Shown here in pieces: positions 1 to 64,000 of a DNA stretch of 64,000 nt; position 1 is the first letter of the stretch; every line of letters starts with the position of its first letter. The DNA comes from Patescibacteria group bacterium (lineage in GTDB: Bacteria; Patescibacteriota; Microgenomatia; UM-FILTER-40-11). The notes beneath the pieces were generated by a model, which saw only the letters and a list, made by a program, of their open reading frames with translations, was not told the DNA's origin and searched no databases. Made by a program: the position numbers and the translations under genes. Location: contig DATKVM010000009.1 of the NCBI GenBank assembly GCA_035530075.1, positions 1,718-65,717 on the forward strand. Direction: 5' to 3'.

Positions 1-448
1 CCTGCTCCTCCACAAGCCCACTCAATGTTACCCACCCTCGAATCCTCACATCTATCCGCCGCAGAACATTCTTTATATGTGTAATACCACTTACCAGGAC
101 ACAAACCGGTCTCTGGATCTCTATCCGGTCGGTTGCACCGACCGTTAAATTGATAAAGCCAGCCGCCGGAAGCGTTGTGGCAAATTTCCGCATCTGAAGA
201 ACCGCACTCGCTGCCGATTGTCCGACAGTGGCAGTCCTCGCTAACATCACAAGTAGGCATATTGTCATAATCAACGCAGCCACAAGAGGCTTCGCAGTTA
301 CGCCCTTGATTATAGACATAACAACACCGGTAGGCGTCTACGCTCGGGCAAAACCAATTAGTCGCCAAAGACGGACTGGGTTTCCCAAGGCTAACTAGTC
401 CCACAATAACTATGAAGACCGCCAAAATAATCAGCTTTTGCTTCATGG
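1..448 (-). CDS. Secreted cysteine-rich protein, partial (start codon at 446-448, C-terminus beyond window start)
   Basis: Manual reverse-complement translation gives MKQKLIILAVFIVIVGLVSLG..., a signal peptide followed by many Cys (CCYVYNQGRNCEASCGCVDYD...). The frame stays open to position 1. It is missing from the ORF track because no stop codon lies inside the window. Confidence 0.5.
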
Positions 449-940
449 CGTCAAATCTGCCTTAACAAAACTATAATTGTTCAAAAAACTAATCGCTCCG
501 GGTAAAACCTCTGCCACCACTTCCCCTTTTTCGACTTTCTGTTCGTTCGCAATAGAGCCTTTTAGCAATTTCACCTTATCAGCATAAATTTCGATCCAGT
601 CCTGATTTTTACTCTTAAAAATCAACGCGCCCAATATTCCCAGGTGCTGCCCTTGATAATCAATGTTCACCTTTGGCGAGTAAAGAAAGGTGCCGGCAAA
701 AGGCGCTCTGATTTTAACCGGATTTTCTATCACATAACCCTTAGCCCCCACCTTTTCCCAGTTATACCGATTAAACTCTTGACCAGAGAAACAAATTGAT
801 TTATCAACAAAAGGACAGCTGTCAACCATGGGGAAGTAAATAAAATTAATAAGTAAGAGACAGACGATTAGGAATATTAGCGTAGAGAGCAGAAGATAAA
901 CTCTTTTTCCGGAAAAGATATTATTGGGCATTAATATCAA
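443..940 (-). CDS. Hypothetical membrane-anchored protein (N-terminal TM helix)
   Basis: 165-aa ORF with a hydrophobic N-terminal segment (LLLSTLIFLIVCLLLINFIYF). No recognisable catalytic motif. Confidence 0.45.
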   Translation of the reverse strand: MILMPNNIFSGKRVYLLLSTLIFLIVCLLLINFIYFPMVDSCPFVDKSICFSGQEFNRYNWEKVGAKGYVIENPVKIRAPFAGTFLYSPKVNIDYQGQHLGILGALIFKSKNQDWIEIYADKVKLLKGSIANEQKVEKGEVVAEVLPGAISFLNNYSFVKADLTP

Positions 941-986
941 TATAGGGAAACAACCAGGATTTTGTCAAGTTGATCAGAAGGAGAAA

Positions 987-3332
987 TTATTCGCCGGATT
1001 TAACCGGAACTCTCAAGCGGCCATGTTCATCCTGAGCAAAGTAATCCATCGTCATATTGTTATATTCGTCATCAACTTCATAAGCCGCAAACGAAACAAA
1101 ACCACTTTTAACGCTTACTAATGGCCTCCCTAAAGTCGCCAGGCTCCACTCGCCAACCAGATCCTCTTCATCGGTAAATTCTCTTGGCTTCCCATTATCG
1201 CCCCAAGCAGTGAAATGAGGTGGTTTGTTGGGATCTTTAGCTACCTCATCAAAGTATATCATTATTCCTGAAGGAACGACTGGACCTTTCTTGTTATACG
1301 GCCAATAAAGAGTGGCTGGATATTGCCTGAAGTGTATTTTCAATGACACCGGAAAACCGTCTTCTGTACGCCAAACCTCAAAATAATCGACATCTTCCAT
1401 ATGGAAAGGCAGGCATTTAACTGCTCCTGAGGCGGCTATCTCTCCCCAGGTTGAGCGATTTAAAAGTTCGGGATGCAAACTTGGGCTAATTCTTCCTTCA
1501 GTATAGTTAAAAAATTTATATTCTCCCTGCGCATTTTGTCTAACACTGACAACCCGCTCCCCTGTAACAGTGCTGAAATATTCCCAAACATTCTGCTCCT
1601 GATTAAATTTTGCTTCCGTATTGGAAACCTCCACTACCCAAGCTGGGCGTTCCGCCTCCACCTTTTTCCAAACCCAATCTTCAATTGCCCCATCATATTC
1701 AACCTTTAAAATTGCCTTTTCGCTCAAAACTCCATCGGGTCCGGGTGCGAAATAACCTCTAATGCCTTTGTCATGAGAATACTGTGAACCTTCTGGTAAA
1801 AGCTTCATTTGCTCTTCCGACGGATGAGGCACGACTGGAACTTCTGCCGTGCTAATGTATTCCAAACCAGCTTTTTTTACCACCTCCAGATATGCCTCCT
1901 GGCTGTAAGTATTAATAAACCATTCGTATATTACCTTCTGCCCATCTTCAGTAGTGCCAGGAAAAGCAATCATACCGTCTTGATAGGTAATCGCCGGATT
2001 AATCATCTGTAAGAGACGAGGAAGGTCTTTTTCTTTAATAACGGCAAAAGAAATCCGCGGCACGTCCCGGGAGACCAACTGGCCGCTTTCATCAAGATAA
2101 ACCCAGTCATTAAAGCCAATAATTATTTCACCCTCTCCAAGTCCTTGGTGATAACGGCCAGTGACAATAATTCCCACTCCATTTTTTAAGGTTGCCTGCC
2201 GAGGGACAACTTCAGTGAGAACTTCTTCCCAACCCCTGTCTTTTACTATTTGGCCGCGAAAAAAACGCAAGTGCCTATCTCCCTCCGGCCCCCTAAGTCC
2301 AGGATAACTTCTGGCAAGATCAATAGTTGTAGCTTCAGCTTTCTCTACTCCTGCTGATCCAACAGCACTAACATATGCCTCAAGCGCTTGCACTAAAGTT
2401 AAGGTTTCTCCTTTTCCTATAAAATCTTCTCCCCAATTCAGACGCACCAGCTCCTCCAAAGGTCTTGGTAGAGCAGCTCCCTCTCCCCCCCCCTCAGGGG
2501 TTAAAGTGGGCAATTTTTCGCCTCCAATACTCAGACCTTCTATAATATCGGCGTTGATTATCGTAACAGTGCTTTGATTTTGGAGTGTAACCCTTTCTAC
2601 TCGCGGCGCTTCCCGGGTCGCTGGTGGTTCATAAACAATCGGCTGAATCTCTGAAGTTGGCCCTGGCTCTGGACGGGGAGTAGGCGTCGGCCTACAGCCG
2701 GCTAAGGAAGCCGCCACCGTGACTACTGCCAGAACCCCCCTCAACCCTTTTAGCTCTTTTTTGGCGCCAGAAGCACTTAAAAGACCGGCCCCCAAAGCCA
2801 TATTTAAGGCAGCCCCATTTTTCCTCTCGTCCACAGGAGGAATGTCAGAGCCCCGAGAAGGGGCTCTGGGAACCTCAAGATTAGGCAGTCTCGAACGCAA
2901 GTCTATCTCCCCCATCAGTCTCTCCGTATCTTCCATAGCTTTTCTTGCTCTCACCAGCCCATTTCCCTTTAAAGAGGCAGCCACGCCCTGATTATTTTTT
3001 TCAGCCTGCAAGCGTCTTTTCTCACTCTGGGTCAGAAAAAACTGCCAATTATTGTTCCATGCCGCCTCAAACTGAGGCAACAGCCTGGTTGCCCTTTCCT
3101 GTCTTCCCCGGTCTAGCCTGTCACCCTCCCAACGAGCTTCAACCACTACCGGGCTCCCCCCACCTTCGCGGTCAATAAAAACTTGGGCTCTCTCACTCCC
3201 CGGATCGCTCGCAATTTGTCCTAAGACTCCGACCGTCGCCCCTCCTAAAACTTCGTGAGCAGTTCTAGTCGTCCGGGCCTCTCGCAGTTCTCTTGGAGGC
3301 TTAAACTCTTCGATGTTTCTTTCGGCGTTCAT
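987..3332 (-). CDS. Large hypothetical protein with an internal signal-anchor/lipobox-like segment (LAVVTVAASLAGC) and a large extracytoplasmic domain
   Basis: 781-aa ORF, noticeably more GC-rich than its surroundings. Topology resembles an N-terminal cytoplasmic region of about 200 aa, one TM helix and an external domain (anti-sigma-like). A terminator-like hairpin sits 11 nt upstream of the ATG. Confidence 0.55.
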   Translation of the reverse strand: MNAERNIEEFKPPRELREARTTRTAHEVLGGATVGVLGQIASDPGSERAQVFIDREGGGSPVVVEARWEGDRLDRGRQERATRLLPQFEAAWNNNWQFFLTQSEKRRLQAEKNNQGVAASLKGNGLVRARKAMEDTERLMGEIDLRSRLPNLEVPRAPSRGSDIPPVDERKNGAALNMALGAGLLSASGAKKELKGLRGVLAVVTVAASLAGCRPTPTPRPEPGPTSEIQPIVYEPPATREAPRVERVTLQNQSTVTIINADIIEGLSIGGEKLPTLTPEGGGEGAALPRPLEELVRLNWGEDFIGKGETLTLVQALEAYVSAVGSAGVEKAEATTIDLARSYPGLRGPEGDRHLRFFRGQIVKDRGWEEVLTEVVPRQATLKNGVGIIVTGRYHQGLGEGEIIIGFNDWVYLDESGQLVSRDVPRISFAVIKEKDLPRLLQMINPAITYQDGMIAFPGTTEDGQKVIYEWFINTYSQEAYLEVVKKAGLEYISTAEVPVVPHPSEEQMKLLPEGSQYSHDKGIRGYFAPGPDGVLSEKAILKVEYDGAIEDWVWKKVEAERPAWVVEVSNTEAKFNQEQNVWEYFSTVTGERVVSVRQNAQGEYKFFNYTEGRISPSLHPELLNRSTWGEIAASGAVKCLPFHMEDVDYFEVWRTEDGFPVSLKIHFRQYPATLYWPYNKKGPVVPSGIMIYFDEVAKDPNKPPHFTAWGDNGKPREFTDEEDLVGEWSLATLGRPLVSVKSGFVSFAAYEVDDEYNNMTMDYFAQDEHGRLRVPVKSGE

Positions 3333-3343
3333 TAGTTATAAAC

Positions 3344-3366
3344 AAAAAACCCCGCCAAGGGCGGGG
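3344..3366 (-). terminator. Intrinsic-terminator-like hairpin (CCCCGCC-AAG-GGCGGGG plus U6 on the minus strand) directly upstream of the 781-aa ORF
   Basis: Perfect 7-bp GC stem followed by TTTTTT on the minus strand. No minus-strand CDS ends here. Confidence 0.45.
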
Positions 3367-3458
3367 CAAATTATTGAGTCGCTCTCACGACCACTATCTC
3401 CAAGCTCTCAACTTCCTTTAAAAGGCAAGTTAGCTTCAAGTTGCTCATTATGTCAAAC

Positions 3459-3487
3459 ATTTTAACATTCGCTATGGGGTATGTCAA
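3459..3487 (-). promoter_or_regulatory. Sigma70-like promoter on the minus strand (TTGACA-17-TAAAAT)
   Basis: Reverse complement of 3459-3487 reads TTGACA, a 17-nt spacer, then TAAAAT. Transcription would start near 3452 and run to the hairpin at 3344-3366. Confidence 0.4.
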
Positions 3488-3668
3488 ATTGGGAGAACCC
3501 CTTACCCCTTTTTGATTGTCTCAACCAAAGCTAAAAAAAGCGTATCATAATATTTTCTCTCCTGTCAAGCAATAACCTCGTGAATCAAATGTTCAGGCTT
3601 ACTCAAAAAACTTGAGAAATAGTCCGTGGAAAATTGTGGTATATTATGTATCATCTTTTTTAAACAAA

Positions 3669-4151
3669 ATGAAGCAAAAAATTATTAATCCCTACAGAAA
3701 CGGATACAACCATTCTTACAAAAACAAAGATTGCCCATTCTGTAATGAAAAAATCCTCAAACGGCAAGCTATTCCCGATTTGGAAAACAACCATTGGCAT
3801 ATTCTAGTCAATTATTATCCCTATCTGGACGGCAATATAATGATTGTCAGTAAAAGGCATTTGTTAAACATTTCTTCTTTGACGGCCGAAGAATGGGGAT
3901 CATTACAAAATATGATTAAACAGACTCAAAAACTTCTCACAAAAATTTTCAAAACTGAATCATTTAATATAGGAATTAACATTGGACCTTATTCTGGGGC
4001 GACGGTAAAACACCTTCATTGGCAGATAATCCCTCGAATGGCCGAGGTAAAAAACGGTGGTGTCATTAACCTTCTTTCTGGATTACAAATTATCAAAATA
4101 TCTCCTCAAGAACTCAAGGAAAGGATTATCAAAGCCAACCGAGAAGAATAA
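3669..4151 (+). CDS. HIT-family (histidine triad) nucleotide hydrolase/transferase
   Basis: Histidine triad HLHWQIIPR (HxHxHxx). The ORF track starts at 3612, but an extended -10 (TGGTATATT, 3640-3652) lies inside that extension, so the likely start is the ATG at 3669 (MKQKII). Confidence 0.65.
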   Translation: MKQKIINPYRNGYNHSYKNKDCPFCNEKILKRQAIPDLENNHWHILVNYYPYLDGNIMIVSKRHLLNISSLTAEEWGSLQNMIKQTQKLLTKIFKTESFNIGINIGPYSGATVKHLHWQIIPRMAEVKNGGVINLLSGLQIIKISPQELKERIIKANREE

Positions 4152-4175
4152 GATCAATCCTTTTCTTTTTTTTAA

Positions 4176-4685
4176 CTATTTCTTCTCACCCAATAACCTA
4201 ACAATATCAACCTTTGAAGCGTCCTTATCAATCACCGGATCCCATAAGTGATCTTTATCCGGTGCTAAGTGGATATGGAAATGGTCCGGCCTTTTATTCC
4301 CCGAAATTGGGTCAAAAAGATCGTCTCGCAACCGCCAAAAAAAGACGTACTTTTTTATTTCCGTGCCATCCGGCCGGCTAAGCTTTGCTTTTCTAAATCT
4401 TTCGATGGCGTACGCATAAAACTCTATTAACTCTCCCATCTCCGTTATCGAAAGTTCACTTAGTTCCTTAACATGTCTTTTGGTTATAAACATTGTGTGA
4501 TATCTCCAATAAGGAGCACAATTTGCTATCCAAAGCCAACCTCTGCCCTCTTTTAGCACAATTTGGTTTTCTCTCCAGTCACAGAAGGCACAATAATCCG
4601 GAGCCATTTCCTTAAGCCACTCCTCATATTCTTCTCGCGTTAACAGTCTTAAAGGTTTTCTCAGTACAGTCATATTCTTAGACAA
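4176..4685 (-). CDS. HIT-like / GalT-like nucleotidyltransferase family protein
   Basis: HFHIHL histidine triad-like motif. Convergent with the HIT gene at 3669-4151. Confidence 0.55.
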   Translation of the reverse strand: MSKNMTVLRKPLRLLTREEYEEWLKEMAPDYCAFCDWRENQIVLKEGRGWLWIANCAPYWRYHTMFITKRHVKELSELSITEMGELIEFYAYAIERFRKAKLSRPDGTEIKKYVFFWRLRDDLFDPISGNKRPDHFHIHLAPDKDHLWDPVIDKDASKVDIVRLLGEKK

Positions 4686-5295
4686 AATTGTTAATTGACT
4701 TGATTGTGGCAGAATTGCTCTCTAAGTTCAAATCAAGGACTGCTCCCCCTCCGTTAGCAATCTCTATTTTCAAAAGTAAATCAAAAAATATTTCTGGTTT
4801 ATAATTATCACTCATCAACAGATATCCAATTAAGTGGCGAAAGAAAACACCATGACCAACAATAGCAATTGTTTGCTTGTCTTTAAGAGTCGAAAGGAAA
4901 GCAGTCAATTTTTTCACTCGAGAGACGATTCCATTGAAAGACTCGCAACCATCGTATTTCCAATCTGGAAAATACTTATCCTCTTTATGCTCAACCTCCC
5001 AAAAGTGTTTTCCAATTTCCTTTTCCACGCCGTTCAAGCATTCTGGACGAATGTATTCGTGAAGGTAGTCCAAAACCCGAATATCCTGTCCAGGAAATAA
5101 TTCTTTTGCTGTTTGTAAAGCTCTGGGGAAAGGCGAGGAAAAAACACGGTCAAAGCTAATCCCCTTCAAGTTCTCCTTGACTATCTTAAGCTGGTCAATA
5201 GCCACTTCACTCAGGGGACTATCTGTCCTTTGCGTTATGCCGTTCTTGGCATCTTGAGATTCGCCGTGCCTGATAAGATAAAGTTTCATTATCAA
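4678..5295 (-). CDS. Histidine phosphatase family protein (phosphoglycerate mutase-like)
   Basis: N-terminal LIRHGES catalytic motif (RHG). Likely start at MKLYLIRHGES. Confidence 0.75.
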   Translation of the reverse strand: MIMKLYLIRHGESQDAKNGITQRTDSPLSEVAIDQLKIVKENLKGISFDRVFSSPFPRALQTAKELFPGQDIRVLDYLHEYIRPECLNGVEKEIGKHFWEVEHKEDKYFPDWKYDGCESFNGIVSRVKKLTAFLSTLKDKQTIAIVGHGVFFRHLIGYLLMSDNYKPEIFFDLLLKIEIANGGGAVLDLNLESNSATIKSINNFV

Positions 5296-6113
5296 GTAGT
5301 AGCTAATGCCCTAATAACTGTTAGGGTAAATTCTGGAGGTTGACTATAAAATAAAGACATGTGAGGAAAACTTTCTCTCGCTTGGCTGATAATGTAATTC
5401 TCCAAGGTGGAAGGAATTCTTCCTTTTATTCCCTCCATTGTTAACCCCAAAAGATAATTGTAATAATCAGAATACTCCAGCTTAGCTAAGGCCAACAATT
5501 TAGTAATTTGTCCCCTTGTGTCACCATAGTTGAAGGTCATCAACTCTCTACTCCTCTTAAATACTACCTCAAAATACGGAGAAACTAAACCATCTTCGCC
5601 CCTAAGCAAAGGAGGAAAAAAGTCCACGTAATACGCTTGATTATCTTTAACTGAAAAAATAAAATTTGCAGGCTTCGCGTCTATTAACACTCTTGAACAA
5701 GGGCTGCCGGCATAGTCCTGAATATCAATGATAGTTTCAATAATTGTATTCCAAGCCCAAGCTCTTTTCTCAGGAGAACTTGTGGGAGATTTAATTATTT
5801 CATCTAGATTATCACCCTCAATCCAACAATCGATGTTTTCTAGAAAATAAGGTTCGCCTCCAGTAACGCGTGAGGATAAGTTTTCAGGAATTATTAAGCC
5901 AGCCTTAGATAATCCTTGCCTATAAACTAATTGGGCATCGAGTAAAGTCTGAAGTTCATCCAAAGATAAACCAAAGCCACATCTTTTTCTTATAGCTAGT
6001 TTCCCCTGATGCTCGCCCAAATCAACTTTAGATTGAATGCCTGACGAAGAAAGCGAACGAAGCAAAATAAAAGTTACAGGCGAAAAGCCCGAATTTCTCT
6101 CATTGTCTCTCAT
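5292..6113 (-). CDS. Protein kinase-like / phosphotransferase-fold protein (hypothetical)
   Basis: VLIDAKPANFIF resembles the HRDLKPxN catalytic loop, and YVDFF resembles a DFG-like motif. Overlaps the upstream gene by 4 bp. Confidence 0.4.
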   Translation of the reverse strand: MRDNERNSGFSPVTFILLRSLSSSGIQSKVDLGEHQGKLAIRKRCGFGLSLDELQTLLDAQLVYRQGLSKAGLIIPENLSSRVTGGEPYFLENIDCWIEGDNLDEIIKSPTSSPEKRAWAWNTIIETIIDIQDYAGSPCSRVLIDAKPANFIFSVKDNQAYYVDFFPPLLRGEDGLVSPYFEVVFKRSRELMTFNYGDTRGQITKLLALAKLEYSDYYNYLLGLTMEGIKGRIPSTLENYIISQARESFPHMSLFYSQPPEFTLTVIRALATT

Positions 6114-6383
6114 TTTTACTTGAGATTAGCAAGCATATCTGGTAGCAAACAATTGCATTTTACTGTAAGAATTACTATAAGTCAATAGATTTGCGTTTTG
6201 TCTTTTGGCATAGATTCCGATTATTCTGATTACTATATTCTTTTACAAAATCTGTAAGCACAAATTAAAACCGACCTACCTTCTTAAGACAAAAAGGACA
6301 AAAACATTCTTGTCAGCGCTTTACTTGTGGGCGATCTCGGATGAGGAAGCAAAACTAAAGTTAAATGAAATTTGGAATAATCT

Positions 6384-6641
6384 TTAAATTCTTCCGCAAC
6401 AAGAGGGTGTCGTTTTTTGGCCGCACAACCGATATAAAAAAATCTCAATACTTATATCTGCATGTTCATACGGAAGAAAACCTCCCTCTAGCGTTCTCGT
6501 TCTCCTAACAGCATGAATTAAATTAAATTCAGCTTCAGATTCAAATAAATGGATTAAATCGACTTTAATAACAGGCGAAGCGGAATGAATTACATCCTGC
6601 GATTCAACGGTCATAATAACCTCTTCATTGCATCCTGCCAA
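6384..6641 (-). CDS. Small hypothetical ORF overlapping the 3' end of the HAD-like gene (possible frameshift remnant)
   Basis: 85-aa ORF in a different frame, overlapping 6611-6641. No motifs. Confidence 0.2.
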   Translation of the reverse strand: MAGCNEEVIMTVESQDVIHSASPVIKVDLIHLFESEAEFNLIHAVRRTRTLEGGFLPYEHADISIEIFLYRLCGQKTTPSCCGRI

Positions 6642-7120
6642 TTTATGAACCTCATCGCGCGGTCATCAATATAGACGACAGCTCTAGGCTTAATAGCAGT
6701 AATTTCATGATAGTGGACACCCTTTCTAAAGCCAAAAGAGCTAAGCCACCTGGTTACCTTATTGACTTCGAGGTTAACATCGTCATTTAGTTCGGGGTTT
6801 AGTCGTGTCGTAAAAATTACTACCGTAAAACCTTTTTTAACCAACAAGGAAAGACACTCTTTTGCGCCTTCGACAGGGGGATCGTAAATTGAGCCATCTT
6901 TCCATCCTTGGCTGTACTTGTGAATTACACCATCAAAGTCGACCGCTATAGCGTTACTTGTGCTTTTATTTAGCTTCTCCATTAACTCTCTATGTTTATA
7001 GAAAATTTCCATTATTATAGCATATCTTACAAATACAGTTTGTGGCTCGATAGAGATTTCTCCCAAGGACTTGTAGTAATATTTTCTCTTCTGCCAAGCA
7101 AAAGGAAGGTATTCCCCCAA
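6611..7120 (-). CDS. HAD-superfamily phosphatase (5'-nucleotidase / PNK-phosphatase-like)
   Basis: IAVDFDGVI matches HAD motif I (DxDG). Small single-domain size. The true start is probably an internal Met. Confidence 0.55.
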   Translation of the reverse strand: MGEYLPFAWQKRKYYYKSLGEISIEPQTVFVRYAIIMEIFYKHRELMEKLNKSTSNAIAVDFDGVIHKYSQGWKDGSIYDPPVEGAKECLSLLVKKGFTVVIFTTRLNPELNDDVNLEVNKVTRWLSSFGFRKGVHYHEITAIKPRAVVYIDDRAMRFINWQDAMKRLL

Positions 7121-7290
7121 AGACCATCATGTTCGAAAACTTTTTAACAATAAAAACGGTTTTTCTTTAAAACCTTCGGGGTTTCTTCGGCTGGCTTGGG
7201 GAGAGGAGCTTTAGGATAAATAATTTATCCAAGAAGCACTTTTTACGGCTATTATGAGGAGATTTCAAACCCTACTTATTTTAGTTTTAG

Positions 7291-7363
7291 TGGACCGTGC
7301 CGGATTCGAACCGGCGGTCTCCGCAATGCGAATGCGGCGCATTACCAACTGTGCTAACGGCCC
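7291..7363 (-). tRNA. tRNA-Ala (anticodon CGC)
   Basis: Reverse complement folds as a cloverleaf: GGGCCGU acceptor with a G3:U70 pair, anticodon loop UUCGCAU, T-arm GGTTCGAATCC. No CCA is encoded. Confidence 0.85.
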
Positions 7364-7429
7364 CCTTAATACTTAGTCCCAAATGAATTATACCAAAATG
7401 AAGGCTATTTATCTCTAAAGAAGCTTAAA

Positions 7430-7723
7430 TTAGGCTAAGGCGGCCAGCTCGGTTTGATGAATTTTTTCAAGTTTTTTGACAACAGCAAATTCTTTCTTGG
7501 TCGGCATATCAGCTTTCAAATCACGGATATCATTTTTAACATATGTCATTTCCGTCGCTAATTTCTCAAGATGATTCTCCACTTTACCCAATCGGCTCTC
7601 TACCCCATCAAATCTTTTATCTACCCCATCAAATCTTTTGTCCATATGAGGAACAATGATGTTTTCAAAAAAATCTATTAACTCTTTTGTTATTTTTGGC
7701 CTGTTTTGGTTTTTCGCCTTCAT
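7430..7723 (-). CDS. Hypothetical coiled-coil protein with an internal tandem DKRFDGV repeat
   Basis: 97-aa ORF. The DNA has a tandem duplication (ATCAAATCTTTTRTC twice) at about 7600-7640. Confidence 0.4.
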   Translation of the reverse strand: MKAKNQNRPKITKELIDFFENIIVPHMDKRFDGVDKRFDGVESRLGKVENHLEKLATEMTYVKNDIRDLKADMPTKKEFAVVKKLEKIHQTELAALA

Positions 7724-7763
7724 CTGCCGATGGTAAATTTATTTAACTTCTTTGTCAATCTCT

Positions 7764-8885
7764 TTAGAAGACCAATGCCGCCCCAAGGGATATAAGTAAG
7801 AAGCCGGCCAAGATGCCAGCCAAGGTGGGGATTTTCAAACCGGCGACCGGCAAAGTCGTTTCGGTTGGCGTCGCTTCCGCCAATTCAGTCGGTGTCGTTG
7901 TCGCTCCTTCACCGGTTACTTTAATAGTTACCTCGCACTCCGGCCGGGTCTTCCAGTGGTCACCATCATCAAGAATCTCCAGTACGGCCTTGTAAGTTCC
8001 CACTTTACTATAAGAATGGCTGATGCTTTCAGTGTGGTCGCTGGTAAAGGAGCCAAAGACTTCCTTCTTCTCCCCGTCACCAAAGGTAAAGCGGAAACCC
8101 TTAACCCGCACCGGATCAAAACCCTTGCCTTCAAATCCCACGGTTAGGGTGGGCTGACCACTCGTTTTGTCCGCATGAAGGTATTCACACATTGAACCAG
8201 GCGCACCAGTTGGAGTTGCAGTTGGCGTTGGCGTTCCCGTAGTCACGGTAGCTACCGTAAGAGTAACCGAGCAAGTTGATTCTGGATCACCCTCAGCCTG
8301 AACTTTGGCTGTGTTGGTAATTGATTCATCGGCATCGTTTCTCACTGCTACCCTTATCGCTATATCTGCTACAGAAGCCAGAGTGCAAGTAACTGTCCTT
8401 GTCGCTGAGGCATAAACACAACCAACGCCAGCATCAACGAAATCCAATGAATCAGATAAAACATCAGCAATAACCGTTTCTTTAGCTGTTCCCAAAGGCA
8501 GGCTTTTTATATTAAAGACTACTTTTTCTCCTTTGCTAACTGTCTCTCCCTCTTCAATTCTATCCTCCAAGTAGTATTCTCCGGCAGTATTGCGACTGTC
8601 GTCTCGATAAGCGATTTTGTCGGCGCAGTAAACCCCGGGCGCCGTTTCTCCCACGGACAAACTCTTTTGGCAAATAGTGGCCGGGGTTAAGCCCTCGGGG
8701 GGGCCAACATCCACCGCTTCAGGCTTTGATTCCGGCACAGAGGGCGCTACCGGCCGGGTCCCCATTTCTTTCAGCCTTAAGGCAGTCAATACCGAAAGCG
8801 CTGCCAAAATAACGGTGAGAAGAATAATCCCGACAATGGTTAAACTTTTTTTCATTTTACTTCCAAACACCCCCAACTTTAACAA
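7764..8885 (-). CDS. Cell-surface protein with N-terminal signal/TM, Thr/Pro linkers and a C-terminal hydrophobic anchor
   Basis: TPTPTATPTGAPG linker. C-terminus TETTLPVAGLKIPTLAGILAGFLLISLGAALVF is similar to the C-terminus of the gene at 11137-11784. Confidence 0.55.
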   Translation of the reverse strand: MLKLGVFGSKMKKSLTIVGIILLTVILAALSVLTALRLKEMGTRPVAPSVPESKPEAVDVGPPEGLTPATICQKSLSVGETAPGVYCADKIAYRDDSRNTAGEYYLEDRIEEGETVSKGEKVVFNIKSLPLGTAKETVIADVLSDSLDFVDAGVGCVYASATRTVTCTLASVADIAIRVAVRNDADESITNTAKVQAEGDPESTCSVTLTVATVTTGTPTPTATPTGAPGSMCEYLHADKTSGQPTLTVGFEGKGFDPVRVKGFRFTFGDGEKKEVFGSFTSDHTESISHSYSKVGTYKAVLEILDDGDHWKTRPECEVTIKVTGEGATTTPTELAEATPTETTLPVAGLKIPTLAGILAGFLLISLGAALVF

Positions 8886-10248
8886 AGCCTAAAATTTCGT
8901 ATTCACCGGTCGCGGGAATAGTAAATTCAGAGGACCAAGTGTTAGTTTTTGACCCGCCCGCCAGTTTATCACTCATTTTTACCCCACCCTTTTTAATTCT
9001 CACGGCCACATTTTCCACCGTCCCCGAAAAGGTAATTGTTGCCCTAATACTATCCCCCACTTTAAGGTCAGTTAATCCGCCTGTTGTTCCATCAGGCAAG
9101 ACCTTGACCAAGGTCAAATTGGTGCAGCAAGGCTCTACCCCTGTGGTTGGGGTTGGAGTGGGCGTGGTCTTTGTGGTTGGGGTTGGAGTGGGCGTGGTGC
9201 AACCAGAATTTTGCCAGCGGAGAACGCCATAACCATTGGGATAATAATGTCCTCCTCCAACTTGGTCTCTGAGATCCACCTGACACCGGCCACAACCACC
9301 AGGCGGGCTACAGCTAACGGTTTCATCTTTACATTCACCAGGATTTACGGTAAAGCTCGCTCCCGACCAACTCCCTCCACAAGTCCCACAACCAGGAGAA
9401 CCCGAGCAACTGCCTACAGCTTTCTCATAATTGTAAGTTCTCGCCCCATCACAACTTGACGGCAAACAAGCATGGATAGTTACTGCCGCACTTCCTCCCT
9501 CTCGACAATCAGACCCAGAAGAAACTGCCCCCGAATAACTAATATTATAAAAATTACAATCCCCATTATCCGAGCCCCCTCCACAAGGATTGTTTAGACC
9601 TGCCTCCTCGCATGACTTAACTGTGCCAAAGGTACATGCTTTACAAGTGGTCCCTTCACACCAACCATCTTGAAGATCAACATAGTTACATGCCTGGTCA
9701 CACCCCCAACGGCCATCACTGTCGCAAGTACTCCAACCAGGAGCATGTCCGTTACAAGGGTGATTGGGATTATCCGTATAATTGCAGACTGATTCCGCCT
9801 TTTTTTGTAATCCCATTCCCCCTTTTTGGACTGTCAAGTAACCTAAAACTCCCCCTACAGCCAGGATAAAGAAAAGCAAAGCCAAAACAACCGCTTTGCC
9901 GGCTGAAGATTTTTTCTTTGGTGGTGCTACAACAGTTTCCGGCTCAGCCACTGGCGGGGGCGGCGGAAAGCTTGGTCCTTCCGGCGGCAATGGGGCTGCT
10001 GGCTCAGAAGGAGGAACTGGCGGCACAGGAGGTGCTTCTGGTGTTTCTGGTAAAGGCACTATTGGCAACGGCTCTGCAGGTAAATCAGGAGCGTGCCAAG
10101 ACGGCTGGTTAGCAGCAGGTTGACTAGCTACCGGTTCTGGAGGAACGACCGGGGCGACAGGCGGCGCTGCTGGCGGCGGGGCAGCATCAGTACTCGTCCC
10201 CGAGAACGGGGACACTACTGGATTGGTATCATCATCCATTATTACCAT
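8857..10248 (-). CDS. Cysteine-rich surface protein with a proline-rich N-terminal tail, a single TM and a TPTPTP linker
   Basis: More than 40 Cys in the external domain. PPVPPVPP-type N-terminus, then TM helix AVVLALLFFILAVGGVLGYL. Confidence 0.55.
   Translation of the reverse strand: MVIMDDDTNPVVSPFSGTSTDAAPPPAAPPVAPVVPPEPVASQPAANQPSWHAPDLPAEPLPIVPLPETPEAPPVPPVPPSEPAAPLPPEGPSFPPPPPVAEPETVVAPPKKKSSAGKAVVLALLFFILAVGGVLGYLTVQKGGMGLQKKAESVCNYTDNPNHPCNGHAPGWSTCDSDGRWGCDQACNYVDLQDGWCEGTTCKACTFGTVKSCEEAGLNNPCGGGSDNGDCNFYNISYSGAVSSGSDCREGGSAAVTIHACLPSSCDGARTYNYEKAVGSCSGSPGCGTCGGSWSGASFTVNPGECKDETVSCSPPGGCGRCQVDLRDQVGGGHYYPNGYGVLRWQNSGCTTPTPTPTTKTTPTPTPTTGVEPCCTNLTLVKVLPDGTTGGLTDLKVGDSIRATITFSGTVENVAVRIKKGGVKMSDKLAGGSKTNTWSSEFTIPATGEYEILGFVKVGGVWK
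9137..9196. repeat. Tandem direct repeat (about 27 bp, two copies) encoding the TPTPTPTT linker
   Basis: GGTTGGGGTTGGAGTGGGCGTGGT occurs twice in tandem inside the CDS. Confidence 0.7.
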
Positions 10249-10302
10249 AATAAAGAAGCAAAAAAGAAAGAGTCAATAGGTAATCTTGTCTTTGAAGCAA
10301 AA

Positions 10303-11130
10303 TTATTGAGTGTTTTGGTATAAAAGCCAATCGGCGCTGTTGACTACCCCGTTCTTATCCAAATCAAACTCCGCACTGCTGCTGCCAAAATGACTCTGAA
10401 AATCTTGGAGAGTATAACTGGTAGTGGCGGAAGAAGTGGCTTCGCTAGTAGTAGGCGTTGCTTCCGTCGTAGGGACCGTTTCTATCGGAGAAACAACCGT
10501 TGGGGTAACGGTTGGACTGGGTGCTGCTGGTGGCTTAGTCAAAAAACTGCGCGTTGGTCCCATTTTTTTACCATTATGGACGACCTGATAATAGTAGGTA
10601 GTTGAAGCGAGCAAGGGGGTCAACCTAATCCGGTGGTTCAAAGAAGCCATTGTTTCCGGCACTTGTAAGAGAAGAGCTCCTTGGCTCATACCATAAGTCA
10701 CTTCCATTTGACAAGTTTTGCCGGTTTGGAAAGTAATTTCGACCGAGGAAGCGGTCAAATTCGACTCGGTCAAACTTTCTGGTTCACAACTTCCTTGAGC
10801 GCTGGAAATGAAAGCCCTGATTTTACCAAAACCGGCAACCAGTCCTGCTAAGACTAAAACTAAAACTGCTACCATAACAACACTTTTACTCGTTCCCCCT
10901 CCTTTAGGTTTTTCCGCCGCCGCAAAAGTGGACACCGTTGATGGCGGAGCGGGAGATTGAGGGGAAACTACCGCCGATTCCGTCTTAAAACCAGCGGCTT
11001 TAAAACCGGTTCCGGGAACAAAGGGATCAGGCGGGCCGGAATTTGGTTTTGGGTCCAAAGCCGGACTAGAATTATTATCAGGAATTGAGCCGAAATTGGG
11101 ATTTGGTGATTGACTGGCGGCAGTATCCAT
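10303..11130 (-). CDS. Membrane-anchored protein with a fibronectin-III/PAP-N-like domain and a C-terminal dockerin-like Ca-binding repeat
   Basis: C-terminal DLDKNGVVNSADWLLY matches a dockerin repeat (DxNxDGxVNxxD). N-terminal Pro-rich tail and TM helix VMVAVLVLVLAGLVAGF. Confidence 0.55.
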   Translation of the reverse strand: MDTAASQSPNPNFGSIPDNNSSPALDPKPNSGPPDPFVPGTGFKAAGFKTESAVVSPQSPAPPSTVSTFAAAEKPKGGGTSKSVVMVAVLVLVLAGLVAGFGKIRAFISSAQGSCEPESLTESNLTASSVEITFQTGKTCQMEVTYGMSQGALLLQVPETMASLNHRIRLTPLLASTTYYYQVVHNGKKMGPTRSFLTKPPAAPSPTVTPTVVSPIETVPTTEATPTTSEATSSATTSYTLQDFQSHFGSSSAEFDLDKNGVVNSADWLLYQNTQ

Positions 11131-11136
11131 TTTAAC

Positions 11137-11784
11137 CTAAAAAACAAAAGCTAAGCCTAACAATGTTAACAAAGCGCCTGCACCAAGAAAAAGAATTGTG
11201 GGCAAAGTTATCCCGCTGACCGGCGGTTCAGGGGTGGGCGTTGCCGTTTCAATCCCTCCGCCTAAACCAACCGCTGTTCCCGAAATGGTATAACTACCGC
11301 TTTTGGTCCCAGTACAATCAATAATGTCTTTGGGGGTTACCGAAGTATCAAAAAGATTGGAATCGCTACTTTGACTCGAACAAACAAAGGTAAAGTCACT
11401 GGTCCCCGCAGTTTTACCTTTAAGGGTAATCGTGGCTAGTTTGCCACTACCACTGGCACTCTGACCGGCTTCGGCAAAGGAACCACTAATATAAAGAGTC
11501 CCGGAATAAATATTTTGGGTTACTTCCGGAAACAATGTCCCCTTTTGAACCTTGACTATCTGTAAAACCGTAGAATTGAAAGTGATTTTGGCGTCAGCCG
11601 CGGAAATGGCCTTGCCGGCCGTATCAACATTCAAATCGACATTAAATTCCAAGTTCGCTGATTTACTGGCGGTAGCGGGAGCCAAAGAGAAAGTCTGACC
11701 CCTCGCCGGCGAGACATTAACCAGTCCCAAAATAAATAAAAGAGAAATCCAAAAGAAAACTTTTTTCAATTTAAGAGTCAACAT
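11137..11784 (-). CDS. Secreted cohesin-like domain protein with a C-terminal TM anchor
   Basis: Signal peptide present. The ANLEFNVDLNVDTAGKAISAADAKITFNSTVLQIVKVQKG pattern resembles a cohesin beta-sandwich. Lies next to the dockerin-like gene. Confidence 0.45.
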   Translation of the reverse strand: MLTLKLKKVFFWISLLFILGLVNVSPARGQTFSLAPATASKSANLEFNVDLNVDTAGKAISAADAKITFNSTVLQIVKVQKGTLFPEVTQNIYSGTLYISGSFAEAGQSASGSGKLATITLKGKTAGTSDFTFVCSSQSSDSNLFDTSVTPKDIIDCTGTKSGSYTISGTAVGLGGGIETATPTPEPPVSGITLPTILFLGAGALLTLLGLAFVF

Positions 11785-11785
11785 T

Positions 11786-12385
11786 TTAATGAATCACTAA
11801 TTTAAGATTACCACGATCAAATAAAATTTTCTTGCTACTACCGCTCTCGGTAATAACTGTTTGTGGCCCTTCACCTTCGACAATCACGGCGACTTCACTT
11901 TCGCCTGTCTTTAGCCCTTTAAGAGTGAGTGTTAACAGTTTGACTCCTTTATCTAGCCAGTATCCACCCGGGTTCTCCTCTAAAAAGGTTAATAAAATTT
12001 TTCCTTCTTTCTCCCCTTCTCGATTCTGAGTTACCGAAGAAAAAAGCCGGTCGGTAGTAATCTGAGTTAATTCCGCTAGCTGAGAATCGAAATTTAAGAC
12101 TAAACGAATGCCATCCAGCCGCAATTTCCTTTTAGGCGATAGAACTAAATCAAAACTAGCCGTCTCCCCTTTTCTAATAGACGCTCCGCCCGGAGCAAAA
12201 GTCAGTTTCACCGCTGCTCCGCCAACTTCTTGCAACTCGGGCGCGGGAATGTAAGCTAATTGCTTAGGGGGAGCATTCCTTTTCAGCCGATTTACCAAAA
12301 ACACCGCCTGAAAGATAATCACTAAAGACAAAATAGGGATCAGCCAAGGCAAAAAGTTCCCCCCCCAAACAGTCTTTTTTTTCAT
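11786..12385 (-). CDS. Hypothetical membrane-anchored protein (possibly a second cohesin-like domain)
   Basis: N-terminal TM helix. LVLNFDSQLAELTQI matches the cohesin-like pattern. 1-bp spacing to the downstream gene. Confidence 0.4.
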   Translation of the reverse strand: MKKKTVWGGNFLPWLIPILSLVIIFQAVFLVNRLKRNAPPKQLAYIPAPELQEVGGAAVKLTFAPGGASIRKGETASFDLVLSPKRKLRLDGIRLVLNFDSQLAELTQITTDRLFSSVTQNREGEKEGKILLTFLEENPGGYWLDKGVKLLTLTLKGLKTGESEVAVIVEGEGPQTVITESGSSKKILFDRGNLKLVIH

Positions 12386-12489
12386 CTTAAAGGCAAAAAG
12401 CCACCAGTTTCCATCGGCCTCCTACCATAATAAAGAGAAAGGAAAAGTTCTGTCAAGGATGAAATTGGCAAACTAAACTGGTTGGGGAC

Positions 12490-13590
12490 TTATTTAAGGT
12501 ATGTCAGGGGGTCAACAGTTCGGTCTTTTTCTCTAATTTCAAAGTGAAGATGAGACCCGGTGCTACGCCCGGTGGAACCCATCAGACCAATAACGTCCCC
12601 TCTTTTGACCGTTTGGCCAATGTTAACTGAAATTTTAGATAGATGGCCGTAAAGGGTGCTAAAACCATTACCATGGTCAATGATAACTCGATTGCCGTAA
12701 CCAACATTATCTAGCCAGCCGGCAACAATTACCTTGCCGGAATCGGCCGCCAAAATCGGGGTACCGGATTTATTAGCAATGTCAATCGCTCGATGGTACC
12801 AGCTAAACGCTTGGGAAATCCGGCCCGAGGTCGGCCAGACAAAAGTTCCCGAAGCGACGACTGTCCCCGCATCCGGGGTCTGGCGGGCCAAATACTGGCG
12901 AGTCGGAGCTCCTGGCTGAGGCATCTCGCCGTCGGGAACAATTAAAATTTGGCCGACAGCCAACTCAAAAGTTTCATCATTAGTGAAAGTATTGAAAGGG
13001 TAATCGACAATCGCCTGAGGATCACTCCCGTAATATTTAGCCACCGAATAAACTGTATCCCCTTTTTTGACTTTATGGACAACACCAGTGACGGGCGAAA
13101 TCTTTATCGTCTGCCCGGGTTTAAGGGAAATTGAAGTGTTTAAATCGTTAGCCCAACGGATAGTGTCCACGGAAACACCAAATTTCTGAGCAATACCGGA
13201 CAATGTATCACCCGTTTGAACAGTATAGTCAATAATCTCCGCCCGCGGTTTGTCAGAAACAAAGGTGGCCGTTTCCATTTCGGCTTCGGTGGTCGAAGAA
13301 AGAACAGCTGAAGGAGCGGGTGTTTGGGCAAAAGAGTTGCCCGAAAAAGCAGGAAAAGAATTGGCGATAATCGGAGCAAGTAAGATTCCCAGAATTACGA
13401 GTCCACCCATTCCCGAATGAATAAAAGGTCGGGCAAGCTTACCTCTGCCTTCATAAAGCTTTTCCGCCGCTAAGCTCTTCGCTCCTTCTAGGCTCCGCAA
13501 AGAAGAATAAATCCTCACGAAAAGAAAGCGATACCAACCCAACAAAAAATCCCGTAAGTCTTTGAGGAAAGACTTTATCATATGACTCAA
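12490..13590 (-). CDS. Peptidase M23 family protein with two LysM domains
   Basis: Two LysM motifs (YTVQTGDTLSGIAQKFGV and HKVKKGDTVYSVAKYYG). C-terminal M23 signature HxxxD...HLHFE. Confidence 0.8.
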   Translation of the reverse strand: MSHMIKSFLKDLRDFLLGWYRFLFVRIYSSLRSLEGAKSLAAEKLYEGRGKLARPFIHSGMGGLVILGILLAPIIANSFPAFSGNSFAQTPAPSAVLSSTTEAEMETATFVSDKPRAEIIDYTVQTGDTLSGIAQKFGVSVDTIRWANDLNTSISLKPGQTIKISPVTGVVHKVKKGDTVYSVAKYYGSDPQAIVDYPFNTFTNDETFELAVGQILIVPDGEMPQPGAPTRQYLARQTPDAGTVVASGTFVWPTSGRISQAFSWYHRAIDIANKSGTPILAADSGKVIVAGWLDNVGYGNRVIIDHGNGFSTLYGHLSKISVNIGQTVKRGDVIGLMGSTGRSTGSHLHFEIREKDRTVDPLTYLK

Positions 13591-13671
13591 GTCTAAATTG
13601 AGCTCAATCAGAATAGCATAACGAAGAAGAGAAAGTCAAAAATTTGCAATAAGTAAAAAGCTATTAACCAA

Positions 13672-15039
13672 TTACCCCTTGCTCAGGCTTTCCAAAAACT
13701 CTTTATTCTTTTTCGTTTTCTTCAACCGCTCCACAATCACTTCGGTTCGCTCATCAGGACTAAGAATATCAATCATCCGGCGCATAGTGACAATTTTTTC
13801 GTAGGTCTTTTTGTCGAACAAAAGCTCTTCCTGGCGAGTTCCTGAACGCTGAATATCGAAAGCCGGAAAGACCCGTCTTTCGGCCAAACGCCGATCCAAG
13901 TGCAACTCCAAGTTGCCGGTACCCTTGAACTCTTCATAAATCAAATCATCCATACGGGAGCCCGTATCAATTAAGCAAGTGCCAATAATGGTTAAACTGC
14001 CCCCTTTATCAATATTCCGGGCCGCTCCCAAAAAGTGCTTAGCGGGGAATAAGGCCGCCGGGTCAAAACCGCCGGACAGAGTCCGACCGGAAGTGGGCAT
14101 CGCCAAATTGTAGGCCCGCGCCAAGCGGGTAATGGAGTCCAGAACAATTACCACATCTCTCCCCTGCTCAACTAACCGCTTGGCTCGCTCAAGGGCGAGT
14201 TCGGCAATATGAGTTTGTTCTTCCGGGGCTTCATCAAAATTAGAAGCATAAACTTCCCCGTCACCATTCGTTACAGTCTTAATGTGCTGTTGAATATCGG
14301 TCACCTCTTCCGGCCGCTCACCAATTAAAACCGCCATTAAGTGAACCCCTGTTTTGCTCGCTTCACCACTAGTTGAACCGCTGGTGACATTGGGATAATT
14401 TTTAGCTACCCCCGCCGCGATATCTTTAATTAAATATGTTTTTCCGGCTTTAGGGGGAGAAACAATCAGGCCGCGTTGTCCCTTACCAATCGGGCTAACT
14501 AAATCCATTAGCCGAGTGGAAATTATCTCCGGCTCAGTTTCCAAAACCAAGTGCTCATTGGGAAAAATTGGCGTCAGTTGGTCAAACCAAGGCCGACCCA
14601 TCACTTTTTCCGCCGGTTCCCCATTAACGGTTTCCACTTTTAAAAGCCCCCAATAGCGCTCGTTTTCCTTTGGCCGCCGGGCCTGGCCACCGATAATATC
14701 ACCAGGACGCAGTTGAAAACGACGAATTTGAGAAGAAGAGATATAAATATCGTGATCAGAAGGCATACCTTCAGGCCGCAGATAACCGTGGCCGGCAGCG
14801 GTTAAATCCAAAACCCCGGCTACCGGTTCAGTGGGCAAACCAGCGTCGGGAATTACTCGATCATCGACCACTCCGTTAAAACCATTGACGGAAGAGCCAA
14901 CCAGCCGAGGCGTGAACTGCTTTTCCGTTCCCGTTTTCGCCGGCTCTGGTCCACCAATAATATCCTCCACCGTAATCGAGGGGGAAACAAAATCGTTTTT
15001 TACCTGTTCATCAGGCAAAGAAGAGACTTTCTTGACCAT
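13672..15039 (-). CDS. rho: Transcription termination factor Rho
   Basis: RNA-binding OB-fold region, Walker A SPPKAGKT, and the conserved FPAFDIQRSGTRQEELL region. Confidence 0.9.
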   Translation of the reverse strand: MVKKVSSLPDEQVKNDFVSPSITVEDIIGGPEPAKTGTEKQFTPRLVGSSVNGFNGVVDDRVIPDAGLPTEPVAGVLDLTAAGHGYLRPEGMPSDHDIYISSSQIRRFQLRPGDIIGGQARRPKENERYWGLLKVETVNGEPAEKVMGRPWFDQLTPIFPNEHLVLETEPEIISTRLMDLVSPIGKGQRGLIVSPPKAGKTYLIKDIAAGVAKNYPNVTSGSTSGEASKTGVHLMAVLIGERPEEVTDIQQHIKTVTNGDGEVYASNFDEAPEEQTHIAELALERAKRLVEQGRDVVIVLDSITRLARAYNLAMPTSGRTLSGGFDPAALFPAKHFLGAARNIDKGGSLTIIGTCLIDTGSRMDDLIYEEFKGTGNLELHLDRRLAERRVFPAFDIQRSGTRQEELLFDKKTYEKIVTMRRMIDILSPDERTEVIVERLKKTKKNKEFLESLSKG

Positions 15040-15318
15040 AAAATAATGAAACTAAATAGTAACCAAAAATTTGTAAAGGAAAACTAACCGGCGAAAAACC
15101 TGTCGTCAAACTTACCAAGCTTAAGAAATAATTTAAATCTGGGGGTTCATGAAAATTTGAAAACTTGAAAATCAGGAAAACTCTGACTCGGAGTCCTTGC
15201 TACTTCGTAAACAAGCGTATTTAATCACAACTACTCTCTCTTGTCAAGCGGAAGTTAAAAGCCTCCCCTTTCACCCCACATCCTTCCACTCCTTCCACCC
15301 CGGGAGTGGAACAGGTAC

Positions 15319-16104
15319 GACACCTCGGGACTAGCGAAAATTTCGCCACCTCTTTTTCTTTTCTTCCAAAATCAAATGTTTAATGTCTCCCAGTCTCTTC
15401 TGATAGTCAGCTTGGTCTAAAACAAACTTTTTATAACCGCTTTGCGGTTGAAAACTTTGTTTATAATCATCCCTCGTTTTAAATTGAGTAAGAATAATTT
15501 CTTTTTGGCAAAAACCGTTTTGAATTTTTCCCAAATATTCGGGGAAGGATGAATAAATATAGTCTTCTAGTTCCCCTGCACTTTTGACTATATATGAAGT
15601 TAAAGGATTTAGATGAATGTAACGAGAAACATGGATTAATTGTTCATTGTCTTCAATTCTTACTGCCTTAAATCTTCCCTGGAAAAGTGGTCCGGTTCTT
15701 TCCTGCTTAGTATTGACAAAGCGGGCATAACTATTAGCAATGTTTCCCATAAATTTGGAGATTCCTTTTTCTGCCTTTTGCTTAAGAAGAAAATGTAGAT
15801 GATTAGGCATAAAACAATAACAAACAATGTCTATTAAAAAATTTATCTTCTTTTTTTGTTCTTCCATAATTCTACTTCTCTCTTCTTGCGATAAGGTTAA
15901 GAATCGAGAAAGTTTCATAGGTGGCTTTTGATTCTGATAGTAAATAATTGTGCTTAGAAGTCTTTGATAATCTCTCTGATCAAAAAAGGTAGGTTGGAAG
16001 GAAACGCCCCGATTAAAAACATGGTAAATTTCATCATTAATCAAAGGAATAATTCTTCCTGGCATAAATTTTATTCAATAATAGAAAGAAATTCCCGAGG
16101 TGTC
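15319..16104 (-). mobile_element. IS200/IS605-like RAYT unit with inverted repeats
   Basis: GACACCTCGGGACT (15319-15332) and the imperfect inverse ATTCCCGAGGTGTC (16091-16104; core TCCCGAGGTGTC at 16093-16104) bracket the transposase CDS. Additional REP-like hairpins: CCACTCC...GGAGTGG at 15286-15309, and a second CCCGAGGTGG copy at 16120-16130. Confidence 0.6.
15331..16065 (-). CDS. REP-associated tyrosine transposase (IS200/IS605 TnpA-like, HuH family)
   Basis: HuH motif NHLHFLL and catalytic Tyr context RYIHLNP. 244 aa. Confidence 0.7.
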   Translation of the reverse strand: MPGRIIPLINDEIYHVFNRGVSFQPTFFDQRDYQRLLSTIIYYQNQKPPMKLSRFLTLSQEERSRIMEEQKKKINFLIDIVCYCFMPNHLHFLLKQKAEKGISKFMGNIANSYARFVNTKQERTGPLFQGRFKAVRIEDNEQLIHVSRYIHLNPLTSYIVKSAGELEDYIYSSFPEYLGKIQNGFCQKEIILTQFKTRDDYKQSFQPQSGYKKFVLDQADYQKRLGDIKHLILEEKKKRWRNFR

Positions 16105-16142
16105 AATAGCATTCCACTCCCGAGGTGGAAAGAGGAAAGGAC

Positions 16143-17042
16143 CTAGACAGCGGGTATTGGTTCGGTCCAATCTCCCATATCCCCTGCGGTATATCGGCCG
16201 TCATCCTCAGTAAGATAAAAATGATCATTAAGACTATAGACGGGCACAGCGGCAATCGCCGTGATTGACCGGAAACCAAAGTACTCCTTTGTTTCAGGCG
16301 AGGTCAATGATTCCATTCCTCTCTGGGTGGCGGCACTGACTGCGATAACCACTCTCACCTCTGAAAAAGGAATCTTCTCTTTGGCCAACCCCTCCCTGAT
16401 CATAAGCATGGTAGTAAAAGCACTAACATCCGTGGCAATGCAATCATCGCCAACTACAAAAGTTCGATAATTGGCAATCGAAGGATTTTCTTCTCCTACC
16501 CCTACCCCAACCAACAAGTTGCCATCCTTTGGAATTCGGCTTAAGTGGAAATCATAAATATCCTCATGGGGAAAGCCGTATTTTTGATACTCCTGAGCAA
16601 CGAAAATGCCCCCATTTTTAGGAGGCAAAAGCAGGGCCCTCTCTTTCCCAACTATTTCCCCAACTTCTTCTGCTAAAGCATGATAAACTTTGGCCAAACT
16701 TCGGCAGTATTTCTCTTTGTCTTCAGGTATTCGCGGGCTTCCGGTATTAGCCAGATCAGTTATCTGCCTCATTGCCATTCTTACCTTAGGAAAAGTAAAT
16801 CCCAAAAAACGCATATTTGGGCGGCAGAGACTATTAGCAATAATTCTCTCATCAAGGGGTACCGATACCCTATATCCATCCCTTGAATAACCAAAATCAA
16901 CTACCCAATCATAAGGCCCTTTTTCTTTTTCTCCATTTTCCCCAGCAACACAAAGACAATTTCCTCGCCGGAACAAATAGGCAGGTAAAAATCCATTCCG
17001 GTTTTCCCGATAAACCCTGGGGGCTAAGGCTTCTCCTGACAT
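16143..17042 (-). CDS. Hypothetical protein with a phosphoribosyltransferase-like motif
   Basis: FVVGDDCIATDVSAFT resembles the PRTase type I PRPP-binding loop. Otherwise unrecognised. Immediately downstream of the radical SAM gene. Confidence 0.4.
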   Translation of the reverse strand: MSGEALAPRVYRENRNGFLPAYLFRRGNCLCVAGENGEKEKGPYDWVVDFGYSRDGYRVSVPLDERIIANSLCRPNMRFLGFTFPKVRMAMRQITDLANTGSPRIPEDKEKYCRSLAKVYHALAEEVGEIVGKERALLLPPKNGGIFVAQEYQKYGFPHEDIYDFHLSRIPKDGNLLVGVGVGEENPSIANYRTFVVGDDCIATDVSAFTTMLMIREGLAKEKIPFSEVRVVIAVSAATQRGMESLTSPETKEYFGFRSITAIAAVPVYSLNDHFYLTEDDGRYTAGDMGDWTEPIPAV

Positions 17043-17065
17043 TTTATCCTCCCATGTCTCGTTTT

Positions 17066-18127
17066 TTATATTAAGTTGTGCCAGAAATTGTTCTTTTCTC
17101 TTCCTCTACTAATACCAAATCCTCCAACCCTGTCAATAAAGCTCCAGCTGCAAGAACACCCTCGGCCACCCTGATCATTCTGCCAAGCTTTAAGCCACTG
17201 TGAATAATCTTTTTTTCCTCGAACCCAATCCATGACATTAAACTGATTAGCTAGTTCTCCCCGACGCCAAATGCAAAACGGGATCGTCCCATCAGAAGCC
17301 AAATGCAGAGTTAAAGGGAACGGGGCGGAAGAACATTTATACATCTGGCCTATCCCCAAAGTAGGTAGCAGTTGTAAAAATCTTGTTGAGGGAATCAAAA
17401 AATTGTTTTCTTGTTGCTTTATTTTAACCAATTCTCGGACTATCTTTCTTAGCTGTTGCTGGTCCTGCCCGTCTAAAGCTGTCGTCTGATGGTCGAAACA
17501 AAGAGTTTGTTCCGGACATAAGTTCAAGTAAATCTGTTGTTTTGCCAAAAAGAAGTAGGTTTTTAAGATGTCGGGGAGAGTCTTTTTGTTTATGATGCTG
17601 TTGGCACTCAAAATAAAATCCACTTTGGGAAAATCTTGGCGGAGTATCTGAAGGAAACGCAGTCCCAAAAGGCTTTTTCTTTCGCTCCCTTTCTCCCGAC
17701 CGACTAAATCGGACCAATCGGTTTTTTTAGATTTGTCGTCCAAGCGGTCAATGCTCACAACAAACTTATTGGCTCCCGCCCTAACCAAAGTTTGCCGCTG
17801 TTTTTTATCTCTTAAAACTGAGATCCCGCTGGTTGAGAGAACGACGTTGACCCCTGACAGCTTGTGACTCATGAAATCAATCAGTCTCTCTACTCCCTTT
17901 TTGGCCGTAGGCTCGCCGCCGATCAGAAAAAAGAGTTTAATTCCCAACCACCGGTTTAAAAATTCGACTGCTTGTTGCCACTGTTCAATCGACAACTCCC
18001 TAACAAGGAGCTTCTTTTTCTCCTTCTGCGGCATCTGTGTATAGGGGCAGTAATCACAGCCTTCCATACAGACTTCGCTGATAAAAAGTTGTGCTTGCCT
18101 CGGATAGTTGGTGAGATTACCTTTCAT
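17066..18127 (-). CDS. Radical SAM protein with a C-terminal Cys-rich (SPASM/twitch-like) region
   Basis: CMEGCDYC (Cx3Cx2C) at the N-terminus and GCSCSWSF near the C-terminus. AAGGAGG RBS 6 nt upstream of the ATG. Confidence 0.75.
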   Translation of the reverse strand: MKGNLTNYPRQAQLFISEVCMEGCDYCPYTQMPQKEKKKLLVRELSIEQWQQAVEFLNRWLGIKLFFLIGGEPTAKKGVERLIDFMSHKLSGVNVVLSTSGISVLRDKKQRQTLVRAGANKFVVSIDRLDDKSKKTDWSDLVGREKGSERKSLLGLRFLQILRQDFPKVDFILSANSIINKKTLPDILKTYFFLAKQQIYLNLCPEQTLCFDHQTTALDGQDQQQLRKIVRELVKIKQQENNFLIPSTRFLQLLPTLGIGQMYKCSSAPFPLTLHLASDGTIPFCIWRRGELANQFNVMDWVRGKKDYSQWLKAWQNDQGGRGCSCSWSFIDRVGGFGISRGREKNNFWHNLI

Positions 18128-18156
18128 TAAAGCCTCCTTTGGCTACCGGCTGAATG

Positions 18157-18192
18157 TCGTTTCAAAAAAGACCACCTCTTCGGCGGTCTTTA
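18157..18192 (-). terminator. Intrinsic terminator (hairpin with a CUUCGG-type loop plus U6), proximal copy
   Basis: Minus strand reads AAAGACCGCCGAAGAGGTGGTCTTTTTT. Ends about 30 nt upstream of the radical SAM start codon. Confidence 0.55.
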
Positions 18193-18211
18193 GGTTAATA
18201 AACTTTTTACA

Positions 18212-18247
18212 ATTTTTGGGTATTTTGATCATAAAAAAACCACCTCT
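18212..18247 (-). terminator. Intrinsic terminator, distal tandem copy
   Basis: Minus strand reads AAAACCGTCGAAGAGGTGGTTTTTTT, a near-duplicate of the proximal hairpin. Confidence 0.55.
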
Positions 18248-19228
18248 TCGACGGTTTTAATAAGGAGCAAAATCATCTGTTTGCTTCCCCTAAGGAGGAT
18301 GGTACGCCTGCCCAACCTACCATCCTCCTTACGAAAAGCAAAAACTTCTTAAATTACAATTGAAAAATGGATAACCATAATCAAAGAAAACCAAGGCGAT
18401 AAGGAGCCGAGAAAATTAGGAGGTCTAGAAAAACTAAATTGGGCCATTTTCACTGCTTTATTTCCCTCGAAAACAGTATTGACAATCTTTTTTACTGATG
18501 CTATGGTTTTTCTTAGGATTTAATACCTGTCCTTAAATCCTAAACCTTTTAAGGGCATTACTATTCGTAAGCTTCAAAGAAAACGCAAGACTTAGCGGTA
18601 GTAATGCTCTTTCTTTTATACGACAAATTCCTCTGGTCCCCAGCATCACTCTCTGTCTTAAATATCCTGTCAAAAGGAAGTAAGAATCGGGTAAGGAGTC
18701 TCCTTCAGTTTTTAAGGTGCCTCTCTCAAAACCCAATTCCTCGACCGCCGCTCAAACCGCTCGAGCCGTCATTTTCATTACCACCAACTCTCCCCCCAGA
18801 CGGGAAAGCTCTTGAAGTTGCCTTTTCGCCCACCGGTTTTGCCCAAGACTCTTAGAAACCAACTTCTGGAAAGGCGAAAGCTTCCTTTTCAACAGATTGC
18901 TCAGTCGTCTTTTACTCATATCTATCAGAGCAATATTATTGCCTCTCTTTGACTTTTCAATTCTGGTTATATCACACCCCTTTTGACTCGTCAAGCTTAT
19001 AGTAAACAAACTCCGCAAAACGCCTGCGCTTATAGTATTTACTCTCATATTCTTAGCCTCGTTTTCCCCCATGATAGAAACTTTTAAAGTGAATGTGGAT
19101 AACTTTGGAAAAGGGGTTGACAACATCAATTAAAAGTTCAAAGTGCAAAGTTAAAAGTTAGAAAGCGGAGCAAAAAAATGAAGTAAGGAGATAGAAAACT
19201 TTGAACTTTAAACTGTAATTTTGAATTT

Positions 19229-20608
19229 TTAACTTTGACCTTTTAACTCCCCAACAATTTTTACGGCTTCTCGAAGGCTCTTGATTGTTCCTGAAGACAA
19301 TATCTTGGTAAACCCTAACTTTTTGGCTTCTTTGATCCGCTTCTCTTCTCCGCTAACTCGTCTTATCTCGCCCAAAAGACCAACTTCACCAAAAACACAA
19401 GCTTTGACCGGTAAGGGGGTATTTTTAAAGCTAGAAACAATCGCCAGACAAATCCCCAAATCGGCCGCTGGTTCCGCAATTTTAAAACCGCCGCCGACCT
19501 TGACAAAAATATCCTGATTATAGAGAGGCAAGCCGAGAGTCTTCTGGAGCACAGCCGCCAGCAGCAAAACTCGGTTATAATCAACGCCGGAAACAACTCT
19601 TCGGGGAACCGCTAAGGCGCTTTGAGTGACGAGGGCCTGTATCTCCAAAAGCACCGGTCTAGTCCCCTCCATAGCGCAAACTACCACACTCCCAGGTTGG
19701 TTTTTGGTTTCTTCACCTGCTTCCAAAAACAGTTCGGAGGGATTGGCCACTTCCGTCATCCCCTTCTCTCCCATTCGGAAAACCCCCACCTCGTCAGTCG
19801 GACCAAAACGATTCTTAATCCCCCGAAGCAATCTCAGGTCGGCAAACCGCTCTCCTTCTAAAAAGAGAACTGCGTCAACCATATGTGAGAGTATCATTGG
19901 CCCGGCAATTTCTCCCTCTTTATTGACATGCCCAACCAAAATTGCGGTAATACTGTTCTTTTTGGCAAATTCGAGTAGCTTTTGAGAACACCCGCGCACT
20001 TGAGAAATTGAGCCCGGGCTACCGTCAAAATCCTCTGACCAAAGAGTTTGAATGGAATCAATGATCATAAATATACCCACGGCATCACGAGCGATTTTTC
20101 CCGCTTCTCCTTGGACGAGTAGTCCCTCGGCTACTGCGGCGGCTTCTTCAATAATTCTCTCCACGTTGGTCTCCGGCAAAAGAAGTAAATGACTATTTTC
20201 CGCTCCGGTCCTCTCGGCCCTAAGCTTTACTTGCTCCGGCGATTCCTCGCCACAGATATAAAGGCAAATGGATTCTTTCGGCAGGAATTTAACTAATTGG
20301 AGCAAGAGAGTGCTCTTGCCTACCCCCGGCTCACCCGCCAATAAAACAACTGACCCGGCAATAAAACCTCCTCCGAGCACTCGGTCAAATTCCCCTAGAC
20401 TAGTGGCAATCCGCTGGTTTTTAAATGCCTTTATCTCTGAAAGCTTTATCGGTTTAACCGCTTGTTTCGCGGTCGCTTTAAGCTTTGTTTTTTGGGCCTT
20501 GAATTCCTGCATTGTGTTCCACTGGCCGCAATTAGGACATTTGCCATACCAGCGGGGCGATTCATAACCGCATTGCGAACAAACAAACCAAATTGAAGTT
20601 TTTGCCAT
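19229..20608 (-). CDS. radA: DNA repair protein RadA (Sms)
   Basis: N-terminal zinc finger CSQCGYESPRWYGKCPNC, RecA-like Walker A GEPGVGKST, and a Lon-like C-terminal domain. Confidence 0.9.
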   Translation of the reverse strand: MAKTSIWFVCSQCGYESPRWYGKCPNCGQWNTMQEFKAQKTKLKATAKQAVKPIKLSEIKAFKNQRIATSLGEFDRVLGGGFIAGSVVLLAGEPGVGKSTLLLQLVKFLPKESICLYICGEESPEQVKLRAERTGAENSHLLLLPETNVERIIEEAAAVAEGLLVQGEAGKIARDAVGIFMIIDSIQTLWSEDFDGSPGSISQVRGCSQKLLEFAKKNSITAILVGHVNKEGEIAGPMILSHMVDAVLFLEGERFADLRLLRGIKNRFGPTDEVGVFRMGEKGMTEVANPSELFLEAGEETKNQPGSVVVCAMEGTRPVLLEIQALVTQSALAVPRRVVSGVDYNRVLLLAAVLQKTLGLPLYNQDIFVKVGGGFKIAEPAADLGICLAIVSSFKNTPLPVKACVFGEVGLLGEIRRVSGEEKRIKEAKKLGFTKILSSGTIKSLREAVKIVGELKGQS

Positions 20609-20643
20609 CAGAAGAAATTATACCAAAGTCAGGCTCCTTTGGC

Positions 20644-21222
20644 CTAAGCAGTTACAGCTACACGCGCATAAAGGGAATCTTCAATCGCCTTCTGATTTGA
20701 TTCAACTTTCCTTTTTAATTGGCTAGCTCTTTCCTCTATTAAAAGCTCCGTTATCGAGGTAACTATGACCGCCTCTCCCGGAAGCGGGACTAGGACTAGC
20801 TCCCCTCCCGTGAACCTAAGGCCGTTAGTCGGCACCCGGCCAAATTCGCCCTCAAAAAAAGTCTGAATTTTAGCAAAGCCGTTCCTAAGCCCTTCTATCA
20901 CTTCTAATTTTTTTGGCCTTCCCCTTTCTTCTCGAGCATATTTTAGCCCTTGCCCCTGCTCGGCAGAAATCATCGCCTTAGATGAAGTCGGTTTAATAAT
21001 GCCATCCTCATCGACCATAAATACTCGCTTACTTTTACTTTTCTCTACCACCACTTGGTCGTGGTCGTCTAACTGACCAGGATCCTCAGGGAAATCATAG
21101 CAATAAAAATCTCCCCTCTGCTGTAAATAAAATGGGCCAAAATGATCCGGAAGACTTTTGGCCTCCTCCTTTGAGACGGCCAGGGACGGCTTTATTTCGG
21201 CAGGGCTATCTGGTTCGGGCAT
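20644..21222 (-). CDS. Hypothetical protein
   Basis: 192-aa ORF with no recognisable motif. Confidence 0.45.
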   Translation of the reverse strand: MPEPDSPAEIKPSLAVSKEEAKSLPDHFGPFYLQQRGDFYCYDFPEDPGQLDDHDQVVVEKSKSKRVFMVDEDGIIKPTSSKAMISAEQGQGLKYAREERGRPKKLEVIEGLRNGFAKIQTFFEGEFGRVPTNGLRFTGGELVLVPLPGEAVIVTSITELLIEERASQLKRKVESNQKAIEDSLYARVAVTA

Positions 21223-21330
21223 TTCTCCTCCTTTTTTACTATTTTGTTCATTATAGCAAAAAACCCGAGTTTTTCACTCGGGCTTTTCAGTGACTGCTCA
21301 AGATGGGCAAAGATAAGCACAGTCGAAGGA

Positions 21331-22470
21331 TTATTTATACCCAATCGGCTTCTGGCTCAGAACCAGACCTAGGGAAATCCGGCGACTTTGACGGTCAATT
21401 GATTCAATATAAATATCCACTTTATCGCCCTCATTCAAAGTTACTTCGGGCGGAATTTTGGATATGTGAATCAGGCCTTCGATCCCCGGTTCGATTTCCA
21501 CTAAGGCTCCAAAGGAAGTCAACCGAGTAATTTTACCAGAAAGTTTAGCGTCTGCCGGAAATTTCTTCTCCAATTCTTCCCAAGGGTCGGGCAGCAATTG
21601 CTTAATCGAAAACTGAACCCGACTATCATCAGTGCTGATTACCTTGACTTTTACTTTCTCACCGGCCTTAAAGAGCTTCGTTAAGTCTTCAACCTTTTGC
21701 CAAGAAATTTCCGAAATGTGGACTAAGCCCTCAACTTCCTCTTTGCTCACCAAAATCTTGGCAAAAAGACCGAAAGGCGCTACTTGAGTTATTTCCGCCT
21801 CAAAAGAATCGCCAGTCGCTAACTTTCGGATGGCTTTGGCCGTTCTTTCAATTTTCTCCGCATCGGATATCAATTTTTCAGAGAAAACCAAGCGGTTTTG
21901 CTCACGATTAACTTCAATTACCTTCACTTCCAGTTTACGGCCGACTAATTGGTCCAGTTTCCCCTGCCAAAGAGAACCAATTTGACTCCCGGGGACAAAT
22001 CCCTGAAGTGAGTACGGAGCATCAACAATTAACCCTCCCCGATTAATTTCTCGACCTTTAACTTCGGTCGCAAGTTCACTTTTGAGCATTTCTTCATAGT
22101 TATTCCAAGCAAAATCAACCGCTGCCTGGCGCAAGGAAAGAAGAATTTGACCTTTTTCATTCTCGGTGCTCCCGACATAAACCTTGACCGCATCGCCGAC
22201 TTTCAGATTTTTAACAAAGTCTTTAGCTCTCTCGAATTCCTTACCCAAAACTACACCGTCGGTTTTGGCCCCGACATCGATAAAAATACTTTTGGGAGTA
22301 ATTTCGGAAACGACCCCATCAATAATTTCACCTCTTTTCAAGCCTCGGATTTTGTCGCCTCCTAAGGCCAAAAGTTCCTCCATCGTAGTCGGTTCCTTAA
22401 CGGCAGCTGGCGAAGAATTCTCTTTAGTTTTTGTTTCTTTTTTAATTTTTGTTACTTTTGCTTTCGTCAA
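21331..22470 (-). CDS. rpsA: 30S ribosomal protein S1 (four S1 domains)
   Basis: Repeated S1 OB-fold modules (GxV...G.F). Confidence 0.85.
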   Translation of the reverse strand: MTKAKVTKIKKETKTKENSSPAAVKEPTTMEELLALGGDKIRGLKRGEIIDGVVSEITPKSIFIDVGAKTDGVVLGKEFERAKDFVKNLKVGDAVKVYVGSTENEKGQILLSLRQAAVDFAWNNYEEMLKSELATEVKGREINRGGLIVDAPYSLQGFVPGSQIGSLWQGKLDQLVGRKLEVKVIEVNREQNRLVFSEKLISDAEKIERTAKAIRKLATGDSFEAEITQVAPFGLFAKILVSKEEVEGLVHISEISWQKVEDLTKLFKAGEKVKVKVISTDDSRVQFSIKQLLPDPWEELEKKFPADAKLSGKITRLTSFGALVEIEPGIEGLIHISKIPPEVTLNEGDKVDIYIESIDRQSRRISLGLVLSQKPIGYK

Positions 22471-22584
22471 TGTAATAAATCCACCTTTCTTTATAATTTT
22501 GCTTAGAATCTACGGTTGACTGTGTCTACCGCTATCATTTTACCACTTAAGCCGTAGTCCGTAGACCAAAAGCTCCAAGCTGTG

Positions 22585-22726
22585 ATTTTGTGCTTGAGTC
22601 CCCCGGCCTTGACCTATTTTGGCTCGTAAGAGACAAATCAAGCTTTGCTTATTTGCACTCCACCGATAGGCAGATAGCTTTTTCAAGCCTATTTTGTGCT
22701 TGAGTCCCCCGGCCTTGACCTATTTT
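22585..22726. repeat. 36-bp direct repeat: the 3'-terminal segment of 5S rRNA duplicated about 70 bp downstream
   Basis: ATTTTGTGCTTGAGTCCCCCGGCCTTGACCTATTTT occurs at 22585-22620 and at 22691-22726. Confidence 0.7.
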
Positions 22727-22840
22727 CACAATCGCTTGCGCAATTACTATCGTCGGCGCTGAGGTGTTTGACGACTCTGTTCGGAATGGAGAGAGGTAGT
22801 GCCACCTCGCTTCAAAGACCGAAAGGCTCAAACACAAAAT
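22693..22840 (-). rRNA. rrf: 5S rRNA (ends approximate; about 25-30 nt longer than typical)
   Basis: Reverse complement contains CCATTCCGAACAGAGTCGTCAAACACCTCAGCGCCGACGATAGTAATTGCG (loop C / helix IV-V core). Terminal helix TTTGTGTTTGAGCC pairs with GGACTCAAGCACAAA. Confidence 0.6.
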
Positions 22841-22904
22841 ATTATTTTAATTTTGCACCCTGGAAAGTGAAGAGAAAGTTTGATATATACCACCCCGAAG
22901 GATG

Positions 22905-25968
<3,064 letters not shown>

Positions 25969-26195
25969 AATTTGTTGTTATCCTCCTAAATTCGCTCTTC
26001 GAGCCGCAGTAGAAATCTACTAAGGCGAGAAGTAAGAATAGGAGGACGACCTATGCATCAAATTTCTCTTCACTTTTCAAAGTACATTTCCCTACTTTCG
26101 TAAGGGGTGGACCAGGGCGGTACTGACCCGCCTACCTTCTCATTGCAAATGAGACATTCTACCGTTGAACTACTGGCCCTCAACTTTATCTAAGC

Positions 26196-26240
26196 TAAGA
26201 CCCTAATAAAAACAAAAACTGGCTCGGAAGCCAGTTGCTT
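26196..26240 (-). terminator. Intrinsic terminator after the metallophosphoesterase gene (CTGGCTTCCGAGCCAG plus TTTTTGTTTTT)
   Basis: Hairpin plus U-run read on the minus strand, about 170 nt downstream of the CDS stop and upstream of the 23S 5' end. Confidence 0.5.
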
Positions 26241-26406
26241 TAAGGCCCTGAGAAGCTATTTATCCCTGTCCACGACAAAACGGAACGGAAAGGTAATCGT
26301 TTAGTTTTTGGCTTCTCATGAATTAGCTTTACTGTCTCCCGAACTAGAGTCTACGAAGCATTATACTCAAAAAAGGCCTCGTCTGTCAAGATCGCCCCAG
26401 CCTGTT

Positions 26407-27237
26407 TTAATCGTTCAGAAAAACTTCTTTTTTGTCTAACTCTTTCCCTTTCCAAATGACTTCCAGATATTTCGGTGACTGGGGATTGCGGTTGCCCGCA
26501 ATGGCGCCAATTACTGTTGTCCGCAGCCCCTCCAGCTCATAACTAGCAAAGAAGTGCAAATGCCCCGCAAAAACTTCCCTTACTTTATTTTCCGTCAATA
26601 CCTTCACCCACTCTTTCACCTCCAGCACCACCGTTGGATTCTCCTCGCCCATAATATGCCAAGAGCGGGGGTGATTAAGAGGCATATGCATAAAAACTAA
26701 ACAGCTTATCTGCCAACATTCGGCTACTTCAGCCCGCAACCAATCACCTTGGTTCTGGCCGTCTTCACCCATAAGAGCATTTATCCCCAAATAACTGCCA
26801 TTATCCGCCAAGATGAATTTAAAGTCATTTTTTTTAAAAGATTGAAAATCCGGCCCAAAAACCTCCCAAAAGAGATTCGCTTTTGGGGGATTGCTCGACC
26901 AAAAGTCATGATTGCCGGGAATGGCGTAATATTTAAGCCCGCTTTCATCTAAAACTTTTTTCATCGCTAAAAGCTCCTCTTTTTTCCCCAAGGAAGTTAA
27001 ATCGCCAACAATAATGACGAAATCGTCATTATTGGTTTTGGCCTTTTCTAAGGCGACGGCAAAATTCTCCGCATCGGAATGGACATCTCCCATAACGGCA
27101 AACTTAAGCGGTTTTACTGTTGGGGCAGACGGGGAAGAGGGAAAAAAGAAGCGTTTTATTTCTGTTTGACGGAAAAGGCTAATCCAAACCAAGCCGCCAA
27201 TGACTGCCAGGAAAAGAAGGCGCCTAAAAAACCTCAT
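26407..27237 (-). CDS. Calcineurin-like metallophosphoesterase with an N-terminal signal/TM
   Basis: Motifs GDVH, GDL, GNHD and GHLH. Located inside the 16S-23S spacer. Confidence 0.75.
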   Translation of the reverse strand: MRFFRRLLFLAVIGGLVWISLFRQTEIKRFFFPSSPSAPTVKPLKFAVMGDVHSDAENFAVALEKAKTNNDDFVIIVGDLTSLGKKEELLAMKKVLDESGLKYYAIPGNHDFWSSNPPKANLFWEVFGPDFQSFKKNDFKFILADNGSYLGINALMGEDGQNQGDWLRAEVAECWQISCLVFMHMPLNHPRSWHIMGEENPTVVLEVKEWVKVLTENKVREVFAGHLHFFASYELEGLRTTVIGAIAGNRNPQSPKYLEVIWKGKELDKKEVFLND

Positions 27238-27309
27238 GAAGTTATTTTAACAAAAAATACCAGAGCCGGTTGAATGAGGCTAATATATATGTTAAAATTT
27301 CATATTATT

Positions 27310-27383
27310 GGACGCATAGCTCAGTTGGTTAGAGCGCGTCTCTGATAAAGACGAGGTCCTTGGTTCGACTCCAAGTGCGTCCA
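27310..27383 (+). tRNA. tRNA-Ile (anticodon GAU)
   Basis: Cloverleaf: GGACGCA acceptor, D-arm TAGCTCAGTTGGTTAGAGC, anticodon loop CUGAUAA, T-arm GGTTCGACTCC. Plus strand, opposite to the rRNAs. No CCA is encoded. Confidence 0.85.
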
Positions 27384-27384
27384 C

Positions 27385-27948
27385 TTATTTTGGTTCTTCT
27401 CTTTTATATCTAGCTTCAATACTGCGTGTAAGTTTCAACTGTTCCTCGTCAGTCATTAAACTTAACCCTAATTCTTTCGCCACTTCCCGAATTTTTTCCT
27501 CCGCTTCACTCTTTTCTTCCGAATTGTTAATCACCACCTCCAGCTCTGCGTGATATCCCCAATCTTCACTATGCTTAACCGCAATTTCCACCCCTTTATA
27601 CAAAAAATTGTGTCTTTTTTGGCCGTTGTAAATCATTTGTCCTGGTAGGTGCAAGGCCAGAAATAATTGAGCTAGCCGGTCAACTTCATCAATATGTAAA
27701 GGAATCTCCATTTCTTCCCAATCAAGTTTTTGACCAATTCGACCCAGTTTTAAAACAATCTTGCCCGTTCCTTTGGAAATATTTTTAACCACCTTAAGCA
27801 GCTTGTCTTTGAAGATAAAAAAGTAGGTGTCTTTGTCATCCTCACCTAAATCTTCGGCATTTTTACTTAAAAAAGCCATCAATTCTTGGTGTTTTTCCCC
27901 ATTAAAAAGGGAACGAAATTCAATTTCTATGTTTTTATGCATGGACAT
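27385..27948 (-). CDS. CYTH-domain protein (CyaB/thiamine-triphosphatase-like)
   Basis: N-terminal EIEFRSLF (the EXEXK-type CYTH signature), with acidic/basic residue spacing typical of triphosphate tunnel enzymes. Sits in the 16S-23S spacer and abuts the tRNA-Ile. Confidence 0.55.
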   Translation of the reverse strand: MSMHKNIEIEFRSLFNGEKHQELMAFLSKNAEDLGEDDKDTYFFIFKDKLLKVVKNISKGTGKIVLKLGRIGQKLDWEEMEIPLHIDEVDRLAQLFLALHLPGQMIYNGQKRHNFLYKGVEIAVKHSEDWGYHAELEVVINNSEEKSEAEEKIREVAKELGLSLMTDEEQLKLTRSIEARYKREEPK

Positions 27949-28154
27949 AGTATACCTCCAATAGCTCTAATTGCCCAAATTCGGCCAATTATTCCACCAA
28001 AAAGCCCCGGATCTCTCCGGGGCCTCGACCTTGACCTTCAAAAAGTGGTAGGAAGCTCACCGAATATGACTTTTTTCCGGCAATAGCTTTTTTATGTCAG
28101 CTTAAGACAGCTTTGTTTAGTCCGACTTACGTCGGACAGCGTTTTTTCTCCTTA

Positions 28155-29655
<1,501 letters not shown>

Positions 29656-29946
29656 AAAAAAAATTGATTTTACTCAATTTAAAAAGTTCCTACCACTTTT
29701 TGAATGTCAAAGTACCGTAGCACTTTGATCCTCCAGCAAACGCTCCTTGAGTCCTCCGAATCGGAGGACAAAAGGTAAGTTGCAGAGGGTCAAGTACCTT
29801 GAAAGATATCCTCCTTACCTTAGCACTCGGCTTTTCAGAACTATTTGAGTGAAACTCAATCAAGCTCTGCTTATTCGTTCACGCCTCGGGCTGCGGTTAT
29901 CGGCGGATGATGTGCTACTAGATTTTGAAAAAACTAGATAAATATC

Positions 29947-29968
29947 AAAAAACCCGCCAAGTAGCGGG
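29947..29968 (-). terminator. Terminator-like hairpin (CCCGC-TACTTG-GCGGG plus U6 on the minus strand), downstream of the SpoU methyltransferase gene
   Basis: GGGAATGACCCGCTACTTGGCGGGTTTTTT on the minus strand. Shares the motif AAAAAACCC(C)GCCAAG with the hairpin at 3344-3366. Confidence 0.5.
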
Positions 29969-30049
29969 TCATTCCCAAGACTCTTGGCAAAGTTCTTATG
30001 ACATATCTAAACACAGAATATCAAAATCTGAAACCAAAGTCAATAGCCT

Positions 30050-30583
30050 TCAGCCTAAATCTTCTACAATCTGGTAAAGCACAATTGCCAGGGAAACCAT
30101 CACATTCAAACTTTTGTTCACTCCCCACATGGGAATTTCCACAATCTGATCCGCCATATCTAAAACTTCTTTTGAAACACCTGTTGTCTCATTCCCTACT
30201 ACCAAGGCTACCGGAAACTCCCATTTCATTTCGGTGTAAGGAATACTTTTAGGATTTTGCTCTATTGCCACCACTTTTGATTTTGGTTCTTTCTCCCTAA
30301 GCTCCATAAGAGCCTTAAGGGCCGTATCTTTATAACTCCACTTGACCCACTCAGTGGTATTAATGGAAGCTTTTTTAATTCGCGTATGCGGCGGTGTCTC
30401 GGACTGGCCGGTGATAATTACTTCTTCTGCCGCCACTGCGTCCGCTAACCGAAAAATACTCCCAATATTATAAGTATCCAAAATATTATCCAGGATGATA
30501 TAAATCGGATTTTTCGGTATCAGTTTGGCTTTCTCGGGGTCGACCTTAGCCGCCCGTAACTCCTGGGCATTGAGCTTAAACAT
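30050..30583 (-). CDS. SpoU-family (TrmH/TrmL-like) RNA 2'-O-methyltransferase
   Basis: SPOUT motifs: NIGSIFRLADA, and the GNETTGVS...EIPMWG...SLNV knot region. Confidence 0.75.
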   Translation of the reverse strand: MFKLNAQELRAAKVDPEKAKLIPKNPIYIILDNILDTYNIGSIFRLADAVAAEEVIITGQSETPPHTRIKKASINTTEWVKWSYKDTALKALMELREKEPKSKVVAIEQNPKSIPYTEMKWEFPVALVVGNETTGVSKEVLDMADQIVEIPMWGVNKSLNVMVSLAIVLYQIVEDLG

Positions 30584-30610
30584 GAGGAGATTTTAGCACA
30601 AGGAAGGGCT

Positions 30611-31186
30611 TTAGGGAATTTGGGCTGTGCTTTCCTGCACTTTGGCACAAACAGTCGTGGGTTTACCCTCAGTTAATTTGCATAAAATAGCGGTTAGGGC
30701 CTGCTCTTCCAATTTCTTGGATTCTTCTTCGGTACTACCTAAATTTTCACCCGCTCCCATCCGGGCATATTTACCCCCAAGAATTAAGAAGGGAACATAA
30801 CCGGGATTAATATCGGCGTAGCGATTAAAAACTTCTGCGTCCGCTTCCGAGTCAAAGTTTTCGTGATAGACAATCTGGTCCTTAAATTGGTCAAAGACTT
30901 TCTTGGCAATCGGTTTCTCCCAAACGCAGTGAGGACAAGTACTGGAGCCAAAAAAGTAAACTGCCGGCTTACCATTTTCCTTTTCGATTTCTTTATCCGT
31001 TACCAAAAAATCGCCAACGGTTTTAGGATAATCAGGGGTCGGCTGAGCAGTTGGCGCTAATGAAGGCGCCGCGCTTGAACCCTCAACTCGATTGGTTTTT
31101 AAAAGACTATTCTTCGTCCAAAAAAAGCCGGCACCGGCAACGCCCAAAACTAAAATGAGGATAACTACAGTCTTAAAGATTTTCAT
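30611..31186 (-). CDS. Membrane-anchored thioredoxin-like thiol-disulfide oxidoreductase (CPHC)
   Basis: CPHC active site, an N-terminal TM helix, and an AGGAGA RBS before MKIFKTVV. The ORF track extends to 31267, but that part overlaps the upstream gene. Confidence 0.65.
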   Translation of the reverse strand: MKIFKTVVILILVLGVAGAGFFWTKNSLLKTNRVEGSSAAPSLAPTAQPTPDYPKTVGDFLVTDKEIEKENGKPAVYFFGSSTCPHCVWEKPIAKKVFDQFKDQIVYHENFDSEADAEVFNRYADINPGYVPFLILGGKYARMGAGENLGSTEEESKKLEEQALTAILCKLTEGKPTTVCAKVQESTAQIP

Positions 31187-31223
31187 TTCTCCTATCTTAA
31201 TCACTCCTCCCCTTCTTGTCAAC

Positions 31224-32156
31224 CTAATTCCCACAACCACTAGTGCTGGCGGCGGACTCTTGACCAAGAGTTTGACTGCATTCCAAAGGCAGCTCGTTAA
31301 ATGAAGAACAAATCGCTTTTTTCAAATCTTCCGGCGCTCGGCCACCCTGATATAAAACCTCGTTAATATAAAAGGTCGGTGAACCGGTAGCTCGATACTT
31401 CGTTACTTCGGCGACTTCTTTAGCTAAAAGACTTTTTGCTTGAGATTGACTACAAGATAGAATTCTCCCGGTATTAAAACCGACCGTTTCCGCCTGAGCC
31501 GTCCAACAAATATCGGCGTTATCGCTATTACAGTTTTGGTTCACCAAATCAACAAACTTCCACCACTTATCAAGGGCGTTAGCGGCCGAAGATAGCTGGG
31601 TTTCGGCAAAGGCGCAAATTTCTCTGATATCTTGATGCAGTTCCTGATCGCCATGAAGCGATTCGTACTTGCCGGCAGTGAGCTTAGCACATTCCTTACT
31701 TAAACATTCTTCCGTCGAAGTGTAAGGAAAATATCCCTTACAAGTATCCACATCCCCAACTTGTCCTTGCGCCACCGCATCTTCACATCTTTTCTTAGCG
31801 TTATCATCGTAAACACGGTGGGGACAGTTTTGCTCACAGGAAGCCTTTTGATCAGCAACGATATATTGCGGCTGCCAAGAAACCTTGTCTTTCAAAAGCT
31901 GATAAACCGGCTCCAACCCCGCCTCTGCCTGATTACCATAAGGACAAAAACTCATCACAAAAAATTTCACTTCCGGCTTATCCGTTTTCTTTGGCTCAAA
32001 GGGAGGAAGAGTCGGCTGAGCCGCCGGCGCGGTCGAGGCCAGTTTTTCTCCTTCTTCTTTATTATCAAAATATTTTATTTTGGCGGCCGTTGAGCCCGCC
32101 AGAAAAGCGGCAATTAAAAGGAGAAAAATAATTAAAACAGAAGTTCTTTTTTCCAT
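31224..32156 (-). CDS. Exported DsbA-like thioredoxin-fold protein (CPYG) with an extra Cys-rich region
   Basis: Signal/TM at the N-terminus, SFCPYGNQ CxxC motif, and a C-terminal PTFYINE motif typical of DsbA. Confidence 0.6.
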   Translation of the reverse strand: MEKRTSVLIIFLLLIAAFLAGSTAAKIKYFDNKEEGEKLASTAPAAQPTLPPFEPKKTDKPEVKFFVMSFCPYGNQAEAGLEPVYQLLKDKVSWQPQYIVADQKASCEQNCPHRVYDDNAKKRCEDAVAQGQVGDVDTCKGYFPYTSTEECLSKECAKLTAGKYESLHGDQELHQDIREICAFAETQLSSAANALDKWWKFVDLVNQNCNSDNADICWTAQAETVGFNTGRILSCSQSQAKSLLAKEVAEVTKYRATGSPTFYINEVLYQGGRAPEDLKKAICSSFNELPLECSQTLGQESAASTSGCGN

Positions 32157-32167
32157 TTTTTAAATTT

Positions 32168-32356
32168 TTACTTTTGCCACTTAATCGCACCAACGGCGCA
32201 AGAGTCAATCGCTTCTTGAACTTTAGCTTCTTCCTCTTCCTCCACCGCTAAAACCTCGGCTTTCCCCTCAGCGCTTAATTTAAAAGCTTTCTCGGCAATA
32301 CTCACGCAAAGCCCACAACCAAGACATTTTTCTTTATCCACTACCACCTTTTTCAT
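32168..32356 (-). CDS. Small ferredoxin (single Fe-S cluster)
   Basis: 62 aa with CLGCGLCV...C spacing typical of 4Fe-4S/3Fe-4S ferredoxins. Confidence 0.65.
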   Translation of the reverse strand: MKKVVVDKEKCLGCGLCVSIAEKAFKLSAEGKAEVLAVEEEEEAKVQEAIDSCAVGAIKWQK

Positions 32357-32369
32357 CTTGCCTCTTAAT

Positions 32370-33662
32370 TTACATCCCTTTTGCTACCCTGTCAACCGCC
32401 AGAATATAGGCTGCTTTACGCAAATCAACGTTTCTTTGCTCTCCCATCTTCCAAACATCCTCAAAAGCTTTAATCATCTTTGCTTTTAACCTTTCGTTCA
32501 CCCCTCTCACTTCTTTACCCGCCGTAACTTTAGTGAAGGCGGGCCACTTTTCATCCTTTACGTTTTGTTCCCATTCAAAAAAGGAAACGGTCACTCCGCC
32601 AGCATTGGCAAGAATATCGGGAACAACTATCACCTTTCTCTTAAGCAAAATATCATCGGCTTCCGGCGTTGTTGGGCCGTTGGCCATCTCAATTATTACT
32701 TTCGCTTTAATTTTTTTCGCGTTTTTCGCGTCAATTACATTTTCTAAAGCTGCCGGGGCTAGAATATCACAATTAGCAATTAGTAATTCGCAATTAGTAA
32801 TTGTCTCCGTTCCCGGAAAACCGACAACGCTTCCCGTCTTTTCTTTCCATGCCAAAACTTCTTTTGGATTCAAACTTTTAACTTTTAATTTTGAATTTTG
32901 AACTAATTCGATCCCGCCCTTTGAATCCGACAAAGCCACAATTTTGTAACCCTGTTCATAAGCTAACTGGGCAAAGAAATAGCCAACATTTCCTATCCCC
33001 TGAATCGCAATTTTGGCCTTTTTAATTTTCAATTTTTTAATTAATTCATTCAAAATATAAACCCCGCCCCGGCCGGTTGCTTCGGTGCGGCCGAGACTTC
33101 CCCCCTTTTCCACTGGCTTTCCAGTAAACGCGGCCAAGAATTCTTTCTTTTCAACTTTGAACTTTGAACTTTGAACTTTGAACTTTTTATACTCTTCAAT
33201 CATCCAGGCCATTTCTCTCGCCCCTGTTCCAACGTCCGGTGCCGGCACATCAATCTCCGAACCAATTAGGGGGGTAATCGCTCGGATATAAGCCCGCGAC
33301 AACCGTTCCAGCTCCTTTTCCGAAAGCTCCTTGGGATTAACGGCCACTCCCCCTTTGGCGCCACCAAAGGGAATTCCTGCCACCGCGCATTTCCAAGTCA
33401 TCCACATTGAAAGCGCCATTACTTCCTCTTTGCTCACCGCTGGGTGAAAACGAATTCCTCCTTTGTAAGGACCGCGGGCATTATTGTGCTGGGAGCGAAA
33501 ACCGCGAAAAATTCTAATTTCACCGTTATCCATTTTTACCGGAAGACTAACTTCTAAAACTTTCTGCGGTTCTCTTAAAATTGCCAGAACATCGGGCCGA
33601 ATATCCAAATATTTAGCGACCTTATCAAGTTGTTCCTGGGCATTTTGAAAAGGATTGGACAT
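32370..33662 (-). CDS. gdhA: Glutamate dehydrogenase (Glu/Leu/Phe/Val dehydrogenase family)
   Basis: GGAKGG catalytic-lysine region and NAD(P) Rossmann GIGNVGYF. Carries two in-frame heptamer-repeat insertions. Confidence 0.9.
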   Translation of the reverse strand: MSNPFQNAQEQLDKVAKYLDIRPDVLAILREPQKVLEVSLPVKMDNGEIRIFRGFRSQHNNARGPYKGGIRFHPAVSKEEVMALSMWMTWKCAVAGIPFGGAKGGVAVNPKELSEKELERLSRAYIRAITPLIGSEIDVPAPDVGTGAREMAWMIEEYKKFKVQSSKFKVEKKEFLAAFTGKPVEKGGSLGRTEATGRGGVYILNELIKKLKIKKAKIAIQGIGNVGYFFAQLAYEQGYKIVALSDSKGGIELVQNSKLKVKSLNPKEVLAWKEKTGSVVGFPGTETITNCELLIANCDILAPAALENVIDAKNAKKIKAKVIIEMANGPTTPEADDILLKRKVIVVPDILANAGGVTVSFFEWEQNVKDEKWPAFTKVTAGKEVRGVNERLKAKMIKAFEDVWKMGEQRNVDLRKAAYILAVDRVAKGM

Positions 33663-33676
33663 GACTTTTCCCGACT

Positions 33677-34618
33677 CTATTTCTTTCCTCTTAAATACTT
33701 AAAAGCGCTTGAAGCAGCGATGGCTCCTTGGGCACAGGCGGTAATCGCCTGCTGTAAAACTAGACTTTGGGCAGTAAAATCACCGGCGGCAAAAACGCCG
33801 GAAACATTTGTTTCCATTTTTTCATTGACTTTAACATAACCATTCTCGTCCAGTTCCACCCCCAGCGGCAATAAAAAACTGCTGGCGGGCACGCCGCCAA
33901 TCTCAATAAAAACGCCGTCTAAAGGAAGTTGCGTCAACTCCTTATAAGGATTGTCCAACTTAACTCCCGTCACTTTGTTCCCGTCACCCAAGATTTCCAA
34001 GACATTAGTATTGTAAATTACTTCAACCTTAGGGTTATTTAAAGCTTCCTCCACCCAAATCGGCTCCGCCCGAAGTTCGCTTTTGCGGTAAATAATATAA
34101 ACCCTTTGCCCAAATCCTGAGAGATGAATTGCCCCCCCAACCGCCGCATCGCTCCCCCCTACTATGGCCACCGTTTTCCCTTTAAAGAAAGGGGCATCGC
34201 AATGAGTGCAGTAAGAAACGCCTTTCCCTAAATATTCTTTTTCGCCTGGAACACCCAATTGCCTCCTTTCGGTCCCGGTAGTGGCAATCAAAGTTTGCGC
34301 TTCAAATTCGCCGCCCTTTTCTGTCGCGACACTGAAAAAATGGGGAATTTTCCCTGAAGCTTCAACAACTTTAACCTTAACAACTTCGTCCGGCAAAATT
34401 TCCGCCCCTAAGGCTTTAACTTGCATAATGACGTTACGAGCTAGTTCCATGCCAGTAATAGAAGTAAAGCCGGGGAAGTTTTCCACTTTATGAGCCAAAG
34501 TAATTGTCCCCCCGGGAAGCTTACCGATCACCACATTGGCCATTTTATAACGCGAAGCGTAAATAGAAGCCGTTAGTCCTGCCAAGCCGGAGCCGATAAT
34601 GATCGTATCGAACTGCAT
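33677..34618 (-). CDS. trxB: Thioredoxin-disulfide reductase
   Basis: FAD motif GSGLAGLTASIYASR, redox-active CTHCD, and NADPH motif GGSDAAVGGA. Confidence 0.85.
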   Translation of the reverse strand: MQFDTIIIGSGLAGLTASIYASRYKMANVVIGKLPGGTITLAHKVENFPGFTSITGMELARNVIMQVKALGAEILPDEVVKVKVVEASGKIPHFFSVATEKGGEFEAQTLIATTGTERRQLGVPGEKEYLGKGVSYCTHCDAPFFKGKTVAIVGGSDAAVGGAIHLSGFGQRVYIIYRKSELRAEPIWVEEALNNPKVEVIYNTNVLEILGDGNKVTGVKLDNPYKELTQLPLDGVFIEIGGVPASSFLLPLGVELDENGYVKVNEKMETNVSGVFAAGDFTAQSLVLQQAITACAQGAIAASSAFKYLRGKK

Positions 34619-34718
34619 AGTTTAGAATTCAAAGCCCAAAGTTTTTGTAGGATACCAATAACCGTAACTTTTAACTGCTAACTGTGACTTTGAATTTTGC
34701 CCTTTGAACTTTGAACTA

Positions 34719-35027
34719 TCAAGAAACCTCCACCAAAACCTCTTTTTTGTTCTTAAATCCTACTAAAGTTTTGGCTGCCTCTCCGTTTTTGAATAGAATG
34801 ACGGTAGGAATACTCATTATCCCATATTTTTCGGCTGTCTGCGGATTCTCATCTACATTCAGTTTGCCCACCGTCACCTTTCCCGCCAATTCTTTGGCCA
34901 GTTCTTCCACCACCGGCGCCATCATTTTGCAGGGGCCACACCAATCAGCATAAAAGGCAACTAAAACCGGCAATTCATTTTTCAAGACTTCCGCATCAAA
35001 ATTTTGGTCAGTAAAAGTCTGTTCCAT
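34719..35027 (-). CDS. trxA: Thioredoxin
   Basis: WCGPCK active site. 102 aa. Confidence 0.9.
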   Translation of the reverse strand: MEQTFTDQNFDAEVLKNELPVLVAFYADWCGPCKMMAPVVEELAKELAGKVTVGKLNVDENPQTAEKYGIMSIPTVILFKNGEAAKTLVGFKNKKEVLVEVS

Positions 35028-35157
35028 TTTCTTTCACCTACTTCCTCCCGCCTACAATAATAACTCCAAGCTTGGTGATATCTCAACTACTAACTTCTTG
35101 TCAAGCAAACTTTTCTCTTCTTAAAAGCAAGAAGTTGGCAATTACGGGGAGAAAAAC

Positions 35158-35895
35158 TTATTTACCGATATTGGTTTCTGATTGATGGCAGAAGACGACG
35201 CCTTTTTCCAAGAGGGCTTGCTTTTGCTGAGTAGAAAGGATGGTGGAAGCAGTAATGGGATGAAGCTGGCTTTTGTCAATCATTTTGCGCAAACTCTCTT
35301 CCTCCGGGTAATCCCAAGAAGTGACTCTCATCCCGACGCAAAGAGCATAGGCTCTTGCCTCTTGAGTAAGCTTAGTATTAGTTATTAGCCAAGGAATATC
35401 AAAACCCTTATTTTTAACATCTAAAAACCGAGCATAAGTATAGAGGGCAACTTTGACATCGGTCCGGCCTCCAACCTGTCCATGAAATTTACATTCAATC
35501 ATATAGGCCTTATCATTCTTGGCGATAATATCGATTTCATGGGCAACACATTTGCCCGTTACCAATTGGTTAATCTGCACCCGATAGTTTTGTACCTTTA
35601 AAACCTCAGCTACATATTTTTCAAAGGGATAGCCGGATGGCCCCAATTCCATAATGGCTCTTTTCAGATTATATTTTTCGGCCAAACCCCGCTGCTCTTT
35701 TTTTAGTCGCTTCATTACCAGGGCATAAATTTCAAAAGTGGGAATGTTTGGGTAAAGATGAGGCTTAACTTGGGAAACAATTTTTTGAGCCAATTCAGCC
35801 GATGCCCCTGCCCGCAAAAGTGAGTTAATTACTTTTTCTTCGGCAAATGGCTCTACTTCTCCCGTCGCTTTAATAACATCGACCGTTTTTCCCAT
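35158..35895 (-). CDS. ATP-cone domain fused to an Mrr/restriction-endonuclease-like (PD-(D/E)xK) domain
   Basis: N-terminal ATP-cone pattern VIKATGEVEPFAEEKVINSL. C-terminal EIDIIAK...ECKF resembles a D-ExK nuclease core. Confidence 0.55.
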   Translation of the reverse strand: MGKTVDVIKATGEVEPFAEEKVINSLLRAGASAELAQKIVSQVKPHLYPNIPTFEIYALVMKRLKKEQRGLAEKYNLKRAIMELGPSGYPFEKYVAEVLKVQNYRVQINQLVTGKCVAHEIDIIAKNDKAYMIECKFHGQVGGRTDVKVALYTYARFLDVKNKGFDIPWLITNTKLTQEARAYALCVGMRVTSWDYPEEESLRKMIDKSQLHPITASTILSTQQKQALLEKGVVFCHQSETNIGK

Positions 35896-35904
35896 CTTCC
35901 AACC

Positions 35905-36450
35905 TTAGGCCAGCAAGACCGTCAGGGCTAAAAAGATAACCGTAACTAAAAATAAGTAAAGCGGAAGGTACTCCTTTCCCAAACCTTTAATCTGCCAAAA
36001 TAGCCAATCCGCTAAAGCTTCTCTTCTCCCTCGCCACCAGTCAAACCATTCATCCTTAAGAAGGTGCAAATTCATAGCAACGACTAAGCCGGCCCCAAAC
36101 AAACTATTAGAAGCCGTCAGGACATAAAAGGCCAAAAGCAATAAAATTGCCTGGAAAGTTGCGCTATGAAAAATTAAGCGATTGTGGCCTTCATGAGTTT
36201 GCTTTAAAAGCGAATAAAGTCCTCGATAGTTCCTCACTTTCAAAAGCACCCTGGCCCTTACCGACTCTTCTGCCTCCGGTTGGGTCCAGAACCAAAAAAG
36301 AAAATGGTCAATATCGAGCAAGAAGGTCCCACTCAAAGCCCCCAACCAAAGCCAAACAAGGTTCAGGTTAAACTCACTTCTTAATAAGGAAACGGCGGCA
36401 AAATAGATAAAAGTTAAAAGCAAATGAAAGAAGACCCCACTGCCAAGCAT
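35905..36450 (-). CDS. Hypothetical integral membrane protein
   Basis: Several hydrophobic helices. No motifs. Confidence 0.5.
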   Translation of the reverse strand: MLGSGVFFHLLLTFIYFAAVSLLRSEFNLNLVWLWLGALSGTFLLDIDHFLFWFWTQPEAEESVRARVLLKVRNYRGLYSLLKQTHEGHNRLIFHSATFQAILLLLAFYVLTASNSLFGAGLVVAMNLHLLKDEWFDWWRGRREALADWLFWQIKGLGKEYLPLYLFLVTVIFLALTVLLA

Positions 36451-36511
36451 CTTACCCCCAGTATGGCGGATTGGCAGTCAATTTTCAATTTTTATTAAAT
36501 TCTCAATTGTT

Positions 36512-37201
36512 TTACTGGAAGTATTTTCGGGCCAACGGTAAAAGCCGCTGCCACTCTCGCTCTTTATCCTCCACCGTCAAGTGCTTTTTCCCCAAGGCAA
36601 TCCTCCCCCGTTGTTTTTCCGCCATAAATCGAAAGAGGTTAAGTTCATTCTTAATGCCTAAAAAATGAGCTAAATCAAAAATCTCCCTCAAGAGTTCCCG
36701 ATGTCCTTGCCACCCCCATCCACAAACTCTTTTTAGATTCTTAATCCTCTCTTCTAGGCCAAATTCTAGGCTGCCGCGGTAATCCTTGGCTGCTTCTTCC
36801 AGCTCTTTTATTTCCTCTCCCCCAACCTTAGCCCAAACCCAAGTGGTTGATTGACTGGCCACTTCTCTACCTAAATGCCTTTCTCTACCTGCCTGCGACT
36901 CATAAAAGAGTCTGGCCCTTAAATTTACCAGCTCTTCCAGCTGATCAGTCCGGCAATAAAGTGCGATATTTCCCATTAACTCTCGCAAGTTCTCTCGGCC
37001 GTCTTGCCCCTCCTCCATTGCTTCAATAAAGGGAATCTTGGTTAATTGATAGGTAAGGCAGGAAAGCTCGGCCATGACCCTGAACCGAGCCTCATCCGCC
37101 GCTGAGAGCTCTGGCCTAAGAGTGGTGAGGAATTGGGCCGCTCTTTTAGTGTCCGTAAAGGCGATAAAAGTAAATTGTCGAGCTAGGTACTCTTTAGACA
37201 T
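36512..37201 (-). CDS. Hypothetical protein (GC-rich, Arg/Glu-rich)
   Basis: 229-aa ORF with no recognisable motif. Confidence 0.4.
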   Translation of the reverse strand: MSKEYLARQFTFIAFTDTKRAAQFLTTLRPELSAADEARFRVMAELSCLTYQLTKIPFIEAMEEGQDGRENLRELMGNIALYCRTDQLEELVNLRARLFYESQAGRERHLGREVASQSTTWVWAKVGGEEIKELEEAAKDYRGSLEFGLEERIKNLKRVCGWGWQGHRELLREIFDLAHFLGIKNELNLFRFMAEKQRGRIALGKKHLTVEDKEREWQRLLPLARKYFQ

Positions 37202-37433
37202 ATTTGTTAGGGGTTAAGCGCTTAAATAAATTCGCTTTCGGCAGATAAAGATAAGATTCGCCGCAAGAACAGGCGATCACTTCATTTCCCCTCACCGCTT
37301 CCTTTCTCCTGTGGGAAAGCAAAGTCCCACAAGCGACGCAACGTCCTTGTTCCAAAAGCCACTGCTGAAGGGGGGCGACAATTTGCTGCCAAAGTCTGAA
37401 ACCGCTCATCACTGTCTCCTTTACTTCTAGCAA
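37194..37433 (-). CDS. Small zinc-ribbon-like protein
   Basis: CVAC...CSC Cys pairs. 79 aa. Overlaps the downstream gene by 8 bp. Confidence 0.4.
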   Translation of the reverse strand: MLEVKETVMSGFRLWQQIVAPLQQWLLEQGRCVACGTLLSHRRKEAVRGNEVIACSCGESYLYLPKANLFKRLTPNKYV

Positions 37434-37542
37434 TTAATTACAGGCTTTATCTTAACTAGCTTTTCAGCCCCTTGCTTGAGCGTTATCGGAGAAAAAACTG
37501 GGGAAACCTAGGCTTTCCTGAGGAACTTTCGCTTACTTATTC

Positions 37543-37572
37543 TTGACATATCTTATAAGTAGAAGTTATAAT
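37543..37572 (+). promoter_or_regulatory. Near-consensus sigma70 promoter (TTGACA-18-TATAAT) for regulator copy 1
   Basis: TTGACA at 37543-37548 and TATAAT at 37567-37572. The ORF-track TTG start at 37543 is actually the -35 box. Confidence 0.55.
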
Positions 37573-37599
37573 CCCATAGTTTCATGGAAAGTAAGATTT

Positions 37600-38862
37600 A
37601 TGACAAAAGTTTCCCGCCTTCTAACTGAAGAAACAGAAAAACATTTTTTTCAGGAAGTAATTCTTCCTAAGCTTCTGGCTGGTGAGAACCTTTCTATTCT
37701 TTGGACCCCCCATAGCGGCCGGCGGAAAACGATGACTTACCTAGTTAAAAACGCTGTCTTGTTGGGATTTAAGGCTTTAGGTCGCTACAAAATGGTTTAT
37801 GTCGACGGTGAAGAGTTAACCGAAGAAACTCCTCAGGCCTACTTTCGGCTTTTGCTCGGTTGCCTTGCCAAAAAAGAAATCGCCCCTTTATCAGCCGATT
37901 GCTTTCCCCTGCTTAAAAAAAAGGTTAAAGAAATAGTTGACAATGGTTATCATTTGGTTTTCATTTTAGGACGTTTTAATGAACTCAATTTACCTCGAAC
38001 TGTCTTTGATAATCTTAAAAACATTTGGCAGTTGGACAAACAGCAGATTCATTTTATCTTTGCCCTTAACAAGAACATCTTTAGCTCAGACAACTTCGAC
38101 AAGTATGGGCAGCTAAGAGAGCTTTTAACTCAAAACTTGATTTTCTTCCCCATTTTTGCCGAGAAAGATAATCAACTGGCAGCGGATTCTCTTTGTCAAA
38201 AGTACTGTTATCGGATTTCTCCCTCCCAAAAATCGGTGGCCAAAAAGATTGCTGGCGGGCATCCATCTTTATTAAAAGCCTGCTTGCGAATTCTAAGCAG
38301 CTCAGCCCATTTCTCTGCTAAAGAAACAGTCGATTTTTTCCTTAAACAATGGGAAATAAAAACTATTTTGCAGGATATTTGGAATTTCTTAGAATTAGAG
38401 GAAAGAAACTTTCTTGTCCAACTAGCACTGGAGGCGGAAACAAATCCAAAGAAAATTCCCGAAAAATTGTTAAGACTAAGACTAGTTTCCTTCGGAAAAA
38501 ACCAAAAGCTGGAATTTTTCTCTCCCCTTTTTAAGGCTTTCGTCATGAATCAAAAGTTGGATGCCCCGGCCATTGCCATTGAAGAGCAGACCGGCGAAAT
38601 CTTGGTCAACGGCTTGCCGCCGAGAGAAAAAATCGGTTTGCAAGAGTACCGACTCTTAGTCGAGTTTCTCAAAAACCCCGACAAAGTAATCTCCCGGGAC
38701 GAGATTGCTCTGGTCTTATGGGACAAGGAAGCGGATGAAAAGTATTCCGACTGGGCCATTGACCAGGTCATCTCGCAGCTTAGAACCAAATTAGAAAAAT
38801 TAGGCATTTCTTCCGCTAAATTACAAACCATTAGGAACCGCGGCTATCGTTGGACAGACTAA
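37600..38862 (+). CDS. Transcriptional regulator, copy 1: degenerate P-loop NTPase-like N-domain plus a C-terminal OmpR/PhoB-type winged helix
   Basis: C-terminus LQEYRLLVEFL...DQVISQLRTKLEKLG...LQTIRNRGYRW matches the trans_reg_C pattern. N-domain has PHSGRRKT (decayed Walker A) and hhhhLGRFNE (Walker-B-like). Likely start MTKVSRLL at 37600. Confidence 0.6.
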   Translation: MTKVSRLLTEETEKHFFQEVILPKLLAGENLSILWTPHSGRRKTMTYLVKNAVLLGFKALGRYKMVYVDGEELTEETPQAYFRLLLGCLAKKEIAPLSADCFPLLKKKVKEIVDNGYHLVFILGRFNELNLPRTVFDNLKNIWQLDKQQIHFIFALNKNIFSSDNFDKYGQLRELLTQNLIFFPIFAEKDNQLAADSLCQKYCYRISPSQKSVAKKIAGGHPSLLKACLRILSSSAHFSAKETVDFFLKQWEIKTILQDIWNFLELEERNFLVQLALEAETNPKKIPEKLLRLRLVSFGKNQKLEFFSPLFKAFVMNQKLDAPAIAIEEQTGEILVNGLPPREKIGLQEYRLLVEFLKNPDKVISRDEIALVLWDKEADEKYSDWAIDQVISQLRTKLEKLGISSAKLQTIRNRGYRWTD

Positions 38863-40394
38863 AGATTATGATTGAGCTCGAACAAAACATTTTCCCGTCC
38901 GTTATGGTGGCCCGGGAAGAGAAACCGACGGCCAGGGAAATCGATTATCAGAAACTTTTGGAAGCTAAAGGCCACGGCGAGCTTTCTCCCCTCCTTACTT
39001 GGGACGGTCTTTGGGAACTCTATCAAGAAACAGTCTTTTTTGGCCGACAAAATGCCTTTTATGATTTTCGTTGCAGCAAAAGAGAACTCTTCCATGGAGC
39101 CATGCTCCGATTCCTACCAGAAAGACTCCTTCCACCTATAAATTTAAGAAATAGAGCTAGAGAAGTGACTCGCGGTCCCGCCGGCAGAACTATTAACGCT
39201 CTTCATTCTTACCTTAGAGAAGAAAGGGCAAGGCATATTATTTGTATTACCCGGGGGGCGGCTCGCAGCATCGCCTACAAAGGCAAGCCATTCGCGAAAA
39301 ATTTAGTCGACCGATTCGGCAGTTTGACCCTGGGGAGAGGACACCTTTTGGACTTAGACGGCACCATTGGTTTTGCTCCCGGAACACCTCGGGAGCTAAC
39401 TGATTTTACTAATCTCGCCTCGGCGGTCCAGCCTCGACTTCACCGGCCGAGCGACCTGACTCTTGCCTGTGTCGCTTCTTGTTGGCGGGGAAAAACGGTC
39501 CAACGCTTAGAATATGGTACCGGTATTCCTAATTCCCTAACTTGGGACGACCGGGGCCATCTTTATTATCCCAGACACGAAGCGACTTACGACCCTTTCG
39601 GTAATCTTTTTATTCAAATGATGGAAGGCAGCGACCTTAACCGCTATATTTTCCCAGTTTGGCTCCCGAACGGAAGAATTGTTGGGGTGGAAGCGGATTT
39701 TTTATGGCAACATCGCCAGTGTCCGGCTATTCGCTTTGTTCAAAACGGCCAGGAAAGGACTTTACGATCGGCTATCAGCCATTGGGCCGGGAGAAATCTT
39801 AATCAGTTCGGAGAGATGTTTTTTGATATTCTGCATCACCTGGAAGAATGCTCCTGCGGCAATGCGGTTCCGGCTTTTGATTTTGAACCTAACGGAGCGG
39901 TTGACGCAAATCCTTTAACGGAAGAGGTGTTTTTTAATACCGGCAGGTGGATACAAAAAGAAGTTTTCCACCGCTTTGTCGAGAATGCCAATCGCTTAGC
40001 GCCAACCATCGAGATGAAAATTAAAATGGCACTTCATGCTTTTGGTTCAATAAAAAACACCATTGATGCCGACCCCTTAGTGGGAACCAATTTAGTCTGT
40101 TCACCTGAAGACTCTTTCATTCCCGAATCAATGGTTCACGGTACCGGCCTTTCCGAAGAAGTTTATCCCGAAGCCTACACCGCCTACCGGACCAATAAAG
40201 AAGAATTTGAGACAGAAGCCCGAAATTGTGATTGGGGTTTGGGAAGAGTCGGCTTCAAACGTTTTGCCCAAAAGCTGGAAGAAAAATTAGGCGGCCGAAA
40301 CAGCTTGGCTTTTGTTCTTACTCCCCTCCCTTTCCGCAATGAGGAAGCGGTTGTTAGCGCTATCCGGGCTAAATTGGATGAGATTCTTGGCTAA
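38850..40394 (+). CDS. Large hypothetical protein, partner of regulator copy 1 (GC/Arg-rich)
   Basis: 514-aa ORF overlapping the regulator stop by 13 nt, which suggests translational coupling. No recognisable motifs. Confidence 0.5.
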   Translation: MDRLKIMIELEQNIFPSVMVAREEKPTAREIDYQKLLEAKGHGELSPLLTWDGLWELYQETVFFGRQNAFYDFRCSKRELFHGAMLRFLPERLLPPINLRNRAREVTRGPAGRTINALHSYLREERARHIICITRGAARSIAYKGKPFAKNLVDRFGSLTLGRGHLLDLDGTIGFAPGTPRELTDFTNLASAVQPRLHRPSDLTLACVASCWRGKTVQRLEYGTGIPNSLTWDDRGHLYYPRHEATYDPFGNLFIQMMEGSDLNRYIFPVWLPNGRIVGVEADFLWQHRQCPAIRFVQNGQERTLRSAISHWAGRNLNQFGEMFFDILHHLEECSCGNAVPAFDFEPNGAVDANPLTEEVFFNTGRWIQKEVFHRFVENANRLAPTIEMKIKMALHAFGSIKNTIDADPLVGTNLVCSPEDSFIPESMVHGTGLSEEVYPEAYTAYRTNKEEFETEARNCDWGLGRVGFKRFAQKLEEKLGGRNSLAFVLTPLPFRNEEAVVSAIRAKLDEILG

Positions 40395-40734
40395 ATTAAA
40401 TCGGCAAGCCCAAAACTACCTTCAAATTCCCCAAGAGCAGGAGGAGGGCTTTCTTCCAAAGCTTGAAAAGCTGGAAAAGTAAATCCCAAGGTAAACGGAA
40501 ACCGCCCCCAATTACTTTCGGCTCAGTTGAATAATCCTCAAAAAGCCGAATTGCTTCCTTCCCTCGCCTGAGGGTTAGCGCCCGATTTTTGCGGCAAGAG
40601 GCGCTTTCCGAAGCATAAGTAATTTTGAGGTTAGCAAAAAGTAACCCCAAGCTCAAAGCAAAGAAATTAGTCCCACTTTTCCTCTGCATCCTGTCTCCTT
40701 TAATTGCTATTCTATGTAGCAATTCAGCAAGTTG

Positions 40735-40815
40735 CTTGAAATATTTCTGAAATATTCCTGAAATTCCTGATATACATTTGATGCGTATATAAGTTTTTGG
40801 TAAAATACGGATGTT
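40735..40815 (+). promoter_or_regulatory. Helically phased direct repeats (CTGAAATATT-like, three to four copies) plus an extended -10 (TGGTAAAAT) upstream of regulator copy 2
   Basis: TTGAAATATTTCTGAAATATTCCTGAAATTCCTGATATAC with a period of about 10-11 bp, then ...TTTTTGGTAAAATAC before the ATG at 40832. Confidence 0.4.
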
Positions 40816-40831
40816 GTAAGAAAAAATACCC

Positions 40832-42097
40832 ATGGTCAAAAAACAACAAATCGAGCATATCCTCACCCCCGAAACCGAAGAACTCTTCTTCAGAGACCAA
40901 ATTTTACCCCCTCTCTTGCGAGGAGAGAATGTAGTCCTCGTGAGAGTTCCTCATAGCGGGACAAAGAGAAACATCATGTTTTTAATCGAAAATTCCGCCT
41001 TCTTTGGTTATCAAGAACTGGGAAAGTATCAAATTGTTTACATAAACCCCTACGACCTCCCTAACAATAGCCCCGAGAGTTATCTTCGTTTAATGAGCTA
41101 TAACTTGAAAGACTACCCTCAAGATGAGACTAAAAGCGCTTTCTTCGCCCTCAAGGAGCAAGTCGAAAAACTTGCCAAGGAAAGCTTCTCTATCATATTC
41201 GTTCTTGCTGATTTTAATAAGTTCGACTATGCAAAGGCTTTCTTCAATAACCTCTACAGTCTTTATCAAATCGAGAAAACCAAAATACATTTTATCTTTG
41301 TCATAACTGAAAACATATTTTCTGAAGAAAAAATGGAGAAATATGATCAACTTACAGAACTTATTACCGAAAACATAATCTACATGCCTATTCTTTCTCT
41401 CAAAGACACTCTCTTCACTGTTAACCGGCTAATTAGCAAATATGGATATCAAGTTCCCCTTGTCCTTAAGAATGCAATTCCAGAGATAATTGGCGGTCAT
41501 CCAGCGTTAATCAGATCTTGTTTACGAATATTAAATGAAAAACAAAATATTAAAACCGAAGAGCTGTTGGACTTCCTGGAACAACAATGGGAAGTTAAAA
41601 CATTTCTGGACGACATTTGGAAGTCGATTACGGACGAAGAAAGAGCTTTCCTCTGGCACGCCGCAAAACAAGACCGCCCAGAATTAAAAGTCATCCCTAG
41701 TTTTATCAGAAATCTTGGTTTGGTCCATTTTGAAAAGGGCAAGCTATGCTTGTTTTCCCTACTGTTTGAGTCCTTTATCAAAAAGCAAAAAATTAAAAAA
41801 ACTACTCTAAGTATTTGCAGCCAAACGGGGGAACTTCTAGCAGATGGAATTGCACCAAGAGAAAAAATTACCTTAAGTGAACATCGCCTACTAACGGTAT
41901 TTTTAAAAAATCCAAATAAAGTTATTTCCAGGGATAGACTGGCCGAGGCTATTTGGGAAAAAGATTCATTTGAGAAATATTCTGACTGGGCAATGGACCA
42001 AAGCATCTCTTTGCTCAGGAAAAAATTAGATAGCCTAGGCGTCTCCCCCAACAGTATTCAAACCATTAAAGGATGGGGCTACCGCTGGATTGACTAA
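40832..42097 (+). CDS. Transcriptional regulator, copy 2: same architecture as the gene at 37600-38862
   Basis: Collinear similarity to copy 1: ...GENVVLVRVPHSGTKRN..., ...IGGHPALIRSCLRIL..., and C-terminal IQTIKGWGYRWID. Confidence 0.6.
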   Translation: MVKKQQIEHILTPETEELFFRDQILPPLLRGENVVLVRVPHSGTKRNIMFLIENSAFFGYQELGKYQIVYINPYDLPNNSPESYLRLMSYNLKDYPQDETKSAFFALKEQVEKLAKESFSIIFVLADFNKFDYAKAFFNNLYSLYQIEKTKIHFIFVITENIFSEEKMEKYDQLTELITENIIYMPILSLKDTLFTVNRLISKYGYQVPLVLKNAIPEIIGGHPALIRSCLRILNEKQNIKTEELLDFLEQQWEVKTFLDDIWKSITDEERAFLWHAAKQDRPELKVIPSFIRNLGLVHFEKGKLCLFSLLFESFIKKQKIKKTTLSICSQTGELLADGIAPREKITLSEHRLLTVFLKNPNKVISRDRLAEAIWEKDSFEKYSDWAMDQSISLLRKKLDSLGVSPNSIQTIKGWGYRWID

Positions 42098-42203
42098 AGA
42101 AAATTAATCCACTCCTAGTCCTTACAGTTTTCTTACTTTCTCTTAATTCCAACCTTACTTAAATCCCCTATCTTTGCGGGCATAGAAAGGAATTTTCGTT
42201 TCT

Positions 42204-43820
42204 GTGCCAAATATTACTGCTCAGCAAGAGGAAGGCTATAGAAATCTAGGAAAAAGGCTTTTAAAAGAAAGGGGACTATCTCGCTTGGTCAAACTCCTCA
42301 AGAAGGACAAAGAAAACGAATTCCTTAGAACCATTAAAGAATATGCTTTAAGAAAAAATGAGGATGGTCGAACACCTAAACCAAAACTCTTAAAAGAATA
42401 TCGAGCAAGATTAACCTTCATCCATTCTTCAAGATTTCCCGTAATCTCTGCATTAAACGAGAGTGGAAAGGTCAAGCTAACTCCTCTTGGAAAAATAGTT
42501 AAATCTTTATACGACTATCTAGAAAATAATAAAATCGATGGCTTTCTCTTCTTGATTTCTGGAGCAGCAAAAGAAACTATTGGGTTCAAATCAGAACTAA
42601 AATCCCGCGTAGGAAACAATAAAAATTTTGTATTTGATGATTTTAACCCAAAGATTGGCCCTCCAAAGATAGATGGTGATTTCATCTTAATCTTAAATAA
42701 TTCCAATATTACTGAAGAATTGATTGTCTCTGAACTAAAAAAAGAAATTGAAGATATTCCTCTTGAAATTAGAACTATTTCTTCCAATTCCAGACCATTT
42801 AAACGAATCGAGATAGGCACTGTATTCAACAAAGAAGTGCCACAAGATGAGTTTTGGGCTGATTATTGGCAAAGTTATGGACATATTGTTTCGCCGAAGT
42901 TCTCCGGAGGCCATTCATTTAATTTTTCGCTAATACAAAACTTGATGAATGATGATAATTCTTCGCCTTATGTCTTGATGGTCCCCACAAAAACTTCTGA
43001 AGAATTTATCGGTGTGAGAATTGATTTTTTTCCAGAAAGTAGACTTTACAAGGCAATCATTTATCCAAAAAATTCTCTTAACACCTGCTCATTGAAACCC
43101 ACAGTTATCAACTGGCCCGAGATTATGTTTCCTTTTAAAAATTCCGCTGCTGAGGCCCTGGCTATATTGATCCATCTTCTAAGGAATACCACCTGGGATG
43201 ATCGGCTTCCACTTATCTCCTCCTTGCCAAACACTCGACTTAGATCAATTTTGACCAAAAAATTTCAAGGAAGAATTCAAAAGATAAAGTCGATATCAGC
43301 AGACACTTCTCTATATTTTGCCCGAAAGATCGTTTATCCTACCGCCCTAAATATTAATCTGATCGCTGGAAATCCAATTTCTGTGAGACAATCGACTGAA
43401 AGACTTCTGAAATCAATAAAACCAATGCTTAATGGTAACCCTTATCTCGGCCTTATCTACCTTCTCTCTGCCGGAGAAAATCCAACAGATGCCCCGGTTT
43501 ATGGAACCGGCTTTATTGATCCCAAAGGTTTTTTCCCTGAACTTTATGAATTTTTTCATCAAGAAGATAGATTGGATAGGCTGATTAATCTGATGGCAAA
43601 AACCGAAGAAGGACCAGCCATGAAGGGCTGGCTGGCCTTTTTAAATTTTATCTATCGAGAAACCGGCTTTGACCTTAAAAAAACCGCCAAACTTCTAAAT
43701 CCTAATTTCTGCTCTCTTAAAGTTTATCCTAATTTAGTGAAAGATTTTATTTCTCCCGATTTGGAGAGTCATCCTGATTCTTTCCAGCCGATTTCCGCAA
43801 TTTCTGTAGCTTCCACATAA
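42204..43820 (+). CDS. Large hypothetical protein, partner of regulator copy 2 (AT/Lys/Asn-rich)
   Basis: 538-aa ORF with no recognisable motif. Not obviously similar to the 514-aa partner of copy 1. Confidence 0.5.
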   Translation: MPNITAQQEEGYRNLGKRLLKERGLSRLVKLLKKDKENEFLRTIKEYALRKNEDGRTPKPKLLKEYRARLTFIHSSRFPVISALNESGKVKLTPLGKIVKSLYDYLENNKIDGFLFLISGAAKETIGFKSELKSRVGNNKNFVFDDFNPKIGPPKIDGDFILILNNSNITEELIVSELKKEIEDIPLEIRTISSNSRPFKRIEIGTVFNKEVPQDEFWADYWQSYGHIVSPKFSGGHSFNFSLIQNLMNDDNSSPYVLMVPTKTSEEFIGVRIDFFPESRLYKAIIYPKNSLNTCSLKPTVINWPEIMFPFKNSAAEALAILIHLLRNTTWDDRLPLISSLPNTRLRSILTKKFQGRIQKIKSISADTSLYFARKIVYPTALNINLIAGNPISVRQSTERLLKSIKPMLNGNPYLGLIYLLSAGENPTDAPVYGTGFIDPKGFFPELYEFFHQEDRLDRLINLMAKTEEGPAMKGWLAFLNFIYRETGFDLKKTAKLLNPNFCSLKVYPNLVKDFISPDLESHPDSFQPISAISVAST

Positions 43821-44052
43821 ACAATCTTGCTTTACTCTTGGCTTTAGCATCTTTGACAAAGTAGCGGGCTTTTTCCAAAATTGGCCGGGGGACTTCTTTA
43901 GCTAGCTTGATATACAAGGCTTTATGGTCCGGGTCGCCCAGTTCCATGGCCAAATCGTAGCCGTATTTTTGGAACTCTCGGGAAACATATTTATCCCTCA
44001 AGGGATCAAATTTTTTTAAAATATCACCTAAGCTTTGAGGGGGGCTATTCAT
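43747..44052 (-). CDS. Small hypothetical basic protein
   Basis: 101 aa. Overlaps the 3' end of the plus-strand 538-aa gene (convergent overlap of 74 nt). Confidence 0.4.
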   Translation of the reverse strand: MNSPPQSLGDILKKFDPLRDKYVSREFQKYGYDLAMELGDPDHKALYIKLAKEVPRPILEKARYFVKDAKAKSKARLFMWKLQKLRKSAGKNQDDSPNREK

Positions 44053-44672
44053 GCTGCGCTTGCTTTGGCCGCCTTAAGCCGGGCCAATTTCTTCTCCTCC
44101 ATTCTCAAATCCTGATAAACGAAGAAAAGGAAGGAGACGCCGATGAGGGTAACGACGCCGACAATTAAAAAGAGCGGCCGGATGCCGAATTTTTCCGCCA
44201 TAAAACCGCCCAAAGCTCCGGTGCCGGCAATCCCCAGGCCCACCATCGCGTTATAAATTCCCCATTCCTCCGCTTCAACATTTTTATCAATATGGCGAGT
44301 AAAAATCGCCAGCCAGCTCGGAGAAATCATCGCCGAGGCAAAGCCTAAAAGACTCTGAAGAAGAAGAACATGAATGTTTTCGGTGGCCAAAAAATACAAA
44401 AAAGGAACGGAAGACATCAAAAGCGAGCCAGTAGCCATTAAGGCAAAATCGTCAATTTCCCCCTTGACCGAATCAATCAGCTTGGCAAAAGGCAGCTGCA
44501 AAACCGAACGGGTTACCCAATAAATTGCCGTCGCAAAACCGATAGTCTCCAAACTACCATTGCGGATTTGCTGAGTCACATAGACGGCAAAAAGCGGATT
44601 AGTCAGTCCCCAGCTGGACAAAATAATCACATCGGAAAAAGTCAGAATTTTAATGAGATTATTAACACGCAT
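44049..44672 (-). CDS. MFS-transporter-like six-TM half (possibly truncated)
   Basis: Six predicted TM helices resembling the C-terminal half of an MFS transporter. TATAAT at 44682-44687 directly upstream. Confidence 0.5.
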   Translation of the reverse strand: MRVNNLIKILTFSDVIILSSWGLTNPLFAVYVTQQIRNGSLETIGFATAIYWVTRSVLQLPFAKLIDSVKGEIDDFALMATGSLLMSSVPFLYFLATENIHVLLLQSLLGFASAMISPSWLAIFTRHIDKNVEAEEWGIYNAMVGLGIAGTGALGGFMAEKFGIRPLFLIVGVVTLIGVSFLFFVYQDLRMEEKKLARLKAAKASAA

Positions 44673-44685
44673 AGACTATTATTGA

Positions 44686-44762
44686 TTATAAGCTTCCGCG
44701 GACTGAAAGTCCGCGGTTTTCTTGACTTTAAGCTTTCAACCGCTTTACTAGCGGTTATAACG
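44686..44762. repeat. REP/MITE-like repeat copy 1 (TATAAGCTT...TAAGCTTTCAACCGCTTT...CGGTTATAA), overlapping the pth stop codon
   Basis: Shares TATAAGCTT, a spacer of about 30 nt, then TAAGCTTTCAACCGCTTT and an inverted AAAGCGGTT arm with the copy at 58611-58745. Contains the hairpin CCGCGGACTGAAAGTCCGCGG. Confidence 0.55.
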
Positions 44763-45311
44763 ATTAGCCGCCTTTTCGACACCCTCCTTCAGGATGGTTT
44801 CCAGCGCTTCAACTGACTTTTTGACTGCTGGTTTTAGCTTGGCCCTTTCCCACAAAGTAAACGGCATTAAAACAAAGCTGTCGGTAGCGATTTTTTGATT
44901 TCTACCCACCCCCACCCTCAAACGGACAAAATCCTGGCTGCGCAAACTCTTAATGACTGATTCTGCCCCTTTATGACCGGCCGAACCGTGACCAACGGCG
45001 ATTTTTATCTTCCCCAAAGGCAAATCAACATCATCATGAACCAAGTAAAGGCTAGCGGGTTTAACTTGATAAAAACGGACCAATTTAGCGACCGGACCAC
45101 CCGAAGCATTCATAAAGCTCTGGGGTTTGGCTAAGACTAAATTATCCCCCACTCTGGCTACTAGGGAATTGAACTTTTTGTTCTCCTCCCAATTTCCTTC
45201 ATTAACAGGGGTTAATTTTCTTAAAAGGGCATCTAGAACCATAAACCCGACATTATGACGAGTTTTCCCATACTTTAAACCGGGATTGCCCAAACCAACA
45301 ATTAAAATCAT
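44748..45311 (-). CDS. pth: Peptidyl-tRNA hydrolase
   Basis: MILIVGLGNPG...RHNVGF N-terminal signature. Confidence 0.9.
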   Translation of the reverse strand: MILIVGLGNPGLKYGKTRHNVGFMVLDALLRKLTPVNEGNWEENKKFNSLVARVGDNLVLAKPQSFMNASGGPVAKLVRFYQVKPASLYLVHDDVDLPLGKIKIAVGHGSAGHKGAESVIKSLRSQDFVRLRVGVGRNQKIATDSFVLMPFTLWERAKLKPAVKKSVEALETILKEGVEKAANRYNR

Positions 45312-45940
45312 GGTTCTTCCAGTATAGCGATGATTTCCTCATCCGTATACTGACGGAAGTCTTCGTAGAATTGATCGACACTAAAGAACATTTCCGGTGA
45401 TTCTAGATAAAAAACCTGGTCGGCTTTTTGTTTAATCTCCATCAAGGCCTCCTGGGCAATGACCGGAACCGCCACGACTATCTCCTTCGGTTGGAAATTG
45501 CGAACCGTGGCGATGGCCGCCTTTATCGTGGCTCCGGTAGCAATACCGTCATCAGTAATGATGATTGTTTTCCCTTGAATTTTCGGAATCGCTCGGCCGG
45601 CACGAAAATCGTTTTCCTTTTTCTCAAACTCGGTTAGTTTTTGTTTAACAATCTCTTGACGGTATTGAACCGGCACTCGCAAGCGGCGAAGCAGCTCTTC
45701 TTCCCAAACTACCACTCCCCCCTCGCCAACTGCGCCAATGGCCAGTTCTTCTTTTTGGGGCGCCGGAATTTTTTTAATCACCAAACAATCCAGCGGCAAA
45801 CCCAGCGCTCGACTAATCTCTTTACCAATTGGCACTCCCCCGCGGGGGATAGCTAAGACCAGAGCCTGAGTAGAGGCTGACCAGTCTTCCTTCAATTTTT
45901 CGGCTAATTTTACACCCGCCCCGACTCGGTCTACAAACAT
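45308..45940 (-). CDS. Predicted phosphoribosyltransferase (type I PRTase fold)
   Basis: PRPP-binding motif TIIITDDGIATGATI. Confidence 0.7.
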   Translation of the reverse strand: MFVDRVGAGVKLAEKLKEDWSASTQALVLAIPRGGVPIGKEISRALGLPLDCLVIKKIPAPQKEELAIGAVGEGGVVVWEEELLRRLRVPVQYRQEIVKQKLTEFEKKENDFRAGRAIPKIQGKTIIITDDGIATGATIKAAIATVRNFQPKEIVVAVPVIAQEALMEIKQKADQVFYLESPEMFFSVDQFYEDFRQYTDEEIIAILEEP

Positions 45941-45944
45941 ATAT

Positions 45945-46268
45945 TTAGTGGCGGCTAAACTTTAGCGCCAAGTTACCAACAACCGGCAACTTAAACTTCT
46001 CGCCCTGATAAGCCTTAACCAAAAGCACAATCCAACCGATTAAACCAATTAAAAAGAGGAAGGGTGACAACAGCCAACCCAAGACGGGGACCATCCCCAG
46101 AATGGTCAAACCGCCGAAAAAGATGATTGACTGCACCGCGTGGAAACGAATATCCGGGTCTTTTTCGACTAAAAAGAAAATCACGCCCGTCAGCCAGGCT
46201 AAAAGATAAGTTAAGGCAGCGGCAACATTTTTTTCCAATCCAAAAGCGTATTTTTTGCTTGTGGCCAT
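45945..46268 (-). CDS. Small membrane protein (DUF4870/TM2-like)
   Basis: Two to three TM helices. GGAGGTGA RBS 8 nt before the ATG of MATSKKY. The ORF track extends to 46280. Confidence 0.5.
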   Translation of the reverse strand: MATSKKYAFGLEKNVAAALTYLLAWLTGVIFFLVEKDPDIRFHAVQSIIFFGGLTILGMVPVLGWLLSPFLFLIGLIGWIVLLVKAYQGEKFKLPVVGNLALKFSRH

Positions 46269-46297
46269 TATTTTAATCACCTCCCCCCGAAAAAAGC

Positions 46298-46315
46298 TAT
46301 TCTAGTACTAGAATA
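46298..46315. promoter_or_regulatory. 18-bp perfect palindrome TATTCTAGTACTAGAATA upstream of the small membrane protein gene (candidate operator)
   Basis: Perfect dyad symmetry, about 30 nt upstream of the start codon. Confidence 0.35.
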
Positions 46316-46399
46316 CAAGGAAAAAATGAGCGCTGTCAACAGAAAGAAAAGCTAAAACTTTAAAACAAGCTTATCTGCCCTGGCCAATTTCATGGCTAG

Positions 46400-47368
46400 C
46401 TAAGAGCGAAGAAATTCCGCCAGAGCAAACATGAGATAAAAAATAATTAAAACCAATCCCTCCCAACGGTCCAGTCTTCTTTTACTCCGGACAAAAAGGA
46501 AAAAGGAGCTAAAAACAATAAAAAAGGTCAAGGTGGCCAAAAGATATTCGTTAAAGGCAACGACTTCAATCGGACAAATCAAGGCGACAGTGCCAATAAC
46601 TAAGGTCGCATTAGTAACAATCGAGCCAAGAAGATTACCCAGGACCATTCCCGGTTGATGCTGTTTAACGGCTTCAATACCAAAGACCAATTCCGGCAAA
46701 GTGGTCCCGATGGAAATTAAAATTAAGCCAATTAAGAGGACGGGCACATTAATAAGAGTGGCTAAGCCAATAGAAGAGCGCACAATCATATCAGCCGAAA
46801 AAAGTAAAAGAGCCGCTCCCAAAAAAATCCAGCCGATTTCTCGTCTAGCCGAACGATGATTAAGCCGCCGAAGTAAACGTTGAACAAAACCCTCTTCGCC
46901 TAAGTCAATTTTTCCCTTTTCTCTTTCCCGAAAAACATTAACTTGGTAAAAACCGTAAAGAAGAAGAAGAATAAAACCGTCAATGCGAGAAAGACTCTTG
47001 TCCAGCAAAAGGAACAAGGGAGCCGAGCCGGTCAGGGCAGCATAAAGGATATTCTGGCTCAAAAGATTACCCTGAACAAAAATCGTCCCGCCAATTAAGG
47101 CCCCGCCACCAATGACTAAAGATAAATTGGCAATATTGGCCCCCAGAACATTCCCGAGAGAAAGGGCTGGAGTTTGCTTAAGAGCGGCAGTAATACCAAC
47201 AAAGTATTCCGGCAAAGAGGTCGCCAAAGCTAAAAGCAATTCGGTGACTGCAAACTTACCCAATCGGGTCCTGATTGCCAAGGCCTTAAGATTGATAATC
47301 AGAACATCGGTCGCTTTAATTAAAATAAAGGAGAAAAAAAGAATGACGACCAAATAAAACAAAATCAT
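46400..47368 (-). CDS. Na+/Ca2+ exchanger family (CaCA, YrbG-like) membrane protein
   Basis: Two alpha-repeat motifs: GNVLGANIANLSLV and GNLLGSIVTNATLV. Confidence 0.75.
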   Translation of the reverse strand: MILFYLVVILFFSFILIKATDVLIINLKALAIRTRLGKFAVTELLLALATSLPEYFVGITAALKQTPALSLGNVLGANIANLSLVIGGGALIGGTIFVQGNLLSQNILYAALTGSAPLFLLLDKSLSRIDGFILLLLYGFYQVNVFREREKGKIDLGEEGFVQRLLRRLNHRSARREIGWIFLGAALLLFSADMIVRSSIGLATLINVPVLLIGLILISIGTTLPELVFGIEAVKQHQPGMVLGNLLGSIVTNATLVIGTVALICPIEVVAFNEYLLATLTFFIVFSSFFLFVRSKRRLDRWEGLVLIIFYLMFALAEFLRS

Positions 47369-47421
47369 GGCTTTTTTCTTACAGCAACTGGATTAAGGAT
47401 ATCGAAAATTAAAAAGAAAAG

Positions 47422-49200
47422 CTACTCTTTCCCGGCTCCAAATTGCAATTGATAAAGTTTCTCTACCTCCTTTACCGTCGTCGCATCTTGGGGAGAGCGG
47501 TCATCTCGAAATCGAACTAACCGCGGAAAGCGGAGCGCCAAACTGACAGTATGAATCGGGCTTTTGGTAATATTGTCGGCTTGGATTTCCACCACAATCG
47601 CCGGCCTGACCCAGCTGTCAGGAGTTAAATTCTTGTCAACCTCGTATTCGGCCGGTCGACTTTGAACTTTGAACTTTGAACTTCTAACTTTTATCTCCTG
47701 CCATTGCTCATCGGTAAGCCCGGTGCCGATTTTAGAAACGGTATTAAACTTTTCCCCTTGCCGCACCCCGACCAAAAAAGCCCCGACCCCAAACCCAGCC
47801 CGCTTGCCTCGACCACGATAAGTGCCCATAATGACACAATCAATGGTATCGGCCAAACCCCCACCCTTTTTCGTTTCTTCCTGTTTATATTTGACCCAAG
47901 AGAAACCTCTTCTCCCGGCTTCATAAGGAGCGTTAGCCTTTTTGACCATTGCCCCTTCTAAACCCTTTTTAATTTGCTCTTTATGAAACTCTCTCATTTC
48001 TTCCGGACGATCAGCTACCACTTGCGGGGAAATAATTAAAACGTTCGGTTTCGCTGGGAGAATCTTCTCCAAAATTTTTCTTCTTTCCAAAAGCGGTGAA
48101 GGAAGCAGGCTTTTGCCATCTTTATAGAGAATATCAAAGACAAAACACCTTAACGGAATTTCTTTGGCGGTCGCTTCAATCCCGTGTTTTCTTTTGCGCT
48201 TAATTGTTTCTTGGAAGGGTAAGAAACGCCCCGTTTTAGGATCAATACCAACGCCCTCACTGTCTAAAATCGCTTCCTCGGCCTTAACTTCTTTCTCAAC
48301 CGCTTCGGCAATATCGGGAAACATCGCGGTCACATTTTCCAAATTACGAGTAAAAATGCGTACTTCCGTTTCTTTTTTATAGCGCTTTAAGTGAATCTGC
48401 AGGCGGGTGCCGTCATATTTGGGCTCCATTACCACCATCCCCATCTTTTCCAGCATTTCTTCCACCGTTCCCAAACGCTGAGCGAGCGCCGGTAAAATTG
48501 GGGTGCCAACGACCGGCTTAGTATCTTTAACTCCTTTCGCTCCCGCCTCTTTCACTCGTTTGGCAATCGCCCCAATATCCGCCCGAACATTAAAGGCGGC
48601 CTCGAGCTCCGGCCGCAAACTTTTGTTACCACTCTCCATCCACGAAAGAGCGTCTAAAACAGTCAAATCGGAAAAGCCCAACCGCAATTTGCCCAAAGGA
48701 ACGCGAATAACATACCTGACAGATAAAGCATCCAAGTCTTCCAGCAAGGTAGCCATCTTCTCAATTTTCCGCTCAACACTTCCCGTTCCGGCTTCCTTGG
48801 CAATCGTTAAAAGGCGCTCAAAAACTTCATTAACGGAGAGCTTGACATCAGACTTCTTTTCTTTCACAAAAAGTCGGTTTTGAATTTTTCCCCCGCCGCC
48901 TTTTTTCTTTAATTCCTCCCCCACCGTTCCTAAATCCCCTACCTGCTTATACTCTTTTTGCACCAGCGAATTCTCCACGCCAAAAGCTTTAGCAACTGCC
49001 CGAATTATCATCTTCTCCGCCATTTGGAACTCCAAACCCTCATAAGGCGGCACGAGCATCCCCAAAGAAAGATAAGTAATCTTCTCGACTTCCTCCGCTC
49101 GGCTTTTTTTAAAAAGTTGAGCGAGAATTTCCGTTATCTTTAAACGGGCACTCGTCTGTTCCAGCAGCTGAAAGTAGTTAGCTAATTCTTGGAAGGTCAT
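47422..49200 (-). CDS. ATP-dependent DNA ligase
   Basis: Adenylation motif I MEPKYDGTRLQIH (KxDG), nucleotidyltransferase and OB domains. Contains an in-frame heptamer-repeat insertion (KVRSSKFKVQS). Confidence 0.85.
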   Translation of the reverse strand: MTFQELANYFQLLEQTSARLKITEILAQLFKKSRAEEVEKITYLSLGMLVPPYEGLEFQMAEKMIIRAVAKAFGVENSLVQKEYKQVGDLGTVGEELKKKGGGGKIQNRLFVKEKKSDVKLSVNEVFERLLTIAKEAGTGSVERKIEKMATLLEDLDALSVRYVIRVPLGKLRLGFSDLTVLDALSWMESGNKSLRPELEAAFNVRADIGAIAKRVKEAGAKGVKDTKPVVGTPILPALAQRLGTVEEMLEKMGMVVMEPKYDGTRLQIHLKRYKKETEVRIFTRNLENVTAMFPDIAEAVEKEVKAEEAILDSEGVGIDPKTGRFLPFQETIKRKRKHGIEATAKEIPLRCFVFDILYKDGKSLLPSPLLERRKILEKILPAKPNVLIISPQVVADRPEEMREFHKEQIKKGLEGAMVKKANAPYEAGRRGFSWVKYKQEETKKGGGLADTIDCVIMGTYRGRGKRAGFGVGAFLVGVRQGEKFNTVSKIGTGLTDEQWQEIKVRSSKFKVQSRPAEYEVDKNLTPDSWVRPAIVVEIQADNITKSPIHTVSLALRFPRLVRFRDDRSPQDATTVKEVEKLYQLQFGAGKE

Positions 49201-49203
49201 ACT

Positions 49204-50289
49204 TCATCTAATAACATAATGAGCGGCTTTTCGCGAGCCTTTTTTCTTAATTAATTTTTGTTTCATCAAAGTATACAACTCCCGTAAAACCGTATCTTCC
49301 GAAATCATCGGCAAGAGAGGTTTTAACTCCCTCATTGTCGCTTGCCCCCGAGCCTCGATATATTCCATAATTTTCATTTGCCGGTCATTTAAAGCAATTT
49401 GTTTGCCGCCTAGTTTCTCTTTAATTTTGCCGTCTAAAGAAACGCGGCGGATTTTATCTTTAATTTGGGTAAGCTCCGCCGCCAAAGCCTTAGTAAAAAA
49501 CTCGAGCCAACCGGTTAAATCTCTTTCTTCAAAGTCTGCTTCATTGGTTAAATCAGTCTGACGCAAGGCGTCATAGTAGTTATAAGCGTTTTTATCAAAA
49601 TATTCTTCCAGCGAAAAAAGTTTTTTAATATCGTAACCCTCGGCAAATAAAATCAAGGTGGCCAAACCGCGAGCCGTCCGACCGTCACCATCGGTAAAGG
49701 GGTGAACGGAAGAGATAACATAATGGGCGGCGGCGCTTCTTAAAACCGGATTCGCTTCTCTCCCCTCCTTGGAATTAAGCCATTTTAAAAATTCTTCTAT
49801 CAGAAAAGGCACTTCCGGTGCCGGCGGCGGGCGAAAAACCACCTCCCCAGTTTGGGCGTTGCGCAAAATTACTTGGACTTTTCTGAATTTTCCCCGCTGT
49901 TCCTCGGAGAGAATTTTATCCATCGCCAAAGCGTGAATTTTTAAAATATGCTTTTCGCTGTAGGCAAAACCTTCGTCCTTTCTCTTTTTTTCTTTTCGCA
50001 GCACTTCATCCAAATACTTTAAAACGTTGCGGTAGTTAATAACTTCCTGAATATCCCGCTCACCGGCGACGACTTCTTTTCCTTCCAAAACATTCTCCGC
50101 CTGGGTAAAAGAAAGCTCATTGCCCTCAATATGGGTCCCGTGATGAATGGTCGAGAGAGCCGCTTCTTCCCGGAATTGCTTTTCGTAGGAAGGAATTAAA
50201 GGGGCATTATCAACTACTTCACGACAAGCCTCAATAACACCGATATTTTGAAGGACTTTGTTGGTGATAGTGTATTTTGGCCGGTACAT
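49204..50289 (-). CDS. Fic/DOC-family protein with a C-terminal winged-helix
   Basis: Fic motif HPFTDGDGRTARG. N-terminal HGTHIEGNEL resembles an inhibitory (S/T)xxxE(G/N) helix. Confidence 0.8.
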   Translation of the reverse strand: MYRPKYTITNKVLQNIGVIEACREVVDNAPLIPSYEKQFREEAALSTIHHGTHIEGNELSFTQAENVLEGKEVVAGERDIQEVINYRNVLKYLDEVLRKEKKRKDEGFAYSEKHILKIHALAMDKILSEEQRGKFRKVQVILRNAQTGEVVFRPPPAPEVPFLIEEFLKWLNSKEGREANPVLRSAAAHYVISSVHPFTDGDGRTARGLATLILFAEGYDIKKLFSLEEYFDKNAYNYYDALRQTDLTNEADFEERDLTGWLEFFTKALAAELTQIKDKIRRVSLDGKIKEKLGGKQIALNDRQMKIMEYIEARGQATMRELKPLLPMISEDTVLRELYTLMKQKLIKKKGSRKAAHYVIR

Positions 50290-50379
50290 CTACTCTTATC
50301 ATACACTATTTTGCCAGAAATTTCCTCAGATATTCCGTAATTTTTCCGCTAGTTTCGCCGCAGTTTGGCGGAAGGTTTA

Positions 50380-51477
50380 TTATTGCCGAAATTTAACCGG
50401 CAGCTCAAAAGATTTAGCGTTTTGGGGCAGACCAGAGGGATTATCATTTTCAAAAACCAAGAACCCGGAAGCGGACTCGGTGGTGAAAGTAAGCTCAACA
50501 CTAAATTCCACCGCCTTGCCGCTCTGCCAAGAACCCGGGACAGTTTCTTTAGCTGAACCGGAAGCAATTTCAGCTCGGCTCGCATCCAAGAGCTTCACCG
50601 GCATCACTCCTTCAAACATCCAACCGCTTTCCACCGTCCCCTTAATGACCAGTGGACCTTTTGTCGGAGAAACCAAAGAAATTGACTTAATTTTAACCGG
50701 CGTGCCCTGAGTTACTCCTCCTTTTGTTTGCACTCCCGTGAGAGTAGGCGTCAAAAATTCGAAAGTGGAAAGCATTAGCATAAATAATTTTTCTGTCTCA
50801 GCGTCCTTTGAATTATCCTCCCCGTGTCCGTACTGAAAACGCAGATGATAAAGTTGATTAAGGTAAGAAACAAAATAACTTGTCCCCTTCCCCCCTAAAA
50901 GACCAGGGAGCTGATAATCTGTCTCTATTGCGGGCTGATCGGCTATTTGTAAATCACGAATAAAGGTTGGCACGGCAGGACTACATTCCCCTGTCTGGCA
51001 TTTCTTAGTTTCTTGGTCCAGCCATAATTTAGGAGTTAAGTTGTTTAGATTTTTTGAATACAGCTCCACTTTGAAAATTACCTTACCGCTTTCAGTCCCG
51101 ATCGGCTCGCCCTGATCGAAATTCGAGATTTCAACCGAAGTTTTATCCTCTTTCAAATACCATTCACTTGGATACTTAAATGAATATTGGCCGGAAAGAT
51201 TAGTATAAGTCTTCCAGCCAGTGGTTGGGTCGGGGGTAGGAGTCGGCTCGGGAGCAAGAGTCGGAGTTGGTGAGGGTTTGCTTAAGAATGGCAGGCTTCC
51301 CAAAAGCCCTCTTTGCCAAAAAGCCAGGCCGGCGTAAGCGATTCCCGCCACCATTAAAAGTCCCAAGATTGCCAACAAAATCGGGCTAGGTCCTTTTTTT
51401 ACTACCGGGGCCACTGGCGCTGCTGGCGGTGGAGCTGACGGTATTGGTGGTGAAACTGGTATTTGTTCTTCCATCAA
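50380..51477 (-). CDS. Paralog-family surface protein A (Pro-rich N-tail, TM, TPTPDPT linker, repeated module)
   Basis: N-terminus MMEEQIPVSPP..., TM helix, then PTPTPDPTTGWKTY...FSFKYPSEW module and an internal LSTFEFL motif. Confidence 0.6.
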   Translation of the reverse strand: MMEEQIPVSPPIPSAPPPAAPVAPVVKKGPSPILLAILGLLMVAGIAYAGLAFWQRGLLGSLPFLSKPSPTPTLAPEPTPTPDPTTGWKTYTNLSGQYSFKYPSEWYLKEDKTSVEISNFDQGEPIGTESGKVIFKVELYSKNLNNLTPKLWLDQETKKCQTGECSPAVPTFIRDLQIADQPAIETDYQLPGLLGGKGTSYFVSYLNQLYHLRFQYGHGEDNSKDAETEKLFMLMLSTFEFLTPTLTGVQTKGGVTQGTPVKIKSISLVSPTKGPLVIKGTVESGWMFEGVMPVKLLDASRAEIASGSAKETVPGSWQSGKAVEFSVELTFTTESASGFLVFENDNPSGLPQNAKSFELPVKFRQ

Positions 51478-52674
51478 TTATTCTATGAATTTAAAAGAGG
51501 AAAGGATTTGATCTATGGTTTGCTGAAAGCCTTTTTTTGCTGGGTCTCCCACTAAGTACAATATTTTTACATTGTTCTTTCCAGACTGGAGGTAAATGTA
51601 CTTAACGGTTCCCAATCCCCTCACGGTATAGGTGTAACCTTCGTACCCGTTTAAGGTTATCTTTTCCTTGCTCTTGACAATATCGGCATTTTCTTTGGAC
51701 TTCTCGATTTCGCCATCAACGTATCTACTCAAATTGTTGTCTGGCAAGACAAGAGGCAATGAGAATTGCAGAGTAAATCCATCATATAGTTCTGTGGCTT
51801 CTTTTTGAGTTGGTCCAAGTTGAGTTAGTATAATCATATTTTCCTCTTTTAGTGTTGCTTCAGGCGGATATTTAAAAGTATAGGGGGAATTAGGACTTTG
51901 ATAAGTTTTCCAGTTTTCAGTTGACGAAGTTTGGTCTAAAAATTTAAAAGTAGAAAGGATTTGCTCCAGTATGGGTAACAGCTGTTCTCTTTTATTGTGC
52001 GATCCTGTCATCAGGCGAATTGTCGCCACTTTATTATTCTCACCCATAACAATGGCATCATATTCTGAATATTCTCTCTCCGGCTCAGCATAGAAAACTG
52101 CTGTTTGTGTCCTCTCTCCTTCCAGTGTTTTAACTTTTATGTATGAGCCTGTTATTCCTGGAAAAGGCTGAGCAATAACCGCATTATTAACTGTTTTAAT
52201 CGCTGATAAATATGGCTCGAGACTACCCCTCGCTGGATTAAAAACAATCAGCTCAAGCTGTAAATCAGCTTCAGTTAAAGTCCGATGGTCGCGTTTTTCT
52301 TGGCTACTGAATGCCTGAAAATTTAACTGGGCAAGGTCGGGTGAGACTATCGGTTTATTAGTAAAGGGGAGAAGGCTGCTGGGATATTTAAAAGTAACGC
52401 CAACCTGTCCATCTGAGACAGTTTCCCACCCAGCCGTTGGATCTGGAGTTGGGGTTGGTTCAGGGGTAATTGTTAGGGTGCTTGTTAACTCTGCTTTAGG
52501 CAAAGCCCTTTTTTGGCCAATCACAATTCCTGCACATAAAACCCCCAACACCCCCAATATCCCCAATCCCCATAACAAAACATAATTTAGGATTGGTTTG
52601 GGTTTTTTGACTTCAACCGGCTGTTCTATAACTGGCCGGGTAATTTGATCTTGTTCTTCCATTGTTCTCCTCAA
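51478..52674 (-). CDS. Paralog-family surface protein B (two modules)
   Basis: Two W.TY...F.YP modules, each ending in ILSTFKFL or ILSSFKFIE. Abuts gene A with no intergenic gap. Confidence 0.6.
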   Translation of the reverse strand: MRRTMEEQDQITRPVIEQPVEVKKPKPILNYVLLWGLGILGVLGVLCAGIVIGQKRALPKAELTSTLTITPEPTPTPDPTAGWETVSDGQVGVTFKYPSSLLPFTNKPIVSPDLAQLNFQAFSSQEKRDHRTLTEADLQLELIVFNPARGSLEPYLSAIKTVNNAVIAQPFPGITGSYIKVKTLEGERTQTAVFYAEPEREYSEYDAIVMGENNKVATIRLMTGSHNKREQLLPILEQILSTFKFLDQTSSTENWKTYQSPNSPYTFKYPPEATLKEENMIILTQLGPTQKEATELYDGFTLQFSLPLVLPDNNLSRYVDGEIEKSKENADIVKSKEKITLNGYEGYTYTVRGLGTVKYIYLQSGKNNVKILYLVGDPAKKGFQQTIDQILSSFKFIE

Positions 52675-53873
52675 TTAATAAACTTAACCGTTGAAACAAT
52701 CGTCTCAAAGTTATCATTCTGCGACAACTCCTCCCTAAAAAAAAGAACAATCATCTGATTCCCTCTTGGAATCATAAAATAAGTACCTCCCCCGGAATAT
52801 TCCGTAAAAAAGAGCGAGAGGGCACTTTTCCCATCAATATTCCATTCATTGATATCTTTTACGTATTTTACTGCATGCTCAGAAAATGAAGTCCCAGGAC
52901 CAAAAAATTGCTGAGACCAAAATTCTCTTCTACTCAACCCCCTCGGATTATTATAAAGACTGACGGCAAAGTCGAATGAAAGACCTCGGTTAGGATCGTC
53001 GAACATAACCCTTCTGACCAGGTTGTCGACACTAAACTCGGCTTCACCTTTTTCTTCCCAAGAAGAGGGAACTTTAAAAGAAATAAACAATTTAGGATAG
53101 GATTTACTTATCCAGCTTGAAGTATCAACTTTTTTTTGAGGGATTCTTAAGACCGGAATTGTTGGCTTGAGAGTAACCTGAGAACCTTTTTCATTCAAAA
53201 ATTTAAAGGTAGAAAGGATTTGGTTAAAAATGTTTAGATAATATTGCTTGTCGGTTTCAAAACATTCCTGACTTAAACATTCAAAAAGAATACTATATAC
53301 CCGATCCCCTTTTATTGCCAAAACATATCCCTGCGCCTTTTTTTCTTTAGATTCCAACCATTTAGTCGCCATGGTCCCGTCCAAAGAAAATTTTTCGCCA
53401 CTTTGTTTCTGCTCTCCTTCAGCCGACTTTCTGGCTGTATCAGTATCAGAAACAGAGATGGTAATCTGTGCTTTATATTCATCGGCCTCCAAAACCACAT
53501 TACTAACATTTTGAGTTATTGATCCCAAAGACCCCAAGTCCTTGACCGTCCATTCAGTTGGGTATTTAACAGAAAATTTCCCCTCTGAATTACTGTACGT
53601 TTTCCAGTCTGCCGTTGGGTCAGGAGTTGGAGTAGGCTGGGCAATAGTGGTTGGTGTGGGTAAAGGTTGACGACTAGGCAATATCCCGCTTAAAAATCCT
53701 TTTTGGCCAAGGACAATACCGGCAAAAAGCACTCCCACCACCAAAACCAGTCCTAAGACCACAAACCAAAATGTTTTGAGTTTAGCTGTCGGTTGAGGCG
53801 GTGCTGGAGTCGCAGGAACAGCAGGCGGTGGTGGAGACGACGTTGGCGGTGTCGGTGGAATTTGTTCTTCCAT
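52671..53873 (-). CDS. Paralog-family surface protein C (two modules)
   Basis: The first 90 aa are almost identical to protein D. Motifs ILSTFKFL and IVSTVKFIN. Overlaps gene B by 4 nt. Confidence 0.6.
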   Translation of the reverse strand: MEEQIPPTPPTSSPPPPAVPATPAPPQPTAKLKTFWFVVLGLVLVVGVLFAGIVLGQKGFLSGILPSRQPLPTPTTIAQPTPTPDPTADWKTYSNSEGKFSVKYPTEWTVKDLGSLGSITQNVSNVVLEADEYKAQITISVSDTDTARKSAEGEQKQSGEKFSLDGTMATKWLESKEKKAQGYVLAIKGDRVYSILFECLSQECFETDKQYYLNIFNQILSTFKFLNEKGSQVTLKPTIPVLRIPQKKVDTSSWISKSYPKLFISFKVPSSWEEKGEAEFSVDNLVRRVMFDDPNRGLSFDFAVSLYNNPRGLSRREFWSQQFFGPGTSFSEHAVKYVKDINEWNIDGKSALSLFFTEYSGGGTYFMIPRGNQMIVLFFREELSQNDNFETIVSTVKFIN

Positions 53874-54604
53874 TATTCTAAAAATTTAAAAGTGGCAAGG
53901 ATTTGGTCAAAAAGTTCTACATACTCCTGGCAGTAAGGAACTTCTGCTTTGGCTACAGCAAGACCTGCCATATACCGAACATTGTTCTCAAAAAGCACGA
54001 TTCTATTACACAACTCCGGCTCACGGATGTCAACAACCACCGCCCGTTTTCCTGCTACAGTCACATAACTTTTCTTTACTTCTCGTGTTAAATGAGGAAC
54101 ATCTTGGTACATTAGTTTATCGGCATGCTCTTCAAGTGTGTCTTCGTTGAGAACTAGATAGTTAATACTGAATCCAGCTTTCTGACCATCAATTAAGTCT
54201 TGCATCGAACCATTATCTACAGGAAAAGAAAAAACTGCTTCAAAACCTCCTCCATAAGTCCTCACTGCCCTATGAGGAAACCAACCTTGAGGATATTTCA
54301 AAGAGAAATTCATTTCATCACTTTGGTATGTCTGCCAATTTGCCGCTGGGTCAGGAGTTGGAGTAGGCTGGGCGATAGTGGTTGGTGTGGGTAAAGGTTG
54401 ACGACTAGGCAATATCCCGCTTAAAAATCCTTTTTGGCCAAGGACAATACCGGCAAAAAGCGCTCCTCCCACCAAAACCAGTCCCAAGATAACAAACAAA
54501 AATGTTTTTGGCCTTGCCACGGATTGGGATGGTACTGGAGTCGCAGGAACAGCAGGCGGTGGCGGTGGAGATATTGGTGGTGTCGGCGGAATTTGTTCTT
54601 CCAT
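53873..54604 (-). CDS. Paralog-family surface protein D (one module)
   Basis: N-terminus MEEQIPPTPP..., a single module ending ILATFKFLE. Overlaps gene C by 1 nt. Confidence 0.6.
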   Translation of the reverse strand: MEEQIPPTPPISPPPPPAVPATPVPSQSVARPKTFLFVILGLVLVGGALFAGIVLGQKGFLSGILPSRQPLPTPTTIAQPTPTPDPAANWQTYQSDEMNFSLKYPQGWFPHRAVRTYGGGFEAVFSFPVDNGSMQDLIDGQKAGFSINYLVLNEDTLEEHADKLMYQDVPHLTREVKKSYVTVAGKRAVVVDIREPELCNRIVLFENNVRYMAGLAVAKAEVPYCQEYVELFDQILATFKFLE

Positions 54605-54655
54605 AAATTATTCTAAAAATTTAAAAGGGGTTTGTATATCCATAAATTTTCTATT

Positions 54656-55942
54656 TTATAGAGTCCAACATTTAGTCAAGTCCAAAGACTCTCCGAGCTT
54701 AATGCTTTTAAGAAGGTTAACAAACTCTGAGCTGTTTTTGGCACGATTGCTCCAAGAAAGAATTAAGGCTTTATTGCCAACAGGAACGACCACTGCGGAT
54801 TCGGAACCAGAATCCCCAATCGGTCCTTTTTCAATCATGAGGCTTTTCTGGCCTTGGATTACCGCCTCTTCATATTGATAGGTATAGCCTGATTCAGTCC
54901 CGTAAAGCTGCCGCCTTGAGCCTCCATCGTAGGGAACAACTTTAGCCATTAGAATACCGCCGGCATTATTATTAAAATATTTATAACAAGCACCATCCCG
55001 CTTTTCTTCTCCCCCTGCACTGGGCTGGAAACTTGAAGGATGCTGAATTGAATACCCGGTGGGCGAACTATATTCTAACCAACCGGCAATTTTCTCGAAA
55101 CTAATCAATCTCGCTTTCTCCCCGCTCGATACCTCCTCCTCGGTATTTGAACCGCCAGATTCTTTATCCAGGAATTTGAAAGTGGAAAGGATTTGATCAA
55201 AGAGATCCCTCTCCTCTTTCCCTAAAAGGTATTCTGTTATTACCGCCAGATTCTTACCGGAAGAAGTGATATAGACCTTAAAAGAGAGTGGCCCCAATGG
55301 CACTGCCGGATTGGCTGACTCGTTTTCAATTTTTTTTGTCTCTGCTTCGACCACAAACATTTCGTTACTTCCAATCTTTTTTTCCTCTGTGGTGATAACC
55401 TTAAAAGCATATGGATGTACCCCTTCGCCATTAAAAGTTTTCTTACCGTACTTAACCCACCAATCTTCCGGCTTTAGATCGGAGGATACCTTTCCCACCA
55501 AAAACCAATTAAGTGATTCGCATCCACACTCGATCTCCACCCCCGAATCATGTTCAATAAGATATTTTTGGTAACTTTCTGGATATCTAAAGGAAAAACC
55601 ATGCTTTTCGCTTGTATATGTTAGCCAACCAGCAAAAGGTTCCGAAGTTGGTTCAATGACTTCTGGAGTTGGCGTAATCCCTCTCCTGGAAGCCAGCCAG
55701 ATATCCAAAAGAGATTCTTTTCTGGTAATTCTTAGACCGGAGCCAACCAGGATAATTAAGGCCAAAACTAAACCGGCACCGAGCACCAAAAGCGCTTTTA
55801 AACAAACCTGCCAAGGTTTGGGCTTGGGCGGGCAAACCGGACAAGGAGGCAGAACAGGACAATTAACGGGTGTTTCCTTAACCTTCAGTTGAGGAATTTC
55901 GGTTTCCTGCTTGGGCGGGCTTTCCATAACTAAATTTAACAT
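54656..55942 (-). CDS. Paralog-family surface protein E (two modules, Cys/Pro-rich N-tail)
   Basis: FAGWLTYTSEKHGFSFRYP and IAGWLEYSSPTGYSIQHP modules. Internal ILSTFKFL. Confidence 0.6.
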   Translation of the reverse strand: MLNLVMESPPKQETEIPQLKVKETPVNCPVLPPCPVCPPKPKPWQVCLKALLVLGAGLVLALIILVGSGLRITRKESLLDIWLASRRGITPTPEVIEPTSEPFAGWLTYTSEKHGFSFRYPESYQKYLIEHDSGVEIECGCESLNWFLVGKVSSDLKPEDWWVKYGKKTFNGEGVHPYAFKVITTEEKKIGSNEMFVVEAETKKIENESANPAVPLGPLSFKVYITSSGKNLAVITEYLLGKEERDLFDQILSTFKFLDKESGGSNTEEEVSSGEKARLISFEKIAGWLEYSSPTGYSIQHPSSFQPSAGGEEKRDGACYKYFNNNAGGILMAKVVPYDGGSRRQLYGTESGYTYQYEEAVIQGQKSLMIEKGPIGDSGSESAVVVPVGNKALILSWSNRAKNSSEFVNLLKSIKLGESLDLTKCWTL

Positions 55943-55979
55943 TTTTTGTCGGGAAGGCGCAAGTCTGGCCGTTTTTTGG

Positions 55980-57125
55980 TCAAGGAAGTTTGATAAGTTT
56001 GACTCCTGAAAGCCACTCTTTTTCGACCATTCCTAAATCAGCAGTGGTAATAATCGTTTGTTGCTCTCCCACCACGTCCAAAACCATCTTTCGATGACTA
56101 ACATCCAATTCCGAAAAAATATCATCCAAAAGTAAAACCAGTGGCTCCTGGGTTTTCTCCCGAATGAATTTTAGCTCCCCCAACTTTAGCCACAAAACAG
56201 CCAGGCGCTGCTCTCCCCTGGAGCCAAAAACCGCTAAATCCCGGCCAGCTCCCACTTCTTCCGCCAGCTTCTCTCCATTTTTAAGCATCCGAACTTTAAA
56301 ATCATCCCGATGAGGGCCAACCAAAGTACTGGCGGCCGCCACTTCCTCTTTTTCATACTGAGCCAACCTTTCCAGAGAAATCGGACTGCGGTCATATTCA
56401 ATTTGGAAACAGGGAACAGTGGCGCTGTTCATCTTACAGATAAGCAAGGTGGAGTTGGCGTTTAGGAAGTTAATAAACTCCTCCCTTTTGGCCGTAATTA
56501 AATTCCCATTTTTAATCAAAAGCTGGTCCCAAAAGTAAAGCTTTTTCCTTTCTGTTTCTTGGTTATATTTTAAAAGCCCGCTAACTTCCGCCTGGGCGCG
56601 GGCTTCCCGAATTTCTTCCAAAATCCGGTTGCGGGTTTTTAAGCCTTTTTCATAAGAGAGGCTGGCGCGAGCATATTCTTTATCAACTTGAGACAAAACA
56701 TTATCTAAATATTTTCGCCGAATACTGGGTGAGCCGAGAATTAATTCCAAGTCTTCCGGCCCAAAATAGACCGCTCGTAGCCGGCCGACAAAATCAACCG
56801 CCCTTTTACTAACGCCGTTGACCAAATATTTTTTCTTAGCCACTTTCTCCCCCATCACTACCCCTCGAGTTAAAATAATTTTTAGATTTTCGCCGCTACC
56901 TAAAAGCCCTTCTGCGTCCGCCACTTCTTCACCATAGCAAATCATTTCGCTCTCTACCCCTTTGACTCGAAAACTTTTGCCTGTTGCCAGTAAATAAACT
57001 GCCTCCAAAATATTGGTCTTGCCAACCGCATTGGGACCAACAATTAGGTTGCGGTCAGCGGAAAAGAAAATCTCTTTTTGAGCGAAGTTGCGAAAGTTAC
57101 GTAGAGTAATCAGTTTTAAAATCAT
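55980..57125 (-). CDS. recF: DNA replication and repair protein RecF
   Basis: N-terminal LRNFRNF...GPNAVGKTN Walker A and a C-terminal SMC-like signature. Confidence 0.85.
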   Translation of the reverse strand: MILKLITLRNFRNFAQKEIFFSADRNLIVGPNAVGKTNILEAVYLLATGKSFRVKGVESEMICYGEEVADAEGLLGSGENLKIILTRGVVMGEKVAKKKYLVNGVSKRAVDFVGRLRAVYFGPEDLELILGSPSIRRKYLDNVLSQVDKEYARASLSYEKGLKTRNRILEEIREARAQAEVSGLLKYNQETERKKLYFWDQLLIKNGNLITAKREEFINFLNANSTLLICKMNSATVPCFQIEYDRSPISLERLAQYEKEEVAAASTLVGPHRDDFKVRMLKNGEKLAEEVGAGRDLAVFGSRGEQRLAVLWLKLGELKFIREKTQEPLVLLLDDIFSELDVSHRKMVLDVVGEQQTIITTADLGMVEKEWLSGVKLIKLP

Positions 57126-57167
57126 GAGGTTATCTTAAGAAGCAGAGTCTTGTTTGTAAAGCAGTAT

Positions 57168-58049
57168 CTAAGTCTGACATTTTCGGCAAAAGAAGGTGCC
57201 GCGGCCACCTAAATTAACTCTTTCTACTTTGCCGTCACATTTTGGACAAGGCTTTCCGGTCTTGCCATAAACCTGTAAATGGTTTTGATAATCACCTTTC
57301 TCACCGCTAATTTGCCGATAAGCTTCATCGCGGTCGGAAGTGCCTTTACGTTTAATCGCCTCCGTCAAAACCCAAATAATCGAATCTCTCAGTAGCTTAA
57401 TATCTTTATCACCCAATGAATTGGCCGGTCTGGTTGGCATAATTCCGGCTTTAAACAATGCTTCATTAACATAAATATTGCCCACTCCGGCGAGTTTTTC
57501 CTGGTCCAAAATCACCAGCTTGACTGGCTTTTTAGTCTTTGAAAGGATACTTTGGAAGTACTCGAAAGTGAAGGCTTTCTCGTCATTGGCTTCCGGTCCA
57601 AGTTTGCCTCCCCCCACTTCCCCTAAATCTCTTATTACCTTTACCCACCCAAATATTCTTAAATCGTTAAAAAATAATCTGCCCCCATTATCAAAAGAAA
57701 TAATTACTCGAGTGAATTTATTGGGGAGCTCGCAAACTTTAAAAGGGCTTTCTTCTTTTTCGGCACAGCCTTTTATCCCCCCACCGTGGGAACTATAAAT
57801 CAGCTGACCGGTTAGCTTAAGGTGAATGGCCAGGTAAAGGCCCCCTTCCAACTCAATCAAGGCAATCTTCGCTCTTCTTTTGACTCCAATTACCTTTTTC
57901 CCAATTACCTCTTCACCCTCCGAAGCTTTATGCGAAGGAGGGCCGATAAAACTTTTTTTATTCAAAACCTCAACCTCGGTAATTTTTAGACCTTTGAGCC
58001 TTTGGTCCAGTTGCAATCTTATGGTCTCGACTTCGGGTAATTCCGGCAT
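57168..58049 (-). CDS. mutM: Formamidopyrimidine-DNA glycosylase (Fpg/Nei family)
   Basis: N-terminal MPELPEVE with catalytic Pro2/Glu3. C-terminal zinc finger CPKCDGKVERVNLGGRGTFFCRKCQ. Confidence 0.85.
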   Translation of the reverse strand: MPELPEVETIRLQLDQRLKGLKITEVEVLNKKSFIGPPSHKASEGEEVIGKKVIGVKRRAKIALIELEGGLYLAIHLKLTGQLIYSSHGGGIKGCAEKEESPFKVCELPNKFTRVIISFDNGGRLFFNDLRIFGWVKVIRDLGEVGGGKLGPEANDEKAFTFEYFQSILSKTKKPVKLVILDQEKLAGVGNIYVNEALFKAGIMPTRPANSLGDKDIKLLRDSIIWVLTEAIKRKGTSDRDEAYRQISGEKGDYQNHLQVYGKTGKPCPKCDGKVERVNLGGRGTFFCRKCQT

Positions 58050-58081
58050 CTTGGCCTAATTCTACCACGATGGAAAAGAAG

Positions 58082-58585
58082 TTACTGGAGGCTTTTGGGA
58101 TTCCAGTGACCAATCTTTTTAGCAAGAAGATAGTTGCTCTCATTGCAATAACCTTCTTTCACAAAACCATATTTTTTGAAACCGAACTTCTGATAAAAAG
58201 GCAAATTACGCTTGTCGCAGGTCAAGTCCAACATATGAGCCTGATTCTTTTTCGCCCATTTTTCCCAAAACTTAAGCATGCGACCACCAATGCCTAGCCC
58301 TTGATAGCTCCGGTCAACAATTAACCAATCGCAGTAAGCGACGCCACCAAAAACAGCATCGGTAGTTAAAAAGCCAACCACTTTCTCATCTTTGTCTTTA
58401 GCCAAAAAGACAACTTCTGACCCTTCTTTTATCCACCTCATCAAATGATTTTTCCGATGTTGCTTCCACTTAAAAGTAGCCATTTGGGGCGAATACTCCT
58501 TAAAATCTCCAAATAGGGAACGTTTAAAGACGGCATAAAATGCCGGCAGATCTTTTTGCTTCAGTTTCTCGATTTTAATTTCCAC
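58082..58585 (-). CDS. GNAT-family N-acetyltransferase
   Basis: Acetyl-CoA-binding motif QGLGIGGRML. Confidence 0.7.
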   Translation of the reverse strand: MEIKIEKLKQKDLPAFYAVFKRSLFGDFKEYSPQMATFKWKQHRKNHLMRWIKEGSEVVFLAKDKDEKVVGFLTTDAVFGGVAYCDWLIVDRSYQGLGIGGRMLKFWEKWAKKNQAHMLDLTCDKRNLPFYQKFGFKKYGFVKEGYCNESNYLLAKKIGHWNPKSLQ

Positions 58586-58610
58586 TTAAGAGCCCGATTA
58601 TACCAAATGT

Positions 58611-58745
58611 TATAAGCTTAAGTAAAGGGCCTTGAAATCGCAGATTTCTAAGCTTTCAACCGCTTTGCCAGTATTTTACACGGAGGCTTGAAACCTTACT
58701 TTGCCTTCACTACCGAGCGGGGTTCAGACAAAGCGGTTATAGGGT
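58611..58745. repeat. REP/MITE-like repeat copy 2 (extended form) between the glycosyltransferase and GNAT genes
   Basis: TATAAGCTT, a 30-nt spacer, TAAGCTTTCAACCGCTTTGCCAG, about 70 nt, then CAAAGCGGTTATAGGG. Arms AACCGCTTTG/CAAAGCGGTT form a long-range inverted repeat. Confidence 0.55.
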
Positions 58746-58777
58746 ATTTCAATGAGGAACTGGAGAGTGAAAAATGG

Positions 58778-59878
58778 CTATGATATGACCTTTTTAACCA
58801 AGGAATCGATTTCTTTTTTAAATCTTTCTTTAGAGAACTTCTCCGCCTGCTTCCGGCAATCCTCGGGTTTATACTTCATTGGATCAAAGCTCTTTAAGGT
58901 TTTCGCTAGAGCTTCGGCGGTTGACTCATTGAAAAATTCTCCTGTCTTCCCCTCAACTACCGTTTCCAAATACCCCCCGCCCCGAAAAGCAATTACCGGC
59001 CGACCGGCCGCCATTGCTTCCACCGGTGTCATCCCAAAATCCTCATCTGTTGCCGCAACAATAAAGGCTTTAGCTCCCGCCATTAATTCCTGTCTCTCCT
59101 CATTACTGACTGTCCCCAAAAATTCGACTGTTGGCCCGGCAATTGACTCTAGAGATTCCCTCTGCAAACCGTCCCCATATATTTTTAAAGGAAGTTTCAG
59201 TTGGTTACAAGCTTTTACCACCAAATCAAAATTCTTCGGCAATTCTAATCTCCCCCCGGTTAAAAAATAATCTTCCCGTGACCCGCCTGCAACGCTCCGC
59301 GTGCGGGCAGGTATTTCTACTGGAGGGTTAATCACCACCGACTCCCTCCGGTAAAATTTTTTAATTCTTGCCTGCACTTCTTTGCTGTTGGCAATAAACC
59401 AAGTCACTTTCTGTGCCTGTTTAAAATCATAAAGCCGCATAAAATGATTGACCAGGGCGGCATAAAGGCGAACATACCAGTGCTTCTGCCAATTACGGGA
59501 AGTTTCATAGCCATAAAGGTAGCGAGGAGGAGTATGACAGTAACAAATCTCTTTGGTTTTGCCCCGAGCAAAACCCTTAGTAACCGCCCAGCTGGCTGAG
59601 GAAATGACTAAATCATAGTCGCGAAAATTGAAACTACCCCAAATCAAGGGTAGTAAAAACCGCAGCGGACTAATAAGCTTGTCTGCCCAGGGAAGCTTGC
59701 CAAACCAGCTTTCAATAATCTTGGCGTTTTTGAATTTTTCCTGGAGTAACCTGTCTTTTTTAACTTCGGAAAAAACGGTGAAAATCGGCGCTTGGGGGAA
59801 AATCTCATGCAAGGCGACTACCACCTGGACCGCCCCTCCCCACTTAAGATAGTCATCCGCAATGGCAACTTTCATCAA
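58778..59878 (-). CDS. Glycosyltransferase family 4 (GT-B fold)
   Basis: C-terminal EDFGMTPVEAMAAGRPVIA (EX7E-type) motif. Confidence 0.8.
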   Translation of the reverse strand: MMKVAIADDYLKWGGAVQVVVALHEIFPQAPIFTVFSEVKKDRLLQEKFKNAKIIESWFGKLPWADKLISPLRFLLPLIWGSFNFRDYDLVISSASWAVTKGFARGKTKEICYCHTPPRYLYGYETSRNWQKHWYVRLYAALVNHFMRLYDFKQAQKVTWFIANSKEVQARIKKFYRRESVVINPPVEIPARTRSVAGGSREDYFLTGGRLELPKNFDLVVKACNQLKLPLKIYGDGLQRESLESIAGPTVEFLGTVSNEERQELMAGAKAFIVAATDEDFGMTPVEAMAAGRPVIAFRGGGYLETVVEGKTGEFFNESTAEALAKTLKSFDPMKYKPEDCRKQAEKFSKERFKKEIDSLVKKVIS

Positions 59879-59898
59879 AATTTGGCCTCAAATTGCTA

Positions 59899-59929
59899 GT
59901 TGACAGGAATATTTCCTTTTTTCTATAAT
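59899..59929 (+). promoter_or_regulatory. Consensus sigma70 promoter TTGACA-18-TATAAT on the plus strand
   Basis: TTGACA at 59899-59904 and TATAAT at 59924-59929. No plus-strand CDS follows. Confidence 0.5.
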
Positions 59930-59936
59930 TCGGCTA

Positions 59937-59997
59937 CTGTTAGAGTAATCTAGCAATTTATGGGGGGTTTCGAGCAATCGGGCCCCCCGTTTTTTTG
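59937..59997 (+). ncRNA. Candidate small RNA of about 60 nt (promoter to intrinsic terminator)
   Basis: Inferred TSS near 59937. Hairpin GGGGGGTTTCGAGCAATCGGGCCCCCC (59962-59988) followed by T7. Confidence 0.35.
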
Positions 59998-59999
59998 CT

Positions 60000-60923
60000 T
60001 TAAAACAAGCTGGGCTGATGTTCTTCCTCTTCATTTTCTTTCTGAGCTGAACCACTAAGACGATTGACTAGACTGCGAAAGCCCAATTCCTTAAAAAACT
60101 CGACGACCTTTCCTTTATCATAATCTTTTGCCAAGCACTTTTCCAAATCGAGAGTCACGGGCACATTTTTTAAAATCGTGGCTAGTTTTTTGGAAAGAGC
60201 CGCGCTTTCAGCGCCTTCGGTCAATTTGGCCAAAACTGTTTTACTTTCAACTTTATCCAGACTCCGGTAAATGTTTTCCATCCTCCCAAATTTCTCCAGT
60301 AATCCTACCGCCGTCTTTGGCCCAATTCCTGGCACCCCGGGATAATTATCTGATTGGTCCCCCACTAGGCCTTTGTAATCAACGATTTTCCCCGGCGAAA
60401 CGCCCATTTTCTCCTTCACTTCTTTCTCGCCGACTAGCTGACCTTCAGAAAGACCACGGGTAGGCATAAAGAGCTTTATTTTCTCTGTCACCAGCTGCAT
60501 TAAATCCCGATCACCGGTAACAATCACTACTTCATTAACTTTACCCGGGGGCGCTTGGACCGCCAGCGTTCCGATAACATCATCCGCTTCGAAACCTTCA
60601 ACGGCAAAAATGGGAATATTAAACGCACGCACTAATTCATAAACCTTTTCGATTTGGCCGACTAACTCAGCATCCGTCCGCGGGCGGTGAGCTTGATAGC
60701 CAACATATTCCTGATGACGGAAATTAGGTTTGGCGGTATCAAAAGCAACGGCAATATATTTGGGTTTCATTTCCTGAAGGATTTTTAAAAGCATCGTCGC
60801 AAAGCCATAAACGGCATTCACCAGCTCCCCGCTGCGAGTAGTTAAAGGCGGTAAAGCGTGGTAAGCCCGGTGCAAAATGGCATTGCCGTCAATCAAAACC
60901 AAATCCTGTTTTTCTTGTTCCAT
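60000..60923 (-). CDS. Standalone 5'-3' exonuclease / flap endonuclease (Pol I N-terminal domain-like)
   Basis: LIDGNAILHRAYHA start, conserved acidic clusters, and a helix-hairpin-helix in GVPGIGPKTA. Stops at 307 aa with no polymerase domain following. Confidence 0.8.
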   Translation of the reverse strand: MEQEKQDLVLIDGNAILHRAYHALPPLTTRSGELVNAVYGFATMLLKILQEMKPKYIAVAFDTAKPNFRHQEYVGYQAHRPRTDAELVGQIEKVYELVRAFNIPIFAVEGFEADDVIGTLAVQAPPGKVNEVVIVTGDRDLMQLVTEKIKLFMPTRGLSEGQLVGEKEVKEKMGVSPGKIVDYKGLVGDQSDNYPGVPGIGPKTAVGLLEKFGRMENIYRSLDKVESKTVLAKLTEGAESAALSKKLATILKNVPVTLDLEKCLAKDYDKGKVVEFFKELGFRSLVNRLSGSAQKENEEEEHQPSLF

Positions 60924-61058
60924 GAAGCTATTTTACCACGAAATGCTGCTTTAATTCGCGCTATTTCGTTAACTTAGCAAATTCTTCTTCTATGGTCTCT
61001 CTTTCTAAGGCTGTCTTGGCAATTTTATCCGCTTTAGCACAAAGTTTCTTCTTTACCT

Positions 61059-61439
61059 TTAACTGATCCGTCTTCGCTTCCTCTCGATCTCCACTAGTTC
61101 ATAAGCCTCAGAAAACCATTGGGGTTGCCTAACAATTTGTCTAGTCGCCTCTTCTAAACTCTCCCTCAAAGCTGCTAAGTCCTGATTAGATAAGTCGCCA
61201 ACAAGCAATCTCGCCAGTAAATTTTTATTTTCTTCAAAAAAAATAGGTAGGTTCTCCCTTTCCAATGCTCTTCGCCATTCTTCCAAAAGAGAGGTTTGCA
61301 GTTGTTCAAAAAGAGGCGCAACGCGTTCACAATCGCGCAAAACACATCCAACCACGTTGATAAAATCTAAAACCGCTTCCCCCCTCTTTGCTCTAAATGC
61401 CTCTGCTGGGCTTAAGGGTTTTTCTCTCTCTTCTCCCAT
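61059..61439 (-). CDS. Hypothetical protein
   Basis: 126-aa ORF with no recognisable motif. Confidence 0.4.
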   Translation of the reverse strand: MGEEREKPLSPAEAFRAKRGEAVLDFINVVGCVLRDCERVAPLFEQLQTSLLEEWRRALERENLPIFFEENKNLLARLLVGDLSNQDLAALRESLEEATRQIVRQPQWFSEAYELVEIERKRRRIS

Positions 61440-61461
61440 CTCTTTTTCACCTCCTTTTAAC

Positions 61462-61486
61462 TAAAAACTGCCCTTTCGGGGCAGCT
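61462..61486 (-). terminator. Intrinsic terminator downstream of ftsH (CTGCCC-CGAAA-GGGCAG plus U-run on the minus strand)
   Basis: GCTGCCCCGAAAGGGCAGTTTTTAGTT on the minus strand, 40 nt after the ftsH stop. Confidence 0.5.
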
Positions 61487-61524
61487 TAACAATTTAGCAA
61501 TATAACAATCTAACAATGGTATCT

Positions 61525-63408
61525 CTATTTCATCAACTTGGCGAATTCTTCTTCTTCAATAGTTTCCTTTTCTAGAAGCACCTTGGCTACCATATCCAGC
61601 TTAGCTTTATTATCTGCCAACAATTTTTCCGCCTTCGCATAAGCGTTTTCCACAATCTTTTTCACTTCCTCATCCACTCTTGATTGCATTTCCGGAGAGA
61701 CGGAAGCCGGCTCATACCACATTTTCCCCAAGTCGCTGACGTCAGCCTGTGCCCCCAAAAAAGTCGGTCCTAAATTGCTCATCCCAAAGTCCACTACCAT
61801 TGAACGGGCAATTCTGGTCGCTTGAGCAATATCGTTGGAAGCTCCGGTCGTCATCTCCGAAAAAATCAATTCTTCGGCCGCTCGACCGCCAAGCATAACC
61901 GCAATCTGTTCCAAGAGCCGCGTTTTGGTCTCATGAGAGCGATCTTTAGCCGGCGGGATTAAAGTATGGCCTAAACTGACTCCGCGCGCGACAATAGAAA
62001 TCCGATGAACCGGATCCACGTGTTTCGAAAAATAACTGACTACCCCATGTCCCGCCTCATGATAAGCCGTCATTTTTCTGTCTTCATCAGACTGGAGTCT
62101 TTTTTTCTCCGGACCAAGTTTAACCTTAATCGCCGCCTCTTCCAAATCCTCTTCCTCAACCTCTTTTTTGTCCTCCCTGGCAGCCAAAATCGCTGCCTCG
62201 TTCAACATGTTTTCCAAATCTGCTCCAGAAAAACCAACTGTTCTTTTGGCAATCTTATCCCAGAAAACTCCTTTAGAAAACTTCTTTCCACGAGCGTGAA
62301 TAGCCAAAATAGCCTTTCTCCCCTCTAAATCCGGCATATCTAAAAGCACTCTTCGGTCAAAGCGTCCAGGACGCAAAAGCGCTGGATCGAGTAAATCTCC
62401 CCTATTGGTGGCGGCGATTACTAAAATATTGTCATTAGGAGTAAAACCATCCATTTCCACTAAAATCTGGTTTAAAGTTTGCTCTCTTTCATCGTGCCCC
62501 CCGGCCATAAATCCTTGACCTCTCTGGCGGCCAATCGCGTCAATTTCGTCAATAAAAATAATGGATGGGGCGGCTTTTTTGGCGGTTCCAAAGAGGTCAC
62601 GGACCCTCGAGGCCCCAACACCTACCAACATTTCTATAAACTCGCTCCCGGCCATGGAAAAGAAAGGCACCCCGGCTTCTCCGGCCACGGCCTTCGCCAG
62701 GAGCGTTTTACCGACCCCGCTTGGCCCGACCAACAAAGCCCCTTTCGGCGTGCGCGCTCCCAAAGCGCGGTATTTCTGGGGGTGTTTTAAGAAATCAACC
62801 ACCTCCTGAAGTTCCTCTTTGGCTTCATCTACTCCTGCCACATCCGCAAAAGTAATTGATTGTTTGCCCTTATCAAAAAGTTTAGCCTTTGATTGGCCGA
62901 AAGAAAAAATACTGTCTTGCGCCCCTTTGGCTTGGCGGAAAATAAAGTAAAAGAAAAAAGCCATCACTGCTAAAGGCAAAAGCGTTCCTAAAATATCGGT
63001 CATTGCTCGAGTCATCGATTGGTCGGCAATTCTAATATCAACTGTCTTAGGGTCAATTTCGGCTGCCTGAAATGTTTGGACTAAACTTTCGCCCATTTCT
63101 TTACGAGCAATCATTTTTTTATCGTCCTTATAAGTCAAAAGCAATCGGTCGCCATCAACTAAAATTTGTTTGACTTTGTGGTCTTTAACATCGACTAAGG
63201 CTCGAGTCAAATCAACCTCTTCGGTAGTTAACCCTGGACGGAAAAAAGAAGAAATTAAAGAAAGCGCCATAAAGCCCACGAGCAACCAAATTAAGATGTT
63301 GCGTGGAGAAAAGTTAAAGCGGAATTCAATCTTCTTCATCTTCCTCTTAGAAGGTGAACTTTCCCTTTGATTTTTTCTTGTTTGAAAAGGAGAATTAATC
63401 AGCCGCAT
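61525..63408 (-). CDS. ftsH: ATP-dependent zinc metalloprotease FtsH
   Basis: TM helices, AAA Walker [12 protein letters not shown] region, and zinc-binding HEAGH. Confidence 0.9.
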
Positions 63409-63507
63409 AGAGATATTTTCGCGCCAAAATAAAATGATTCGCGAGGGAATTTTACCACCTTTGGCCTGATTTCACAACGACTTTGAAGGTAAAAAAGAGA
63501 AAGTTGT

Positions 63508-64000
63508 TTAAATCAAACCCATTTTTTTCTTAACTTCTGCCAGAGTTTCCCCGGCGATTTGAGAGCAGTATTCTCTGCCCTCTTCCAGAATAGCGTCCAC
63601 TAGTCCGGGGTTTTCCTCATAAAACTTTCTTTTCTCTTGAATTGGCTCTAGTTCTTTGTAAATGGCAATCGCCAAATTGTCTTTCAGTCGATCGTAACGG
63701 ACGCCCGCATTTAAATATTGTCTTTCGTATCCCTGCCGCGCTTCTTTACCCTCAAAGAGTTCCACTAGGACCAAAAGGTTGGCTACGCCTCCTTCTTTAG
63801 GTATTACAGAACCCCTGCCACTATCGGTCGGGGCACCCGCCAGTCTTTTTCTAATTGTCTGCAAATCATCGGTCAGCAAAATAAAACTGCCTTCAATTGA
63901 TTTGCTCATTTTCCCCTCGCCTCTTAACGAAGGAACAGAAGCACCGGGCATTAGGTGGGCTTTTGGCTCGGGAAAAGTCTTAGAGTACATGCGATTGAAA
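63508..64000 (-). CDS. trpS: Tryptophanyl-tRNA synthetase, C-terminal part (gene continues beyond the window end)
   Basis: KMSKS motif (GKMSKS) and a TrpRS-like anticodon-binding C-terminus. The frame is open to position 64000. Confidence 0.75.
   Translation of the reverse strand, partial: FNRMYSKTFPEPKAHLMPGASVPSLRGEGKMSKSIEGSFILLTDDLQTIRKRLAGAPTDSGRGSVIPKEGGVANLLVLVELFEGKEARQGYERQYLNAGVRYDRLKDNLAIAIYKELEPIQEKRKFYEENPGLVDAILEEGREYCSQIAGETLAEVKKKMGLI

Follow-up and report, generated by a model that had tools for sequence, protein, structure and literature searches.

Conserved elements in the radA-to-rho interval of a Patescibacteria genome: a small-protein gene, a candidate sRNA and variable cargo

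What is encoded in more than a kilobase of apparently non-coding DNA between radA and a radical SAM gene? The question is raised by a window of 64,000 nucleotides (the whole stretch of DNA analyzed here) from a Patescibacteria (CPR) genome. In this window 1,101 nt separate radA (19229-20608, minus strand) from a radical SAM gene (17066-18127, minus strand), and these ORFs match the bounds given in the earlier note on this DNA, with the radA stop at 19229 and the radical SAM start at 18127. The gap is the longest stretch of the window lacking a credible ORF of 100 aa or more: the sole ORF of that size in it is a spurious 125-aa read-through. The earlier note took the region for a RiPP precursor and attenuator locus or, alternatively, a long structured ncRNA. 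The features that it listed are mostly real, with several coordinates off by about 18 nt; its interpretation holds up only in part.

We compared the related loci by blastn of the region together with an element map, and read the gene orders in L006, L013, L014, L022, L023, L025, L027 and L028. The radA-to-rho interval has a core common to 10-11 related lineages: a sequence element termed Box A, a small-protein gene, an sRNA gene and a hairpin termed H3, together with cargo that differs by lineage. This cargo comprises surface proteins, a sortase, a toxin-antitoxin pair, or a set made up of a radical SAM enzyme, a putative PRTase and an aaRS paralogue; in several relatives it lies behind a promoter and then tandem terminators. 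Conservation is organized as discrete blocks, which are parted in the relatives by whole genes coding for 248-807 aa. The ‘low-coding’ stretch is probably a composite of several small, separate functional units in a conserved interval of one Patescibacteria lineage, and the radical SAM gene is likely to be part of the variable cargo which this interval holds. Along the minus strand, the proposed order of units would be: a 3' hairpin of radA; Box A; a sigma-70-type promoter with a gene for a 55-aa protein; a convergent sRNA on the plus strand; a 34-codon stump of a surface-protein gene; H3; two tandem intrinsic terminators; and the RBS of a radical SAM/PRTase-fold operon.

The upstream flank, radA, is recognizable as an ORF with Pfam matches to Zn_ribbon_LapB, AAA_25, KaiC-type ATPase, ChlI and Lon_C. 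Its position is syntenic throughout the related loci, and it shares 64-71% amino-acid identity with radA of L006, L014, L025, L027 and L028. A long AT-rich inverted repeat spans its stop codon (19127-19248), formed by the inverted repeats I1 and I3 with arms of 18-30 nt and 80-89% complementarity. Repeat-built hairpins of differing sequence occupy the same site past radA in the relatives, and the element, conserved in place and not in sequence, probably forms the hairpin at the 3' end of the radA transcript. Next to it lies Box A, TTGTCAACCCC-N10-TTATCCACA (19094-19123, minus strand), which holds a perfect DnaA-box 9-mer and is kept in 7 lineages. The Box A pattern has one match in the window against 0.01 expected, and the sole perfect occurrence of TTATCCACA in the 64 kb is the one in Box A.

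Tandem terminators and hairpin H3 ahead of the cargo

At the other end of the interval, the two near-identical hairpin-plus-U terminators that the earlier note described are present on the minus strand. T1, AAAACCGUC-GAAGA-GGUGGUUUUUUU, lies at 18233-18258 (not at 18212-18247, as that note had it) and is conserved in L006 and L022; T2, GACCGCC-GAAGA-GGUGGUC followed by U6, lies at 18164-18190 and is conserved in L006. Their loops had been given as CUUCGG, which is the reading of the complementary strand: the transcribed minus strand has GAAGA. The terminator pattern finds two matches against 0.01 expected, and the L006 terminators have changed in ways that preserve pairing, as G.U, on the gene strand. 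The distal terminator does stand close before the AAGGAGG RBS of the radical SAM gene (18133-18139), which follows 24 nt past the U-tract of T2. In L006 the same RBS context, CAAAGGAGGCU, after T2 leads into a gene for an AsnRS-core paralogue that precedes the radical SAM gene.

In the relatives a promoter lies ahead of the terminators, so that these sit between the promoter and the RBS of the next gene. This promoter, which the relatives have between H3 and the terminators, was removed in the window by a deletion of 78 nt. A scan of the minus strand from 18933 to 18128 found no sigma-70-like site; thus, as the earlier note had it, no separate promoter is recognizable between the terminators and the radical SAM gene. 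Given the position of the terminators in the relatives and the lack of a recognizable promoter past them here, read-through or attenuation is a reasonable proposal, and expression of the radical SAM gene by terminator read-through is plausible. As the deletion took the promoter, read-through would be the only way by which transcription could reach the radical SAM operon.

Hairpin H3 (18280-18342, minus strand) has 25-nt arms, a GGAGGA/UCCUCC core and an invariant loop, GGUUGGGCAGGCG. Its perfect 13-bp core, previously placed at 18274-18312, is at 18292-18330. H3 is present in 9 lineages, in which 87.4% of its cells are paired versus 77.5% in shuffles (0/500 shuffles reach the observed value), with slid controls at 45-60%; compensatory base-pair changes are found, with 11 pairs changed on both sides. 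GC-to-GU changes in the hairpin indicate an RNA on the gene (minus) strand. The segment from H3 to T2 folds well (z -5.6).

These features raise the possibility that the tandem terminators are a regulated attenuator, i.e., a conditional read-through leader for the cargo gene that follows, controlled by the sRNA, by alternative pairing with H3 or by some other factor. We regard this as a tentative and somewhat doubtful reading. It accounts for the recurrence of a promoter, two or three terminator hairpins and an RBS with its gene in L006, L022 and L023, the terminators of L023 being different in sequence, and the 3' arm of the T hairpin, GAGGUGGU, could, as read from the letters, pair with the 3' arm of H3, ACCAUCCUC. 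However, no conserved antiterminator structure is apparent, and no Rfam leader or riboswitch matches: hits to the Phe and Trp leaders (E 0.3-3) are far below the gathering scores and arise merely from the terminator shape. Moreover, the promoter of the supposed leader is deleted in the window.

A small-protein gene and a convergent candidate sRNA

The sigma70-like promoter reported earlier in the region is indeed present on the minus strand (TTGACG-17-TGaTATAAC, 18966-18994), with TTGACG at 18994-18989, TATAAC at 18971-18966 and a 17-nt spacer. The TTGACG-17-TATAAC promoter is kept in 7 lineages, its conserved form being TTGACR-17-TGnTATAAC; it is found in L006, L013, L014, L020, L027 and L028 with a spacer of varying sequence. 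A consensus scanner passed it over because the last base of TATAAC is a C. A second promoter-like site, TTGAAA-16-TAATAT at 18960-18933, is specific to the window.

On sequence evidence, the conserved promoter serves a gene for a 55-aa protein, MSKRRLSNLLKRK...QLQELSRLGGELVVMKMTARAV (18752-18919, minus strand), contrary to the view that the gap holds no convincing CDS. In five of the six relatives named above the ATG lies 6-7 nt past the -10 hexamer, which suggests a leaderless mRNA. NCBI annotates the product as a hypothetical protein, and its homologues are 36-51% identical. Translations and a family alignment define a family of basic proteins of 55-72 aa, with 11 intact ORFs of 55-71 aa found and the frame preserved across the lineages. 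In the two conserved blocks, codon positions 1/2/3 differ between pairs of sequences by 0.235/0.086/0.355 and 0.294/0.089/0.57 on average, a pattern which indicates that the ORF is coding. The comparative data thus show a conserved and coding gene, from which we infer translation. The family is small (22 representatives among 1.84 billion proteins) and its gene always directly follows radA. The protein is basic and hydrophilic to amphipathic, with no hydrophobic stretch or membrane segment; a structure model gives a single helix at low confidence (pTM 0.30), without a functional clue.

Convergent with the small ORF, the plus strand carries a candidate sRNA of about 105-110 nt (18509-18618), delineated by alignment, fold and covariance model. 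It is preceded by a promoter with an extended -10, TTGACA-17-TGcTATGGT (18479-18507, plus strand; 10/12 matches with TG in the scan), of which TTGACA, the 17-nt spacer, TGn and TAnnnT are kept in 10/10 lineages and the spacer sequence varies. The RNA would consist of hairpin 1, AGGAUUUAA-loop-UUAAAUCCU with CCUGUCC in the loop, and an invariant hairpin 2, GGGCAUUACUAUUCGUAAGCUUC-loop-AAGACUUAGCGGUAGUAAUGCUC, followed by a U-tail; hairpin 2 and the tail adjoin the 3' end of the small ORF. Like the promoter, the U-rich tail after hairpin 2 is kept in 10/10 lineages, and its 12 nt contain 7-11 U on the plus versus 1-6 on the minus strand. The block is 82-97% identical across the lineages versus 67-74% for radA DNA, with a 46-nt core that is 100% identical. 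A search with its covariance model yields a single copy at each locus (100-124 bits), and the sRNA and the small ORF strictly co-occur in all lineages. The invariance of the helices leaves 0/28 pairs with covariation, so that the predicted structure draws its support from folding energy (-31.8 kcal/mol, z -4.9, on the plus versus -26.9, z -2.85, on the minus strand), from four G.U pairs of the consensus fold that are present on the plus strand only, and from one U-A to U.G change. Rfam reports only rRNAs and tRNAs for the whole window at the gathering threshold, and for 18050-19300 at E<=10 only sub-threshold noise of terminator or hairpin shape, with nothing at 18509-18618; no RNase P, tmRNA, SRP, 6S, riboswitch or leader family reaches its threshold, and the earlier note likewise recognized no RNase P, tmRNA or SRP signature. 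A literature search for the sRNA sequence gave no match. Taken together, conservation and strand signals point to a previously undescribed sRNA gene, whose transcription we infer.

The invariant block of about 110 nt might instead be a cis element of the minus strand, serving the small-ORF mRNA as a 3' terminator or stabilizing structure and the downstream surface-protein gene as a 5' leader or operator, or else a double-stranded DNA site for a protein. This would be in line with its constant location between the stop of the small ORF and the start of the next gene, with hairpin 2 directly past the stop codon in L013, L019, L025 and L027. Invariance without covariation suits a protein-binding site, and the minus-strand loop of hairpin 1, GGACAGG, resembles the H3 loop, GGGCAGG. 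Nevertheless, we consider it unlikely: the TTGACA-17-TGnTAnnnT signature, kept in 10/10 lineages around a varying spacer, is sensible only on the plus strand; the U-tail is on the plus strand; on the minus strand the four G.U pairs would turn into A.C mismatches; and the plus strand folds better.

It is less likely still that the small ORF makes up, with the convergent sRNA, a pair resembling a type I toxin-antitoxin system, the two 3' ends overlapping at hairpin 2. The two are convergent, share a hairpin at their 3' ends and always occur together, as such a pair would. However, the protein is basic and hydrophilic and has no membrane segment, as opposed to the small hydrophobic proteins of such systems; the module occurs as a single copy, always at the same chromosomal site between radA and rho, and looks vertically inherited rather than mobile; PADLOC gives no match; and an antisense pair does not need 100% invariance across lineages.

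The best predicted duplex site for the 5' part of the candidate sRNA is the loop of H3: CCUGUCC of hairpin 1 is predicted to form 7 pairs with the invariant GGGCAGG. This complementarity is only 7 nt long, with a rough chance estimate of 0.01-0.02.

The radical SAM cargo and the surface-protein remnant

The radical SAM gene encodes a protein with the CX3CX2C motif (CMEGCDYC) near its N-terminus and a match to PF04055 of 43.8 bits against a cut-off of 29.5. It had been labeled a SPASM protein. That domain has a seven-Cys motif, CX9-15GX4C ... CX2CX5CX3C ... C (Pfam PF13186), whereas Radical_SAM is the only Pfam domain found at E<=0.1, and the C-terminus has only CX14GX4C plus one CSC pair (CX14GX4C ... 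CXC), which appears twitch-like rather than a full SPASM. NCBIfam matches are all far below their cut-offs, and the best PDB match is MoaA (E = 2.8e-5). The 21 homologues are found in varied neighborhoods; in relatives the enzyme is accompanied by an AsnRS-core paralogue, a cytidylyltransferase or a TGT.

In the window its partner is a 299-aa protein (16143-17042, minus strand) with no Pfam or NCBIfam match, Pribosyltran included. An AF2 model of moderate quality (pLDDT 64.5, pTM 0.70; alignment of 3 sequences) has as its top Foldseek matches exclusively PRTases (uracil, xanthine and orotate; E from 2.6e-4, probability 1.0, TM-scores 0.4-0.57), and, as to a PRPP-binding loop, the sequence contains a VVGDDCIATDVS motif. 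In L010, too, the radical SAM gene is followed by such a gene, whose product is a homologue with 30% identity. The cargo is bordered by a gene for an IS200-like/REP-associated tyrosine transposase-like (RAYT-like) protein (15331-16065, minus strand; Pfam Y1_Tnp 8e-11; NCBIfam REP_Tyr_transpos 1e-14, below cut-off). The radical SAM enzyme and the putative PRTase-fold protein would most likely act on a substrate of the nucleobase or nucleotide kind rather than on a peptide.

The tiny hydrophobic ORF which had been viewed as a RiPP precursor exists at 18349-18453 (or 18444; minus strand) and not at 18330-18425. Its 34 codons appear to be what is left of the signal anchor in a truncated LPxTG surface-protein gene. 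Both as DNA and through the motif F..P(R/K)FLG it aligns with the starts of a 248-aa protein of L006 and a 314-aa protein of L023, which occupy the same place intact, are Cys-rich and Pro/Thr-rich, and end in LPKTG and a transmembrane segment. A similarly truncated stump of 25-30 codons is present in L022. This identity draws on DNA alignment, position and shared motif, with weak similarity at the protein level (tblastn E = 0.17).

These data bear directly on the RiPP reading, by which the tiny ORF would be the precursor, the tandem terminators would set the precursor-to-maturase ratio and a radical SAM/SPASM enzyme would modify the peptide. The comparative data largely refute it, and we consider it very improbable. 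The order of short ORF, terminators and radical SAM gene is as it would require, and the enzyme has the C-terminal CX14GX4C with weak, sub-threshold similarity to PqqE and peptide maturases. Against this, the ORF is a stump of a gene that is intact elsewhere and has no Cys/Gly-rich core; other genes part it from the radical SAM gene in L006, and in L022 it occurs without any radical SAM gene. The radical SAM homologues have other neighbors, with no conserved short ORF upstream in L009 and L010. For the radical SAM protein and its neighbors, Pfam and NCBIfam give no match to an RRE (PqqD-like), a protease or an exporter, nor does Pfam find SPASM or a transporter, and the partner is a predicted PRTase-fold protein. 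Genome mining should not be directed at this locus, since the supposed precursor is a gene stump.

Equally improbable is a single structured ncRNA of about 0.8 kb spanning the interval on the minus strand: the many helices in the fold of the region, the well-folding H3-to-T2 segment and the lack of a long ORF would suit it, but conservation is limited to discrete blocks with genes between them in the relatives, one block is protein-coding by its codon-position pattern, another carries a promoter, G.U pairs and a terminator that point to the opposite strand, and no Rfam family matches, so that what survives of the proposal is that the region encodes ncRNA, as an opposite-strand sRNA of about 110 nt and a covarying hairpin.

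A possible regulatory module and its relation to known systems

The small protein and the sRNA would constitute a lineage-specific, vertically inherited module. By antisense pairing or by a kissing loop, the sRNA probably regulates minus-strand transcripts extending from the small ORF into the surface-protein, sortase or cargo genes downstream. Its hairpin-1 loop would be perfectly complementary to the antisense transcript, besides the 7 pairs possible with the H3 loop. T1 and T2 would end or attenuate minus-strand transcription. A more elaborate scheme unites the small protein, the invariant sRNA and H3 in a regulatory switch of a kind not known before and confined to this Patescibacteria lineage. 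In it the sRNA, perhaps complexed with the 55-aa protein as an RNP, would dock on H3 by a loop-loop kiss (CCUGUCC/GGGCAGG); H3 would sequester the SD-like GGAGGA, and its 3' arm would alternatively pair with the terminator arms; docking would then gate translation or terminator read-through into the sortase, surface-protein or cargo genes of a genomic hot-spot. With docking and gating included, the full scheme is speculative and rather improbable.

The original claim is hence corrected: the locus is not a RiPP locus. The by-product is a clean, testable and lineage-specific module in CPR/Patescibacteria, in which, to our knowledge, almost no regulatory RNAs have been characterized. The candidate sRNA has a clear promoter and terminator, is more conserved than radA, and is always paired with a tiny, often leaderless protein gene. 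The sRNA family is absent from Rfam and the small-protein family is without annotation. For specialists in CPR biology and bacterial sRNAs this should be moderately interesting, rather than a surprise of a new category.

Several known systems offer parallels. Radical SAM/SPASM RiPP clusters (PqqA/PqqE, sactipeptide, ranthipeptide) likewise have extra C-terminal cysteines in the enzyme, and a short ORF with terminators lies upstream; here, however, SPASM and RRE give no hit, the cysteines are limited to CX14GX4C and CXC, the partner has a predicted PRTase fold, and the short ORF is a remnant which, in other genomes, does not accompany the enzyme. MoaA-type and twitch-domain enzymes are closest by PDB and NCBIfam similarity over the first ~130 residues and share a partial Cys motif for an auxiliary cluster, but the scores are far below the family cut-offs (36 bits vs 284) and the gene context is not that of molybdopterin synthesis. 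T-box, trp/phe and PyrR leaders resemble the cargo end of the interval in having a promoter, terminator hairpin(s) and the RBS of a regulated gene, which in L006 is an aaRS paralogue; they differ in that here no T-box or leader covariance model matches above noise, neither an antiterminator nor a specifier or ligand domain is identified, two or three terminators stand in tandem, and the promoter is deleted in the window. The txpA/RatA and bsrG/SR4 pairs of Bacillus subtilis, convergent type I toxin-antitoxin systems with a 3' overlap, similarly combine a small ORF with an sRNA that has a promoter of its own, and the two converge on a shared terminator hairpin; the present pair departs from them in its non-hydrophobic protein, fixed core-genome position and invariant sRNA sequence. 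CopA/CopT, Sok/hok and RNAI/RNAII are kissing-loop antisense regulators. Here the target would lie 0.26-1.7 kb away and be met in trans, not as a true antisense, and the interaction is a predicted one, without covariation; the likeness is that a conserved 7-nt loop, CCUGUCC, in a stable hairpin faces the invariant GGGCAGG loop of a target hairpin with an SD-like GGAGGA.

The interval between radA and rho

On the minus strand, 1,101 nt separate the end of radA (19229) from the start of the radical SAM gene (18127). Nowhere else does the window run so far without a credible ORF of 100 aa or more. The only ORF of that length in this interval, a 125-aa read-through (18752-19129), is not kept by the relatives: its N-terminal part is merely the translation of a conserved DNA box and a promoter, and a stop codon closes its counterpart in the related locus L006. 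We therefore do not regard it as a true gene. The other fairly long regions free of any ORF reaching 100 aa are 7121-7763 (643 nt), in which a tRNA-Ala(CGC) gene is located, and 6114-6610 (497 nt). The rRNA operon of the window (22707-29661, minus strand) has a 2.2-kb 16S-23S spacer carrying tRNA-Ala(UGC) on the same strand as the operon (26106-26179) and tRNA-Ile(GAU) on the opposite one (27310-27384); its 23S gene carries about 121 inserted nt near model position 165.

Five independent assemblies carry identical copies of this locus. The syntenic L006, with a radical SAM protein 66% identical to that of the window, displays the gene order S1, small gene, radA, X, radical SAM, small gene, rho, where the interval X measures 2.9 kb versus 1.1 kb in the window. 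Comparison of these intervals by blastn recovers three matching blocks: region positions 105-799 (73% identity); a big hairpin (94%); and the terminator zone (79%). In L006, a gene for a 248-aa protein separates the first two blocks, and the terminators are followed, ahead of the radical SAM gene, by a gene for a paralogue of the asparaginyl-tRNA synthetase (AsnRS) core. Further loci were collected via homologues of a small protein encoded in the interval and by a DNA-pattern scan of metagenomes, which supplied four new ones. The resulting set comprises 10-11 distinct lineages, all with the common order S1, (x), radA, Box A, small ORF, conserved block, variable genes, rho. The variable interval has a fixed core in one CPR lineage: a conserved small-protein gene, a predicted sRNA and a covarying hairpin. 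Scanning GTDB genomes for the exact pattern of the sRNA core gave zero matches; the sole representative genome with the module differs at one base and was recovered through the small protein. One locus (L028, CAYVNK010000018.1) bears the GenBank title 'uncultured Gammaproteobacteria bacterium'; as it is syntenic with the patescibacterial window across S1, radA, the small ORF, the sRNA, the big hairpin and rho, this label is probably wrong. Another, L027, carries near its contig end a LAGLIDADG-type homing-endonuclease-like ORF (5627-6178, minus strand; motif LAYIAGFLDGDG).

The earlier note had seen no convincing CDS in the interval; a conserved gene does, however, lie behind the very promoter that it pointed out. 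This minus-strand promoter (TTGACG at 18994-18989 and, 17 nt on, TATAAC at 18971-18966) is genuine, being kept in seven lineages as TTGACR-17/18-TGnTA(T/A)A(A/T)(C/T). In five of the seven, the -10 hexamer is followed after 6-7 nt by the ATG of the small ORF, implying a leaderless mRNA. Leaders are short in the window and L006, and a 44-nt insertion in the window holds a second promoter-like site. The ORF itself (18752-18919, minus strand; 55 aa, MSKRRLSNLLKRK...QLQELSRLGGELVVMKMTARAV) is annotated at NCBI as a hypothetical protein and is intact, at 55-71 aa, in eleven lineages. Its invariant positions are M1-S-K-R, N8, R12 and an SxxGGxLxxM block. Pairwise differences average 0.235/0.086/0.355 at codon positions 1/2/3 of the N-terminal block and 0.294/0.089/0.57 at those of the C-terminal block; these values point to purifying selection on a protein. 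Among 1.84 billion representative proteins, a profile search found only 22 members, indicating a small, lineage-specific family with no match in Pfam, NCBIfam or PADLOC. Structure prediction yields a single helix at low confidence.

Box A (TTGTCAACCCC-N10-TTATCCACA; 19094-19123, minus strand) precedes the small ORF by about 160 nt; it is kept in 7 lineages and contains the sole perfect DnaA-box 9-mer of the 64-kb window. With this single box and no cluster in the window, Box A is not part of a replication origin. Long hairpins built of short tandem repeats and their complements come after radA or the small ORF in several loci: CAAAG/CTTTG-like in the window (19127-19248), ACGCAAT-type in L014 (4397-4470 and 4847-4970) and CGAGATA-type in L020 (634-760). 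These share the same architecture with lineage-specific sequence.

A candidate plus-strand sRNA and the hairpin H3

The best-conserved DNA of the interval comes directly past the stop codon of the small ORF and is predicted to encode an sRNA on the opposite, plus strand. Its promoter, TTGACA (18479)-17 nt-TGcTATGGT (18507), has in 10/10 lineages a TTGACA -35 element, a spacer of exactly 17 nt with variable sequence and a TGn end, and a -10 element of the form TA(T/C)NNT. The predicted RNA begins with hairpin 1 (AGGAUUUAA-[loop with CCUGUCC]-UUAAAUCCU) 4-6 nt past the promoter, followed by a variable linker, hairpin 2 (GGGCAUUACUAUUCGUAAGCUUC-[variable loop]-AAGACUUAGCGGUAGUAAUGCUC) and a U-rich tail. 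Several features together argue for a plus-strand RNA: the 12 nt past hairpin 2 have 7-11 U on the plus strand versus 1-6 on the minus strand; the plus-strand fold has four G.U pairs, which become A.C mismatches on the minus strand; one lineage shows a U-A to U.G change; and the folding energy is -31.8 kcal/mol (z -4.9) on the plus versus -26.9 (z -2.85) on the minus strand. With a covariance model, each locus gives exactly one match, at 100-124 bits; that of the window is at 18509-18618 on the plus strand.

Across the 10 lineages the helices of the sRNA have no compensatory covariation, because they are invariant: in hairpin 2, the 46 positions in pairs or internal loops show 100% identity, bar a C-to-A change beside the loop in L028. 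The whole sRNA is 82-97% identical across lineages; the figures for radA are 64-71% at the protein and 67-74% at the DNA level. Invariance that extends to the internal loops implies that the sequence is constrained and not just a terminator stem; the obvious candidates to explain it would be a protein partner or a role on both strands. Rfam scans of both strands of the interval, at gathering thresholds and at E<=10, found no matching family; hits to Phe/Trp leader, MicA and miRNA models are hairpin or terminator look-alikes far below threshold. A tRNA/tmRNA scan of the interval was likewise negative. The proposal that a structured ncRNA of about 0.8 kb fills the region is not supported. Literature searches by topic and by sRNA sequence returned nothing relevant, and the sRNA, as predicted here, is not described before.

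The third core element, the hairpin H3 (18280-18342, with a perfect 13-bp core at 18292-18330), is present in nine lineages, where it comes after a surface-protein gene or its stump; in L025, L027 and L028 no gene separates it from the sRNA. Here the pairs do covary: 87.4% of cells are paired versus 77.5% in shuffles (0/500 shuffles reach the observed value) and 45-60% in slid controls, and 11 pairs are changed on both sides. Repeated G-C to G.U changes place this RNA on the gene (minus) strand. The arms carry GGAGGA (5') and UCCUCC (3'), and the 13-nt loop, (G/U)GUUGGGCAGGC(G/C), is invariant. A UUG in this loop is in frame with the next ORF in L013 (a sortase gene) and L019 (an ORF cut by the contig end); in L025, L027 and L028 this frame closes after 8-9 codons. 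H3 is thus conserved for its own sake.

The H3 loop (GGGCAGG) and the loop of sRNA hairpin 1 (CCUGUCC), both invariant, could pair at seven positions, one of them as G.U. When the downstream minus-strand RNA is scanned for duplexes, the best site for the 5' part of the sRNA falls exactly at the H3 loop; a rough estimate puts such a match by chance at 0.01-0.02. We treat this predicted pairing as a lead, not a result. On the mechanism we propose, the sRNA would exert antisense or kissing-loop control over downstream transcripts, possibly with the small protein.

The gene stump, the tandem terminators and possible read-through

Most features listed in the earlier note exist, with several coordinates about 18 nt off. 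Its tiny hydrophobic ORF, proposed as a RiPP precursor, is, on DNA alignment, position and motif, the stump of a surface-protein gene (18349-18453, 34 codons). The corresponding gene starts about 30-40 nt past the sRNA promoter in L006 and L023; its product, of 248-314 aa, combines a signal anchor at the N-terminus, a Cys-rich domain, a Pro/Thr-rich linker and, at the C-terminus, LPKTG followed by a membrane segment. Larger Pro/Thr-rich proteins occupy the same place in L013, where a sortase gene follows, and in L014 and L019. The opening codons of these genes align with MKMAQFSFSRPPNFLGSL... in the window (common motif F..P(R/K)FLG), where the frame stops after 34 codons; the protein-level match is weak (tblastn E = 0.17). 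L022 has a similar stump of 25-30 codons. Other cargo of the relatives (the AsnRS-core paralogue, sortase and an 89-aa protein) has left no pseudogene remains in the window by tblastn, the only matches being those caused by H3 and the terminators. In L013 (1742-2191), gene callers report antisense 'VGVGV' ORFs inside an evident Pro/Thr-rich surface-protein gene on the other strand.

The tandem terminators T1 (18233-18258) and T2 (18164-18190) are indeed near-identical copies (2 matches versus 0.01 expected), but lie at coordinates other than those first given, and their loop on the transcribed strand is GAAGA, the reported CUUCGG being its complement. Both are kept in L006, and T1 also in L022; the segment from H3 through T2 folds into three hairpins (z -5.6). 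Good promoters follow H3 in L006, L022 and L023 (TTGACA-17/18-TAAAGT, TAGTGT or TATTTT), leading into two or three terminator hairpins and immediately the RBS of the next gene (L006 4690-4905, L022 590-735, L023 1550-1705). That gene is the AsnRS-core paralogue and then radical SAM in L006, one for an 81-aa protein in L022 and yet another in L023, whose terminators are unrelated in sequence. The recurrence of this layout suggests a regulated, attenuator-type leader. In the window, a 78-nt deletion has removed the post-H3 promoter and the first hairpin, and a promoter scan of the minus strand finds no sigma-70-like site between 18933 and the radical SAM start, so that the dependence of the radical SAM operon on read-through inferred in the earlier note fits the sequence. 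Expression by terminator read-through is plausible; transcripts would then have to start at the small-ORF promoters. H3 and the terminators each occur only at this locus in the 64 kb, which rejects them as dispersed REP-like repeats tied to the Y1/RAYT-like transposase (IS200-like or REP-associated tyrosine transposase-like; 15331-16065, minus strand) flanking the cargo.

The radical SAM protein and its neighbours

The radical SAM protein had been labelled a SPASM protein, a label that its profile does not bear out: in Pfam it matches PF04055 alone, and its motifs (CX3CX2C, CX14GX4C and a CXC pair) point to a twitch-like C-terminal motif, not a full SPASM. Among the best 25 of 31 NCBIfam matches, MoaA, PqqE, maturase and viperin models all score far below cut-offs; the best PDB relative is MoaA (E = 2.8e-5), and PADLOC gives only a generic weak pVip-level match. 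Its 21 homologues occur in varied contexts, such as beside AbiEii and a cytidylyltransferase (L009), or beside TGT and a 301-aa homologue of the window's 299-aa neighbour (L010). These homologue loci have no conserved short ORF upstream, which, along with the stump, speaks against a RiPP locus; that reading is not supported.

The 299-aa neighbour has no family match. Its AlphaFold model, of moderate quality (pLDDT 64.5, pTM 0.70), matches uracil, xanthine and orotate phosphoribosyltransferases, in agreement with the earlier "PRTase-like" label; one homologue exists without any radical SAM gene. In L006, the AsnRS paralogue (4905-5999; 364 aa) is a stand-alone catalytic core without the anticodon-binding domain (asnS match 2.6e-47, below cut-off), and its gene ends one base before the radical SAM start, suggesting a shared pathway there. 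For the cargo as a whole, we infer that peptide modification is less likely than a chemistry of the nucleobase or nucleotide type. While the pairing of an aminoacyl-tRNA synthetase paralogue with a radical SAM protein invites comparison with EpmA/EpmB, we reject an EpmA/EpmB-like reading: the paralogue is AsnRS-like and, among those same 25 matches, the radical SAM protein resembles models of the MoaA/PqqE type rather than aminomutases.

Follow-up and report, generated by a model that had tools for sequence, protein, structure and literature searches.

A single heptanucleotide, GTTCAAA (= CAAAGTT), recurs in tandem arrays at six loci of the 64,000-nucleotide stretch of Patescibacteria DNA analyzed here (the window). 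These loci are probably copies of one lineage-specific family of short tandem heptanucleotide repeats, seeded and afterwards remodelled, and a CPR counterpart of heptamers known from other bacteria. Patescibacteria (CPR) are tiny-celled bacteria, and the family is a new example of genome-specific heptanucleotide repeats in this group (Microgenomates-like). It is best read as the CPR case of the known, poorly understood bacterial heptamer repeats and not as a classical transposon. The family takes two forms. One is a foldback hairpin, (GTTCAAA)n-loop-(TTTGAAC)n, which fills intergenic spacers and here also sits on the tip of 23S rRNA helix H10; the other is an unpaired arm within an ORF, always oriented so that the sense strand reads CAAAGTT. 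Hairpins are present at three loci (at the 3' end of radA, between trxA and trxB, and at the H10 tip), and single arms at the other three, all in ORFs: two in the glutamate dehydrogenase (GDH) gene and one in the ligase gene (Table 1).

Table 1. Repeat tracts and their host genes in the window.
Feature	Position	Strand	Details
Hairpin locus 1 (radA), left arm	19133..19159	.	AAAGTTCAAAGTGCAAAGTTAAAAGTT; CAAAGTT sense on + strand
Hairpin locus 1, loop	19160..19196	.	37 nt; unrelated to other hairpin loops
Hairpin locus 1, right arm	19197..19248	.	Degenerate (AACTTTG)n, 7.6 units
23S rRNA (bacterial), host gene	22909..25975	-	3067 nt vs 2925 in the model
23S insertion	25693..25813	-	121 nt; arms 25703-25729 and 25777-25808
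GDH, host gene	32370..33662	-	430 aa
GDH single-arm tract 1	32873..32904	-	Encodes VQNSKLKVKSLN; loop after strand 250-253
GDH single-arm tract 2	33149..33186	-	5.4 near-perfect units encoding KKFKVQSSKFKVE
Hairpin locus 5 (trx), left arm	34628..34643	.	16 nt; TTCAAAGCCCAAAGTT; 9 nt upstream of trxB start codon
Hairpin locus 5, right arm	34687..34717	.	ACTTTGAATTTTGCCCTTTGAACTTTGAACT; starts 2 nt after trxA stop codon
ATP-dependent DNA ligase, host gene	47422..49200	-	592 aa
Ligase single-arm tract	47659..47691	-	Encodes KVRSSKFKVQS

The pattern AACTTTGAACTTTG, with up to 2 mismatches, has 24 matches in the 64-kb window versus 1.29 expected and a maximum of 5 in shuffled sequence, and all of them fall within 19132-47685. 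TRF places period-7 arrays at each of the six loci, which span 28.5 kb, and a periodic-match census of the 64 kb yielded eight tracts (both arms at radA and in 23S, both GDH tracts, the right trx arm, and the ligase tract) with no further CAAAGTT tract. Only one other period-7 array in the window exceeds the minimum TRF score, CAATTAG at 32770; within these 64 kb, the extent on which unit dominance is judged, one tandem 7-nt unit is amplified at many unlinked loci and other heptamers are not. In departure from the mostly intergenic placement of heptameric SSRs, three of the six loci lie in coding sequences and one in the 23S rRNA gene. A sequence-only reading of the window had proposed one dispersed (CAAAGTT)n/(AACTTTG)n family; its loci (exactly six), their coordinates, the genes assigned (23S, GDH, ligase, radA, trxB, and trxA), and the peptides quoted for the coding tracts were all confirmed. 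The peptide SSKFKVQS that it noted in two unrelated enzymes is not an independent coincidence, because a 7-nt period gives the cyclic heptapeptide QSSKFKV in all three frames. Coding tracts always have CAAAGTT in the sense strand, the sole stop-free orientation, because every frame of the opposite one contains TGA. The three hairpin loops are mutually unrelated in sequence, and arm lengths are unequal (27 versus 52 nt at radA and 16 versus 31 nt at trx).

The element at radA had been described as lying downstream of the gene with inverted arms; the arms are inverted, but the radA 3' end is inside the right arm, which contains the last six codons (ELKGQS) and the stop codon. In strain L199, 3 of 15 SNPs fall within this element (19176, 19201, and 19202). 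The other intergenic hairpin occupies the whole trxA-trxB spacer, and its arms are inverted as claimed, although the left one has merely 16 nt. On the mRNA strand, folding of both hairpins is weak (z -0.1 for radA and -1.5 for trx). The trx hairpin is absent in two syntenic relatives, L195 and L004, with spacers of 8 and 27 nt, respectively; it is a lineage-specific gain.

In the 23S rRNA gene, the insertion replaces the ~6-nt apical loop of H10 at Rfam LSU model positions 151-178 (E. coli ~150-176), in agreement with the H9/H10 region proposed earlier. It contains a central CUGCC-UUAC-GGCAG hairpin at 25754-25767. This hairpin had been called GNRA capped, but since the gene sits on the minus strand, the rRNA tetraloop is UUAC, and the GTAA that was read is its complement. 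Folding energy is -50.2 kcal/mol (z -7.2) on the rRNA strand and -23.1 kcal/mol (z -1.9) on the complement strand, an advantage that arises through G·U pairs; the two intergenic hairpins (radA and trx) have no comparable sense-strand advantage. The far greater stability on the rRNA strand argues that the hairpin is maintained as RNA. Its arms may later have evolved under RNA-level selection (G·U pairs), in which case the transcript would contain the copy either as an expansion segment or as an intervening sequence of the RNase III type, as we propose. A group I/II intron or homing-endonuclease insertion was rejected, as the insert has 121 nt and no ORF; Rfam searches of the whole window at the gathering threshold returned only rRNA and tRNA families and no intron fold. 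A long, stable stem-loop replacing the tip of a surface helix is shared with bacterial 23S IVSs and expansion segments (Pei et al. 2009, PMC2672173; PMC2441807). The H10 tip is an insertion-tolerant site overlapping eukaryotic ES4L, and E. coli tolerates an insertion there (Yokoyama and Suzuki 2008, PMC2441807). Insertions in rRNA are frequent in CPR bacteria and are mostly described as introns of 0.5-5 kb (Tsurumaki et al. 2022, PMC9297842), whereas this one is 121 nt long, lacks an Rfam intron signature, and is made of the genome's heptamer repeat.

Each GDH site adds 7 aa (21 nt, 3 units) relative to the archaeal Thermococcus GDH, and pLDDT falls to 66 and 72 at the two sites. In the predicted structure, both tracts sit in hypervariable, low-confidence surface loops, which supports the tolerance suggested for them. 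GDH orthologues differ in length at both sites in 7-aa steps: the Chisholmbacteria orthologue P0089 has QNSKRKMQSNNSKLKSLN at the tract 1 site and is 7 aa longer there. A distant CPR GDH (L004/P0027) carries tract 2 at the matching site, and at these hot spots further CPR GDHs have peptides encoded by different heptamers, KNQKSKI = (AAAAATC)n and KSQKSKV = (AAAAGTC)n.

The ligase tract does not behave as the insertion it was taken for. All 40 aligned CPR ligase orthologues are equal in length at the tract segment, with a consensus like ELKKRSxKLKVKEKP, which argues that native codons were replaced or converted and not added to. Identical residues in orthologues from unrelated taxa had been named as evidence that would speak against lineage-specific insertion, and this is partly what was found, because the distant ligase orthologues P0144, P0154, and P0146 carry KVQSSKFKV at the matching place. 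Alignment of orthologues upholds the insertion claim for GDH, with its 7-aa steps, and not for the ligase. A further locus, L197, encodes the ligase peptide with synonymous departures from the repeat (AGC TCG versus AGT TCA). Given the peptide, the perfect codon periodicity of the window's tract has a chance of ~1 in 13,800, by arithmetic assuming equal codon use.

In L195, the closest relative (94% identity in a 16S fragment), tracts of the AAAGTTA type occupy other loci, namely an ATPase gene, SpoU (with no length change), and 16S helix h6 (a repeat-armed insertion); its GDH gene and trx spacer have no heptamer tract. Beyond this relative, many phyla as well as phages contain the CAAAGTT unit, with a strict arm order in 40/40 pairs at bacterial loci and 13/13 at viral loci. 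Across 120 unit-carrying loci from many phyla, 388 tandem arrays have period 7, compared with 46 for period 6 and 82 for period 8, and 158 different period-7 units are present. Single-arm tracts lie inside ORFs of at least 150 aa in 68 of 114 cases across phyla. Tract boundaries, outer as well as inner, do not fall at random phases: of the exact runs, 71% begin in one of three neighbouring phases around GTTC, and 34% finish with ...GTT. For most of 39 hairpins, ORF ends lie no more than ~15 nt from the arms, likewise in phage tail operons, and gene 3' ends are not enriched (15 tandem, 6 divergent, and 4 convergent contexts). Phage contigs L128 and L150 each contain four 80-nt copies of the form (GTTCAAN)4 - CCTCTCTTTCCCC loop - (NTTGAAC)4, and the loop is conserved among them, which looks like copy-and-paste of a whole element.

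These features can be accommodated if the tracts exist at the DNA level as sequence that is, in essence, selfish or neutral. Seeding would be unit specific, either by insertion of a preformed tract or by ectopic or templated conversion of partly similar sequence, and remodelling would proceed by frame-keeping slippage (3 units = 21 nt = 7 aa) and by misalignment-templated homogenisation. Selection would decide only where tracts survive: flexible surface loops of GDH, intercistronic spacers, an rRNA helix tip on the ribosome surface and, in the ligase, a native Lys/Ser-rich linker overwritten without length change. Anatomy, distribution, the orientation rule, the 7-aa steps, the constant ligase length, and the strand-dependent stability of the 23S hairpin are direct observations; we infer the seeding and conversion steps as well as the absence of function. 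Pure slippage is insufficient, because one unit occupies six unlinked loci and the arm order is strict (40:0 and 13:0). The non-random boundary phase, the 80-nt phage copies, and the lack of copy-number polymorphism between strains count against the seeded-family explanation itself.

An origin of the tracts from misassembly or chimeras in low-complexity sequence, a general risk of metagenome assemblies and especially of rRNA, has a negligible probability, since identical tracts are present in assemblies of other samples. L001-L003 match window positions 26394-36012, both GDH tracts included, at 99.95% identity with no indel, and L003 additionally spans the trx hairpin; L198-L203 span the radA hairpin, and L198 and L199 also reach across the 23S insertion, within which they show no difference; for the ligase, a protein record of 100% identity exists on a separate JGI contig (the P0121 contig). 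Tracts are thus real, and up to six independent metagenome assemblies reproduce them at unchanged length; moreover, the ORFs stay intact, and pairing in the 23S hairpin is compensated. The tracts had also been thought slippage prone, which does not hold at strain level: no copy-number change was found in independent assemblies of strains at 99.5-99.98% identity, so slippage must be slow at 4-5 units. Unit number does vary between GDH orthologues of different CPR lineages, by 7 aa (3 units). It is highly improbable that the tracts are ordinary microsatellites, each expanded in place from a chance seed through nothing more than replication slippage and without any dispersal or conversion process. 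Period 7 is the most frequent among long prokaryotic SSRs, a slippage mechanism based on the polymerase footprint has been put forward (PMC4679880, PMC4692102), and control heptamers of the same composition also form 3-unit viral arrays (10 and 22 stretches versus 38 for CAAAGTT); yet one unit is found at all six loci and at other loci in relatives, CAATTAG forms the sole other period-7 array above the minimum score in the window, the arm order is strict, and strains show no length polymorphism.

We also regard as unlikely a non-autonomous foldback element (MITE/REPIN-like) mobilised in trans, whose transposed unit would be the hairpin and whose decayed or half copies would be the single arms. 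Such an element would fit the hairpin architecture and strict polarity (40:0 bacterial and 13:0 viral), the preferred boundary phase, the occupation of non-orthologous sites in close relatives, and the conserved-loop copies in L128 and L150, the only contigs with a shared internal sequence. A single-strand-specific Y1 (IS200/RAYT-like) transposase, a candidate source of mobility, is encoded at 15331-16065, 3 kb from the first hairpin, and Y1 transposition proceeds without target-site duplication, consistent with flanking direct repeats of 52 hairpins being no longer than in shuffled flank pairs. However, the hairpins on either side of the Y1 gene are its own, TTCCAC-N7-GTGGAA, unrelated to the heptamer and present only at those two places; no heptamer tract adjoins the gene in the periodic census, and its protein has an NCBIfam RAYT score of 54.7, below the cut-off of 80. 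A REP/REPIN-RAYT system was rejected on these flanks, which are not the dispersed hairpin; such systems (Bertels and Rainey 2011, PMC3116915) likewise have short extragenic hairpins and a Y1 gene with inverted flanking hairpins, and they differ in being extragenic and not built of tandem units. Nor does the label "MITE-like" given earlier fit: the hairpins in the window have neither a shared internal sequence nor defined terminal inverted repeats, and their arms are unequal; target-site duplications are not in excess across the 52 hairpins, every second copy is an unpaired arm within an ORF, and the tracts in the ligase and in the L195 SpoU bring no length change. Rickettsia palindromic elements, reportedly described by Ogata and colleagues in 2000 as conserved sequences of 100-150 bp inserted whole, are similarly tolerated in frame at surface positions of essential proteins and in RNA genes. 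Here, only single arms are in ORFs, there is no conserved core, and the ligase gains no length; a whole palindrome in frame was discarded, as the complementary arm has TGA in all frames. A selected role of the hairpins as RNA elements, with coding tracts as by-products, seems improbable. They might act between cistrons as stabilisers or sites of processing, resemble terminators, or offer arrayed 7-nt sites to cold-shock-type single-strand-binding proteins, and they do fill spacers between adjacent ORFs almost exactly (most of 39, and in phage tail operons); the 23S copy persists as a helix at the RNA level. The T-rich arm, CTTTG, also resembles the heptamer preference reported for CspB. CSP binding with one protein per heptamer is discussed in PMC4679880. 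Against such a role stand the lack of enrichment at gene 3' ends, the weak mRNA-strand folding at radA and trx, the missing trx hairpin in both syntenic relatives, and the SNPs gathered by the radA element.

A lineage-specific heptamer family has close parallels elsewhere. Cyanobacterial STRRs are reportedly short tandemly repeated repetitive heptanucleotides (Mazel and colleagues, 1990), and their arms are said to lengthen helix P12 of RNase P RNA (Vioque, 1997). Like the family described here, they have a 7-nt unit, one or few units amplified per genome, dispersed copies, and complementary arrays that extend a structural-RNA helix; they differ in unit and phylum, half of the CPR copies are in ORFs, and the structural RNA is 23S rRNA (16S in L195) instead of RNase P RNA. 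We know of no function or enzyme for STRRs or for the CPR family. STRRs in Calothrix are mentioned in PMC4692102. More generally, heptamers outnumber every other long SSR class in prokaryotes, with one heptamer amplified per genome; they cross phyla without a known mechanism, and their few ORF copies are in translatable orientation (PMC4679880; PMC4692102). TAACTGA direct repeats of marine Beggiatoaceae, cyanobacteria, and Bacteroidetes (MacGregor 2015, PMC4679880) are alike in that a single heptamer is amplified and related ones are not, in their cross-phylum occurrence with no evident transfer mechanism, and in few in-ORF arrays, only translatable in orientation, with a 7-aa periodic peptide. 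Most of these arrays are direct repeats placed immediately ahead of start codons, and only one inverted pair is reported, whereas inverted pairs are common in the CAAAGTT family. GGGAATC / GGGGA(T/C)T heptamers of Xanthomonas and Nostoc (Rehm et al. 2015, PMC4692102) are also dispersed, with some inverted pairs able to form stem-loops, many copies abutting or overlapping stop codons as at radA here, and conserved positions with varying lengths between related species; unlike ours, they are G rich, quadruplex forming, and nearly all intergenic.

Smaller hairpins are associated with the GDH tracts. The window GDH has a 26-30-nt GC-stem hairpin inserted in frame, and tract 2 of the L004 GDH is split by a 21-nt GC-rich mini-hairpin, CATGCCTGTGGGCAGGCAGG; with only two here, mini-hairpins are not significant within the window. 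The nesting of a mini-hairpin in another repeat in the L004 GDH recalls the small dispersed repeats (SDR) of Nostoc, which Elhai and colleagues reportedly described in 2008 as 21-27 nt long and nested in other repeats.

A search of the window for AACTTTGAACTTTG with at most two mismatches returned 24 matches spanning 19132-47685, compared with an expectation of 1.29 and a maximum of 5 in shuffled sequences, and TRF called period-7 arrays at each locus named by the sequence-only reading. Pattern search, TRF, and a census of periodic matches agree on the positions of these six loci, and the census found no further tract outside them in the 64 kb. The gene identities assigned by that reading (radA, 23S rRNA, glutamate dehydrogenase [GDH], trxB, trxA, and ligase) also proved correct; the public gene call for radA starts elsewhere than the window ORF. 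The source genome is a Patescibacteria (CPR) MAG, and the relatives of its ligase carry the label Microgenomates.

Features of the window discussed here, in window positions
Feature	Position	Strand	Remark
radA	19229-20608	minus	ORF
23S rRNA, bacterial	22909-25975	minus	Rfam; 16S, 5S, and three tRNAs nearby
GDH	32370-33662	minus	ORF
trxB	33677-34618	minus	ORF
trxA	34719-35027	minus	ORF
ATP-dependent ligase, archaeal-type	47422-49200	minus	ORF
Foldback hairpin, radA	19133-19248		right arm includes radA stop codon and last six codons
Foldback hairpin, 23S	25693-25813		within 23S gene
Foldback hairpin, trx	34628-34717		occupies trxA-trxB spacer, from 2 nt after trxA stop to 9 nt before trxB start codon
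Single arms in GDH	32873-32904, 33149-33186		within ORF
Single arm in ligase	47659-47691		within ORF
Y1 (IS200-like) transposase, 244 aa	15331-16065	minus	Pfam Y1_Tnp, E = 8e-11
Inverted hairpins TTCCAC-N7-GTGGAA flanking Y1	15293-15311, 16112-16130		plus inverted pair GACACCTCGGGA / TCCCGAGGTGTC

The three foldback hairpins have the order (CAAAGTT)n-loop-(AACTTTG)n, with degenerate arms of unequal length and loops of 37, 47, and 43 nt that have no sequence in common. The single arms within ORFs read CAAAGTT in the mRNA in 3/3 cases, an orientation that is forced, since (AACTTTG)n has TGA in all three frames. Because 7 and 3 have no common factor, each frame of (CAAAGTT)n gives the same cyclic peptide, QSSKFKV. 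Thus, the peptide previously pointed out in two unrelated enzymes is present in both, but its sharing is automatic for a 7-nt unit.

The tracts reappear in contigs whose assembly from other samples was independent, which rules out an assembly artefact. Three of them (L001 to L003) match window 26394-36012 at 99.95% identity without indel and cover both GDH tracts, L003 also the trx hairpin; six others (L198 to L203) match 10644-28924 at 99.5-99.98% identity and all cover the radA hairpin. The 23S insertion is covered by L198 and L199, with zero differences within it, and an identical record of the ligase protein was found on a separate contig. No tract changes its unit number across these independent assemblies; at the level of strains, the suggested slippage proneness is not seen. 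SNPs cluster in or near the elements: 3/15 SNPs of L199 fall within the 116-nt radA hairpin, and among five distinct SNP positions in L001 to L003, one lies in the trx loop and one 5 nt off a GDH tract.

Two relatives were compared: L195, the closest (GDH 73% identical, 16S fragment 94%), and L004, more distant (16S 87-91% identical). L195 has a trx spacer of 8 nt and L004 one of 27 nt, so the trx hairpin is a gain in the lineage of the window. L195 has no tract in GDH or the trx spacer; it carries AAAGTTA-type tracts in SpoU and an ATPase gene, plus a repeat-armed insertion in 16S helix h6. The family is therefore common to the lineage, while the occupied sites differ. Perfect repeats are retained between lineages whose GDHs are only 62% identical.

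The GDH tracts are loop insertions, as the sequence-only reading proposed. Each site is 7 aa (21 nt, 3 units) longer than in Thermococcus GDH, and in an AlphaFold model with mean pLDDT of 91, the score falls to 66 at residues 161-170 and 72 at 251-260, in mostly non-regular segments. Both sites are hypervariable among 30 CPR GDH orthologues and hold other repeat-encoded peptides, such as KNQKSKIKNQKSKI from (AAAAATC)n, KSQKSKVKSQK from (AAAAGTC)n, and, in a Chisholmbacteria protein, QNSKRKMQSNNSKLKSLN, which is 7 aa longer than the window sequence. The L004 GDH has a GTTCAAA tract at the same site as the window, interrupted by a 21-nt GC-rich mini-hairpin. The ligase tract had likewise been taken for an insertion, but its segment has equal length in 40/40 aligned orthologues, with a consensus like ELKKRSxKLKVKEKP, and several distant orthologues read KVQSSKFKV themselves; L197 codes this peptide with AGC TCG instead of AGT TCA. 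The constant length indicates that native codons were replaced or converted and none added. The SpoU tract of L195 is similar, with AKLKVKSPKLKV encoded by (AAGTTAA)4.7 and no length change relative to two orthologues.

Other features were seen in GDH. A third lineage-specific insertion, at 32518-32543 (codons ~373-386), adds 10 aa (PAFTKVTAGK...), forms a small beta-hairpin in the GDH model, and is coded by a GC-stem mini-hairpin, CCCGCC-N14-GGCGGG; L195 and L004 are without it, and similar segments, 'PAFAKASAGK' and 'HACGQAG', occur in other CPR GDHs. Its core GCCGTAA is also found in the hairpin at the centre of the 23S insert, but GC-rich mini-hairpins of the form C[CT]GCCGTAA do not constitute a dispersed family (2 copies versus 0.7 expected, not significant). 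At 32770-32802, a period-7 array, (CAATTAG)4.7, codes TITNCELLIANCD with unchanged length where orthologues have TITNEELLELDCD; here too, heptamer periodicity may have been imposed on native codons, or the array may be due to chance. Several CPR GDHs (P0027, at L004:2790-2890, and P0017, P0020, P0031, and P0069) have at one site a ~34-aa in-frame insertion, KSKYRNPKQYQNSNDKNSKQDFEFHASNFVLPQS, whose coding sequence is a palindromic element that has arms of (AAATCCG)n type and also TTCGAATTTC(A/G)TGC repeats. Rickettsia RPEs lie in frame within proteins, and this insertion is nearer to them, its frame being open through both arms.

Mapped onto the secondary structure by cmscan alignment, the 121-nt 23S insert takes the place of a ~6-nt loop in the hairpin spanning model positions 151-178, which is E. 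coli helix H10 (nt ~150-176). The insert was compared with L198 and L199; the contigs of L195 and L004 stop in or before the rRNA operon. Yokoyama and Suzuki list functional insertion I3 (149-157) at H10, overlapping eukaryotic ES4L (PMC2441807). On the rRNA strand, the insert folds into one long helix (-50.2 kcal/mol, z = -7.2), compared with only -23.1 kcal/mol (z = -1.9) for the complementary strand. This gap is due to many G·U pairs, so pairing is kept at the RNA level; neither intergenic hairpin (radA, trx) has such a sense-strand advantage. The central tetraloop of the insert is UUAC in the rRNA, and the GNRA cap attributed to it earlier (GTAA) belongs to the opposite strand. The hairpin may either stay in the rRNA or be excised by RNase III. 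The 16S helix h6 has a tip insertion in L195 (14135-14263, roughly 110 nt) and L004 (7045-7221, 157 nt), not in the window. In L195 its arms are AAAGTTAT x3.6 and AACTTTACA-type; it is a repeat-armed hairpin like the H10 insert, but in a different rRNA and helix. Insertions are frequent in CPR rRNA genes and mostly taken as introns (PMC9297842). The rRNA genes of the window (22707-29661) lie outside the standard operon arrangement: a CYTH-like gene, a metallophosphoesterase gene, and an opposite-strand tRNA-Ile part 16S (28156-29661) from 23S, and tRNA-Ala is directly upstream of 23S.

How widely is the unit distributed? A scan for (CAAAGTT)3 with one genome per species found at least 120 stretches, while by our own arithmetic chance alone would give ~0.3 for a 21-mer over 596 Gb. 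The matches listed come from Acidobacteriota (many Pyrinomonadaceae), Verrucomicrobiota, Bacteroidota, Planctomycetota, Chloroflexota, Cyanobacteria, Desulfobacterota, Levy-, Chisholm-, and Gottesmanbacteria, and Saccharibacteria, with cultured isolates among the hosts. Period 7 dominates the tandem repeats in the matches listed (388 arrays, versus 46 with period 6 and 82 with period 8; 158 different units). Close inverted pairs among these listed matches have the order (GTTCAAA)n-loop-(TTTGAAC)n in 40/40 cases and the reverse in 0, with unrelated loops of 6-127 nt, and tract boundaries in the same listed matches favor certain phases. Hairpins in the matches listed fill inter-ORF spacers irrespective of gene orientation (15 tandem, 6 divergent, 4 convergent); convergent gene ends are not enriched, arguing against terminator-like placement. 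Hairpins of other heptamers do not generally have a stop-free 5' arm; they show only a tendency to A-rich 5' arms. Among unpaired tracts listed, 68/114 fall within ORFs of 150 aa or longer and run in the CAAAGTT sense, one example being the 'WIGRSEGAFV-EFKVQSSKFKV-E' protein of four Pyrinomonadaceae MAGs. In these MAGs, which stem from different studies (L033, L069, L108, and L118), (E/K)FKVQSSKFKV has one and the same place in a large protein, after WIGRSEGAFV; the protein may be a leucyl-tRNA synthetase.

Viral contigs hold 38 stretches of the CAAAGTT unit, whereas two control heptamers matched in composition give 10 and 22. The controls are about 2-4 times rarer yet present; therefore, the unit is common rather than unique among heptamers. 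All viral inverted pairs (13/13) have the same polarity as the bacterial loci. Two related IMG/VR phage contigs, L128 and L150, have structural operons that encode tail tube, tape-measure, and tail protein Z. Each contains four 80-nt copies of (GTTCAAN)4-conserved CCTCTCTTTCCCC-type loop-(NTTGAAC)4, and in L150, for which gene positions were checked, each copy sits in an intercistronic spacer. The loop of this phage hairpin is found in both orientations.

A literature search for the tract and for the peptide found no relevant paper. The repeat class is already known: the repeats of the window belong, as a CPR member, to the heptameric-repeat (STRR-type) class. Cyanobacterial STRR heptamers extend helix P12 of RNase P RNA. 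Beggiatoaceae, cyanobacteria, and Bacteroidetes all have TAACTGA repeats, although no mechanism of transfer is evident, and ten of the arrays lie within ORFs in translatable orientation (PMC4679880); GGGAATC repeats of Xanthomonas form inverted pairs and stop-codon-overlapping arrays (PMC4692102). Among long SSRs, heptanucleotides are the commonest in most prokaryotic genomes, with polymerase-footprint slippage suggested as the cause (Mrázek 2007, as cited in PMC4679880 and PMC4692102).

A unit-specific seeding or conversion process is needed, because one unit occupies unlinked loci, the ligase and SpoU tracts entail no length change, and perfect repeats persist across such divergent GDHs. Once such a process had generated the copies, in-frame slippage in 7-aa steps and selective filtering would shape them. 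Simple slippage does not account for the strict polarity of the hairpins, the phase of the boundaries, or the copies in phages, and these three features lead to the bolder reading given below. The proposal of a MITE-like element finds no support in its classical form: target-site duplications show no excess over control among the matches listed, loops are unrelated, and arms are unequal. Mobilization of the hairpins by a Y1/RAYT-like transposase is kept as a rival, since a gene of this kind is located in the window, but the hairpins bordering it are unrelated to the heptamer. Neither placement nor folding nor conservation supports a regulatory role as RNA, structural maintenance in 23S rRNA excepted.

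Beyond seeding or conversion in general, we consider it unlikely that a dedicated unit-specific activity, also phage-borne, makes or spreads GTTCAAA-type foldback hairpins. One candidate would be an enzyme copying or adding GTTCAAA repeats to DNA 3' ends; acting on both sides of a break, it would produce the invariant order (GTTCAAA)n-loop-(TTTGAAC)n. If true, it would explain why one heptamer recurs, at fixed polarity and in a preferred phase, in Acidobacteriota, Verrucomicrobiota, Bacteroidota, Planctomycetota, Cyanobacteria, CPR, and phages, as well as in-frame (QSSKFKV)n peptides in many unrelated proteins.

The origin, inter-phylum spread, and function of heptanucleotide repeats lack explanation, and the present locus, from a minimal CPR genome, offers a compact and well-controlled case. 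One unit appears in three guises: intergenic hairpin, rRNA helix extension under RNA-level selection, and in-frame segment of essential enzymes, in one of which it replaced native codons with length kept. Strict polarity in all pairs examined, cross-phylum and phage occurrence, and 7-aa steps at the GDH hot spots make the mechanism more testable. In practical terms, the tracts lengthen CPR proteins and rRNAs, fake "shared motifs" in unrelated proteins, and may mislead alignment or annotation.

Several other features of the window deserve mention. The Y1 gene scores 54.7 bits against the NCBIfam REP-associated tyrosine transposase model, below the cut-off of 80, and no further TTCCAC-N7-GTGGAA copies occur in the window. 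Between a radical-SAM gene and radA, 18128-19228 is a 1.1-kb stretch without convincing ORF (public calls give only a 98-aa ORF), unusually long for a compact CPR genome; an undescribed ncRNA or the remnant of a gene could lie there. The radA hairpin as part of an ncRNA there was rejected, with no credible Rfam match at E <= 1 and no tmRNA. At 21315, just after an S1-domain gene, a 26-nt strain indel, CAGGATTGTAATCCTTCGACTGTGCT, is present in 5/6 other assemblies and missing from the window and L201; it is a near-tandem duplication of TAATCCTTCGACTGTGCT with 8-nt filler and includes the palindrome AGGATT-GT-AATCCT. GC skew on the plus strand is strongly and uniformly negative over the whole window (about -0.15, to -0.24), and long ORFs in the 17-49.5 kb examined are mostly on the minus strand; a similar strand disparity has reportedly been found in a study of a complete Microgenomates genome.

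Follow-up and report, generated by a model that had tools for sequence, protein, structure and literature searches.

What do the five tandem genes between recF and a Fic-domain gene of a candidate-phyla bacterium encode, and why do they differ so much between close relatives? Microgenomates and similar candidate-phyla bacteria are thought to rely on other cells or to live attached to them, and to our knowledge almost nothing is known of the surface molecules that serve such attachment. The stretch analyzed (the window) is 64,000 nt from a Patescibacteria group bacterium (GCA_035530075.1, DATKVM010000009.1:1718-65717). Its locus, from a Microgenomates bacterium, consists of five tandem genes for membrane-anchored proteins made of interchangeable PsbP-like modules. 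Our main reading, to which we give a probability of about 0.6, is that a Patescibacteria single-pass family has here undergone a lineage-specific tandem expansion, its exchangeable modules serving displayed binding under diversifying pressure.

The array and its proteins

An earlier note, made from the sequence alone, placed five consecutive minus-strand genes at 50380-55942, and these ORFs were confirmed. The protein lengths given below are those of public gene calls on identical contigs; from the same calls, gene A probably starts at ATG 51474 and gene B at ATG 52662, the latter with GAGGAG 5 nt upstream.

54656..55942 (-) gene E, 428 aa: Cys-rich tail, TM helix and juxtamembrane segment, E1, linker, E2
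55640-55942 (-) gene E, Cys-rich E-type cytoplasmic tail, TM helix and juxtamembrane segment
55166-55639 (-) module E1 of gene E, variable
54689-55093 (-) module E2 of gene E, after the linker, conserved
53873..54604 (-) gene D, 243 aa: CD-type anchor and one module
54347-54604 (-) gene D, CD-type anchor
53876-54346 (-) module D1 (HMM match 1.3e-23)
52671..53873 (-) gene C, 400 aa: CD-type anchor and two modules
53616-53873 (-) gene C, CD-type anchor
53193-53615 (-) module C1 of gene C
52674-53126 (-) module C2 of gene C
51478..52662 (-) gene B, 394 aa: anchor and two modules
52438-52662 (-) gene B, anchor
51934-52437 (-) module B1 of gene B
51481-51924 (-) module B2 of gene B
50380..51474 (-) gene A, 364 aa: A-type anchor, module and Gmad2 domain
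51226-51474 (-) gene A, A-type anchor
50749-51225 (-) module A1 of gene A
50383-50748 (-) probable Gmad2 Ig-like domain, C-terminus of gene A

The genes had been described as packed with 0-4 nt overlaps or no gaps. Among maximal ORFs this holds for A/B (abutting), B/C (4-nt overlap) and C/D (1-nt overlap), but a gap of 51 nt lies between E and D. A promoter/terminator scan gave 21 promoter-like sites (13.6 expected) and 18 terminator-like sites (12.1 expected).

The five genes are paralogues, as the note had claimed, and the common architecture that it proposed stands overall: an N-terminal tail (29-47 aa) and a single TM helix, followed by a PT-rich linker and then by either one module or two, all divergent. 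The anchors fall into a few conserved types. Each protein has one strongly hydrophobic segment, in agreement with the claimed single helix (residues 27-50 of B and 48-67 of E in AF2 models). Several details required correction. The tail of E is Cys-rich (CPVLPPCPVCPPKPKP) rather than MEEQIP-type, and that of B, at 14% Pro, is not Pro-rich; the PTPTPDPT linker is recognizable as PTPTPDP in A-D, while E has the variant TPTPEVIEPTSEP; and the modules measure 135-170 aa, not about 190. There are eight of them (A1, B1, B2, C1, C2, D1, E1 and E2), with pairwise identities of 12-27%, and the C-terminal 122 aa of A are a probable Gmad2 Ig-like domain instead of a module.

In a topology check by the positive-inside rule, K/R residues were found on both flanks of the TM helix, and inspection of the array protein sequences for a lipobox ([LVI][ASTVI][GAS]C) revealed none. 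The mostly Pro-rich tail would be cytoplasmic, and a Pro/Thr-rich spacer of about 30 aa would separate the helix from the modules, which may thus be held outside the membrane on extended linkers. An A-x-A site downstream of the A helix could permit cleavage.

Fold and family of the domains

The note found no recognizable function in the modules and suggested a fold search, with PsbP-like folds among the candidates. Structure prediction and fold search returned that candidate, and the domain can be named: as modeled, the modules are PsbP/Mog1-fold domains, related to Pfam PsbP_2 (PF18933). Protein B scores 28.1-28.2 bits against PsbP_2 (E 2.4e-6, profile positions 26-184 of 184), above the gathering threshold of 27 bits; the others individually fall below it (C 25.5 bits; A, D and E 12-14 bits). 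Among 65 aligned family members, 38 match PsbP_2 at E ≤1e-3 (best 5e-15), and the E modules match the module HMM at 3e-20 and 2e-12. A profile search of PDB sequences found PNSL1, CyanoP and DcrB (DcrB E 0.15). The AF2 models have pLDDT of about 90 for B1 and about 95 for E2, and the top Foldseek matches of both are PsbP and CyanoP (E about 1e-5, prob 1.0): spinach PsbP 4rti for B (E 3.7e-5, prob 1.0), and for E the PsbP 9i4t_P (E 1.3e-5) and 2vu4 (TM 0.62, rmsd 4.3 Å). Bacterial proteins of the Mog1/PsbP fold, all extracytoplasmic, come next: MTC28, Apa, PknH sensor domain, TiME, LpqN, DcrB and Tsi3.

A functional orthologue of photosystem II PsbP or CyanoP was considered and rejected, with NCBIfam PSII_PsbP at 12.7 bits against a cut-off of 60 and a non-photosynthetic organism; we know of no phototrophic Patescibacteria. 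No NCBIfam model matched the five array proteins above cut-off. The family counts 54,653, 26,050 and 2,794 cluster representatives at E 1e-3, 1e-10 and 1e-30, so that the earlier description as lineage-specific suits the expansion and not the very large family itself; a homologue search with E2 yielded just 4 clusters. Other members occur singly, in unrelated gene surroundings, and no conserved partner points to a function. Our literature search on PsbP with Patescibacteria or the candidate phyla radiation, and on PF18933, found no work on the family.

The Gmad2 domain of A scores 16.6 bits (E 0.0098) directly against PF10648, whose gathering score is 25.7. The homology is supported transitively, because nearly all of its 45 homologues (34-65% identical, self-match excepted) carry a precomputed PF10648 match. 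Gmad2 has been described as an extracytoplasmic beta-sandwich domain, often found with LysM or GERMN, for which a peptidoglycan or carbohydrate link has been suggested (PMC2732212). Across genomes the domain in A is 73-89% identical, as conserved as RecF or more (89 vs. 91% in L010, 89 vs. 74% in L009, 73 vs. 63% in L014).

Turnover of genes and modules at a conserved slot

The array occupies a slot in a backbone (fpg-recF-[ ]-Fic-ligase) whose synteny is conserved over about 40 loci.

57168-58049 fpg, beyond recF
55980..57125 (-) recF, upstream boundary of the slot
49204..50289 (-) Fic-domain gene, downstream boundary of the slot
47422-49200 ATP-dependent DNA ligase, beyond the Fic gene

Relatives have 0, 1, 4, 5 or 6 family genes between recF and Fic: four in L009, five in the window, six in the sister genome L010, and in dozens of relatives either a single one or none, recF and Fic being directly adjacent in the latter case. 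Searching genome contigs by RecF alignment gave 4 loci. The note had named a housekeeping domain in an invariant, syntenic array as evidence that would count against a variable repertoire; we found instead slots with 0, 1, 4, 5 or 6 genes and, even between strains 99.95% identical, replaced modules. Neighbors within 10 kb in the window, L001, L009 and L010 are core genes (tRNA synthetase, FtsH, exonuclease, GT4, GNAT, fpg, recF, Fic, ligase and Na/Ca exchanger). The Fic gene is the sole PADLOC match (SoFic); a functional link between it and the array is unlikely, the Fic-ligase synteny being kept with or without the array.

The array thus gains and loses whole genes, and its anchors are homogenized by gene conversion. 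Traces of both lie in the region of C, D and E.

53595..53892 (-) C copy of the C/D tract (D copy 54326-54627)
53616-53729 (C) and 54347-54460 (D) (-) near-identical core of the tract
54608..54643 (-) relic mini-ORF MDIQTPFKFLE*, 11 codons, in the E-D gap

The first 280 bp or so of C and D had been called nearly identical. This is accurate for the core (codons 49-86), where 113 of 114 nt agree and the single difference is synonymous, and overstated for the whole, which is 87.1% identical over 303 nt, including about 20 nt upstream of each ATG, and has 20 changed codons among codons 1-48. Identity collapses exactly at the module start; C1 and D1 are 24% identical as proteins. The C and D anchors are 86% identical in amino acids, and each is only 60-62% identical (about 72% nt) to the orthologous anchor of L010, whose RecF is 91% identical. 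Homogenization is therefore later than the L010 split, which bears out the proposed gene conversion. In the relic, the start of a deleted array gene (~17 nt) is fused to the final ~19 nt of a module end: the 5′ part of the relic and the sequence upstream match the starts of L009 gene 2 (MDIPTPTT...) and L010 gene 5 (MDKQTPTT...), both of which come after the E2-bearing gene, and its 3′ part reads TTTAAATTTTTAGAATAA, just as D ends.

Modules act as exchangeable cassettes within a conserved scaffold, and individual ones have been replaced, especially the membrane-proximal one. Over about 9 kb the co-occurring strain L004 shows 99.95% identity, with 4 SNPs in 8.9 kb, after which E1 is replaced; the breakpoint on the downstream side falls within E2 and away from the module-end motif. 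On another contig, L016, a C-like gene has a C1-like module (93.6% nt identical to C1) that is linked, by a junction 93.7% identical to that of B1/B2, to a second module 83% nt identical to the L004 E1 variant. Across genomes, a given anchor type does not go with a given module. The second modules L009_1.m2 and L010_4.m2 match E2 at 89-90% aa identity, against only 31-39% between E1 and the first modules of the same genes; the closest relative of D1 (48%) is a module of L009_4, an A-type gene carrying Gmad2; and C2 is 71% aa identical to L010_2.m2, C1 having no counterpart in L010. E1, D1, C1 and B2 found no nucleotide homologue in L010. Replacement proceeds by homologous recombination on conserved flanks, and at least once the exchange point was the conserved junction of modules (...DQILSTFKFL-D..W.TY...). 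The comparison of copy number and sequence that the note had proposed thus shows genes and modules differing between strains and genomes, in keeping with its claim of a rapidly evolving repertoire.

Related lineages have also come to share cassettes at a time later than the split of their genomes. Against L010, flanking genes have dS 0.9-1.8 (dN/dS 0.05-0.09), E2 has dS 0.46, and B1 and A1 have dS 0.26-0.29 (dN/dS about 0.3; B1 dS 0.29, with 88.4% nt and 84% aa identity to L010_1.m1), so that for some modules dS is 3-4 times below that of flanking housekeeping genes. dN/dS is ≤1 throughout, which is compatible with relaxed constraint. Nor is recombination in itself peculiar to the array: it occurs in patches in recF (L002) and the Gmad2 domain (L005) too. 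Since at least 7 contigs from different samples have the identical arrangement, the variation is on an evolutionary scale rather than one of rapid switching.

Module ends share a nucleotide motif.

55181..55195 (-) module-end motif CAAATCCTTTCYACT (codons Q-I-L-S-T)
53891-53905, 53208-53222, 51949-51963, 51496-51510 and 50764-50778 (-) other copies of the motif
54615-54640 seventh copy of the module-end sequence counted in the note, a degenerate relic with 7 mismatches

The 15-nt motif has 6 matches at ≤2 mismatches (0.66 expected), all at module ends. The note had counted seven recurrences of a module-end sequence; five are recovered at ≤3 mismatches (0 expected) and a sixth at 4, leaving the relic as the seventh, and the protein ending (D)QILSTFKFL, ascribed to every module, does not extend to C2 (STVKFIN) or E2 (KSIKLGE). 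In the codons CAA ATC CTT TCC ACT even synonymous sites are fixed, as compared with the background of the same genes. An explanation by selection for accurate translation of conserved residues is not supported, because the conserved W.TY, YP and PTPTP motifs of these genes use background codons. Local gene conversion as the sole cause is ruled out by the partial persistence of the bias in distant singleton genes. We think it decidedly unlikely that the module boundary is a selected recombination substrate feeding a cassette pool shared across Microgenomates paralogues, strains and species; if it were, candidate-phyla bacteria would have a surface-diversification system of their own, based on recombination. 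The substrate so proposed comprises the C-terminal helix-strand codons CAA-ATC-CTT-TCC-ACT-TTT-AAA-TT and the linker to W.TY.

Possible roles and relation to known systems

The strong conservation of E2 and Gmad2 (73-90% aa, dN/dS 0.09-0.12), with dN/dS <1 everywhere, would suit housekeeping scaffolds or chaperones of envelope biogenesis (DcrB-, LpqN- or TiME-like), whose paralogues were subfunctionalized for endogenous substrates and vary through relaxed constraint. DcrB, LpqN and TiME are indeed among the structural neighbors, and the family is ubiquitous in Patescibacteria, usually in single copy. We nevertheless consider this account unlikely: many relatives have no family gene between recF and Fic, nearly identical strains have had modules exchanged, and genomes with RecF 74-91% identical differ in having from 4 to 6 of the genes. 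Furthermore, DcrB and LpqN are lipoproteins, whereas the array proteins lack a lipobox, and the array has no linked gene for transport or biosynthesis.

Divergent paralogues that lie in tandem arrays and vary between strains are also typical of poly-immunity loci, and PsbP/MOG1 domains fused to the immunity proteins of such loci have been reported (PMC3482391). Each ectodomain would then neutralize a different cell-wall or membrane toxin of competitors, as Tsi3 and TplEi do, and turn over with the toxins; Foldseek matches include Tsi3 and TplEi at E 1.5e-4 to 9e-3. Such a role is very improbable here. Polymorphic-toxin or secretion linkage was sought within 10 kb in the window, L001, L009 and L010, and only core genes were found (recF, fpg, Fic and ligase as flanks), with no toxin, secretion-system gene or pre-toxin domain, though orphan immunity arrays can lack a toxin. 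PADLOC models gave no match to the five array proteins at E ≤0.1, nor did NCBIfam match, and typical immunity proteins differ from these large, two-module proteins with long spacers and conserved cytoplasmic tails.

Programmed antigenic variation of the pilE/pilS, vlsE or msp2 kind, in which the junction would be a dedicated recombination signal for frequent cassette shuffling within a clonal population, can draw on the synonymous fixation of the 15-nt motif, at least one crossover at a module junction and the C-D gene conversion, but we give it hardly any credence, given complete genes with start codon and anchor in place of promoter-less silent cassettes, no recombinase nearby, the identical arrangement on at least 7 contigs from different samples, the L004 breakpoint inside E2 away from the motif, and codon bias partly kept in distant singletons. 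A silent-cassette system proper is rejected, the sole truncated element being the 11-codon relic.

We thus return to displayed binding under diversifying pressure. The array looks like a fast-evolving repertoire, judged from sequence to be probably at the cell surface. The modules may be binding domains for non-self or envelope ligands, and the pressure for diversity could come from changing partners such as competitors, phages or host cells; as the note had suggested, the proteins may be exposed at the surface and may take part in contact with a host or episymbiont. A very large, unannotated Patescibacteria family of PsbP-fold modules on membrane anchors is thereby described, which at one conserved slot has expanded and swaps modules across strains and species much faster than the genomes diverge. 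Its variable cassettes (E1, C1, D1 and B2) and conserved ones (E2, Gmad2 and B1) can be used for ligand screens or metagenome tracking, and should the modules serve contact with hosts or phages, the locus would be a marker, in this uncultivated lineage, of arms races at strain level. In practical terms this is a testable candidate, not a demonstrated mechanism.

Among known proteins, PsbP_2/PsbP, CyanoP and PNSL1 have the alpha/beta sandwich fold and C-terminal helix predicted for the array modules, which differ in being tandemly repeated, TM-anchored via PT-rich linkers and encoded in a recombining gene array. Actinobacterial Apa, MTC28, LpqN, TiME and PknH sensor domain have the fold too and, from their Foldseek descriptions, are binding modules and not enzymes; they are extracytoplasmic, as the array modules would be, in bacteria without an outer membrane, and Apa and MTC28 have Pro-rich segments like the array proteins. 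However, sequence identity to the array modules is only 7-14%, and these are secreted proteins or lipoproteins from single genes, for which neither modularity nor cassette shuffling is known. DcrB/DUF1795, the EagT6/SciW adaptors and Tsi3/TplEi, partner-binding proteins of the same fold superfamily, are linked to the modules by weak sequence-profile matches and by structural ones; the array has no T6SS, effector or lipobox, and Eag adaptors are cytoplasmic. In A, Gmad2 is fused behind a PsbP-like module, whereas its partner in known proteins is often GERMN or LysM. Neisseria pilE/pilS, Borrelia vlsE, Anaplasma msp2 and Mycoplasma MgPar resemble the array in variable cassettes within conserved borders, gene conversion between paralogues and strain-specific repertoires. 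In the array, unlike these, all copies are complete and anchored, there is no division into expression site and silent cassettes, and variation is between strains and species, not within clones; fold and phylum are unrelated. The proposed boundary-recombination system would have a role like that of DGRs and antigenic-variation loci, with a different fold and logic.

Layout of the array and fold of its modules

An ORF scan delimits the array as five consecutive minus-strand paralogues, named E, D, C, B and A in transcription order, in a locus that runs, on one strand throughout, from fpg and recF through the array to Fic and the ATP-dependent DNA ligase gene.

55980-57125, minus strand: recF, upstream boundary of the array
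50380-55942, minus strand: array of five consecutive ORFs
49204-50289, minus strand: Fic-domain gene, downstream boundary of the array

The products (E 428, D 243, C 400, B 394 and A 364 aa) have the lengths of public gene calls on identical contigs, and a module HMM found no additional family member outside the array in the whole 64 kb window. The genome behind the window is patescibacterial, of Microgenomates type. The gene B product is a 100% match to [quoted passage not shown]; homologues with other names come from Amesbacteria, Woesebacteria, Levybacteria, Curtissbacteria and a Microgenomates group bacterium. GC content over the array (window 50000-56000) is ordinary, 0.415-0.434, with GC skew near zero (-0.015 to -0.07), against -0.14 to -0.22 in same-strand flanking genes.

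A single strongly hydrophobic window of 19 aa is present in every protein and is helical in both AlphaFold models (B 27-50, E 48-67). Ahead of this transmembrane helix is a tail of 29-47 aa. Proline makes up 35-36% of the tail in A, C and D and a smaller share in B; the tail of E is rich in both Cys and Pro. The helix is followed by a Pro/Thr-rich spacer, terminating in (E/Q)PTPTPDPT in A-D. This anchor is followed by modules of 135-170 aa, eight in all (A1, B1, B2, C1, C2, D1, E1, E2), with pairwise identity of only 12-27% and conservation focused at the start (W.TY....FS.KYP) and end (DQILSTFKFL).

The modules are predicted to be PsbP/Mog1-fold binding domains, on the strength of Pfam, PDB-profile and Foldseek matches. 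Gene B scores above threshold for Pfam PsbP_2 (PF18933), which 38 of 65 aligned family members match. Against PDB sequences the family profile finds PNSL1 (E 5.5e-4), CyanoP and Sll1418, and more weakly DcrB/DUF1795. PsbP proteins are the best Foldseek matches of both AF2 models (E about 1e-5, probability 1.0, target-normalised TM 0.5-0.62), followed by bacterial extracytoplasmic proteins of the same fold (MTC28, Apa, PknH sensor domain, TiME, LpqN, DcrB, Tsi3, TplEi); the cytoplasmic EagT6/SciW adaptors are also among the matches. Photosystem subunits were ruled out, the NCBIfam equivalog scoring 12.7 bits against a cut-off of 60. An exhaustive profile search yielded 54,653 representatives of 50%-identity clusters at E <=1e-3 (2,794 at <=1e-30), each with one to five matched stretches; the other family members inspected each occur singly, in unrelated gene surroundings.

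The C-terminal 122 aa of the gene A product are most probably a Gmad2 Ig-like domain rather than a module. Its direct Pfam match is weak (E 0.0098); a database search gave 45 homologues, 34-65% identical excluding the self-match, nearly all annotated PF10648 and most of them proteins of 150-200 aa. According to published work, Gmad2 is an extracytoplasmic beta-sandwich with links to LysM and GERMN (PMC2732212). Opposite this domain an antisense ORF of 130-150 aa is open in two genomes (window 50258-50710, plus strand; related contig L014 9696-10088, minus strand), most likely a by-product of strong sense-strand conservation and not a gene.

Exchange and turnover of modules

Comparison with contigs from relatives and co-occurring strains (L-numbers; W marks window genes) shows that module identity is uncoupled from both anchor type and position.

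Anchor types
E-type: W_E, L009_1, L009_2, L010_1, L010_5, L013, L014
CD-type: W_C, W_D, L009_3, L010_2
A-type: W_A, L009_4, L010_3, L010_4, L010_6
Own type: W_B

The second module of gene E, E2, is 89-90% identical among W_E, L009_1 and L010_4, the first modules of these proteins being just 31-39% identical; the anchor of L010_4 is A-type. B1 finds its match, at 84% identity, in the first module of L010_1, an E-type gene that opens its array. C2 matches the second module of L010_2 at 71%, while C1 is without counterpart there, and D1 is closest, at 48%, to the module of L009_4, whose gene is A-type and carries Gmad2. Nucleotide identity to L010 is 79-80.5% in both flanks; within the array B1 (88.6%), E2 (83.6%), C2 (73.6%) and gene A are the sole parts that align.

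The tails of E-type anchors, presumably cytoplasmic, share the Cys/Pro motif C-P-V-x-P-x-C-P-[VI]-C-P-P-K-P-K-P (window 55814-55861, gene E residues 28-43), seen also in L004, L009_1, L010_1, L013_1 and L014_1, which might bind a metal or be acylated; conservation is also seen in the juxtamembrane segment SGLRITRKESLLDIWLASR.

Several events of turnover can be read from the alignments. The 51-nt gap between E and D contains ATGGATATACAAACCCCTTTTAAATTTTTAGAATAA, encoding MDIQTPFKFLE*. In L009 (MDIPTPTT...) and L010 (MDKQTPTT...) the gene after the E2-bearing one begins with a sequence matched by the 5′ half of this element and the bases upstream; the 3′ half corresponds to a module end. A whole gene has lost its interior here by deletion. 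The C and D anchors are 86% identical in amino acids, and each is 60-62% identical (about 72% in nucleotides) to that of L010_2. The near-identity of the two 5′ ends asserted in the earlier note did not hold, the figure being 87.1% over 303 nt; within this tract lies a 38-codon core with one synonymous difference (113/114 nt identical), and the similarity ends exactly at the module start. We read this as gene conversion, direct evidence of turnover.

Contig L004 likewise offers direct evidence, of strain-level module replacement. It differs from the window by 4 SNPs over 46026-54971 and by 32 differences in 54972-55201; across E1 nucleotide homology is absent (about 20% amino acid identity), and the E anchor is 86.6% identical. 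The contig stops just past this anchor, so that it does not show the upstream breakpoint. In contig L016 a C1-like module (93.6% nucleotide identity to the window) adjoins one that shares 83% identity with the L004 E1 variant; the junction is 93.7% identical to that between B1 and B2 of the window, and the adjacent gene is 93.8% identical to L010_4. Together these contigs show one and the same cassette in two settings, as the leading module of an E gene and in second place in a C-like gene.

Rates relative to L010 differ between modules and flanks: dS is 0.9-1.8 and dN/dS 0.05-0.09 for Fpg, RecF, Fic and ligase, whereas for B1 and A1 dS is 0.26-0.29 and dN/dS about 0.3 (E2, dS 0.46). The low module dS and higher dN/dS indicate that some cassettes were shared among lineages after the genomes split, with more amino acid change tolerated. 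Two otherwise identical contigs carry short, dense SNP patches: in L002, 25 nt of recF (window 56961-56985) hold 6 differences at third positions, and in L005, 85 nt of the Gmad2 domain (window 50605-50689) hold 18 differences. Patchy recombination reaches beyond the array, and such patches indicate frequent short-tract homologous recombination in the population.

The earlier note had also counted seven copies of a 26-nt module-end motif; five are found at <=3 mismatches (0 expected) and a sixth at 4, the seventh being a degenerate copy in the E-D gap. The codons for Q-I-L-S-T are nearly invariant at module ends.

Module-end codons in 26 instances from eleven loci (background from the same genes; binomial P values ignore shared ancestry)
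CAA: 25/26, background 0.58, P 1.6e-5
ATC: 21/26, background 0.19, P 1e-11
CTT: 21/26, background 0.26, P 1e-8
TCC: 15/22, background 0.14, P 1e-8
ACT: 19/23, background 0.40, P 3.5e-5

Other conserved motifs of these genes (PTPTP, W.TY, YP) have near-background codons, and in the window the 15-mer is confined to module ends. Boundary stretches of 29-63 nt are 85-100% identical among non-orthologous modules and across genomes, long enough to serve as homology for recombination. Local gene conversion was rejected as the whole explanation of the codon bias, since distant singleton genes partly retain it (CAA and CTT kept, ATC just 4/10).

The slot between recF and Fic in relatives

With Fic as anchor in metagenomes and RecF as anchor in genomes, scans found fpg-recF-Fic-ligase synteny in about 40 loci, with Fic 48-82% identical.

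Family genes between recF and Fic
0: most of the about 40 loci
1: L013, L014, L024, L027-L031
4: L009 (RecF 74% identical to window)
5: window
6: L010 (RecF 91% identical to window)

In the more distantly related Microgenomates genome L007, two family genes form an array at another location. These counts and the L007 array show that the expansion, a variable insert in a conserved backbone, is lineage-specific and the family itself is not.

The Fic gene scores against SoFic, an anti-phage model of PADLOC (E 6e-46), but is a core gene, with identities of 92, 85, 78 and 79% to its counterparts in four relatives and conserved synteny in about 40 metagenome loci. L013 (DATKVU010000024.1) and L014 (CAYVNK010000011.1) are labelled Clostridia and Gammaproteobacteria MAGs, yet their fpg-recF-(PsbP-like gene)-Fic-ligase locus is of the Microgenomates type, and their RecF shares 61-63% identity with that of the window; the labels probably reflect mis-binning or mislabelling. 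The L014 ligase orthologue (11557-14445) is 962 aa long, that of the window 592 aa, and contains a large internal insertion that looks intein-like by sequence context; split ligase matches are also found in L030 and L031.

Elsewhere in the window the rRNA genes (22707-29661) are non-contiguous, 16S (28156-29661) and 23S (22909-25975) lying 2.2 kb apart with a metallophosphoesterase gene (26407-27237), a CYTH-domain gene (27385-27948) and two tRNAs on opposite strands between them. The 23S may contain an insertion, its match being 3067 nt against a 2925-nt model. In the ORF at 35158-35895 (minus strand) an ATP-cone domain is fused to the catalytic domain of an Mrr-type restriction endonuclease.

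Function and relation to known systems

Characterised bacterial relatives of the PsbP/Mog1 fold are mostly extracytoplasmic, and to our knowledge all are non-enzymatic partner- or ligand-binding domains. The layout of anchor, spacer and module would suit presentation of the modules outside a thin wall. In evolution, stable scaffolds (anchors, E2, Gmad2) stand against a hypervariable membrane-proximal module, with cassette sharing between lineages and changes of gene number, a pattern expected of proteins facing changing external partners. Because fold relatives bind partners, the layout fits display and the pattern fits changing partners, we tentatively propose, at somewhat less than even odds, that the modules are displayed for binding and that hosts, phages or competitors drive their diversification. 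Among other readings of these anchored proteins, scaffolds for envelope biogenesis are unlikely. Tsi3 and TplEi among the Foldseek matches are T6SS immunity proteins; that the genes form a poly-immunity array is a decidedly improbable reading. Programmed antigenic variation is the least credible account of the turnover.

We hold the structural and evolutionary description of the array with high confidence, and put the explanation as a whole, structure, evolution and function together, at about 0.6. No description of the family, the module-cassette behaviour or the array was found in the searchable literature; the fold, the Pfam family and, as a phenomenon, recombining surface-protein families are already known.
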